Below are positions 1-29,834 of a stretch of DNA of 29,834 bases, one piece after another (within the stretch, counting starts at the first letter, position 1; each line of letters opens with the position of its first letter). This stretch comes from a virus, in the IMG/VR virus record IMGVR_UViG_2889178456_000001; one strand, 5' to 3'. The notes below the pieces were generated by a model, which worked only from the letters and a program-made list of their open reading frames with translations, did not search any database and was not told the DNA's origin. The translations under genes and the position numbers were made by a program.

Positions 1-433
1 TCAAGCGGAGTTCATCTGCGCTCCGGCTGACCTTGACCGACATATTCATGCCAGTCCAGATCATTCCCGAGCTAAGTGCAAAATAGCAGGCGGACATGAT
101 TGAATCTGTGATTGTGAAGTCGTCGAGCATGTACCTGGCAGGGGTGCTGATCAACAGGGTGGAACCTAAGAGAAGAGCCATTTTCGGGCTGAACTTGCAT
201 TCATGGTCGACGAAAAGTGTAACGATTGATGAAATGATCATCAGCGCGGCGTAGATCACGCCAACCAGTGAGAAGGAGTATTCCACAATAAACGCGGAAA
301 ATCCGTACTCTGGATGAGGAAAGAGGAGCTTTGTGATTGCGGCAAAATTGGTCATAATGCCTGCGAGCGAAGCAATAATGACCATCGCCTGCAAGCCAGA
401 AATCGGTTCAATAAATCGCTTCAGCATAATCAT
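1..433 (-). CDS. Multi-pass membrane protein (runs off the window edge), paralogue of 450..929
   Basis: Not in the ORF track. It is open from ATG at 433 to the window edge: MIMLKRFIEPISGLQAMVIIASLAGIMTN...LLGSTLLISTPARYMLDDFTITDSIMSACYFALSSGMIWTG. It has about 4 hydrophobic segments, an AGGA RBS upstream, and aligns by eye with 450..929. Confidence 0.8.
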   Translation of the reverse strand, partial: MIMLKRFIEPISGLQAMVIIASLAGIMTNFAAITKLLFPHPEYGFSAFIVEYSFSLVGVIYAALMIISSIVTLFVDHECKFSPKMALLLGSTLLISTPARYMLDDFTITDSIMSACYFALSSGMIWTGMNMSVKVSRSADELRL

Positions 434-449
434 ATTTCCTGCGTAAGGG

Positions 450-929
450 TTACTTGTCGACAATTGATGCGCGGATACCATCGCTGTCGTGCTTGATCGA
501 GAGCTTCTTTTTGACCCCCACTCCAAGCATGGCGACACTCAGCCATGTGTAACCGGCAGCCAAGATGAGCGACACGAATGTGATATCGTCTGCAAAAAAG
601 CAAATCCACGTGGTGATAAGGAGAGTGCCTCCAAGTACACGGAATAAGTTCGCGTTGACAGACCGCTCGTATCCGTATGCCGGAGTTAGAATAGCCGCAA
701 TAATAAGAACTGGGAAGCTCGCCATGCTGAGAGACTTGAAAGCAAACGCGAAATACACGATTGTCTTTTCATTTACCGAGCTAACCATATCGACAGCTTC
801 AGAAAAATCAGCCGTTCCCATCAAAAAGAATGTCGAAAGGCCGCTGAGCTGGGACATGATCGCACCAAATGCTGCGATACAAAACATCAACTGAACGCCT
901 GACATGAATTTTGCGATCCGCTTAAACAT
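450..929 (-). CDS. Hypothetical membrane protein with about 4 TM segments
   Basis: 159-aa ORF with four hydrophobic stretches and a basic C-terminus; a sigma70-like promoter lies upstream. Confidence 0.8.
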   Translation of the reverse strand: MFKRIAKFMSGVQLMFCIAAFGAIMSQLSGLSTFFLMGTADFSEAVDMVSSVNEKTIVYFAFAFKSLSMASFPVLIIAAILTPAYGYERSVNANLFRVLGGTLLITTWICFFADDITFVSLILAAGYTWLSVAMLGVGVKKKLSIKHDSDGIRASIVDK

Positions 930-959
930 AATAGCTATCCATCCAATTAAGTTACAGAT

Positions 960-988
960 ACCCTACGGAAGACACCAAGCATTGTCAA
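960..988 (-). promoter_or_regulatory. sigma70-like promoter for the 929 gene
   Basis: Minus strand reads TTGACA-N17-TAGGGT. Confidence 0.6.
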
Positions 989-1020
989 CATTAGGATCAA
1001 ACTATTCATAGATTGCTGAT

Positions 1021-1338
1021 CTATTTCTGCGATGTTTTCCCGACGCGCTTTTGGATTTCCTCTAGAGGCAGGATTTCTCTAGACTTCTCGATCTGCTTTT
1101 TCCTTTGATGCCGCAGCCAGTTGGCAGGAAACAGAATTGCTTTCTCGGAGGCCTCCAATTTTGGCGCGATCCAAGCTGTCAAAAAGGCTAGCACGAAGAA
1201 CGGGAACGCCACGATGATCGAGGGGATCGCAAGAGCGATATAGGTGATGCGTAATGCAATAGCCCATCCGACGCTTTGACGGATCTCAGGGCATTTCCAC
1301 CAGACGCGAGCCTCTCTGTATAAGATAGGCGCCTTCAT
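1021..1338 (-). CDS. Hypothetical membrane protein
   Basis: 105 aa with a long hydrophobic segment (ITYIALAIPSIIVAFPFFVLAFLTAWIA); ATGA overlap with the upstream gene. Confidence 0.7.
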   Translation of the reverse strand: MKAPILYREARVWWKCPEIRQSVGWAIALRITYIALAIPSIIVAFPFFVLAFLTAWIAPKLEASEKAILFPANWLRHQRKKQIEKSREILPLEEIQKRVGKTSQK

Positions 1339-1517
1339 TGAGCACCCCTATCGGCGCGCAGTGAAACTAATGCGTCCGCATGGCTACGAGGAAGCTTTCC
1401 AGATGCATCATATTCCAGCAACGCCATGGCATAGCTGTCGGCATGCTGATCCGGACGCTCGTCTGCCATCTTTTTCAATCGATCAAGCCGTTCTCTAGCT
1501 GACTCAGACATGCTCAT
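1335..1517 (-). CDS. Small hypothetical protein
   Basis: 60 aa, AAGGAG RBS, overlapping both neighbours in a minus-strand run. Confidence 0.65.
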   Translation of the reverse strand: MSMSESARERLDRLKKMADERPDQHADSYAMALLEYDASGKLPRSHADALVSLRADRGAQ

Positions 1518-1674
1518 TCTCCTTTTTTTCGTGGTTCTCCACCGCTTCTAAAATCTCTTTGCCGGTATCGTCCAGTGCCCGGACAAAGCGGTCACGTGCG
1601 GCCCCTCTCGGTGCGATCAAAAAGGCCAGATGAACAAGACCGTCCGTAATGAACCAACGAAGGTTATGGATCAT
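1504..1674 (-). CDS. Small hypothetical protein (56 aa, below the ORF-track cutoff)
   Basis: MIHNLRWFITDGLVHLAFLIAPRGAARDRFVRALDDTGKEILEAVENHEKKENEHV*. It fills the operon gap exactly, starting 2 nt after the upstream stop. Confidence 0.65.
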   Translation of the reverse strand: MIHNLRWFITDGLVHLAFLIAPRGAARDRFVRALDDTGKEILEAVENHEKKENEHV

Positions 1675-1676
1675 GA

Positions 1677-1925
1677 TCAGGAACCCTTCTCGCTGTCGAC
1701 CTGCGCCAAGACAATCTTCTGCGCCTCCGTCTCGTTATGAGCGTTAGCAGACTCCAGCAGGTTCAGGGGTCCATCACACAGGGCTCTCTGGAGTACACAC
1801 TCGTTACCGCTCAGTAGCGCCCTCAAAGCAGGGGCGCACCCCATCAAAGCGCTGTCGCCGCGAATGAAAACTCCGGGCCAGTCATCACCGATCTGAAGCT
1901 TTCCGGTTTCAATGCGTGATGTCAT
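1677..1925 (-). CDS. Conserved phage/plasmid-type hypothetical protein
   Basis: RIETGxxQIGDDWPGVFIRGD motif, recalled from phage-type hypotheticals; ATGA coupling to the upstream gene. Confidence 0.7.
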   Translation of the reverse strand: MTSRIETGKLQIGDDWPGVFIRGDSALMGCAPALRALLSGNECVLQRALCDGPLNLLESANAHNETEAQKIVLAQVDSEKGS

Positions 1926-2350
1926 ACGTTTTCCCCGCGCGGCTGCATGCGTTCATATTTTCCGTGGCTACTCACATCATCCATATTTGCGGTACGCATG
2001 TCTTCAGTGAAGCTCTCGTTCGGCTTATTAATTTTGTAGGCGAAGCGGCCGCCGAAGTACACTAGGTACTCGCCTGTTTGATGGGAGCTCAAGATGACAG
2101 TATAGGCGGTTGTCATAGATGCCCCGCCGATACCTCCAAAACCTAAGGCAGTGGACCCCCAAGTTTGGGGAAACATAGCCACAACTTCAACTTCCCACTC
2201 TTCATGTCCGCGCGTCACGTCAGCAAATACGTCTTCACCCTGAGATTGCGAAGCGGCCCAGTCCTTCTGTTTATACTTAATTTCGGAAAAGCCGACATGG
2301 ATGGCATGTCCCATACAGCTAGACAAAATACTTACAGGGTTATCATTCAT
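1922..2350 (-). CDS. Conserved phage/plasmid-type hypothetical protein (FPQTWGSTALGFGG family)
   Basis: Motif MFPQTWGSTALGFGGIGGASMTTAYTV; the probable start is ATG at 2350 (MNDNPV), not 2389. Confidence 0.75.
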   Translation of the reverse strand: MNDNPVSILSSCMGHAIHVGFSEIKYKQKDWAASQSQGEDVFADVTRGHEEWEVEVVAMFPQTWGSTALGFGGIGGASMTTAYTVILSSHQTGEYLVYFGGRFAYKINKPNESFTEDMRTANMDDVSSHGKYERMQPRGENV

Positions 2351-2611
2351 GATATGACTCTCGATTAAGGCGACACCAAGGTAAACCATAAATACTTTTA
2401 AGTAAAGTCTACTTATACTTGATCGATATCGTTTTATTAAACTTGATTAAGCTTATACCAGTAGGTTTTAGCCACAAACTACATATGGCTGAATTTCCGA
2501 TCCGCTCCCGTATAAAGGCCCGTATCTTTAGTAACCACGCTTTAAAAGCATGGCTTTATTCTGGATTTGACGAGAAATCCAATGCAGAGATCCCGCAGTA
2601 ATCACCTAACG

Positions 2612-2818
2612 TTAAGATGGCTTGCCCGTCATGAGATTGCGGGTGGCCTTACGGAAGAAGACTGATCGCCACGGATACCGGGTGACGTGCATCCAAGCCC
2701 GAAGGTAGGCCACAAACTTGAACGGGTAGACGCCAAGCAGGAATGGCGCTGGGCTGGTGGATTTCCAACCGCGTTGCACCAAGAGTGCGTATCGTGGGAT
2801 AAATGGATTTCGTTTCAT
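2612..2818 (-). CDS. Small basic/aromatic protein immediately downstream of zorB-like
   Basis: 68 aa from ATG 2818 (MKRNPF), 4 nt after the zorB-like stop; rich in Arg, Lys, Trp and Phe. Confidence 0.5.
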   Translation of the reverse strand: MKRNPFIPRYALLVQRGWKSTSPAPFLLGVYPFKFVAYLRAWMHVTRYPWRSVFFRKATRNLMTGKPS

Positions 2819-2822
2819 ATTT

Positions 2823-3533
2823 TTAGCTCGCAAATGGTGTTTCTAGATGGAAGCGTATCTCGATCCTGCGGTTCTCGTTATCTGACACAGGCTCGTCATG
2901 CTCGTTTACCGGTCTGCTATCGCCAAACCCGGCGGCATAGACAGGCTGACGGCCTTCAGAGTTCTCCCAACTAGATATGACCGAGTTTTCCTTCAGAAGG
3001 CGGACAATGGTTGCCGCACGCAAGGACGAGAGCGCCAGGTTGTCTTTGACGCCACCACGACCCGAGGAAGGAACGTTGTCCGTGTGCCCTTCCACGCTGA
3101 CAGAGCGGATCTGGCCACTTTGGTCAGCAGAGCATCCAAGACTGCTATAGGAGCCCTCAGGAATGTTCGTATAACAGGTTGCAGTACCTGCCAGGACGCG
3201 CCCAAGCACCTTCAGGCGCTCTTCCTGGCGCGCTGAGAGATCATAGGCGCCTGGGGCGAAGGCTAGCTCATCAGAACTGATACGGATCACCCCAGCGCTC
3301 TTATTGGCCTCATGAGCGATACCGTAGCGGTTCAAGGCATAGCTGACATCACCCACTATCTGGCTTTGCTTAAGCACAATCTCGGAAAGGTGCTGGCCCA
3401 CACTACGATGCTCAATCTGGTTGCCCGAAAAATTGATTACATATGCCACCAAACCGATGATGAACACAAAGAGTGCGCCGCTCATCAGGTCCGTTTGCGA
3501 GGACATAATGGAGCTATCATCAATCTCACGCAT
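2823..3533 (-). CDS. zorB: ZorB/MotB-like protein: single TM with conserved Asp plus OmpA-like peptidoglycan-binding domain
   Basis: TM SQTDLMSGALFVFII; OmpA motifs VEGHTD, NLALSSLRA, GFGDSRP, NRRIEIRF. The true start is probably ATG 3533, which overlaps the zorA-like stop (ATGCGTGA). Confidence 0.75.
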   Translation of the reverse strand: MREIDDSSIMSSQTDLMSGALFVFIIGLVAYVINFSGNQIEHRSVGQHLSEIVLKQSQIVGDVSYALNRYGIAHEANKSAGVIRISSDELAFAPGAYDLSARQEERLKVLGRVLAGTATCYTNIPEGSYSSLGCSADQSGQIRSVSVEGHTDNVPSSGRGGVKDNLALSSLRAATIVRLLKENSVISSWENSEGRQPVYAAGFGDSRPVNEHDEPVSDNENRRIEIRFHLETPFAS

Positions 3534-4479
3534 CCTCGAACTCCCGATCTTTGGTGCGATCAGCGGCGGCAGGAATAGCCTTCTCAAGGTGATCGGACAT
3601 TCCACTGATCCCACGCCGGATGTTTTGTAGTTCAACTTCAAGCGGTGAAGTCATGCTAACCATTGTATGCCGGGTATGGCTGTCCTCTTTCGCAAGCTTA
3701 TTGCCAAGCTCTTCGAGGTGATCATTAAGGTCGCCAAATCGGGTGTTCACCGACGACACCACCATCATCGGGTCAGATACCACGTGAACCATCTCAGAAA
3801 TGGCGTCCTGAAAGACTGTGATTGTGTTCTTCAACCGCTGTTGCTGTCGCCCAAGGATCCAGTTCAGGATGGTCCCCATACCAAGACCGAAGAGAGAGGT
3901 CACAAAGGCGAGCCCTGCCCCATCCAGAAGATCAGTCAATGCAGCTCTAGCGATACGTACATTAGGGCTAGCCAATCCGCTTGCTGCTTCGTTCACGCCA
4001 ATAGCCAGACCCAAGAAGGTACCCAACACGCCGATAGAGATCAGGAAGGTAGAGCGGCGGCCGATACGGATAGGAATGCTGTCCCGCTCAATGTTCTCGG
4101 CACCAAAGAAATCAGCGAGGAAGGAACGCGGCATACTGAGAACGCCGGACCCGCGATAGGTAATGATGTTGGATCGGAAGGCGACCCAATGACGCTTCAT
4201 TTTATGTCGAGAGAAGGACTCCTCCCACGCATCTTTGATCTCGTCCGTCATTGCTACGCGCTCAAGCTCATCAGGCTTAAGGCCCGCACTCTCGATCATC
4301 TCTTTGGTCAGCTTTTTAAAGCGGCTAGTCACCGAACCGTAGGCATGAAAAATCTGAAAGATCGACAGGACGAACCACAAGGTCATGAATGACAGGAAGC
4401 CAACCAATACAGGGTCACCCATAAACATCTGCATTGTGCGCTCTGTCTCGCTGATAACGAGAACGTCCACATCTTCCAT
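3526..4479 (-). CDS. zorA: ZorA-like MotA/TolQ/ExbB ion-channel protein with a short cytoplasmic tail
   Basis: N-terminal TM, cytoplasmic domain, channel helices IGVLGTFLGLAIG and LLDGAGLAFVTSLFG, then a helical tail of about 110 aa; coupled to the MotB-like gene. Confidence 0.75.
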   Translation of the reverse strand: MEDVDVLVISETERTMQMFMGDPVLVGFLSFMTLWFVLSIFQIFHAYGSVTSRFKKLTKEMIESAGLKPDELERVAMTDEIKDAWEESFSRHKMKRHWVAFRSNIITYRGSGVLSMPRSFLADFFGAENIERDSIPIRIGRRSTFLISIGVLGTFLGLAIGVNEAASGLASPNVRIARAALTDLLDGAGLAFVTSLFGLGMGTILNWILGRQQQRLKNTITVFQDAISEMVHVVSDPMMVVSSVNTRFGDLNDHLEELGNKLAKEDSHTRHTMVSMTSPLEVELQNIRRGISGMSDHLEKAIPAAADRTKDREFEDA

Positions 4480-4545
4480 TCGAAATCGCCTTAATCAATT
4501 TATATACCAGACAACATTAGGCTTTAGTTTTACGGAGATCAAGGC

Positions 4546-4557
4546 GATTTATTCATG
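4546..4557. promoter_or_regulatory. Candidate operator GATTTATTCATG (copy 1)
   Basis: The exact 12-mer also occurs at 5078 and 24235; this copy lies in the divergent zorA/4612 intergenic region. Confidence 0.5.
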
Positions 4558-4611
4558 TACTACTCCAATATGTACATGTATGATGACTATCAAATAAAGA
4601 GAGAGATCGAT

Positions 4612-5061
4612 ATGAGCGCCCATCAGACCTGGTCCGTAAAAACGGTTGAAGGAAAACTTGAGATCCACATTGGCGATCATTGCGCCATTTCAGCCTTCCG
4701 AGATCGTAACGACGGCCTTCCCATGATCGCCGCTCGTGCCGACCTCCTCGAAGATGTTTGTAAGGTCGTAAATTCTCTGGGAAAGGATGACTGGTCTGAA
4801 GGTATGGACCCCGATACGGCAGGTGCCGTAAAAGAGGCGCGCAGCAAGCTCGCATCAGGGGAATGGGAGCTCTGGACCTCTTGCAGCTACCTGCGAATTG
4901 TCGCAACTGATGTACTTCAGACAACTGGAATGGGCCTCGAAGCCGTCGCCGATGGCAAGGGCGCCCGCCTCATGGCAGACAGAGACGAACTCGAAGCTCT
5001 GTGCACCATTATGAACAATGTGAAGCTAGAGCCCCAGCCTCACGTGGGATATGCTCCCTAA
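4612..5061 (+). CDS. Hypothetical protein with an internal duplication; tail EPQPHVGYAP
   Basis: Start ATG 4612 after GAGAGAG; two similar halves (ARADLLEDVCKVVN / ADRDELEALCTIMN). Confidence 0.75.
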   Translation: MSAHQTWSVKTVEGKLEIHIGDHCAISAFRDRNDGLPMIAARADLLEDVCKVVNSLGKDDWSEGMDPDTAGAVKEARSKLASGEWELWTSCSYLRIVATDVLQTTGMGLEAVADGKGARLMADRDELEALCTIMNNVKLEPQPHVGYAP

Positions 5062-5077
5062 CAAATATTCAATCTTT

Positions 5078-5095
5078 GATTTATTCATGTTGACT
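5078..5095 (+). promoter_or_regulatory. Candidate operator GATTTATTCATG (copy 2) abutting a TTGACT -35 box
   Basis: GATTTATTCATG at 5078-5089 is immediately followed by TTGACT at 5090-5095, upstream of the 5150 gene. Confidence 0.5.
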
Positions 5096-5149
5096 GTTGT
5101 TTTATCATGAGTATGTACACGCTTAGTGAATGACTAAGGCAAGCATACC

Positions 5150-5473
5150 ATGAGAAATCCTAGAAACTACCAGTGGGAAGAGCAGATCGCCCCTGCCCCG
5201 TCTAAAGATGCTGAGATCTTGCGCGAGTTGCGGCTTGCGCGACAAGCTGGACAGGTGAGCCTTGGCTATCAGGTTTCGAATAAAGGGGCGAGCAAGCCCA
5301 AAGGACTAGGACCGATGGCGCGTGTGCTCACTAAGCTTGCCGTAGCCGGTGTGGCAGTAGCGGCCGCCACTACCGCAGTGGCCATCACCACTGATGTGGA
5401 TACGGGTGCCTTTACATCCGAGGTCGTCGCTCAAGTAACAGAGTTCACAGAGAACGTTTTTGGCCCGAAGTAA
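5150..5473 (+). CDS. Hypothetical protein with one hydrophobic segment
   Basis: 107 aa; LAVAGVAVAAATTAVAI segment. Confidence 0.7.
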   Translation: MRNPRNYQWEEQIAPAPSKDAEILRELRLARQAGQVSLGYQVSNKGASKPKGLGPMARVLTKLAVAGVAVAAATTAVAITTDVDTGAFTSEVVAQVTEFTENVFGPK

Positions 5474-5592
5474 GATATTTCCTATCTATTTTCGAGATCG
5501 ACCTCACTTGAAGGAAACCTCTAACCCACCGGGTAAATTGGTGGATTTCATAGATCAGCGCAACATGATGTTTATAAGCCTTGGAGAATAAT

Positions 5593-6768
5593 ATGAAAAA
5601 GCCAACAATACTCGATTCATTGAAACGTATAGTCGGAATTAGTGATCCCTATCAGGACATGACAATTTCAGCCCCAGAGGGGAAGGCATCCGCTAGACTG
5701 AAAGAAAAAATAGATATCTCCGCTCCAGAGGGAAAAGTTGCTGCTAGACTGAAGGAAGAAACCGCTCAAAAATCAAATAAACAGCGGGTTAATGTAACTG
5801 GCGCCATGCAAAGCTTGGAAAGCAGAAATTACATGATTTCAAAGCTTGCTGAGCAGAAGAGCTTAGCCGCAGAGTTGGGTGTCGAAGGTAAACTGAAAGA
5901 ACCAGATGTTCTAGAAGGCACTAGCCTTAGTATTAACAAACCCCTCCGTGCCACTGAAGCGAAATTTAACAACAGAAGCTTCACTTTGGAGCTTAAAACG
6001 GGACAAGTTGATACTATAAAGGTCAAACATCAAGGAACCTTGATATTCAATGAAGATAGCTTCTTCGTCGATGACGAATATGACACTATCGAACCGTTCC
6101 ATGAAACCGACCATCTAAACCTCTCGAAAGATGATCGAGCGAACCTTCTTACTAAGGTTGTGACCCCACTTATCGAAGGCCTTAGCTGCGACAATAGAAA
6201 CTTGCTCGCGGCTGTAAGACACAACGACACAATAATCTCTGAGGTCAGAGCAAATATCGCTGAAGAAAATCTGGTTGAATTTGACCCCTCCTTCAATGAG
6301 GTCGCGAATGCGGAGGTATCGTTGGAAGAGTTTTGCCTGAAGGTTGATGCGCTAGTCGATAACATAGAAAAGCTCAAAACGATGACACCTGAGGGAACCG
6401 GACAAAGCTTCGTCTACGAAATGGAAGATGGAACCGTTGAGCATTCTGTCCCAGGTAAACCAATATCGGTAGAATCTCGCAATACTGAAGCTGGTCGCCA
6501 GACCGCCCTAATGCTAGGGAATATCGAAACCGTGGTATACGGACACCGCATGGTCACGGAAGCAGGTGTGGATGAGGATGACTATGTTATTCTCTCCAAG
6601 TACACCCATGAAAGTGGCAGTGAGGACTATGGAAAGATACTGGCCACCGTAGTGAAGAAGGCGGAAGTCGCTATAGAAGAGAAGCGCATAGAGCTGGAAG
6701 CTTACCTCTCTTCGGCAATCCGTGCAGCTACTGCTGAGCTATCAACACCCGCGCAGCCAACGCCTTGA
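5593..6768 (+). CDS. Acidic hypothetical protein with an N-terminal 17-aa tandem repeat; tail AELSTPAQPTP
   Basis: Long ORF; GGAG RBS before ATG 5593 (MKKPT). Confidence 0.85.
   Translation: MKKPTILDSLKRIVGISDPYQDMTISAPEGKASARLKEKIDISAPEGKVAARLKEETAQKSNKQRVNVTGAMQSLESRNYMISKLAEQKSLAAELGVEGKLKEPDVLEGTSLSINKPLRATEAKFNNRSFTLELKTGQVDTIKVKHQGTLIFNEDSFFVDDEYDTIEPFHETDHLNLSKDDRANLLTKVVTPLIEGLSCDNRNLLAAVRHNDTIISEVRANIAEENLVEFDPSFNEVANAEVSLEEFCLKVDALVDNIEKLKTMTPEGTGQSFVYEMEDGTVEHSVPGKPISVESRNTEAGRQTALMLGNIETVVYGHRMVTEAGVDEDDYVILSKYTHESGSEDYGKILATVVKKAEVAIEEKRIELEAYLSSAIRAATAELSTPAQPTP
5665..5760 (+). repeat. In-frame tandem duplication with a 51-nt period
   Basis: ISAPEGKASARLKEK-ID-ISAPEGKVAARLKEE, with synonymous differences between the copies. 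Confidence 0.85.
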
Positions 6769-6862
6769 TAGCACCTCAGACAGATAACAGAGGTCTTTAA
6801 CTCTCCTTTGGTTGTTTGAATTTCTGGTTCACGGTAAGTTCCTGTAATCTACAGAGGAATTT

Positions 6863-7447
6863 ATGATGAATTTTTTTAGAACTTTAGCGAAGATCACGGA
6901 TCTAGAAGGTGCGAAGTGGTCCTATCTCACCGGCGTGGAAAAAGCTGTCGTTGTACTTGCCGTTGGTGTGTTTGCCACGACAGTATCGGCTGCTACGATT
7001 GACACGGTTGAGAACACTAAGGGCGGCATGGAGCTGCGCGACAAATCATTGGTAGCTCTCTCCAGCAACTTGGAGACGGATCACTTTAGCGAGGCCCCGA
7101 TCAAGGATCTCAGATATCCCGCCTCCGAAAAAGTAATTAGCAATTCAGGTAGGTCCCTGTATTTGGCTCGGGTGTCTAAGCTGCCCTCACATGTTCTTAA
7201 GGACGGCTTTGGCCGAGATCTTCTGGATATCGATGGCATCGTACACTTTACTGAAAAGCGAACTCACGAACTGTTCGTGGCATGCATGTCTGATGGAGAT
7301 CGGGTGAAGCCATATTTTGCGAATATTCAGCTAGAGAAAGTCTTTGCAGGTGAAGTTATCTCGGATGAACTGATTGATATCGATATTGCCACGAAGGGCG
7401 GCCAATCCATGCAAGGCATGTGTGAGCGCGTTGTAAAGGCAGCCTGA
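6863..7447 (+). CDS. Membrane-anchored/exported hypothetical protein
   Basis: 194 aa; GAGGA RBS; hydrophobic AVVVLAVGVFATTVSAA; two Cys in the C-terminal domain. Confidence 0.8.
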   Translation: MMNFFRTLAKITDLEGAKWSYLTGVEKAVVVLAVGVFATTVSAATIDTVENTKGGMELRDKSLVALSSNLETDHFSEAPIKDLRYPASEKVISNSGRSLYLARVSKLPSHVLKDGFGRDLLDIDGIVHFTEKRTHELFVACMSDGDRVKPYFANIQLEKVFAGEVISDELIDIDIATKGGQSMQGMCERVVKAA

Positions 7448-7493
7448 GTGCCATCGTCACTGATCGGCCCGTGAACACGCCAAAATAGTTTGC

Positions 7494-7530
7494 AAAAGGC
7501 GCTCTGGAAAATAACCTAGGGCGCCTTTTT
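7494..7530. terminator. Bidirectional intrinsic terminator
   Basis: AAAAGGCGCTCTGG-loop-CCTAGGGCGCCTTTTT between convergent genes. Confidence 0.75.
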
Positions 7531-7538
7531 AGTTGGTC

Positions 7539-7763
7539 TTATTTTGCTGTCCGTACCTTCTTCTCGAGTTCGCGCAACTTTGCCACGGCATCCTGTGCAG
7601 ACTTCAATTCATCGAGCGCGGTTTGCAGCTGCTCAGCAATCTCATTGTACTCAACATGGTTCAGGCGCTCGAGTTGGGCAGCTACAGTCTCACTGCGAGC
7701 AATGGCGTCATCCACTCGGCTCGAAACGAACAGAAGTGGCCTGAAAAAGCTAGGTCGTGGCAT
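7539..7763 (-). CDS. Small coiled-coil protein
   Basis: 74 aa with a heptad pattern (IAEQLQTALDELKSAQDAVAKLRELEKK); ends at the terminator. Confidence 0.6.
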   Translation of the reverse strand: MPRPSFFRPLLFVSSRVDDAIARSETVAAQLERLNHVEYNEIAEQLQTALDELKSAQDAVAKLRELEKKVRTAK

Positions 7764-7822
7764 TCTAGGAACCTCAATGTTTGCCTAGACCTTATCGCAA
7801 ATAGACGGATAATTCCAAGTGC

Positions 7823-8371
7823 TTACATTCCTGGAACACGTCGCTGAGCACGACCGATGATCTCTGAGTGATCTAGACCAGCCTCTCTCTCGGCCGCCAA
7901 GATCATTTGGGCAGTTACCCTGACATCTACAGCCGGATCATGGTGACCAGTAAGGTCCAGATCAAGGAAATCTGCCATGCGCTTCAATCCGTACCCCGGT
8001 TGTCCGGGCCAGGCGTGCTTTGCCAAGGTCTGGCTGTTCTTCCAGCTCCACGGAGGCGACGTAACTTCATATTTTTCGCAAGCAGCCGACATAGCTTTGA
8101 AATCATCTGGACCATGACCGTAGACAGTGCAGCCGTAAAGACGCGGCCCAACAACTTCCAGAAATTGAGGAAACAGCGCCTGCCCTTTTAGGTCTTCATC
8201 TGTCAGGCCCAGCATCTTGGCGTTGAAGGCATCCAGGGGCTCCTCGGGATTAAGCAAAGACGACGAGGTTTGGATCTCGTCACCATTTACATAAGCGATG
8301 CCGACCCAGCAAATGCTTGCCGGGTTGCCGTTCGCTTTCTCAATGTCGATAACTGCAAATCTTGGGCTCAT
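7823..8371 (-). CDS. DEDDh (DnaQ-like) 3'-5' exonuclease; tail RRVPGM
   Basis: ExoI VIDIEKAN, ExoII GHGPDDF, ExoIII HHDPAVD; AAGGA RBS. Confidence 0.85.
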   Translation of the reverse strand: MSPRFAVIDIEKANGNPASICWVGIAYVNGDEIQTSSSLLNPEEPLDAFNAKMLGLTDEDLKGQALFPQFLEVVGPRLYGCTVYGHGPDDFKAMSAACEKYEVTSPPWSWKNSQTLAKHAWPGQPGYGLKRMADFLDLDLTGHHDPAVDVRVTAQMILAAEREAGLDHSEIIGRAQRRVPGM

Positions 8372-8380
8372 TGGATTTCC

Positions 8381-8698
8381 TTACGGGGATGGAGCTGCGG
8401 CAGGCTCTTCATACCATTCAGGCAGCTCATCAGTGGCGACCAAGCCAAATTCAGCGGGCTCATCAGGGGCTCCATTGGCGTGAACAACACTGTCCTCAAG
8501 GTCTTCTATGTCTTCCCAGGTTAGTTTATGCCATGCACGTTCATAGAGGGCATGCGCACGAATGATTTCCCCCTCCTCCCTATCGTAGACAAAGCGGGTT
8601 GGCATCAGCCTGTCACCATCATCCGTACCAATGAAGTGCTCCCAAGCCTCGCTGCCATCCATGTCCGGGTCTGCGATTAGGTATCTTTTGTCTGTCAT
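8381..8698 (-). CDS. Acidic hypothetical protein; tail EEPAAAPSP
   Basis: Probable start ATG 8698 (MTDKRY) after AGGAG; 105 aa. Confidence 0.75.
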   Translation of the reverse strand: MTDKRYLIADPDMDGSEAWEHFIGTDDGDRLMPTRFVYDREEGEIIRAHALYERAWHKLTWEDIEDLEDSVVHANGAPDEPAEFGLVATDELPEWYEEPAAAPSP

Positions 8699-8808
8699 CT
8701 GGAAAGTCTCCTGTTTCTCTCTCAACGAAATACGGCGGCTGGTTGCAAGTGTCCCGGCCGCCGTATTCATGTCTCATATCGCCCATAGTCGAGCGAAAAT
8801 ATGATCGC

Positions 8809-9933
8809 TTACATTGTCATGGTTGCTGCCTCAGGAAGATCCCGCTCTTCGCCCTTGTAGGCAAGCGTATCCATCCCGCAGGCTTCCTCACCTACGTCGG
8901 TGCGCACGCACTTATACACGGGCTGGTAGAGCGAACCACCGCGATTGGCATTCATATATTCCACCTCGATCAGGTCACCTGGTTTAGGGATATCTGCATT
9001 CGATGGGATCGTGACATTGCCCACATCAGTCCAGGCTCCGTCTGCATTCATCATCTCGAGGGAAACGCTGCGTTTCGTACCGTTTCCCCCCTTCACGCGA
9101 GCCGTGCAGCTCGCGATGAACTTGTACTTGCGGGCCTGACCGCCTGAGCTGGGACGACCCGGCTCGTAAACGCTGTCGGCATGACGCGCCACAAACCCTT
9201 CACCGCCAGACTTGAAGATCTCGTTGTGACGTTTTTCAAAGAACTCGGAAGCTGGCAGTGGAACCTCCACACGAAGTGCTTTCATATTTTGTCCTGCGGC
9301 GTAGTCGCGGAGGCCCTCTAAGATATCTGATCGCTCCGCAAAAGTGGCACTCTCGTCCATTTGGGGGTACTTGATAACATCGAAGATCACGATGTGATCG
9401 CCCATGTCCTCGCCATCAAGAATGACCTCTTCGCCGTCGCCAATGTCGAGAGCGAATTTTGCGATGTCATCAGCAATCTTCTTGTTAACGCCAACCTCCA
9501 GACCATTCCGGTTTGCGAACTGGATGCCCTCAGGTCCGATCACTACCCCGCGTCTCTCGCCATCATATTTTTCTCCGATCAGCCAATCGTCTCCGAAACC
9601 ACGTGCTTCATTAGCTTCGACTGTGTTCAATAGCTGTGGCCTGAATGCTGTCTTGCGGCCTGCATTTTCAGCCGAGGAGAAAACTTCACCGGAAATCTCT
9701 GTCGTATAGCCTTTTCGATCTCTCTTCTCTTTCAGGGCTTTGTTGTAGGCCTTCAGTGCTTCTTCGTATGGAACAGGCCCCTTGGTCTTCTCGCCCTCCC
9801 TCAGGGCCTTACCCCGTCTACCATGCTGAGTGAAAACACGGTATCCATCCCCATCTCGCTTTAGCTGCATGCTGTATTGCTTGTCAGACGATCCCTCAGT
9901 CAGAAATAGATCGATGCTCAGTTCTTCGCTCAT
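8809..9933 (-). CDS. WGR-domain ATP-dependent DNA ligase-like protein; tail PEAATMTM
   Basis: N-terminal WGR-like domain (SSDKQY...HGRRG...KRDRKGY); nucleotidyltransferase motifs EKYDGER, LDGE, FDV, EGFV, KYKF; C-terminal OB fold (IEVEY...LYQP...RTD). Confidence 0.85.
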   Translation of the reverse strand: MSEELSIDLFLTEGSSDKQYSMQLKRDGDGYRVFTQHGRRGKALREGEKTKGPVPYEEALKAYNKALKEKRDRKGYTTEISGEVFSSAENAGRKTAFRPQLLNTVEANEARGFGDDWLIGEKYDGERRGVVIGPEGIQFANRNGLEVGVNKKIADDIAKFALDIGDGEEVILDGEDMGDHIVIFDVIKYPQMDESATFAERSDILEGLRDYAAGQNMKALRVEVPLPASEFFEKRHNEIFKSGGEGFVARHADSVYEPGRPSSGGQARKYKFIASCTARVKGGNGTKRSVSLEMMNADGAWTDVGNVTIPSNADIPKPGDLIEVEYMNANRGGSLYQPVYKCVRTDVGEEACGMDTLAYKGEERDLPEAATMTM

Positions 9934-10064
9934 GACGTTCTCCTTTTGTTCTCTTTATAGATAAGCCTAATTTCGAAAGCTGCGCAATAAGTTTTAGCTA
10001 ACCTCGAAGCAAATATTTAAACATCTTCATGATAAGGTTGGGCATCAATAAACTGGATTTGATT

Positions 10065-10415
10065 ATGGATCATTATAATAAACTCACCCCGGCTGAAGCC
10101 GAACGCCTTGCAATGCTTTCTGAAGAAGCAGGTGAAATTGTACAAGCGGTATCAAAGATACTTCGTCATGGATACGCCAACTATCATCCTGACGATCCGA
10201 CTACCGACAACCGGGATCTCTTGTCCGCCGAAATCACAGATATGATGGCTGTTCTAAGCATCATGGAAAACAATAACGACCTCACCACTGACTTTGATCT
10301 GGACTTTGATGACAGCAATGAAAGCATCAAAAAAGCTATTGCAAAGAAGATGCGGTATGCTCGCCACCAGAACGATGAAACCATCAAGGCTGGTGACGCA
10401 ATAGAGTACAAATAA
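10065..10415 (+). CDS. MazG-like nucleotide pyrophosphohydrolase
   Basis: LSEEAGEIVQAVSKILRHG...AEITDMMA matches the EExxE...ExxD all-alpha NTP-PPase pattern; probable start 10065. Confidence 0.8.
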   Translation: MDHYNKLTPAEAERLAMLSEEAGEIVQAVSKILRHGYANYHPDDPTTDNRDLLSAEITDMMAVLSIMENNNDLTTDFDLDFDDSNESIKKAIAKKMRYARHQNDETIKAGDAIEYK

Positions 10416-10499
10416 GCTATCGACGCTATACCTGAGATATCAATAGTTGAAATCTCGTAAATTTCTACAAGTTAACTAAGATACTAGGAAAGATATCTA

Positions 10500-10886
10500 A
10501 TGACTTGCAGAACAGCGATCATTCATAGCGCTTCGGTCCTTCCGCACGGAAAGAACTTCACAATGCGACTGATCCTGCCCGGAGATATCTCGGGCGGGCC
10601 CTCCTCCGGGATCCATAATGGAGATCCTGTGGTGGAATTTTATGATGCAGACATGAAGGGAAGCTGTGTCGACGGAGAATGCTACGGAAGATTTGTAGCA
10701 GACTACTATATGACAACGCTAGAGAGCGCCTTTGAGAGGTCAGAGACAATGTCCCTTCATGATGCTGCCGGTGTATGGACCCTGGATGCAAACGCGACAG
10801 AAGATGCCTTCAAAACACTCGCGGATTGGAAGCTTGATTTGATTGAGTTCGATCCGGAACCCGCTGAAATGGGGATGTCTTTCTAG
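10500..10886 (+). CDS. Hypothetical protein of the PxVEFYD family; tail EPAEMGMSF
   Basis: AGGA RBS; GDPVVEFYDAD...YGRFVADYY motif; paralogue at 14895..15272. Confidence 0.8.
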   Translation: MTCRTAIIHSASVLPHGKNFTMRLILPGDISGGPSSGIHNGDPVVEFYDADMKGSCVDGECYGRFVADYYMTTLESAFERSETMSLHDAAGVWTLDANATEDAFKTLADWKLDLIEFDPEPAEMGMSF

Positions 10887-10957
10887 GTAATTAATTCAGC
10901 CTTCGTTTGTCAATTTGCAAAGCGGTGCATATCTAATATGCATTGGAGGAATTCCTT

Positions 10958-11263
10958 ATGCAAAACGAATTTGTCGAAGACGCACCATTTATTCATATCG
11001 AAGGCGATGACCTGAAAGAGAGTGACCTTTCATCTGGCACATATCGGAAGCCGGTAACGAACATCGTGCTAGCGAGAATCCCAAAGAAGGTTTGGAATTA
11101 CTTTGATGACGCTGCGGTTTCCGTAATTAAATCCTACAGGGCAGCTGATAAGAAAGTAGAACAGATCTTCGATGGCGAGATTGCCGGGGGACCGCTTGGT
11201 CGTATGATGTCCGCCTTGGGTCGCGACGTTGAAGTCAACAAACAACCTGGCATGGGTCGCTAA
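10958..11263 (+). CDS. Hypothetical protein; tail KQPGMGR
   Basis: GGAGG RBS before ATG 10958 (MQNEFV). Confidence 0.75.
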   Translation: MQNEFVEDAPFIHIEGDDLKESDLSSGTYRKPVTNIVLARIPKKVWNYFDDAAVSVIKSYRAADKKVEQIFDGEIAGGPLGRMMSALGRDVEVNKQPGMGR

Positions 11264-11407
11264 ACCTCTTGGGGATCGATCTCCATATATCTACAGGATA
11301 TTACGAGATCCACATGGTGCCTGGCGTAGCGGCTGCGCTATATGTTGCGTATTTCATACTACCTTACAAATAATAAATGAAACACAAAATTTAAGTGAGG
11401 CTTAATC

Positions 11408-12226
11408 ATGTCTGCTCCAGAAAATAATAGATCAGCAAGGGAAATTACGAAGGATTTTCGAACGCATAGAAAAATGCAGGCTACTCAAGAAAAGTTTCTG
11501 GAGGATAACATGGAACGGTATAGAAAAGCGTCCTCTACTCTTAATTCTTCAACACCCGAAGCAGCTCATGCTCTAAATCTCCAAGAGATTGTTGACCATG
11601 AAGCGGTTCTGGTTATGGAAACTATTGATAGAATGGAGCAGCATAGACAGCAAAAGGTCAACTCTTTTGAAGAAGGCATGCACCTAGAGGCTGTAAGCGA
11701 CGTCAATAAAAACCAGCACAAGAGATCCCGTGATAGATCAGCCCTAGACGATAACAGATCACTACTTAGAGATCACAATGGGGTCATTGTGCGGTCAAAG
11801 AAACAGAGTAATTTCTATGAGGACCAGAGTTTAATCGTAGCAAGATTGAGGAGCAAAATCGATGAATTGCTTAAAGACCAACCTCTAGGCTCAGACACTC
11901 ATAGTCGCTTGATGGAAAGGAGGCAATATTTTGAGAATACTAGGAAATATTGCCATGAGCAAGTGGACCACCATACTGGCGTCAAAAATGAAGCAAAAAA
12001 ATGGTCCGAAGAAGTAAAGAAAGAGATCTCCCATCTAAAGTCTGATGGATCGGTACGTGCCATGCTCAGTAAGTTCTTCGAAAACGTAAAAGAAACTTTC
12101 GAATCCGGTATCAGTGGAAAAGCCCGCCCTACCGTAATACTCTCTGGTGGTCGCCTAGGATTTGAAGTGGATCCGCATGAACCTGATGCGCCTCAGGGCC
12201 ACGGGAATAACCGTTCACCGAAATAA
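11408..12226 (+). CDS. Charged coiled-coil hypothetical protein (AT-richer than neighbours)
   Basis: 272 aa; GAGG RBS; helical and highly charged; low-complexity C-terminus. Confidence 0.8.
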   Translation: MSAPENNRSAREITKDFRTHRKMQATQEKFLEDNMERYRKASSTLNSSTPEAAHALNLQEIVDHEAVLVMETIDRMEQHRQQKVNSFEEGMHLEAVSDVNKNQHKRSRDRSALDDNRSLLRDHNGVIVRSKKQSNFYEDQSLIVARLRSKIDELLKDQPLGSDTHSRLMERRQYFENTRKYCHEQVDHHTGVKNEAKKWSEEVKKEISHLKSDGSVRAMLSKFFENVKETFESGISGKARPTVILSGGRLGFEVDPHEPDAPQGHGNNRSPK

Positions 12227-12291
12227 TATCTTAAGCGCTCCTGTGGTATTACCATTTCAGACATACGCGATTTTTCCACAGGAAACCCACG

Positions 12292-12444
12292 ATGTTTAAC
12301 AATCAGATGACCCCACAGGAAATTATCAAAGCTTGGCAGAGCCAGGCAAGGTCTGACCTCGAAGCAGCTAGAAGCATGCGCAATCATTGGCAGAGTGAAG
12401 TTGAGCGCCTTGAGAGGAAGATCGACAGCCTAGATGGCTCCTGA
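12292..12444 (+). CDS. 50-aa coiled-coil miniprotein (below the ORF-track cutoff)
   Basis: MFNNQMTPQEIIKAWQSQARSDLEAARSMRNHWQSEVERLERKIDSLDGS*; AGGA RBS; WQS occurs twice. Confidence 0.6.
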   Translation: MFNNQMTPQEIIKAWQSQARSDLEAARSMRNHWQSEVERLERKIDSLDGS

Positions 12445-12602
12445 GGTCGCTTCAGAGCCAAAGAAGGTCCCCAGCACCCAATCAAACAGCTCTTGGTGGT
12501 CTGAAAACCCTGGATGAGTATAACGGATAACACCATATAAACAGAATGTTCCCGGCATACTAAACATTGAGCGTTGGGAACATTGCCTACCTGATGAGAA
12601 TG

Positions 12603-12848
12603 TCAGCGCCGTGTCGGCACGAAGATCGGCTCCGGTCGCGGGCCGTAGGAATTGAAATCTTCCATAATAGCTTTGATTTCTTCCATCTTCTCTTCAGGAA
12701 CGTGTTCCCACATCGCCTCGATGGCATCTGCAAGCATCTCACCTTGCTTGCAAGAGAGAGGAGCATCGAGTTCCCGATCTTCGTCGATTTTGCCAACCAG
12801 AGGATGCCAAATACGCTCCCGGAGATAAATGCTGATGGAATTCGCCAA
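12603..12848 (-). CDS. Small hypothetical protein; tail PRPEPIFVPTRR
   Basis: 81 aa; GAGG RBS upstream; protein-like composition. Confidence 0.65.
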   Translation of the reverse strand: MANSISIYLRERIWHPLVGKIDEDRELDAPLSCKQGEMLADAIEAMWEHVPEEKMEEIKAIMEDFNSYGPRPEPIFVPTRR

Positions 12849-12991
12849 AATAAAATACCTCTATACTTAACCAAGCTCTGGATTTGCAGACACCATATTA
12901 GATCACAGCCATTAAGTCCATATCAATTATACGCAGCCACAATACAACTTTGAACTATCAATACTCAACCATTACCCCAAATTAAGATGAA

Positions 12992-13027
12992 ACTATAGGG
13001 AGCTGTAATACTTCAGCGCCCTATAGT
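12992..13027 (-). terminator. Hairpin/terminator after the 13038 gene
   Basis: ACTATAGGG-A-GCTG...CAGC-G-CCCTATAGT inverted repeat 10 nt past the stop. Confidence 0.6.
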
Positions 13028-13037
13028 AAGTGCACAT

Positions 13038-14153
13038 TTACTGTTTAGCACGATGAACCGTGATCACTTCACTGTTTCTACAGTCGAGAATACTATCGAC
13101 GCTATCTCTTACTCTCAACCATGTAGATTTACTGACCAGTCCACAATCGAACCAAAGACAGACATGGAATCCAAACGATCTCGCTTGAGATAACACCAAC
13201 TCAAGCGTTCCGATTCCAAATTCAATATCGGAGATCTTTACGATGACGGGCCTAGGCTCCCTAGAATTCCTTCCGAGATTTTGCACCCCAATAAGACCTG
13301 AATTTGAGTGCATATACATGCTTAATAGCCAGCTAAGCGCACTAAAACCGTTCCCAAATCCAGATTGCGGGCAGGAGAGACGCAAATCATCCGCCAGAGA
13401 TTTTGGGTGAACCCACCCATCCTGCGATAGGTTTACAAAATTTTCGTGTGTCTCTTCCAGCATCGAGATGTTACCGCCCAGAACGATGCTATGTTTCCTA
13501 TCGAAAACATCGCGGCCCAATTTTTTGCCCGCTTTGTGGTCGCGTGTCTGGGTAAAGACACCCTTCTGATCTATAAGCACATCATTCTCAGTTAGGGCAT
13601 GTGGATCATCAATGGTAAACGTATAGGGATCTTTCGGGAGGTAGCTTGCCAACTTAGCGATAGAGACCCTTGCAGTTTCGCACGTATCCCATGAAGCCAT
13701 CTTCTTCTCAGCCTCTAGAAGCTGCCCCAAGGTAAGATTTCTAAATAGGCAGTTTTGGTCGAACATCATGCGAATACTATTGCCTTCAACCTTAGCAAGG
13801 ATGTCACCTAGATGCCTTGCTTGTTGGCTACTTAATATTTCGCCTGTAGATCTTTCCTTCCAAAACTTAAAGAGAGCCACGATTTCTCGTGTATAACTGC
13901 TTTCAAATAGAACCCTGTCGTATCTGATTGGAGGCCCTGAAGAAGGTGATGGCGTATCTACAGAGCGCTTCTCCTTGAGGCTTAATGCGCTTCTTAGATG
14001 CCCCCAGCTTTCGAAACCGTGAATTTTGGAGATCAGCTCGAGACATTGACTGTGACCCAGGGGAGTGGTCCCCTTCAGTGCATAGGTTAGGCGCCGGGCC
14101 TGTGATTTTGCAATGTCTAGAGTTTCAGGCGTACCTGGTATTGTATGGTTCAT
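13038..14153 (-). CDS. 'Glyoxalase superfamily' N-terminal helical domain fused to a divergent C-terminal domain
   Basis: AKSQARRL...LGHSQCLELISKIHGFESWGHL is the typical N-domain signature. The C-terminal VLSQARSFGFHV resembles the QARS motif of VirD4/HerA-like ATPases, but no intact Walker A is visible. Confidence 0.7.
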   Translation of the reverse strand: MNHTIPGTPETLDIAKSQARRLTYALKGTTPLGHSQCLELISKIHGFESWGHLRSALSLKEKRSVDTPSPSSGPPIRYDRVLFESSYTREIVALFKFWKERSTGEILSSQQARHLGDILAKVEGNSIRMMFDQNCLFRNLTLGQLLEAEKKMASWDTCETARVSIAKLASYLPKDPYTFTIDDPHALTENDVLIDQKGVFTQTRDHKAGKKLGRDVFDRKHSIVLGGNISMLEETHENFVNLSQDGWVHPKSLADDLRLSCPQSGFGNGFSALSWLLSMYMHSNSGLIGVQNLGRNSREPRPVIVKISDIEFGIGTLELVLSQARSFGFHVCLWFDCGLVSKSTWLRVRDSVDSILDCRNSEVITVHRAKQ

Positions 14154-14161
14154 GATAAATT

Positions 14162-14335
14162 TCCTTCATGTGAAGGGGTTCAGTTGGAAGCTCGACCCAT
14201 GACAACCTAAACCCCATTATGAAAGGAGATTTAATGGTATAAGAGTATGCGCATATTCTTCTTAGGCAGATGCCCGGGCCGGAAAGGCTATGCGCGGCAC
14301 AAGATCAATGTACCGCGCAGCAATAATAAATTCAA
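14162..14335 (-). promoter_or_regulatory. Promoter plus structured leader of about 150 nt for the 13038 gene
   Basis: TTGAAT(14335-14330)-N17-TACATT(14312-14307); inverted repeat 14291-14301/14309-14319; palindrome 14241-14260; long stem 14162-14227 covering the GAAGGA RBS. Confidence 0.55.
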
Positions 14336-14394
14336 TACCTAGATGAATAGATTCTCAAGAAGAAGATCGTGAGACTAGACGCACAAGCAATAAT

Positions 14395-14763
14395 TCAGGC
14401 CGCGTCTTGTGCCTCCATCAGCGCCTTTTGGAATACTGCCGGAGAGATCGGCTCAGAGAACCCAATCGCGTCCAGATTAATGTATGTACAATTCTTCTTT
14501 AGAGAGAAGGCGCAGAACATCGCACGGTTGAGCTGGGTCGGGAAGTCCTTACTCGATGGAGTAAAGCTCACCGCAACGGAGTTAGCCCAGCGGTCAAAAT
14601 AACCGTCGCCGATATCCAGCTGAGGTTTGTCAGTGTGCGTCAGGTAGCGGACTTGTCGACCCAAATACCTACCATACAGGTGCGGACACTCACCGTTATC
14701 AAAGGTGCCGACACGGTCACAGTTGCGAACTAGCCAGGCGAGAATTGGATCGGTAATGTTCAT
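14395..14763 (-). CDS. Hypothetical protein
   Basis: 122-aa ORF with an AT-rich upstream region; DIGDGYFDRWANS motif-like stretch. Confidence 0.7.
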   Translation of the reverse strand: MNITDPILAWLVRNCDRVGTFDNGECPHLYGRYLGRQVRYLTHTDKPQLDIGDGYFDRWANSVAVSFTPSSKDFPTQLNRAMFCAFSLKKNCTYINLDAIGFSEPISPAVFQKALMEAQDAA

Positions 14764-14894
14764 AATAATACATTTCTATTGATGGTTCGTTATGTTTATA
14801 ATCATAACTAACTTTGATATCAATAACTAAATATCGCCTAGGCCATGGTTAATCACCATCAATCTATGGTGGCCACCTGACAGTCGAAGGTCTC

Positions 14895-15272
14895 CTACAT
14901 AGCCATCCCAGGCGTCTGATCATTCTCATAGGTTGCCTGAACCTCACGCAGCATACCAAGAAGGCGACTGCACTGTGACTTGCTGAGTCCCCACTGAGGT
15001 ACATTTACAGTAGTCGATAGATCGATGCCTGCTTTGGCCTCTTCGAGGCGATCTATGAGGTCACCTAGAGGCTCTGACAGCAACTTGTGGCCGTACGCGT
15101 TGCCATCGCGGTCAACATGCCCTCTGTAGTCGGCATCAAATATCTCAACGAGAGGCTCACCTTCTACCTGTTCACTCATGGACATCATTGTAGCGGCCGT
15201 CCACATTCCTGGCTCCACAACACGAGCCGTCAGCTTTTTGCCGAGCTCACGCTTAAAATTCATCTGGTTCAT
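14895..15272 (-). CDS. Hypothetical protein of the PxVEFYD family (paralogue of 10500); tail DQTPGMAM
   Basis: Probable start ATG 15272 (MNQMNF); GEPLVEIFDADYRG...DGNAYG. Confidence 0.75.
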   Translation of the reverse strand: MNQMNFKRELGKKLTARVVEPGMWTAATMMSMSEQVEGEPLVEIFDADYRGHVDRDGNAYGHKLLSEPLGDLIDRLEEAKAGIDLSTTVNVPQWGLSKSQCSRLLGMLREVQATYENDQTPGMAM

Positions 15273-15402
15273 TCCGACACCCTTATTCGCTCTTATGCAG
15301 ATAAGGTTGCTCTGAACCTGAAATCCGCAACTCGCGCTTCTCGGTCTTTTCATATTTCGGAAATGAACTATCATGCCCTCTCAGGAAGAGAACGAGGACA
15401 GC

Positions 15403-15699
15403 ATGATCAAATCAGAGTTGGTAAGTCGCATCGCAGAAGAGTTCGCGCTTTCACGCAAAGTGTCCGAACGTGCGGTAAGTCAGATTTTCGACGAGATCAT
15501 TGAGCAGATGGCATCTGGTGGGCGTGTCGAAATTAGAGACTTTGGTGTCTTTGGCACATCGGAATATGATTCCAGCGTAGGACGGAACCCACGCACAGGA
15601 GAGAGTGTAGAACTCCCCGCCCGAACGCTTCCTAGGTTCAAGGCGGGAAGAGGGTTGAGTAAACGGCTCAATCAGGACTTCGAAAAAGAGAACTCTTAA
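15403..15699 (+). CDS. ihfB: Integration host factor beta / HU-family nucleoid protein
   Basis: MIKSELVSRIAE N-terminus, RVEIRDFGVF, GRNPRTGE arm, PRFKAG; GAGGA RBS before 15403. Confidence 0.8.
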   Translation: MIKSELVSRIAEEFALSRKVSERAVSQIFDEIIEQMASGGRVEIRDFGVFGTSEYDSSVGRNPRTGESVELPARTLPRFKAGRGLSKRLNQDFEKENS

Positions 15700-16364
15700 G
15701 CCACACCGGGAGACGACGATGGTCCCGTTAGCCTATCGTACTCCGGATCATCTGGTGACAGAGACTCGCTTAAATCGAAATCCTTGCATCCCCTATAGAA
15801 GCCATCTTTGATTTCTTCCCAGTTTTGGAGCAATCTTTCTTCACGCATCTTCGAGGGTGGCGTGTAGCCTTCCTGAAACACAGCAATCAGATCAGCAGGC
15901 ATGGCTGGGTTCGCTTCGTCCGCAAAAGCTTGCTGGATGATGGACCACTGGATATCCGCATCACGAAGTGCAATGCGCTCTTCCAGACTGCTCCGTGTGA
16001 TTTCAATCATCTCGCCCAGATCGTTCTCGATGGATACCAGGTGACCAGCCTGCATTTCGGGTAGCTTCGACAAGTCCAGGGGATCGAACTGAAGATCTTT
16101 AAGGGGCTCATCGGTGGGTCCGAAAGCAACGTTCCCACTTGATAGGGCTGCCTGATACTTGTGCTTCAGCTCGTCCCACATCTGGATAATCACTTCATCG
16201 CTGAATCTCACAAGGTGAGACATGTGAGTTTGTAGGGCCTGAACCCCAGGATTGCGTACACCTAGGCTGATCGCATGGTTTGCCATATGTGTGATTACAT
16301 CACTTTTTGGGACGCGGATCTTTTCCCCATCAAAGGTCTTAATATCAAGTTGTGTATCGGTCAT
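15696..16364 (-). CDS. Hypothetical protein with two repeated domains; tail GPSSSPGVA
   Basis: 222 aa; the halves IKTFDGEKIRVPKSDV...IIQMWDELKHKY and IENDLGEMIEITRSSL...LLQNWEEIKDGF resemble each other. Confidence 0.8.
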   Translation of the reverse strand: MTDTQLDIKTFDGEKIRVPKSDVITHMANHAISLGVRNPGVQALQTHMSHLVRFSDEVIIQMWDELKHKYQAALSSGNVAFGPTDEPLKDLQFDPLDLSKLPEMQAGHLVSIENDLGEMIEITRSSLEERIALRDADIQWSIIQQAFADEANPAMPADLIAVFQEGYTPPSKMREERLLQNWEEIKDGFYRGCKDFDLSESLSPDDPEYDRLTGPSSSPGVA

Positions 16365-16532
16365 AGTTTTCTCAAATTTATATGGTTACGCAGTGATATT
16401 TACTCATAGATCACGAATGTATCCAGTATTTCAGTTGGCAACCAAGACCCTTAAGGTTCGCTATATGCTGAGCTTGAACCAGATAACTACCTATGCTTGT
16501 ATGCGGGCTCAATATTCAATTCTGGTGAACAC

Positions 16533-16829
16533 ATGTTAAAACGAACGGCTTTTGTTATCTCCTTTTCCTTTTTCGTCCCCATATTAGCAAACGCGGCTGA
16601 TCTCTCCCCTGCGCACATATCGCAGTCTTGCTTTGCATTGCCGGTTTCCAAAACGAAGGCCTTCATAAGCTGCTCAGACGCCCGCCTGACGTACACGCTG
16701 GCTGACTGCGAGGTATCGCTGGGCGGAGACCGAAAAATGCGCTGTAGGGGCTCTAGGAGCAAAGACGTGAGAGCGACCTGCATTGCCAGAGAAAGTGACG
16801 ACAGGATGCTCCCCCTCACCTGCAAATAA
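16533..16829 (+). CDS. Small secreted Cys-rich protein
   Basis: Sec signal MLKRTAFVISFSFFVPILANA|A; six Cys in the mature part. Confidence 0.65.
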   Translation: MLKRTAFVISFSFFVPILANAADLSPAHISQSCFALPVSKTKAFISCSDARLTYTLADCEVSLGGDRKMRCRGSRSKDVRATCIARESDDRMLPLTCK

Positions 16830-16936
16830 GGGCGCGAGACAAAATTCTGATCTTGTTGCAAAAATGTATTATCATGTATTGACATGGTTAGTGGGAGCAT
16901 GGTTACATGGATAGGTAATCAAGGGAAACTTATTTC

Positions 16937-17116
16937 ATGTCCACTACCCATACTTCCAGCTACAAGACCAATGTTTCGGCCGGTATCACAGCCTTGACTG
17001 GAGATGCTGCGGCCTTTGAGACGCAGGTGAATGCATTCTTTTCTAAACATCCTGATGCAGAAGATCTGCTGACAGCAAACGAAGCCGCAGAGCAGATCGT
17101 GCTCGGTGTGATCTAA
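16937..17116 (+). CDS. 59-aa miniprotein (below the ORF-track cutoff)
   Basis: MSTTHTSSYKTNVSAGITALTGDAAAFETQVNAFFSKHPDAEDLLTANEAAEQIVLGVI*; AAGGGA RBS, TTGACA at 16879, terminator directly downstream. Confidence 0.7.
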   Translation: MSTTHTSSYKTNVSAGITALTGDAAAFETQVNAFFSKHPDAEDLLTANEAAEQIVLGVI

Positions 17117-17133
17117 GAAGAACCCTCCAAACG

Positions 17134-17170
17134 AAAAGATGGCCCTCTGATAAACAGAGAGCCATCTTTT
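17134..17170. terminator. Bidirectional intrinsic terminator
   Basis: AAAAGATGGC-C-CTCTG-ATAAA-CAGAG-A-GCCATCTTTT between the miniprotein gene and hns. Confidence 0.8.
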
Positions 17171-17221
17171 GCTTGCATCATTGACGCTCAACAGGACGCC
17201 TATTGATCCTATAAGCGCAGT

Positions 17222-17548
17222 TTAGATAGCGAGTTCTTCTACGTTCTTACCCGCTTCTTCGTGCTCTCTGATCCAAGTCGGCTTGCGACCCTTACCAGTC
17301 CAGGTTTTCTCAGGGTTTTCCGGATGGCGATACTTAGGCTCACCTTTGGTCCCCTTCGTTTTGCTCAAGGAGCCATCGCCCATTAGGTCTTTGAGGGACA
17401 TGCCGTGCTCAGCCGCAGCAGCTTTAGCAGCGTCCAGGGCTTCTTTGCGGCGGCGTGCTTCAACTGTCTTCAGAGCCTTGTCGACATCCTTGCGGTGCGC
17501 GACCAGTTCATCGTGAGACATCTTGTCGAGATTAATGTCGTTCGCCAT
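17222..17548 (-). CDS. hns: H-NS family nucleoid protein (alphaproteobacterial HvrA/Spb type)
   Basis: N-terminal coiled coil INLDKMSHDELV; DNA-binding motif PKYRHPENPEKTWTGKGRKPTW; AAAGGAG RBS. Confidence 0.92.
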   Translation of the reverse strand: MANDINLDKMSHDELVAHRKDVDKALKTVEARRRKEALDAAKAAAAEHGMSLKDLMGDGSLSKTKGTKGEPKYRHPENPEKTWTGKGRKPTWIREHEEAGKNVEELAI

Positions 17549-17738
17549 TGAGTTCTCCTTTGCTCGTTACAGCGTTTCTATAAGCCTTAAAAAAGGGTTA
17601 ATGCAAAGGATGTCAACTTCCTTTTGAAGTTTTTTACAATTCTTTATCCGATTTTCTGGTATCTATGTGAAAAAGGACAGCATTTTTTCTCGTAACTTTC
17701 AGACATAAATCGCACGTTAACTTGTGTAAGGTAGTCTT

Positions 17739-17810
17739 ACCTCTGAGCCTGAGGCTCTATTGTGTGTGTCCGAGAAGGGGAGTGAGGTGAAAGCTTTACT
17801 CCCCTTTTTC
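17739..17810 (+). ncRNA. Candidate small RNA or attenuator divergent from hns
   Basis: Small hairpin GAGCC-TGA-GGCTC, G/U-rich linker TTGTGTGTGT, then a 13-bp terminator stem with a U-tract; no plus-strand ORF upstream. The 5' end is approximate. Confidence 0.35.
17775..17809 (+). terminator. Strong intrinsic terminator
   Basis: AAGGGGAGTGAGG-TGAAAG-CTTTACTCCCCTT-TTT; the two non-Watson-Crick pairs are G-U wobbles on the plus strand. Confidence 0.75.
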
Positions 17811-17874
17811 GTCTCTTTCATAAAGTTCGCGTACATGAAGCTTAGCGACATCCCAGCATAGGTGAGTTGAGGTA

Positions 17875-18765
17875 ATGAGTTCTGAGATATCTAATTTCGA
17901 GACCCTTGATGGTTTTGTTGGCAGCGACAGCATCGGTGTCTCTATACGCAGTGACGCGACTCCAATCCCGACATCGGCTGAGCGCATTCGGGATAAAATC
18001 AAGTCAGTAAACGAAAAATCACGCACGGTCGGGAAGAAGATCGGGGAGATCTCTATCAAGGCCTATGTAATGACGACAGTCATCCTTATGAGCGGGAGTG
18101 CTGGCCTCGTATATGATCGCATGGCCAACCCTAACTATCAGGAAGTTTCCCCATCAGGTGCTCTTTTGGAAGCTGCAATTGCCGTTGGAGGGCAGCTTGG
18201 TGTTGTGGCACTTCGGGAAGCTGAGCAGATGAATTCTCGTGAGAGTAGAAGTGAAGATTCCTCCACATCTCTTCCTGTTCCCAAAAAAGATTTCGACTTA
18301 GGCCTGCTAAATCTCATTTCAAGAGAGGGTAGCGAAATTATTACTGGCCCAATTGGCGCAAGCCTTATGGCCTATGGCATGACCTATTCTACTGAAGGTG
18401 GCTGGTCCCAGACCGTGGATCCCACGCCTCTGGCTGCCTCGCTGCCAACGCCTGAGGATATCGCCACTCTAATGTACGACACTGCTTCCTATATGGGCGT
18501 TGCTTCAGATCACGAGCGGGTCATTAATGTCATTGGCAGTACACTTTCCCAGGTTATCAATATGAGCCAGCTGTGTGGCAATACCGTAGACTGTCCACCA
18601 GTGGCGCACCCGATCAAGACGACTGAGGGCAATGGCATGGTTGTCGTATTCCAAGGTGAGGCGCGATCATTCTCCGATTTCAGTGAGGGCGTTTTGTATC
18701 TGGAAGAAAGCGGCTGGACCGAAGCCCACGACGCGTCATGGGATGCTTCCCCAGCGCTGCGCTGA
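17875..18765 (+). CDS. Single-pass membrane hypothetical protein; tail WDASPALR
   Basis: 296 aa; GAGGT RBS; TM AYVMTTVILMSGSAGLVY. Confidence 0.8.
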   Translation: MSSEISNFETLDGFVGSDSIGVSIRSDATPIPTSAERIRDKIKSVNEKSRTVGKKIGEISIKAYVMTTVILMSGSAGLVYDRMANPNYQEVSPSGALLEAAIAVGGQLGVVALREAEQMNSRESRSEDSSTSLPVPKKDFDLGLLNLISREGSEIITGPIGASLMAYGMTYSTEGGWSQTVDPTPLAASLPTPEDIATLMYDTASYMGVASDHERVINVIGSTLSQVINMSQLCGNTVDCPPVAHPIKTTEGNGMVVVFQGEARSFSDFSEGVLYLEESGWTEAHDASWDASPALR

Positions 18766-18905
18766 TACCTTCCAAAAATAATTAAATTTATCCTTGATTA
18801 CTGAAATCTTCCTGTTATCAGTCCTTTCAGAAGATCATTTATTCTTGTGGGTTGCGCCGGTTGCGGCAAATTTAACAAGGAAAGCAAAACACTTTGAGGC
18901 AGATC

Positions 18906-19466
18906 ATGGATATTGAGACAGTAACCCAACCATATTTTTTCACACGTGACGACCTGATGGGTCAGATCAACGACCGCAACTGCAAGACGCGCGCGGTAGG
19001 CAACTACCCAGAAGGCACAACTGTTTTGATGCCACTCGAGCACGGCGGATGTGCCCTCATGTTCCTACGCGAAGACGAGGAAGTTGCTGAGTTCATCTGC
19101 GCAGGTAATTTCGGAAGCTGGCTCAAGACATATGCAGAAGCCTGGATCGTGAACACAGAAACCCACTATGAGGCTGATGGCGGCCCCGAGGTGGCACTGA
19201 CCGCTGAGATCTTCCAGGTCGCATGTGAGAATGGCCTGTCTGTCTGCATGGGTGGAAACGAAAAGCCCCTGCTGATGGTGATGTCCGAGCAGGAAAGCTC
19301 ATTTGGAACCAGCACAGTCCATGTTGAAGCATTCGATATCAGCGCGATCAACGATGTCGTAGGCGAGCAGGTTGTTGATTTCGATACTCTGCCTTCTCCC
19401 GAGGCCGATGCGGAGTTTTCAGCCGCCTTCGATACTGAGCCTGAGCAGATGGGTTTCGGCTTCTAA
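18906..19466 (+). CDS. Very acidic hypothetical protein; tail EPEQMGFGF
   Basis: GAGG RBS before ATG 18906 (MDIETV); followed by a terminator. Confidence 0.8.
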   Translation: MDIETVTQPYFFTRDDLMGQINDRNCKTRAVGNYPEGTTVLMPLEHGGCALMFLREDEEVAEFICAGNFGSWLKTYAEAWIVNTETHYEADGGPEVALTAEIFQVACENGLSVCMGGNEKPLLMVMSEQESSFGTSTVHVEAFDISAINDVVGEQVVDFDTLPSPEADAEFSAAFDTEPEQMGFGF

Positions 19467-19491
19467 GGAAATCACCTAATCCAAAAATATG

Positions 19492-19522
19492 AAGGGCGTC
19501 CACTTTTGTGAGCGCCCTTTTT
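19492..19522. terminator. Intrinsic terminator
   Basis: AAGGGCGTCCAC-TTTT-GTGAGCGCCCTTTTT. Confidence 0.75.
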
Positions 19523-19532
19523 CTTTGTCACC

Positions 19533-19684
19533 TCAAGTGTTCGGTTGGTATTCGCCACACCACTCGTCGACATTCTTAGGATAGCGACGGCACCTTCCTA
19601 GGGTCGAACCCTCGCGCACCTCCAAGAAAAAAATCGGCAGTTACCGCACGCCTCTTGCGCTTCAGCTTTTTCCTGATTCCGTAT
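19533..19684 (-). pseudogene. Frameshifted Cys4 zinc-binding miniprotein (CxxC...CRRYP...WCGE type)
   Basis: Frame A reads (ATA)RNQEKAEAQEACGNCRFF; after a -1 shift in the T7 run (19627-19633), frame B reads FLEVREGSTLGRCRRYPKNVDEWCGEYQPNT*. Confidence 0.6.
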
Positions 19685-20055
19685 TAGAAATTGATCCCAT
19701 CAATTTTAGGGAGGACGGCGCCTGCTTCGAATTTGGTGGCATCAAGACCGACAAACTCACCGCTCAGCGTCGAGAAGACAAACACCACATGGGCGGCATC
19801 ATGTTTTGCGGAGAACGTCGTCTGGCAAGGGCCCCGTTTCTTGGACACCTTCTCAAATCCGTTCTCGGTCAGGTATTCCATCATATCAGTCGTGTCGATC
19901 TCCGCCTGGCGTAGATACTGGCCGGTCACCGGATTAATGACGTTCAGGCAGCGCGACGGATGCGAGACTTCATTGCTGATTACGAAGGTAGGAGCAGACG
20001 AGGCCGCAGTTGCTGTCACGAAAGACAGCACGGTAGCTACAATGAGCTTTTTCAT
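19684..20055 (-). CDS. Secreted hypothetical protein
   Basis: Signal peptide MKKLIVATVLSFVTATAASS|A; two Cys; AAGGG RBS. Confidence 0.8.
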   Translation of the reverse strand: MKKLIVATVLSFVTATAASSAPTFVISNEVSHPSRCLNVINPVTGQYLRQAEIDTTDMMEYLTENGFEKVSKKRGPCQTTFSAKHDAAHVVFVFSTLSGEFVGLDATKFEAGAVLPKIDGINF

Positions 20056-20155
20056 TAAATGATACCCTTTATTTGGATTTCCTTATGGATACCAAATACA
20101 GAACCAAGAGTAAACTAGATACCGCCTGCACTAGTCATGTATTCAAATAAATAGA

Positions 20156-20184
20156 TTGACCTCATAATCATGTCGAAATAGTAT
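20156..20184 (+). promoter_or_regulatory. sigma70-like promoter for the 20209 gene
   Basis: TTGACC-N17-TAGTAT; the spacer contains TAATCATG. Confidence 0.65.
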
Positions 20185-20208
20185 TTAAGCAATAAAGGAG
20201 GCGACCCA

Positions 20209-20589
20209 ATGAAACTCAAAAAGAATATCGAAGGTATCCTTGTTGGTACCGGCTCCACAAAGGAAAAGGTCGCCGCCATCACAGCAATGATCCCTGATTT
20301 CTTGTTGGAAGACTGTGGTCGAAATCACGTTAAACACCCCGTCGGTTCGGGAACGCGCCAGTTCACATCTCACGACGGATCGAGCGCCTCTCCGACGAAA
20401 GGAGACCATTACGGCATTATCGCCATCGACCGATGGGGTGTGGAGCACGCATCCAAACAATGTGACATCCCTCATTCCGCTTGGGCCTGGGAAGATATCA
20501 CCCTATGGCGCTATGATGACCCTACAAACATCGAAATGATGGCCAACCAGATTGCAGAATTGCAAGATCAAGCGTCAAAGACCGCATAG
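20209..20589 (+). CDS. Hypothetical protein
   Basis: 126 aa; strong AAGGAGG RBS. Confidence 0.8.
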   Translation: MKLKKNIEGILVGTGSTKEKVAAITAMIPDFLLEDCGRNHVKHPVGSGTRQFTSHDGSSASPTKGDHYGIIAIDRWGVEHASKQCDIPHSAWAWEDITLWRYDDPTNIEMMANQIAELQDQASKTA

Positions 20590-20593
20590 CATC

Positions 20594-20734
20594 ATGCTCA
20601 AGAAAATTCTCAACCTTATGCTACCACGCGAACCCGGAACTACGTACTTCGGTGAAGCAGAAGGCGCACTTCGATTTCTTATTCTTGGCACAGTAGCTTC
20701 TGTATGCGCTGCTGTGTATTATTTCACGACATAG
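20594..20734 (+). CDS. Small membrane protein (46 aa)
   Basis: ATG 4 nt after the upstream stop; C-terminal TM FLILGTVASVCAAVYYF. Confidence 0.55.
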   Translation: MLKKILNLMLPREPGTTYFGEAEGALRFLILGTVASVCAAVYYFTT

Positions 20735-20800
20735 GATAGGGAAGTTTTGGCTGAGGGCCCTTTCTCGCTATCTCCAAGATGAAGGCCCCCAGCGCCCATC

Positions 20801-21586
20801 TCAGGGGCTTGGAGACGTAGCTTCCTGATCGGACACACGCTTATCCATCAGCTCTTTGATAGGAGCTGTTAGATCTTCCATCTCATCTTCCCGAATTGGC
20901 ATTTTGCCACCCTCAGGAATTCTCTTCAGGCTATCGAAGTCCGGCTTCGGATAGGCCAATTCTAGCATGCGGTTGTAAACCTTCTCGAAGAGAACGGCAT
21001 CACAGATGAATGTAAAATCAGGCTTCGACTTCCTGTAGGGCTTGTACTGAAGCGCAAAAGGCTCACCCTCGTAGTAGACAACACGAGTCCCGACTGGCGT
21101 ATCGGAACAGAGCCATGCGCTCACCGATTTCGTGGTAAACCAATCCCGCAGCCCAGCTTCGGATGGCAGATACTCGAATTCAGTTCCATCACGGAAGCCC
21201 ATTGCTTCGGCAAGATAGTAGATATCAGGTTCACCTTCGACTTCCTGGTCCACTAGCGCCTCGAGAACCTCAGGCACTTCAGGGTTTCCTGCTTTGGCGT
21301 AGGCGATCAGCTCATGGTACGCGGGGCGATCCTCGGCCACCAGATATTCGTGGCCATCCTCACCTTCGACAAAGCGCCACTCGATATTATCGAAGACGAA
21401 ATGGGTAATGGAAGAACTCTCAATCACCTGCAAGTCGTGCTTCTTGCCATGCTCGATGTAAGCCGCCCAATCAGCGACAGGATCGCCAGTCATGAAGCGC
21501 ACTTCATTGTCCGGACCCTTGAGAACGATGCCTCTATAGGTATCTCGGACGCCTTCATCATAATCAATCGAAAGGTTATACGTCAT
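20801..21586 (-). CDS. Phage/plasmid-type hypothetical protein, probably two domains; tail DQEATSPSP
   Basis: AAGGA RBS; the C-terminal half carries WLCSDTPVG...RKS, a WxCTDTxVG-like motif recalled from phage hypotheticals. Confidence 0.8.
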   Translation of the reverse strand: MTYNLSIDYDEGVRDTYRGIVLKGPDNEVRFMTGDPVADWAAYIEHGKKHDLQVIESSSITHFVFDNIEWRFVEGEDGHEYLVAEDRPAYHELIAYAKAGNPEVPEVLEALVDQEVEGEPDIYYLAEAMGFRDGTEFEYLPSEAGLRDWFTTKSVSAWLCSDTPVGTRVVYYEGEPFALQYKPYRKSKPDFTFICDAVLFEKVYNRMLELAYPKPDFDSLKRIPEGGKMPIREDEMEDLTAPIKELMDKRVSDQEATSPSP

Positions 21587-21636
21587 AATTTCGTTTCCTT
21601 ATAAAATTGGCTGGTGACCCTCAGGGCCAAAATAAA

Positions 21637-22494
21637 TTAGGCGATCTTCAGCAGTACGGCCGTGGCATCGTCGTATTGCTTCGTGCGGGGCGCCTTGCTC
21701 AGAAGTGCGTCCTCATCCTCAAATTGTCTCAGGGAGCGAATAAGCTCTTCCGGATCGCCGTTCTCCAACTTACTGACAGCGGATGCGACCGTCTCCAGGC
21801 CATAGCTCTCGAACAGAGCATAGAAGCCATCTGAGGCCAAAAGAACTCGATCACCACTTTTGAGTTTCATGTCTCGCCTCGTCGCGAAGATCCAGGGATC
21901 ATCATTCGGCGTAAGAGTATGGTATCCGGTTGGGGTGTTTGCCCGAGACCTATTTTTGCGGATCGTGGGCAATGTCAACTCGCGGGCCTTGGCAACATCT
22001 CCAGTCTTGCGGATGTTCTCACTCATTTCTCTGATAGCGATCTGGTCGAGCTGCTCTAGGACGTCTGGCTTGAAGACCTTTTCCGTCGAGCCGTCACGAC
22101 GAACAATATAGGCCTGGCAGTCAGCAAGCTGATAGAAGCTATAGAGGCCACCTCCGGCGGGCTCGATAAAGACCATTCCCGATGATGGGATTGTATGAGG
22201 GGCGTGGTCCGGCCTGTCGTAATTTTCGCCAACCTTCTTTACGGCCGCACTCAGCTTATCGATAAACGTATCGCCTTCTGCCCCACCCAGATGAAAGAAA
22301 ACCTGGGACAGCAACCAGTTTGCGTCCTGATAGCCAGTCTCGGCACCACTAACCAAACCTGTGGCACCATCGAAGACCCCTACCCCATCACTGGAGTAAA
22401 GCACGCGGTCCTCACTGATCATCTTTGCTGGGCTGGTGGTTGTCACAGTCCTCAGAAGCTGCAATCCGCTCTTCGTGGTGCTGGATGTGGTCAT
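21637..22494 (-). CDS. PP2C/SpoIIE-like metal-dependent phosphatase
   Basis: Motifs SEDR, VFDGATG, LADC, LLASDGF, YDDATAV. Confidence 0.85.
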   Translation of the reverse strand: MTTSSTTKSGLQLLRTVTTTSPAKMISEDRVLYSSDGVGVFDGATGLVSGAETGYQDANWLLSQVFFHLGGAEGDTFIDKLSAAVKKVGENYDRPDHAPHTIPSSGMVFIEPAGGGLYSFYQLADCQAYIVRRDGSTEKVFKPDVLEQLDQIAIREMSENIRKTGDVAKARELTLPTIRKNRSRANTPTGYHTLTPNDDPWIFATRRDMKLKSGDRVLLASDGFYALFESYGLETVASAVSKLENGDPEELIRSLRQFEDEDALLSKAPRTKQYDDATAVLLKIA

Positions 22495-22510
22495 ATTAGG
22501 TTCTTTCTAC

Positions 22511-23392
22511 TTATGGGGTCGGGGAAGATGGCTCTTCATCCATCTCATCGCGCTCGTAGATGCGCCGACCGACTTCATTGATCTCGCTCATAAGGTCGAC
22601 AGAGAAATCGTCGGAGGCCATCATCTGAGGCGCATACTGGATTGCCATAGCATCCATATTGGTTTGCATGATCATCATCTCAGCCGCCGCTTCGATCATG
22701 TCCTTGAAACGAGGCTCATCGATATCATGGCCATTTTGAAGGCTTACAGTGATGATACCCATAATGCTCGCTGGCGATGGCCCTGTTTGCCCATGAACGC
22801 GCACCGAACCACCCGAGCTTGCACTGGCAAACCAGAAGTCCGCAGATTTGCTTGCGGGGTCGGTCACCTGTTCAAACGGTTTAAGCTCCGCCCGCTGCAA
22901 GCAATAGGCCCGGATTTCTTCCGCCATTTGTGTTGGTGTCTTTTTCTTGCCAGGCATGAAGGGCGCGTACTTGGATTTCACCATCAACTGATAGGCCTTC
23001 TCATGCATTGCCATGAGACCCACAGAAGCATCTTCCCGATGAAGGTGGTTCCGGTACATAGGATGGTTATCTGGAAGCTTTAGCTCTCCTTTGGACACCG
23101 CCCTAAACACGGCCTCCAAGGTAAGCTCATCATCATATTCTTCTTCCCAGAACTCAGACAGCTCCATAAGAAAACGATCAATGCGCCAGTCGCCCTCCTC
23201 ATCACGAGGATAGAAGTCGGTGTAGTCCTCGTAACTCATCGGGATCGGAAAGCTGATGGGCGCCCAGCTATCAGTCGTATGCAGGAACCCGGAGGGGTGT
23301 TTGGTCTCGCTCACCGATTCACGCAGGAAGATCACCCGCACAGGCTGGAAGCTAAGAATCGGCGTACGCGTGATCGCACATGTCATATTCAT
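22511..23392 (-). CDS. Hypothetical protein; tail DEEPSSPTP
   Basis: 293 aa within a minus-strand operon; N-terminal TCAITRTPI motif. Confidence 0.8.
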   Translation of the reverse strand: MNMTCAITRTPILSFQPVRVIFLRESVSETKHPSGFLHTTDSWAPISFPIPMSYEDYTDFYPRDEEGDWRIDRFLMELSEFWEEEYDDELTLEAVFRAVSKGELKLPDNHPMYRNHLHREDASVGLMAMHEKAYQLMVKSKYAPFMPGKKKTPTQMAEEIRAYCLQRAELKPFEQVTDPASKSADFWFASASSGGSVRVHGQTGPSPASIMGIITVSLQNGHDIDEPRFKDMIEAAAEMMIMQTNMDAMAIQYAPQMMASDDFSVDLMSEINEVGRRIYERDEMDEEPSSPTP

Positions 23393-23412
23393 ATTATTGC
23401 TCTCGTCTGAGG

Positions 23413-24159
23413 TTATGGCGCTGGGGGCGTGAGTTCCACTTCAGGCTCAATGGACGCGAATACATCAAATTTTGCAGCAGCATCTTCGCTCTTTGGGCGG
23501 CAAATATTGAGATAGGCATCCTTCGCCTCTAGAGGGCTCACACCACGAACTTCCGTCACAGTCATCCTGCTTTCACGGAACATGTTTGCTGCCTTTTCTT
23601 GAGCCGCGATGCCAAGGTCGATGTCGGCTCGGGAATGACCCGCCGCTTCCATGTTGTTCGCCCACTCTCGCATATAGGCCATATCATCATTGATGAAGAC
23701 GCTTGCAGGGATCAGGAGCTTCTTACTCTTGCGAACCTCAACCATGTCATAGAAAGCGAACTGCTCTGTTTTGGGATCAAGCATCAATTCGGTGCCATCG
23801 AGCCAGGTTTCTTTTTCCATTTCGGATGGAGCCCAGACATCGCAGAGCCCATGACGCATCCAAAGTAGAGAGGTGAACCGGTTAATGCCATCAAGCAAAT
23901 ACGTATTGTGACCAGACGAGGGAAGGAAATTCAGCGGCCCCATAGACGGGAGAACACAGACACCGCTTTTGTCTTCGTCCTTAGGATGCCAGACAACGAC
24001 GTTGCCCATCGGGTAGCCCTTAAAGATGTTCTCGGCAAATGAGATTACATCACTTTTCGACCACGAGTATGGCTCCTGAAGATCTGCGGGAATGACTTCC
24101 GCACTGCTGATGTCGTCAAGGACTTCTTTTAGGCTACATGTGAAGAACTTGGGTTTCAT
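23413..24159 (-). CDS. DUF262 (GmrS/ParB-like) domain protein with degenerate motifs; tail EVELTPPAP
   Basis: IPADLQEPYSW (normally QR), IFKGYPMGNVVVW, YLLDGINRFTSL (normally DGQQR), YLNIC (normally FxxIN). Confidence 0.75.
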   Translation of the reverse strand: MKPKFFTCSLKEVLDDISSAEVIPADLQEPYSWSKSDVISFAENIFKGYPMGNVVVWHPKDEDKSGVCVLPSMGPLNFLPSSGHNTYLLDGINRFTSLLWMRHGLCDVWAPSEMEKETWLDGTELMLDPKTEQFAFYDMVEVRKSKKLLIPASVFINDDMAYMREWANNMEAAGHSRADIDLGIAAQEKAANMFRESRMTVTEVRGVSPLEAKDAYLNICRPKSEDAAAKFDVFASIEPEVELTPPAP

Positions 24160-24234
24160 ATTTTATGCTCTCTGATTACTCGTATGAAATGCCTGCTGCG
24201 GAAGCTTTAATCAAGTTTACTAGGATTTGCCACA

Positions 24235-24246
24235 GATTTATTCATG
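24235..24246. promoter_or_regulatory. Candidate operator GATTTATTCATG (copy 3)
   Basis: Exact 12-mer in the divergent DUF262/nadE intergenic region. Confidence 0.5.
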
Positions 24247-24342
24247 ATAACGGAATTTATATTGTAGACGATCAAGTAAAGCAATGTGTATACCTTATAA
24301 AAATGCAGATAGCATTTTACGAATAGCCATTAGGAAAACGAA

Positions 24343-25332
24343 ATGACAACAGAATTGCGCAATGACATCCTCGACCTTTCTCGGCAGGATAACCTAGGGG
24401 AACTCACCCCGTGGTTTTCCTGCACTCTTGATAACTATGTCCAACAGGGCCGGTATATGAATATCGATGGCCTTGATCAGCTCGGCAATGCGATCATTGA
24501 AGATCTGACCTGTTACCGTCGAGACAATCGCATTGAAACCGTCACCCTAGGCATGTCCGGTGGCGTTGATAGCGCTTTGACAGCAGCCCTGTTTAAAGCT
24601 GCGGGATGGCGCGTTATCGGTTACACGCTTCCGATCCTTCAAGATCCGGCAGAAACTGAGCGCGGTGTAGAGGCATGTAATGCGCTGGGCATCGAGCATT
24701 TTCACATCGACCTCACTCACCAGTATGAAACCATGCTCGTAGCGCTGAGTGGGCACGATCAGCGCCCTGCGGAAAGCACAAAAGAAGCCTCGAACATCCA
24801 GCGCGGTAATATTCGGGCGCGGCTAAGAATGACCACTCTGTACGATCAGGCGCATCGTTATGGCGGGCTGGTTGCTTCCACAGATAACTACTCCGAACTC
24901 GCGGCCGGTTTCTGGACATTGCACGGTGATGTCGGCGATCTCGCCCCTATTCAGTCTCTTTTGAAATCATGGGAGGTACCTGCCCTATCTCGTGCAGTTG
25001 GTGTTCCCGAAAGCACTTGGCGGGCGACCCCTACGGATGGATTGGGAATTTCAGATGGCGATGAGGCTCAATTGGGTGCGACCTACCTCCAGTGGGATCT
25101 TATGCTGCTGCGACTGACTGAGGCAGCAGGCAACCTCCCAGATGGCGGCAGTAAGGATTCCCTGGCGCAAGCGCTAGAGGTTGATGCAGACCCCAAAGCC
25201 CGAGAGGTATTTGAAGCAGTTACCAGCCGCATGGGGAGAACATGGTTCAAGAGAGCCGGGACCATCTGCCTGCCCCACAGTGTTGAACCAAGATTTGCGG
25301 ATTTGCAAGAATTGGACAGACTACTTCGATAA
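24343..25332 (+). CDS. nadE: NH3-dependent NAD+ synthetase
   Basis: PP-loop LGMSGGVDSAL, GNIRARLRM, STDNYSE, GFWTLHGDVGD, PTDGL, DEAQLG; no glutaminase domain. Confidence 0.9.
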   Translation: MTTELRNDILDLSRQDNLGELTPWFSCTLDNYVQQGRYMNIDGLDQLGNAIIEDLTCYRRDNRIETVTLGMSGGVDSALTAALFKAAGWRVIGYTLPILQDPAETERGVEACNALGIEHFHIDLTHQYETMLVALSGHDQRPAESTKEASNIQRGNIRARLRMTTLYDQAHRYGGLVASTDNYSELAAGFWTLHGDVGDLAPIQSLLKSWEVPALSRAVGVPESTWRATPTDGLGISDGDEAQLGATYLQWDLMLLRLTEAAGNLPDGGSKDSLAQALEVDADPKAREVFEAVTSRMGRTWFKRAGTICLPHSVEPRFADLQELDRLLR

Positions 25333-25362
25333 AATCAGGGTTATTCGATCCCACTAGAAGAC

Positions 25363-25418
25363 TTATGCATGAATACCAAGGTTTTATCATTGACCGCAGC
25401 TAGGTATTCATGCATAAT
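25363..25418 (+). promoter_or_regulatory. sigma70-like promoter embedded in a perfect 15-bp inverted repeat
   Basis: TTATGCATGAATACC (25363-25377) / GGTATTCATGCATAA (25403-25417); TTGACC(25390-25395)-N17-CATAAT(25413-25418). Confidence 0.7.
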
Positions 25419-25456
25419 GTTGACAACGAATTTGATTACCCCCTCGGGAGACCCAG

Positions 25457-25774
25457 ATGTTTGTCACTATTTGTCGAAACGTTCGCTACAAGACGCTCCC
25501 GAAACAGAAATCCTGGGGCGAAATCGCATCTCCGCGCACCTCGAAGAACTTCTCTCACTATGCGCTGGTGATCGCCCAGCCGCATGGCAAGGGAGGCAGT
25601 ATCGACGATAACTCAATCGAAGACTGGAATGCGCTCAAGGAGAAGTTTGGCGGCGAGGCATTCGTGTTTACGGCTGCTGAATGGAAGGCACTTTGCGGAA
25701 CCGATAATGATAATATGGCGCCGGTGGGTGCGCAGTTTACCAGGCACTACCATATTCTGCTCTTTAATATGTGA
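25457..25774 (+). CDS. Hypothetical protein
   Basis: 105 aa; GGGAG RBS; downstream of the promoter. Confidence 0.7.
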   Translation: MFVTICRNVRYKTLPKQKSWGEIASPRTSKNFSHYALVIAQPHGKGGSIDDNSIEDWNALKEKFGGEAFVFTAAEWKALCGTDNDNMAPVGAQFTRHYHILLFNM

Positions 25775-25815
25775 ACCGACTACCACTGAACTGTTATTTT
25801 ATCCGGAGAGATTTT

Positions 25816-26712
25816 ATGAAGACCGCAACCAAGGATATTACCGTCCTGAAGAACGAGAACGATCAGATCCTGGGTGTATGCCTCGGATGGGATTTCACTG
25901 CCGAGCACGAAATGGGCTTCAAGCGGTTCTCGCGCCTCATGGGCATTGGCGAACGCGCGAATAGCCACGAGGGCAAGCAGATGCTAAAAGAAGCTGGCTT
26001 CAAGCGAGGCTTGTTTGGTGCCACCAAGCTGCCCTCTGTTGGTATTGAATCCCGTATGGTGACCGAGATTCCGGAAAGCATGCTGCTGCTCAAGGAATTT
26101 GGCAACACAACGAAGACATTGGACGCCGAGACACGCCTTGTGTTCTCGAGTAACCCTGAAGAGTTCGCTGATCGCAATTCGAAGGTCATCCTTCATTACG
26201 TGCCTCACCGCAAATACTCTCGGGATGACAAACTGCCCAAAATGAAGGCCGCTTGGCGCGATGGTCGCTTCATCGTGCGCGCATTCTCGGATGAAGATCG
26301 CGATGCCCTGCGCTTGGTCTACAAGGCAATGATGACTGGTGATCTGGCCTTCGGGGCAGCCGCCAATATCAATCCGATTGGGAACAGCGGCCCTGCCCTT
26401 GTTATCGCGTCTCGCTTGAGCTCCGAGACCAAGACAAATGTGCTGAAAGCTGATGTGGACCACTACAAGCTCCTGAAGGCCGCTGACGATAGCGGGATCG
26501 CCAAGACTCTCGAGAAGGCAGGCAAGCGGTACTTTGCCCTGTCACCGAGATGGAAGGCAGACAACTTCAAGGATCGGGATACTCGGTTCAATGTCGTCTT
26601 CTGGCTCAATCCGATGCAGCAGTCCAGCTACACGACTGGCTACTTCACGGTCGAAGAACTGGAAGCCTGGGCCAAGGATGAAGGCCCTGTCGTTAAGCAA
26701 GCGGCCGCATAA
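25816..26712 (+). CDS. Conserved megaplasmid/phage-type hypothetical protein
   Basis: GGAG RBS before ATG 25816; motifs LGWDFTAEHEMG, YFALSPRW, FWLNP, GYFTVEELEAW...GP. Confidence 0.85.
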   Translation: MKTATKDITVLKNENDQILGVCLGWDFTAEHEMGFKRFSRLMGIGERANSHEGKQMLKEAGFKRGLFGATKLPSVGIESRMVTEIPESMLLLKEFGNTTKTLDAETRLVFSSNPEEFADRNSKVILHYVPHRKYSRDDKLPKMKAAWRDGRFIVRAFSDEDRDALRLVYKAMMTGDLAFGAAANINPIGNSGPALVIASRLSSETKTNVLKADVDHYKLLKAADDSGIAKTLEKAGKRYFALSPRWKADNFKDRDTRFNVVFWLNPMQQSSYTTGYFTVEELEAWAKDEGPVVKQAAA

Positions 26713-26750
26713 ATACGGTATTGTAACCGATCAAATTAAGGACATACGAA

Positions 26751-27386
26751 ATGACCAAAACTCGCTACGAACCCGGTAAAGAATACGCCTTTGTGGACGT
26801 GAAATATGAGCGCCCAGAGCCAATGTTCACCAGCCTTTATGTGCCTTGGAGCGACACCCTCAAAGAGATCGTTGTCCGCCGCATGAAGTGTGTAGAGCAC
26901 CATCGAGTACCCGGTGATTGGGATGACGAGCTAAAATATGATGGCTTCATTTTCCAAAACACCGAGGGTGGCGAGGAACGCTGGTACAACCAGTACCCGC
27001 GTGCCAGCTATGGTCAAACAACGGACGACGAGAACTGGAAGATCAAGGTTGCCGAGGATCGCAACGGCGTCAAACTCAGCGAAGAAGCGGCCGATAAGTA
27101 CAGCGACACTGAGATCCTGTGGGGCGTCCAAGATGCTGCGAAGTATCTAGACATCATTCATAATGGGGTGAACCCTCGCCATAGCAGAGATGAACTTGAA
27201 CCAGATCAAAAGGTTGCACTGCAAGGATTCTATGATCAGCTGAAGCAAGCCGTTGAGGAAAAAATGGGATGCCAGTTTGAGCTTGAAGAATTGATCGTTC
27301 AGCCTATCGATAAGAGTAAGCCGCCCCGTCACACTGGCATCCTTCACCACAAGATGAGTGAACCGGCGCCTACGCCTGCGCCCTAA
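26751..27386 (+). CDS. Hypothetical protein; tail SEPAPTPAP
   Basis: AAGGA RBS; motif WYNQYPRASYGQ. Confidence 0.85.
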   Translation: MTKTRYEPGKEYAFVDVKYERPEPMFTSLYVPWSDTLKEIVVRRMKCVEHHRVPGDWDDELKYDGFIFQNTEGGEERWYNQYPRASYGQTTDDENWKIKVAEDRNGVKLSEEAADKYSDTEILWGVQDAAKYLDIIHNGVNPRHSRDELEPDQKVALQGFYDQLKQAVEEKMGCQFELEELIVQPIDKSKPPRHTGILHHKMSEPAPTPAP

Positions 27387-27402
27387 ACACTAAGGAACCA
27401 AA

Positions 27403-27738
27403 ATGACCGCTAGCCCGCAAATGCATATGCGACACATTCTGCCTGTGCTTGGAAGCTCCAAGCCAGGTGGTCGCCCCCTTCGAATGATCTCGGCAAGCGA
27501 TTTCGAGGCCTCGGCCAACTTTGCAGCGGAGATCGGTGACGTTCTTGTTGAGCTTGAGGAAGCCGTTGATGCCTATTCTGAGGGCACGGCATTCCTGGTT
27601 CGCCAACTCGGGTCTGGCTCTCTACCTGGGGATACAGTTGTCATCGTGAAGCTCGACGATGAGCTTAAGCCCACATACGTGAAGGACGCCAGAGGCGCCC
27701 ATATTTTTGGTTACGTTGTTTGGAGTGGCACCCTTTAA
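27403..27738 (+). CDS. Hypothetical protein
   Basis: 111 aa; AAGGA RBS; last gene of the plus-strand run. Confidence 0.7.
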   Translation: MTASPQMHMRHILPVLGSSKPGGRPLRMISASDFEASANFAAEIGDVLVELEEAVDAYSEGTAFLVRQLGSGSLPGDTVVIVKLDDELKPTYVKDARGAHIFGYVVWSGTL

Positions 27739-27935
27739 GCTTCGGGTTTCTCAAACCGTGGCTCAAAGGAATACCGAGAAAGCACTGCTTGCTGTTCTTC
27801 GTTCAGCAGGTAGGAGTGCCCCTCTTTCATCTTGTATCTGATGGAGCCATCTTTCCGCAGCACAGCTTTAGCCACCAGACCTCCATTTGTATTATCTCTC
27901 ATAAAATGAGTGGCACTCTTCAGGGGCTCTGTCAT
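27735..27935 (-). CDS. Small hypothetical protein
   Basis: 66 aa; ATGA overlap with the upstream miniprotein. Confidence 0.6.
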   Translation of the reverse strand: MTEPLKSATHFMRDNTNGGLVAKAVLRKDGSIRYKMKEGHSYLLNEEQQAVLSRYSFEPRFEKPEA

Positions 27936-28075
27936 TTGTCTGCGCTCTCTTCAGGATAGGGATCAACAGGGTGATCGGATAGCCGACATTGGTCTGCGGT
28001 TTCCTGATCACCACACCGAGAGATCGGACGCCTACCACAGAACAAGCAGGGAATTCTTTCTGGATCTTTAGGCAT
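27932..28075 (-). CDS. 47-aa Cys4 miniprotein (below the ORF-track cutoff)
   Basis: MPKDPERIPCLFCGRRPISRCGDQETADQCRLSDHPVDPYPEESADK*; overlaps both the upstream stop (ATGCCTAA) and the downstream start (ATGA). Confidence 0.65.
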   Translation of the reverse strand: MPKDPERIPCLFCGRRPISRCGDQETADQCRLSDHPVDPYPEESADK

Positions 28076-28631
28076 CTTTTACCTCATCATTCTTGCTACC
28101 TGCTAAAGCTGCTCGCGCACGCTTACCTGCATCATTGTGCATCGCCATGTTAGCCATATCCCCTGCGCTATGCGGGGCATGACATTGCTCGCTAGTTTCG
28201 GCGTACCAAAGAAGGGCTTCTTCCAGCTCATCAATGCGATCTGCTGCCAGATCAACGTCGCTGAGGACTTTCTTATACAGACCGCTATGCAGACCTGATT
28301 TAGCCCAAGACCGCAGCCTCTCGTTGAGGGTTGGGGAGGGGATCGCCAGTGACCGCCTCCCCAATGATGAGTTAGCAACATCATCCGCCTGTACGAAACC
28401 GATTTTACGGACAGGCCTTTCATCGACCAAAGTCGATCTGACCTCTTCGGCCAGCACTTGACCCACTACGCGCTTGACCAGACTGGCCATCCAGCGTTTG
28501 GGAATTTCAATCTCAGGGTGCGCATCCTTTGCCGCCTTAACGGCACCAGTCACAGCACGCCACAAAACAGGGTATGCTTCCTCGTTTCGATGCTTTTGCT
28601 CTGATTTATCGCAGATGCTAACCTGGTTCAC
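28068..28631 (-). CDS. Phage-type hypothetical protein
   Basis: GTG 28631 after AAGGAG; LWRAVTGAV...HPE...KRVVGQ and AADRIDELEEALLWYA...GKRARAAL are phage-like modules. Confidence 0.75.
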   Translation of the reverse strand: MNQVSICDKSEQKHRNEEAYPVLWRAVTGAVKAAKDAHPEIEIPKRWMASLVKRVVGQVLAEEVRSTLVDERPVRKIGFVQADDVANSSLGRRSLAIPSPTLNERLRSWAKSGLHSGLYKKVLSDVDLAADRIDELEEALLWYAETSEQCHAPHSAGDMANMAMHNDAGKRARAALAGSKNDEVKDA

Positions 28632-28745
28632 GGCACTCTCCTTGAAATAATAATAAGACCGCCGCAATAAAAAGGCAGCTTCCAATAAATCAATAATAGA
28701 TAGAGGGCACTACAGCGTCAATACAAGACTAAACAAGCACAATTC

Positions 28746-28928
28746 TCATTTATCTTTCTTGCGCATTGCCAAGCGCCAATCTGCTTCTGGCTCCTTGGGT
28801 TCTGGCAATTCACGCGGGTTTGCCGTTTTCGCTTTGCGATCCTCCTGAAGATCAAGGGTCGCAAACGCCTTCGGGGACTTACTACCTGGCCCAAAGACCT
28901 TATCGACCAAGCTTTTTCTCGTGACCAT
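28746..28928 (-). CDS. Small basic hypothetical protein
   Basis: 60 aa; AAGGA RBS. Confidence 0.6.
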   Translation of the reverse strand: MVTRKSLVDKVFGPGSKSPKAFATLDLQEDRKAKTANPRELPEPKEPEADWRLAMRKKDK

Positions 28929-29082
28929 ATTGTATTTCCTTATTTATTGGGCCGCATGTCTTTCGGGCCTCGTAGCCATCCCAAGCCTTGGATGATTTCA
29001 TAATTTTCAAACTGGCCTATGCCATTATTATCAAGGTCAAAGATTTAATATCAGTGGCCAGCTGCGCATTTGTGTCGTTCAC

Positions 29083-29313
29083 CTACACAAGCTCTCCGGT
29101 GGTGAGGGCTTCTCTGATCGGGATGCATTTTGTGCACTCAACTTGGGCCATGAAGAACCCTCGTGGCTTACGGATCTTACCCGTGCCTCGGCATTCACAC
29201 TGAGAGAGCATCTCCTTGGCACAGGCCCGCAATGTGGCCATCGACAAAGCCAGCTTATGGAGCTGATGCTCAGCTTCCTCGGCACGCGCCTTCATCACCT
29301 CGAGTTCGTTCAT
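29083..29313 (-). CDS. Coiled-coil plus zinc-finger-like small protein
   Basis: CECRGTG...CTKC; TGATG coupling to the upstream gene; AGGAG RBS. Confidence 0.65.
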   Translation of the reverse strand: MNELEVMKARAEEAEHQLHKLALSMATLRACAKEMLSQCECRGTGKIRKPRGFFMAQVECTKCIPIREALTTGELV

Positions 29314-29573
29314 CAGGATTTCTCCTCAGCGAAGAAGTCAACCAAGGCGGGGATGCCGACCCCATCCCACTGATACCGATTAGATGTCATAATGCAGTTA
29401 TCGTTCTCTTTGATCCAAGTTTCGGCCTCTTCAATTGTATCAAAGCCAGCGGTGTGATGACCAATGGATTTGTAACGGGGCACATCGCTGTTTCCCGGCA
29501 TGGGAGCAGGACGGAATGAGACCGGATGGAAACGATTTGTATCGGTGTTTACGATAATTCCAGTGGGGTACAT
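29313..29573 (-). CDS. Conserved hypothetical protein
   Basis: FHPVSFRPAPMPG...RYKSIGHHTAGF motif; GAGGA RBS. Confidence 0.75.
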   Translation of the reverse strand: MYPTGIIVNTDTNRFHPVSFRPAPMPGNSDVPRYKSIGHHTAGFDTIEEAETWIKENDNCIMTSNRYQWDGVGIPALVDFFAEEKS

Positions 29574-29681
29574 ATGACTATGTCCTCTATAAATCTATTT
29601 ACTTCGATACCAAACATAGATAAAGTATAAAGGTAAACTACTCAAGTAGTATTATTGCTTTATCTATAAAGGACTAAATGA

Positions 29682-29834
29682 ATGCATGAAGATGTGAAGA
29701 ACGATCTCCTTCGGGCGCTGGGTGGCATGACGTTTCTTGAAGATCACCCCGAAACTGTGCCTGCCGACCTCAATCGGCTCAAGGAAGATACCAAAAAGCT
29801 AATCGCAGATTGGGATAGCTATAGCCGTGCTTAA
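29682..29834 (+). CDS. 50-aa miniprotein (below the ORF-track cutoff)
   Basis: MHEDVKNDLLRALGGMTFLEDHPETVPADLNRLKEDTKKLIADWDSYSRA*; AAGGA RBS; the stop falls at the window end. Confidence 0.6.
   Translation: MHEDVKNDLLRALGGMTFLEDHPETVPADLNRLKEDTKKLIADWDSYSRA

Follow-up and report, generated by a model that had tools for sequence, protein, structure and literature searches.

Six proteins encoded in a 29,834-nucleotide stretch of DNA (hereafter the window) end in a proline, then a serine, threonine or alanine, and a final proline directly before the stop codon (Table 1), and the question that this locus raises is why proteins that appear unrelated should finish alike. The original prediction placed such ends on six genes, and all six translations and the final codons given for them agree with our reading; public gene calls on the same contig give six carriers with identical ends and the lengths shown in Table 1. 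The looser ends that the prediction listed as near-matches (YAP, PGVA and PALR) are also present. The source contig belongs to the marine bacterium Sulfitobacter sp. R18_1 and is 819,584 bp long, of which we read record positions 22.3–140.9 kb (~119 kb). Tail counts were made on the 125 ORFs of record positions 31.8–126.2 kb, with 252 kb of chromosome, one contig from Tropicibacter sp. R16_0, a related bacterium of the same sequencing project, as the control (230 ORFs); the position test for P[STA]P used the 42 window ORFs of at least 80 aa. All evidence on the tails is computational.

Table 1 Tail-bearing proteins and near-matches in the window (positions count from the first nucleotide of the window).
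Feature	Position	Strand	Basis
391-aa acidic orphan, pI 4.9, ending ...AELSTPAQPTP-stop (TGA)	5593..6768	+	Translation and gene call
105-aa acidic protein, pI 4.3, ending ...YEEPAAAPSP-stop, with a WGR ligase and a DEDDh exonuclease on either side	8381..8698	-	Translation
261-aa acidic protein, ending ...DQEATSPSP-stop, closing a four-gene run	20801..21586	-	Translation
293-aa acidic protein P0001, ending ...DEMDEEPSSPTP-stop; tail is residues 286-293, past the last helix	22511..23392	-	Translation
248-aa DUF262/GmrSD_N-only protein, ending ...EPEVELTPPAP-stop	23413..24159	-	Pfam PF03235, E 5.6e-9
211-aa protein, ending ...MSEPAPTPAP-stop	26751..27386	+	Translation
168-aa acidic protein, ending ...LEPQPHVGYAP-stop; looser member with E-P start and terminal Pro, none at -3	4555..5061	+	Translation
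222-aa protein, ending ...GPSSSPGVA-stop; near-match with a Pro/Ser-rich tail, without terminal Pro	15696..16364	-	Translation

Tails of this kind occur far above chance, as had been claimed. Among the 42 window ORFs, 6 of 15 P[STA]P tripeptides lie exactly at the C-terminus, whereas their frequency inside the proteins would put 0.05 there (Poisson P ~2e-11). In the larger set P.P closes 12 of the 125 ORFs, a place where its internal frequency would put 0.31 (P ~1e-15); the control has none in 230 (Fisher 2.5e-6). Shuffling the last 12 residues within each protein gave a mean of 1.3 P.P ends and a maximum of 6 over 5000 trials, so the register is tied to the terminus beyond what tail composition accounts for. 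A terminal proline, found in 23 of the 125 ORFs (18%) where 5.4 were expected, is the most enriched feature (3.6% in the control), and the frequency of proline is 0.18 at −1, 0.13 at −3 and 0.10 at −5, with 0.07–0.09 at −2, −4 and −6 and 0.044 overall. Within the last 14 residues the EP dipeptide is enriched 3.8-fold and P[STA]P 20-fold (1.3-fold and 2.3-fold in the control); the tail often opens with [DE]-E-P, as in YEEPAAAPSP and DEEPSSPTP, and acidic residues peak at 18–23% at positions −9 to −13, against a background of 13%. A second class of tail, M/F-x-M/F, has the same −3/−1 geometry and ends 5 of the 125 ORFs and none of the 230 in the control, which fits recognition of a hydrophobic-x-hydrophobic-COOH end. 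Judged from these sequences, the excess of P-x-P ends looks like a shared label.

The pattern spans record positions ~32–126 kb (~95 kb), within a foreign-looking island, which is GC-poor, measures at least 95 kb and bears a type IV-A CRISPR system. The proposal that the tail is element-wide did not hold up: only about 10% of the ORFs carry it, and the Cas, T1SS, NadE, H-NS and HU proteins of the island lack it. The proteins that do carry it are all acidic (pI 4.1–5.1 in 12 of 12, whereas 36% of the other ORFs fall below 5.5), and neither signal peptides nor RTX (GGxGxD) repeats were found in any of the 12. In their last 12 residues they hold 0–5 acidic residues, with a net charge of −5 to 0 in 10 of the 12, and none is Arg-rich. 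That they are unrelated was borne out by an all-against-all BLASTP, which returned a single paralogue pair; nearly all are orphans, so that few independent comparisons can be made. The 391-aa carrier matched no Pfam or PHROG family, and plasmids, viral contigs and 401 genomes of the family yielded no relative of it; the 261-aa carrier matched phrog_4518 weakly. Several carriers resemble intracellular enzymes (DUF262, metallophosphatase, HNH); the earlier DUF262-like call was right in that the Pfam GmrSD_N match is real, modest though it is (E 5.6e-9).

Comparison of relatives indicates how these tails change. The tail of the 105-aa carrier is identical in two variants of at least 90% identity from other samples, that of the 168-aa looser member is retained in a variant, and a variant fragment of the 261-aa carrier ends ...ATPPSP, so that PSP is kept. 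In a 162/167-aa family of ~30% identity the ends are PAP, PAP, PRP, TAP and PSP, with the terminal proline retained in five of five. Close variants generally differ by A/S/T swaps at X or by the gain or loss of an AP unit (APAPAPAP versus APAPAP) while the P-x-P end is maintained. A few lose a proline: close variants of the 211-aa carrier end ...DPAPTLAP (P to L at −3) and ...EPAPTPAI (P to I at −1), so proline is not strictly retained there. One tail is frameshifted, and in a metagenome homologue of the DUF262 carrier (58% identity), which ends ...DAPAPGR, PAP is present but not terminal. The tails evolve faster than the protein bodies. Because distant homologues of P0001 (23–36% identity) end ...ERD or ...EAD without its 11-residue tail, and because its AlphaFold model (mean pLDDT 79.7; no fold match in the PDB) renders the tail as a low-confidence coil beyond the last helix, the tail is, on these comparisons and this model, an add-on to the fold and not part of it.

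Rapid change of this kind would be expected if the tails were a neutral by-product, arising by terminal GCN-CCN slippage or from a bias in composition among orphan genes that evolve fast, and serving no function, and the differing number of AP units among close variants and the loss of some prolines point the same way. The original prediction of a peptide-level motif and not a DNA repeat was confirmed, however: codons differ, even within one tail, no shared DNA motif was found around the carriers' stops, and a C-rich stretch terminates at the stop codon. Retention of the terminal proline at ~30% identity also speaks against neutrality, and neither the strict link to acidic carriers nor the excess over within-tail shuffles is expected from slippage; we consider this reading quite unlikely. 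A degron may be added as a minor possibility. Known bacterial C-terminal degrons have small non-polar end residues and not an acidic-Pro end, and the tails do not resemble the ssrA-like type (..LAA or ..VAA, read by ClpX), since they end in proline after polar or acidic residues. A virion-packaging tag is weakened by the gene content: no Pfam or PHROG match to a capsid, portal, terminase or prohead protease was found in the 119 kb read, ten large unknown proteins included.

The position of proline as the last sense codon in 23 of 125 ORFs raises a different possibility, namely that the tail acts through ribosome pausing and not in the finished protein, Pro-stop slowing termination with effects on next-gene coupling, Rho shielding or tmRNA tagging. 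According to the part of PMC7246954 that cites Hayes et al. 2002, a terminal proline slows peptide release and induces SsrA tagging in E. coli. Of the 23 genes that end in Pro, 15 are followed by a gene in the same direction, at a median gap of 40 nt compared with 84 nt for other genes, and the island encodes its own Pth2. Pausing would nevertheless need neither proline at −3 and −5, nor an acidic start, nor acidic carriers, and several carriers close the run of genes in which they lie. Stop choice is not clearly different (TAA in 65% after Pro ends versus 44% for others, P = 0.10), nor is the choice of proline codon (terminal CCC in 10 of 23 versus 24% internally), and we regard a device at the level of translation as very unlikely.

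The main rival to a docking function is that the tail is a stabilising cap with no receptor, an acidic X-Pro extension that would shield a floppy C-terminus from exopeptidases and proteases that read C-ends, or keep acidic foreign proteins soluble. Parsell, Silber and Sauer (1990) are reported to have found that polar or charged C-terminal residues guard against C-terminal degradation in E. coli; tracts of Pro, Ala and Ser form soluble random coils, and alternating X-Pro spacers such as the EP/KP region of TonB, the APAPAP hinge of OmpA and engineered Pro/Ala/Ser tails are extended, soluble and protease-resistant. Such spacers either link parts within a protein or are long tails of artificial origin, whereas the island tails comprise 2–5 units at the very end and close on proline. 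It suits a cap that the terminal proline is the most enriched feature, that the tails vary without restriction in length and at X (as in the AP-unit indel), as they would if nothing but composition and the last residue mattered, and that no reader came to light: PDZ, TPR and SH3-like domains were absent from ten large proteins at a lax Pfam threshold. A cap leaves unaccounted for the fixation of proline at −3 and −5, the frequent E-P start, the restriction to the island (none in the 230-ORF control) and the parallel M/F-x-M/F class, hydrophobic ends tending to destabilise. We view it as a real but less than probable alternative.

The original prediction had favoured a translocation signal, by which a conjugative type IV secretion system (T4SS) on the same replicon would send the tail proteins into recipient cells. 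Type IV-A CRISPR systems are typical of conjugative plasmids, and the tails are C-terminal, disordered, acidic upstream, rich in small residues and borne by accessory proteins of a type IV-A CRISPR element. Conjugation systems transfer many proteins, some by C-terminal signals (PMC11288057), and DotM binds the acidic signals at the C-termini of Dot/Icm substrates (PMC5802825). The Dot/Icm (IVB) E-block resembles the tails in being C-terminal, disordered, uncleaved, acidic upstream of small residues and common to many unrelated proteins, but it covers ~20 residues, is heavily Glu-rich and has no fixed register, the Glu-rich peptides that DotM binds being more than 20 residues long (PMC5802825), whereas the tails occupy 6–12 residues, have far fewer acidic residues and lock proline at −1, −3 and −5. 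A Glu-rich block ~10–17 residues from the end is likewise lacking, acidic residues reaching only the 18–23% noted above. In Alphaproteobacteria, type IVA signals are positively charged and rich in Arg, the opposite of the tails, and a net positive, Arg-rich C-terminus is not found among the carriers. Generic F/IncN/IncP signals also lean positive or hydrophobic (PMC11288057). For the genes called at record positions 22.3–140.9 kb, Pfam annotation showed no family of VirB4, VirD4/TraG, relaxases or Dot/Icm and no DotL/DotM/DotN or IncI-type T4SS, which counts against a signal for a T4SS, a reading that we hold to be rather unlikely.

A type I secretion system (T1SS) is, by contrast, present in the island, at record positions 32.3–35.3 kb, and comprises an AprD/AprE-like pair, an ABC transporter (563 aa, ABC_membrane and ABC_tran) with a 429-aa membrane-fusion protein that resembles AprE. 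Directly upstream of the pair, in the usual substrate position, lies a 187-aa acidic carrier ending ...ESDNAPSAP, and this cognate-type pair might read the tail as a secretion signal. Signals for T1SSs sit at the C-terminus and are not cleaved off, and those of the PrtD/HasD class need a free end, are acidic upstream and belong to acidic substrates without signal peptides, all of which the tails and their carriers share. The PrtD/HasD-class end, however, has three hydrophobic residues after an acidic one, as in the island's own RTX subtilase (10 GGxGxD repeats, C-terminus ...DIHDFVY), and the P-x-P tails have no such end. With the lack of RTX repeats in the carriers and the likeness of several to intracellular enzymes, we think it improbable that the tail is a T1SS signal.

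Taken together, the evidence points most readily, with a probability that we put at about 0.35, to a peptide-level address or docking label with a putative reader. The tail would be a short linear motif kept by selection at the extreme C-terminus, having an acidic start (often [DE]-E-P), 2–5 X-Pro units in which X is mostly Ala, Ser or Thr, and a terminal proline with a free carboxylate; as a disordered extension of 6–12 residues it would have been added onto a subset of small, acidic, cytoplasmic, mostly orphan accessory proteins. One partner would bind the extended X-Pro strand together with the terminal carboxylate and so gather unrelated proteins; that the tail is read by a partner at all, we infer. 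Tails that dock on a hub offer the nearest likeness: the ...DDDIPF end of SSB, sliding-clamp motifs (QLVLGL) and class II PDZ ligands (hydrophobic-x-hydrophobic-COOH) are short and disordered, occur on unrelated proteins, are acidic before the tip and have key −3/−1 positions around a small residue. Their tips are large hydrophobics in a defined pocket, whereas here the tip is proline in a low-complexity setting and the hub only putative. This reading must be held cautiously, as the motif consists of P, A, S and T, unlike most docking motifs, constraint is weak at short distance (the proline losses, the frameshifted tail, PAPGR in the 58% homologue), the ten large proteins offered no candidate reader domain, and the T1SS already has a classical DFVY-ended substrate.

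Candidate readers of a docking label would be an intracellular hub or an export or transfer machine, either the island's T1SS or a T4SS encoded in another part of the replicon. Should the reader be of the latter kind, which we regard as doubtful, the tails would constitute a new class of C-terminal export or transfer signal, by which a CRISPR-carrying mobile island may export some two dozen proteins, small, acidic and probably serving counter-defence, from the donor or deliver them into recipients, with the M/F-x-M/F tails using the same or a sister reader.

Translation of the six open reading frames (ORFs) in the window returned exactly the C-termini that had been read from the sequence, and publicly available gene calls for this DNA share their stop codons. 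Each ends in an acidic, Pro-capped tail (P-x-P-stop). The original prediction that this is a peptide-level motif and not a DNA repeat also held: the final three sense codons differ in every one of the six ORFs, and no common motif was present in the 48 nt before or the 40 nt after the stops. Window base 1 corresponds to base 80,344 of JAGHRG010000001.1 (GCA_017743915.1, 819,584 bp), a Sulfitobacter sp. R18_1 contig, in the same orientation, and P0001, a 293-aa tail carrier, was found there. Twelve ORFs of a foreign-looking island on this contig have P-x-P ends, and they are mutually unrelated, as had been proposed for the six in the window, with a single paralogue pair among the 12 in all-against-all BLASTP. 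Five of the six window carriers lack a Pfam family; the 248-aa carrier is a DUF262/GmrSD_N-only protein (E 5.6e-9), and two others have weak PHROG matches of unknown function.

To place these ends in context, ORFs of at least 80 aa were called with a longest-ORF caller across record positions 31.8–126.2 kb, which yielded 125 ORFs. Of these, 23 end in Pro against 5.4 expected. P-x-P ends number 12, where the frequency of P-x-P inside the proteins predicts 0.31 (Poisson ~1e-15). Tails lying upstream of the window were confirmed as well. The frequency of Pro alternates along the tail (0.18, 0.08, 0.13, 0.07 and 0.10 at positions -1 to -5; background 0.044). When the last 12 residues of each protein were shuffled (5000 trials), the average was 1.3 P-x-P ends and the maximum 6, so the register is anchored at the C-terminus over and above what tail composition provides. 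Acidic residues reach 18–23% at positions -9 to -13, the EP dipeptide is 3.8-fold enriched within the final 14 residues, and [DE]-E-P opens many tails. Past record position 126 kb none of 26 ORFs ends in Pro, and the Cas proteins have no tail. In a control contig from the same sequencing project (Tropicibacter sp. R16_0, 252 kb), P-x-P ends were found in 0 of 230 ORFs and terminal Pro in 3.6%. Proteins show no general preference for Pro at the C-terminus, and the bias differs among phyla (PMC7246954). A limited search of the full-text literature uncovered no account of such a tail.

Explanations at the level of DNA (a repeat, a terminator or a rut site) were rejected because the codons differ and the C-rich stretch stops at the stop codon, and so was read-through into the following gene, as the 20- and 16-nt gaps are out of frame. 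Usage of stop and Pro codons showed no clear difference from other genes. A translation-level device that pauses termination would draw on the terminal Pro itself as its one piece of evidence, and we regard it as very improbable.

The carriers are 101–395 aa long and uniformly acidic (pI 4.1–5.1 in 12/12, with pI below 5.5 in 36% of other ORFs), and signal peptides and RTX repeats are absent from all of them. An exhaustive HMMER search of 1.8 billion representative proteins recovered 43 relatives of P0001. Eight of these were aligned (23–36% identity); they stop at the last helix or shortly after it (...ERD, ...EAD, ...ITP), all lacking a Pro-rich tail, and P-x-P ends are absent from the 11 genes on the contig of the best relative. 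In the AlphaFold model of P0001 (pLDDT 79.7, pTM 0.78) the last helix spans residues 265–285 and residues 286–293 form a low-confidence coil. As this confident model had no Foldseek match in the PDB, the predicted fold may be undescribed. The N-terminus of P0001 matches phrog_5960.

Comparisons among homologs show how the tail changes. In a family of 162/167-aa proteins, represented by a pair of island paralogues (30% identical), two homologues from metagenomes and one orthologue from another sample, the ends are PAP, PAP, PRP, TAP and PSP, with the terminal Pro invariant. Variants at least 90% identical swap A, S and T at the X positions, with one S-to-P change, and include losses, in which Pro is replaced by L at -3 or by I at -1, or the tail is frameshifted (one case). 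Exactly one AP unit separates the longest tail, ...EPEAPAPAPAP, from that of a close variant, ...EPEAPAPAP, so that length changes in six-base steps and the end is kept in register. The sole close homologue of the DUF262 carrier (58% identity) ends ...DAPAPGR, retaining PAP in a non-terminal position. Taken together, these comparisons indicate that the constraint is mainly on composition and the last residue, and not on a rigid motif. No relatives were found for the 391-aa carrier in plasmids, viral contigs or 401 family genomes, for the 162-aa family in the same 401 genomes, for the ligase in genome_contigs, or for the DUF262 pair in metagenome_contigs; an Atlas search with a 187-aa carrier was uninformative. 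It is quite improbable, in our estimate, that the tail is a neutral by-product or a degron.

A second class of tails ends in Met/Phe with Gly; M/F-x-M/F ends are present on 5 of the 125 island ORFs versus 0 of 230 in the control. The QTPGMAM end may be comparable to QTSMAF, through which the Pol III epsilon subunit binds the clamp, and EQMGFGF may be comparable to ...DDMGFGLFD, the tip of ribosomal stalk proteins in archaea and eukaryotes. One may postulate that the Pro tail is simply a stabilising cap that has no receptor. Such a cap would account for the terminal Pro and for the tolerance of the tail to change; however, it does not explain the register at -3 and -5, why tails start with E-P, the restriction of the tail to the island or the parallel M/F-x-M/F class, and we consider it somewhat unlikely.

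Coordinates of tail carriers and other features of the island and adjoining DNA (L-numbers denote stretches of the same contig)
Feature	Coordinates	Strand	Remarks
391-aa carrier	window 5593-6768	+	
P0001, 293-aa carrier	window 22511-23392	-	
DUF262 carrier, 248 aa	window 23413-24159	-	
ORF with longest Pro tail	L039:7727-8233, record 39.6-40.1 kb		
DEDDh exonuclease	window 7823-8371	-	end ...RRVPGM
WGR DNA ligase	window 8809-9933	-	end ...ATMTM
ORF	window 10500-10886	+	end ...EPAEMGMSF
ORF	window 10943-11263	+	end ...QPGMGR
ORF	window 14895-15374	-	end ...QTPGMAM
ORF	window 18894-19466	+	end ...EPEQMGFGF
Adjacent tRNA-Met(CAT) and tRNA-Arg(TCT)	L040:968-1147, record ~23.3 kb		inside GC-poor island; beside IS605 TnpB/Y1 and type IV-A CRISPR-Cas (DinG-HNH) operon
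T1SS pair	L040:10001-12981, record 32.3-35.3 kb		563-aa ABC transporter and 429-aa AprE-like membrane-fusion protein
RTX subtilase	L037:14010-16607, record 65.7-68.3 kb		865 aa; 10 GGxGxD repeats; end ...DIHDFVY
CCA-adding enzyme	L006:15181-17063, record 126.1-128.0 kb		adjoining M78 peptidase

Contig coverage comprised record positions 31,845–140,902 (assembled) plus 22,343–44,034 (~119 kb, record 22.3–140.9 kb), with GC flat at 47–53% throughout. The covered DNA encodes a type IV-A CRISPR system with DinG-HNH, three copies of IS605 TnpB, and H-NS and HU. Record positions 31.8–126 kb encode a Lar-like protein, NadE, an RNA ligase, a WGR ATP-dependent DNA ligase and Pth2, together with NT5C, DUF4326, GIY-YIG, metallophosphatases, a CobT-like VWA protein and DsbA/DsbD, a set reminiscent of a toolkit for counter-defence and tRNA repair. 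The element looks foreign and plasmid- or phage-like. Megablast of 20 kb of its DNA gave no match among phages and plasmids. The CCA-adding enzyme is nearest to gammaproteobacterial and Vibrio-phage enzymes (~46% identity), and as a route to a related complete element it led only to such genes. The only plasmids reached through NadE were non-syntenic ones of Rhodobacteraceae. The block of CCA enzyme and M78 peptidase also occurs in sample SRR30154000 at 96–99.5% identity, where it contains an inserted additional paralogue of the 162-aa tail family.

The original prediction had the tail direct cargo into recipient cells through a conjugative type IV secretion system (T4SS). The proposed machinery was not found: T4SS, relaxase, replication, integrase and virion genes left no Pfam or PHROG mark in the 119 kb. 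Nor do the tails match either known type of T4SS signal: they are too short and too weakly acidic by comparison with the E-block and opposite in charge (computed over the last 12 residues of the carriers) to type IVA signals. We consider a T4SS signal specifically to be improbable. The island does encode a type I secretion system (T1SS), and the 187-aa carrier gene (...ESDNAPSAP) lies immediately upstream of the ABC transporter gene, at the position of a substrate; however, the evident substrate, the RTX subtilase, has a classical end of its own, and a T1SS signal likewise appears quite improbable.

We tentatively favor, with a probability of about 0.35, an interpretation in which the tail is an address or docking label that would be read at the free C-terminus by a putative partner. 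The features of the tail fit such a label, and secretion-type signals are typically equally loose. Pfam at a lax threshold found no candidate reader domain (PDZ, TPR or SH3) in ten large proteins, and a 575-aa trypsin-like protein lacks PDZ. Shared C-terminal targeting or docking tails are already known, and the present tail would be akin to them.

The carriers are located among counter-defence-type genes (Lar, NadE, RNA and DNA ligases, CCA-adding enzyme and Pth2), and the label could thus be carried by proteins with an early role, or a role elsewhere, as the element spreads. Should the tail have a single reader, a working set of some 12–25 otherwise unannotatable proteins of a large marine mobile element would become definable by sequence alone, and the tail would provide a handle for finding that reader. 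If it is merely a stabilising cap, it would still be a compact natural design rule for the protection of foreign proteins.

Follow-up and report, generated by a model that had tools for sequence, protein, structure and literature searches.

The window, the whole 29,834-nucleotide stretch analysed here, encodes a set of proteins that end in the same degenerate C-terminal tag. Eleven of its 41 predicted proteins carry [PMLF]-[GSATEDQN]-[PMLF]-stop, where the internal tripeptide frequency predicts 0.81 (P 3e-10; the motif was defined post hoc on the window and was replicated on independent DNA). The tag is Asp/Glu-rich, nearly free of Lys/Arg, and ends in small-[Pro or Met/Leu/Phe]-[small or acidic]-[Pro/Leu/Phe/Met]-COOH. 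It is a C-terminal short linear motif of ~8-12 disordered residues that follow the folded domain. Because the tag is also present on related marine Rhodobacterales megaplasmids with a Legionella-type (type IVB) conjugation machine, it may well be a so far undescribed transfer signal, and we see about an even chance that it directs translocation in the manner of the Dot/Icm “E-block plus hydrophobic -3” signal.

A logo of 134 tails displays the features of the tag. The last residue is P in 57%, L in 19%, F in 15% and M in 8% of tails, with Pro enriched 10- to 14-fold at both -1 and -3; Asp/Glu occupy -5 to -8 at 30-43% (13% background), and Lys/Arg are held to 0-2% at -1 to -7. The carriers are many unrelated, mostly soluble accessory proteins, and most have no known family; those with an annotation comprise the ligase, exonucleases, a Pnkp-like RNA repair enzyme, UvrD, HipA, NADAR and PcfJ. 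Membrane-like segments are rarer in tagged proteins (8-9% versus 25-26%). An envelope sorting signal (such as LPXTG, PEP-CTERM or PGF-CTERM) was rejected, as no helix follows the motif and the carriers, some of them cytoplasmic enzymes, have few hydrophobic segments.

Six of the window's C-termini are of a Met/Phe-Gly type, and all six were found in the sequence as the earlier sequence-only reading had quoted them. Pfam assigns the first two carriers to known families. A DEDDh (RNase_T) exonuclease of 182 aa (7823..8371, minus strand) ends in RRVPGM at 7826-7843, and a WGR plus ATP-dependent DNA ligase of 374 aa (8809..9933, minus strand) ends in the 14-residue tail GEERDLPEAATMTM at 8812-8853, which closes with EAATMTM and lies entirely beyond the point where the fold closes in a conserved QLKFK-type sequence, just as had been claimed. 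A 128-aa protein without known family (10500..10886, plus strand) ends in FDPEPAEMGMSF at 10848-10883; its paralogue (14895..15374, minus strand; 125 aa in the database gene call) ends in YENDQTPGMAM at 14898-14930. A 101-aa protein (10958..11263, alternative start 10943, plus strand) ends in NKQPGMGR at 11237-11260, and a near-orphan 190-aa protein (18894..19466, plus strand; previously placed at 18906) ends in FDTEPEQMGFGF at 19428-19463. In an all-against-all BLAST, the 10500 and 14895 proteins are related (E 3e-5), while the 10500 and 18894 proteins have the tail region alone in common (E 0.19), in agreement with the earlier view of two unrelated proteins with nearly the same end. Since the tail codons differ, the resemblance lies at the protein level and not in a repeated DNA element.

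Not all six are equally good members. Five fit the pattern of an acidic stretch followed by [P/M/L/F]-small-[P/M/L/F]-stop, PGMGR being the exception, and the acidic block is absent from both the RRVPGM and the PGMGR tails. The exonuclease has the P-G-M ending in a basic, not acidic, context and is thus a weak member; NKQPGMGR runs two residues beyond P-G-M and so misses the pattern at -1, which makes its membership doubtful. Taken alone, the second class ([MLF][GSAT][MLF]-stop) accounts for 4 of the 41 window proteins where 0.31 would be expected (P 2.5e-4), and a single P-G-M ending comes on top.

The other six of the eleven fitting proteins carry the PxP form of the tag. These are a 395-aa protein ending in PAQPTP (5581..6768, plus strand), an acidic 129-aa protein ending in EEPAAAPSP (8381..8770, minus strand), a 261-aa protein ending in EATSPSP (20801..21586, minus strand), a 293-aa protein ending in DEMDEEPSSPTP (22511..23392, minus strand), a GmrSD_N-like protein of 248 aa ending in EVELTPPAP (23413..24159, minus strand) and a 211-aa protein ending in SEPAPTPAP (26751..27386, plus strand). 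The earlier count of eleven proteins under a combined consensus, with GMGR off at -1, thus stands.

That the Met/Phe-Gly and PxP tails are one degenerate C-terminal signal, as the sequence-only reading had suggested, is well supported by sequence comparison, since PxP, PxPhi and PhixPhi endings (Phi being Met, Leu or Phe) interchange within the ligase family and between megaplasmid orthologues. The 44 closest ligase orthologues comprise 16 PxPhi, 10 PhixPhi, 2 PhixP and 1 PxP endings, the remainder being mostly P-x-G-P; the ends of close orthologues include PGM, PGF, PGL, PSL, MSL, MSM, LSL, MDM, MAP, PTP and PDGP. The ligase of locus L005 also extends past PGM, ending in PGMEL. In orthologue pairs between the Paracoccus and Gemmobacter megaplasmids, both members were tailed in 14 cases against 4.4 expected (P 1e-6), and the tail class had changed in 5 of these 14, with swaps such as PGF to PSP and GMGM to PEP. 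The homologue of the 8381..8770 protein on the Paracoccus megaplasmid ends in EAPSPGL where the window's copy ends in EEPAAAPSP, so the tail class switches between homologues. Met/Phe is more frequent in the lower-GC element of this window at places where its high-GC relatives have Pro.

It is very unlikely, in our estimate, that the two classes are instead separate signals with different adaptors and a superficial similarity. Tail class is unchanged in 9 of the 14 both-tailed pairs, and Phi-x-Phi ends, although significant in the window, are weak in relatives (9/527, P 0.015; 2/413, not significant). However, a single family of ligase orthologues contains every class, P-G-Phi hybrids stand between the two, and both share the acidic, Lys/Arg-free lead-in and are enriched on the same replicons.

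The tag follows particular replicons. With gene calls on the relatives made by a custom GC3 heuristic, the broad motif ends 75 of 527 genes on plasmid C2 of Paracoccus sp. ME4 versus 6 of 220 chromosomal genes, and 59 of 413 on C2 of Gemmobacter caeni versus 4 of 172 on C1 and 0 of 103 on contigs with classical VirB4/VirD4 genes. In these two strains, the tag share is thus 14% of megaplasmid proteins but 0-3% on chromosomal stretches and type IVA plasmid contigs. Enrichment is weaker in Salipiger mucosus (17/408 on C2 versus 4/289 on the type IVA plasmid C5). The earlier proposal that GM-type ends are enriched replicon-wide survives as an enrichment across related megaplasmids, but “replicon-wide” is too strong: on the window's element and its relatives the tails are zonal, not evenly distributed, and on the window's element the tail-rich zone spans ~100 kb, with no further tails past about window coordinate 45,600.

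This distribution also bears on whether the tails have a dedicated reader at all. Acidic, Pro-rich disordered extensions could arise from composition or stop-codon drift, or serve solubility only; Pro, Ala and Gly are frequent where genomic GC is high, and the tails have little length and much variation. We regard this as highly improbable, since the same pattern is found on elements of 50% GC and of 61-68% GC but not on the chromosomes of the same hosts, Lys/Arg are excluded and Pro concentrated at -1 and -3, and tail presence is kept between orthologues well beyond expectation.

The ligase provides a survey across genomes. All 4 Rhodobacterales DotH+ genomes have its tagged ending, against none of 33 DotH-negative genomes and none of 10 viral contigs, and the tail is absent from distant, chromosomal-MAG and phage ligase homologues. 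Neither of the two checks that the sequence-only reading had set for itself refuted it: these ligase homologues do not share the ending, and such endings are enriched across related megaplasmids. The association with type IVB plasmids has bounds. Three Rhizobiales DotH-encoding plasmids were not enriched (1/77, 1/90 and 2/104), so the tag is not general to type IVB plasmids; and because the tail-rich replicons form a single plasmid lineage, their link to the secretion system may be a matter of common ancestry.

The tail-rich replicons of Paracoccus ME4, Gemmobacter caeni and Salipiger mucosus each encode a type IVB system of the IncI/Dot-Icm-like kind, whose coupling protein is of the DotL type. 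DotH/IcmK occurs exactly once per genome in these three, always on C2, and the tail-rich relatives also encode IcmL/DotI, DotG, IncI1 TraQ/TraO, DotC-like TraI, a DotB-like ATPase and a Sog-like primase. Their coupling protein matches Legionella DotL (PDB 6sz9_A, E 3.5e-105; NCBIfam TrbC). In Pseudosulfitobacter, which apparently has such a system too, the ligase, DotH and the coupling protein come from contigs with an identical length of 528,791 bases. Among the genes beside the coupling protein and the core cluster, sequence searches against Pfam, NCBIfam and PDB recognised no receptor like DotM/TrbA; given the low conservation of DotM (23% identity to TrbA, PMC5802825), this failure does not mean absence. 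For the window's own 820-kb contig, a DotH database search returned no match from a contig of that length, a coupling-protein search returned none among the best 120 of 526, and no type IVB genes lie in the ~64 kb to the right of the window. The earlier suggestion that a coupling protein reads the tails is no more than plausible: the tail-rich relatives all have a DotL-type protein, but these searches found none on the window's contig.

The main rival to translocation is a C-terminal degron or protease-adaptor tag, by which a Rhodobacterales host protease such as ClpXP, ClpAP, Lon or FtsH, possibly helped by an adaptor that the plasmid encodes, would keep accessory proteins short-lived. A host reader would account both for the tag on this contig, where no type IVB system was found, and for the tagless Rhizobiales type IVB plasmids. 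At the corresponding position, -AA is a frequent ending of distant ligase homologues (18 of the 76 more distant hits), many -LAA, -KAA and -AAA ends appear in the ligase survey, and such endings resemble ssrA/ClpX-type degrons, which marks the ligase C-terminus as a place where regulatory tails evolve. We nonetheless judge a degron unlikely. The ssrA/ClpX C-motif-1 itself (-LAA/-AA) was rejected for the tag, with 0 of 44 close orthologues ending in -AA. Chromosomal proteins of the same hosts are almost never tagged, which would be surprising if a host protease read the tag, and the tag is also missing from the type IVA plasmids of these cells. Pro-ending acidic tails are not a known class for any of these proteases, and no plasmid-borne ClpP was found.

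A further alternative is that the tail docks enzymes on a DNA-replication or repair hub, through a beta-clamp motif (QL[SD]LF or QLxLxL) or an acidic peptide like the SSB C-terminal tip (DDDIPF). As with those peptides, the tag is short and C-terminal, with an acidic lead-in and alternating hydrophobics, and several carriers are DNA enzymes (ligase, exonucleases, UvrD). The 18894 protein ends in Q-M-G-F-G-F, fitting Q-Phi-x-Phi-x-Phi; its orthologue at 68% identity ends in exactly QLSLF, while a 36% relative ends in EFSFM. The beta-clamp motif was rejected, however, because it fits only this protein and its orthologue; the logo lacks Gln, most tails have none at -5 or -6, and Pro dominates. 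Most carriers are unlinked to DNA metabolism or have no known family, no plasmid-borne beta clamp was found, and the single dnaN of each genome is chromosomal. Hub docking is thus a most improbable explanation.

On the translocation reading, the coupling complex (the DotL-type ATPase and partners) of the megaplasmid-encoded IncI/Dot-Icm-like type IVB system would read the tag as the cue to recruit and translocate its carriers. Tagged proteins would then enter the recipient cell in mating, like the SogL primase, which IncI1 plasmids transfer (PMC8406263). Somewhat short of an even chance, we estimate, is the broader proposal that the P/Phi-x-P/Phi-COOH tag marks a very large “conjutome”, in which 14-27% of the proteins of the megaplasmids' tail-rich zones are injected with the DNA. 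If true, recipients of Rhodobacterales type IVB megaplasmids would receive DNA/RNA repair enzymes, toxin kinases and dozens of orphan proteins, and the tag would be the first consensus protein-transfer signal for I-type conjugation. It would also connect conjugative plasmids, in evolutionary terms, with the Dot/Icm systems through which pathogens deliver their many effectors.

Compared with IncI1 (R64, ColIb-P9; PMC8406263), the relatives match TrbC, TraO, TraQ and TraI, and a large Sog-like CHC2 primase adjoins their core genes. In contrast to IncI1, for whose substrates a consensus tail signal is not described, the relatives' coupling protein is ~1,200 aa with an intein-like insert, and their Sog-like primase is untagged. 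The co-transfer of many plasmid-encoded maintenance and anti-stress proteins has a parallel in a type IVA/F conjugation system, although signals there are positively charged or hydrophobic and without consensus.

The closest comparison is with the Legionella/Coxiella Dot/Icm signal, in which a Glu-rich “E-block” goes with a hydrophobic residue at -3/-4 and which DotM of the DotL-DotM-DotN coupling complex binds (PMC3052360, PMC5802825, PMC7280309); the tag would be a shortened relative of this signal. In Legionella, the E-block accompanies a hydrophobic residue at -3 (PMC3052360), and DotM binds acidic tails whose transport is abolished when the last Leu is changed to Glu (PMC5802825). The acidic block of the tag is shorter (-5 to -8) than the Legionella E-block, and its end is more stereotyped and Pro-dominated; the M/F/L class fits a hydrophobic -3/-4 and a non-polar end, whereas the majority class has Pro, a non-classical hydrophobic residue, at both. 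The bacteria that bear the tag, on megaplasmids of the conjugative type, are also marine and free-living, not intracellular pathogens, and no DotM, IcmS or IcmW homologue was recognised for the tag replicons. Like the Dot/Icm signal, whose carriers number in the hundreds and are soluble proteins without common ancestry, mostly orphans, the tag lies outside the fold at the extreme C-terminus of unrelated, mostly soluble proteins. In both, an acidic stretch of low pI and low net charge is followed by small residues; the non-polar residues at -3 and at the very end, critical in the Dot/Icm signal, may be so in the tag as well. On the related replicons the tag occurs together with a coupling protein of the DotL type and a DotH/DotG/DotI/DotC-like core.

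All six Met/Phe-Gly-rich C-termini listed in the sequence-only reading are present in the window (29.8 kb, GC about 50%, about 41 plausible proteins), which corresponds to bases 80,344-110,177 of an 819,584-base contig in NCBI assembly GCA_017743915.1. By Pfam, the protein ending RRVPGM is a DEDDh/RNase_T exonuclease and that ending ...EAATMTM is an ATP-dependent ligase with a WGR domain; the four other ends of this second class are FDPEPAEMGMSF, NKQPGMGR, ...QTPGMAM and FDTEPEQMGFGF. When all window proteins were compared with each other by BLAST, the proposed kinship between the products of the genes starting at 10500 and 14895 was recovered (E 3e-5), and the products of 10500 and 18894 had only their tails in common (E 0.19), as had been noticed. 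Since the tail codons differ between genes and the DNA 3' of the tails is unrelated, tail likeness is selected at the protein level; the same evidence rules out a repeated DNA element, a terminator or an attC-like site as its source.

The motif [PMLF]-[GSATEDQN]-[PMLF]-stop ends 11 of the 41 window proteins; its internal frequency in these proteins predicts 0.81 (P 3e-10). PxP accounts for six of the ends, and the other five are PGM, MTM, MSF, MAM and FGF. Taking the second class alone, and writing Phi for Met, Leu or Phe, Phi-x-Phi ends occur in 4 of 41 proteins (0.31 expected, P 2.5e-4), plus one P-G-M. PGMGR falls outside the motif, and RRVPGM has no acidic lead-in. Two proteins in the middle of the tail-rich zone carry no tag. 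One is H-NS-like (window 17222-17548, minus strand), and its end LAI fits a narrow regular expression only by accident; the other is HU-like (Bac_DNA_binding; 15373-15699, plus strand).

Tails cluster within replicons. On the window's contig they fill the window and cease near 126 kb of the record, or about 45.6 kb in window coordinates, past which 0 tails were found among roughly 75 called genes. The zone ends abruptly: to the right of the window, at record 126-173 kb (loci L145 and L175-L177), no tag was seen on the named genes, which are three DUF4262 genes, a LuxR-type regulator, a 1,302-aa UvrD-like helicase, a DarT toxin with an HTH partner, a transposase and a histidine kinase.

Because the motif was defined after seeing the window, independent DNA was used to test it. 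Plasmid and phage collections yielded no near-identical copy of the region. A ligase-profile scan of species-representative genomes gave 50 loci, the best three of which lie on very large replicons or scaffolds: plasmid unnamed1 of Paracoccus sp. ME4 (535 kb, complete), contig 2 of Gemmobacter caeni (447 kb) and scaffold 2 of Salipiger mucosus (702 kb). With genes of these three relatives called by a GC3 heuristic, which makes counts approximate and stop codons exact, the broad motif ends 75 of 527 proteins (14%) on the Paracoccus plasmid and 6 of 220 in a chromosome stretch. For Gemmobacter, the counts are 59/413 (14%) on contig 2, 4/172 on contig 1 and 0/103 on contigs with classical VirB4/VirD4 genes; for Salipiger, they are 17/408 on scaffold 2, with 10/128 in the 80-200 kb bins containing the ligase, and 4/289 on the type IVA plasmid C5. 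Ligase homologues on 10 viral contigs have no tail, and neither do those of 33 genomes without DotH, a core part of type IVB (IncI/Dot-Icm-like) conjugation and secretion systems. Thus, neither of the two outcomes by which the sequence-only reading would have been refuted was seen: the ends are enriched on related large replicons, and these two sets of ligase homologues do not have them.

The ligase family shows how the tail varies. A search returned 1,133 homologues, and all 44 of the closest (identity at least 43%; those named are from Salipiger, Pseudosulfitobacter, Paracoccus and Roseibium) run 12-20 residues past the conserved QLKFK end of the fold. The acidic tails of these 44 end in PGM, PGF, PGL, PSL, PSF, MSL or MSM, and further in LSL, MDM, LGM, PAM, MAP, PTP or P-x-G-P; by class, there are 16 PxPhi, 10 PhixPhi, 2 PhixP and 1 PxP. 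More distant homologues end a few residues past the fold, with -AA in 18 of 76. Among these (P0045-P0120; loci L007-L049), -AA very often follows the fold directly, for example as -LAA, -KAA or -AAA. These ends resemble ssrA/ClpX-type degrons, so the ligase C-terminus appears to be a favoured site for regulatory tails. The two non-Rhodobacterales genomes with both ligase and DotH, a Burkholderiaceae MAG and Ramlibacter sp. AN1133, have ligases with long acidic tails and other endings (...QDQPRA and ...ERPRMRA), possibly another dialect of this type of signal.

A full HMMER search with the 18894 protein found three relatives only, and the sole close one (P0320, a 68%-identical orthologue of 18894-19466) ends in QLSLF where the window protein has QMGFGF. 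QLSLF is the textbook pentapeptide for beta-clamp binding. Between the Paracoccus and Gemmobacter megaplasmids, we found 154 reciprocal best-hit pairs, in which the presence of a tail is conserved: 14 pairs have tails on both orthologues, where 4.4 would be expected (P 1e-6). Tail class differs in 5 of these 14, and paired tails include DDGPGF/EDGPGM, MDEPGF/DEDGPSP, SLGMGM/PEDPEP and ACTPGF/DPSPAP. Classes therefore interchange within orthologous families, both here and among the ligases, which supports the earlier proposal of one degenerate signal. In a logo built from 134 tails, 30-43% of residues at -5 to -8 are Asp/Glu (13% background), and Lys/Arg account for 0-2% at -1 to -7; position -4 is small, -3 is Pro or less often Leu, Phe or Met, -2 is small or Glu, and -1 is Pro (57%), Leu (19%), Phe (15%) or Met (8%).

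Membrane-like segments are rarer in tagged proteins (8-9%, versus 25-26%). Most tagged proteins have no Pfam family; those that can be annotated are mostly nucleic-acid enzymes and conflict-type proteins, among them the ligase, RNase_T and MYG1 exonucleases, a Pnkp-like kinase-phosphatase-ligase, UvrD, HipA, NADAR and PcfJ.

A classical VirB4/VirD4 system was rejected as the reader of the tag: Paracoccus ME4 has no such genes, and the Gemmobacter and Salipiger contigs with such systems are without the tag. The Paracoccus megaplasmid encodes a type IVB system, comprising DotH/IcmK (E 1e-55), IcmL/DotI and DotG/IcmE, IncI1 TraQ- and TraO-like proteins, a DotC-like TraI lipoprotein, DotB-like and VirB4/DotO-like ATPases, DsbC-like proteins and a 1,124-aa Sog-like primase. 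Its 1,180-aa coupling protein matches NCBIfam TrbC and Legionella DotL (PDB 6sz9_A, E 3.5e-105). The cluster is collinear between Paracoccus and Gemmobacter. The three genomes have a single DotH each, which in every case shares a replicon with the tailed ligase; for Pseudosulfitobacter, the contigs that yielded the ligase, DotH and the coupling protein have one length, 528,791 bases. Only chromosomes encode ClpP and the beta clamp. No PF03432 relaxase was detected on the megaplasmids, and Pfam, NCBIfam and PDB sequence searches recognised no DotM-like receptor.

The coupling protein of the Paracoccus plasmid (L059:4240-7782) contains an intein-like insert of about 285 residues (about 157-441), directly past the Walker A GxxGxGK, that matches the gp41-1 intein (PDB 6riz, E 4.7e-5). 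Residues 440-442 (His-Asn-Thr) do not vary across the 32 aligned family members. Directly upstream of its gene, at plasmid positions 121,920-123,780 (L059:1920-3780), lie genes for a sigma-32-like sigma factor and a NADAR-family anti-phage-like protein, the latter with the second-class tail QAAFSF. The conserved type IVB gene cluster also holds phage tail-fibre-like proteins (Peptidase_S74, Gp34_trimer, BppL_N; plasmid positions 242,930-248,618, L065:2930-8618, and L138:13548-15134), which may be mating adhesins.

The best-supported mechanism is that the tag is a type IVB translocation signal, a reading to which we give about an even chance. Since the tail-rich replicons are all of a single plasmid lineage, descent may account for the association. 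In PLSDB, neither the ligase nor DotH had a close relative from Rhodobacterales. No type IVB system was found on the window's contig among the DotH and coupling-protein database matches listed or in about 64 kb rightwards of the window; an NCBI DotH cluster considered for this contig was rejected as having 62% GC and a different lineage. On three DotH-bearing plasmids from Rhizobiales the tag is not enriched, so the signal would be lineage-specific if the secretion system is its reader. Both observations would be explained by the main alternative, a degron read by a host protease, but that leaves the absence of the tag from host chromosomal proteins unexplained.

To our knowledge, few proteins are known as substrates that conjugation systems send with DNA, and the signals by which they are chosen are diffuse. 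In these culturable bacteria, dozens of candidate substrates per plasmid can be predicted from a short C-terminal tag that is easy to recognise, making signal and receptor directly testable. If the tag is a translocation signal, the many orphan genes of these marine megaplasmids would become candidates for a kit that is injected for establishment and anti-defence, ordinary plasmid conjugation would already have elaborate effector-style secretion, and a compact tag would be at hand to deliver proteins between bacteria. If it is a degron instead, it would represent a new plasmid-specific proteolysis code.

We found no published description of the tag in the literature. Plasmid protein transfer itself has precedents in IncI1 plasmids, from which recipients receive the SogL primase in hundreds of copies, and in F-type plasmids, which pass on a set of plasmid proteins (PMC8406263, PMC11288057). 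For Legionella Dot/Icm translocation, two features are known to be important, a hydrophobic residue at -3 and a Glu-rich E-block (PMC3052360). Acidic Glu-rich tails are bound there by DotM, a member of the coupling complex, and transport is lost when Glu replaces the final Leu of the consensus peptide (PMC5802825). The megaplasmid tag has the same architecture as the Dot/Icm signal, but it is shorter and more stereotyped, with Pro as the dominant residue.
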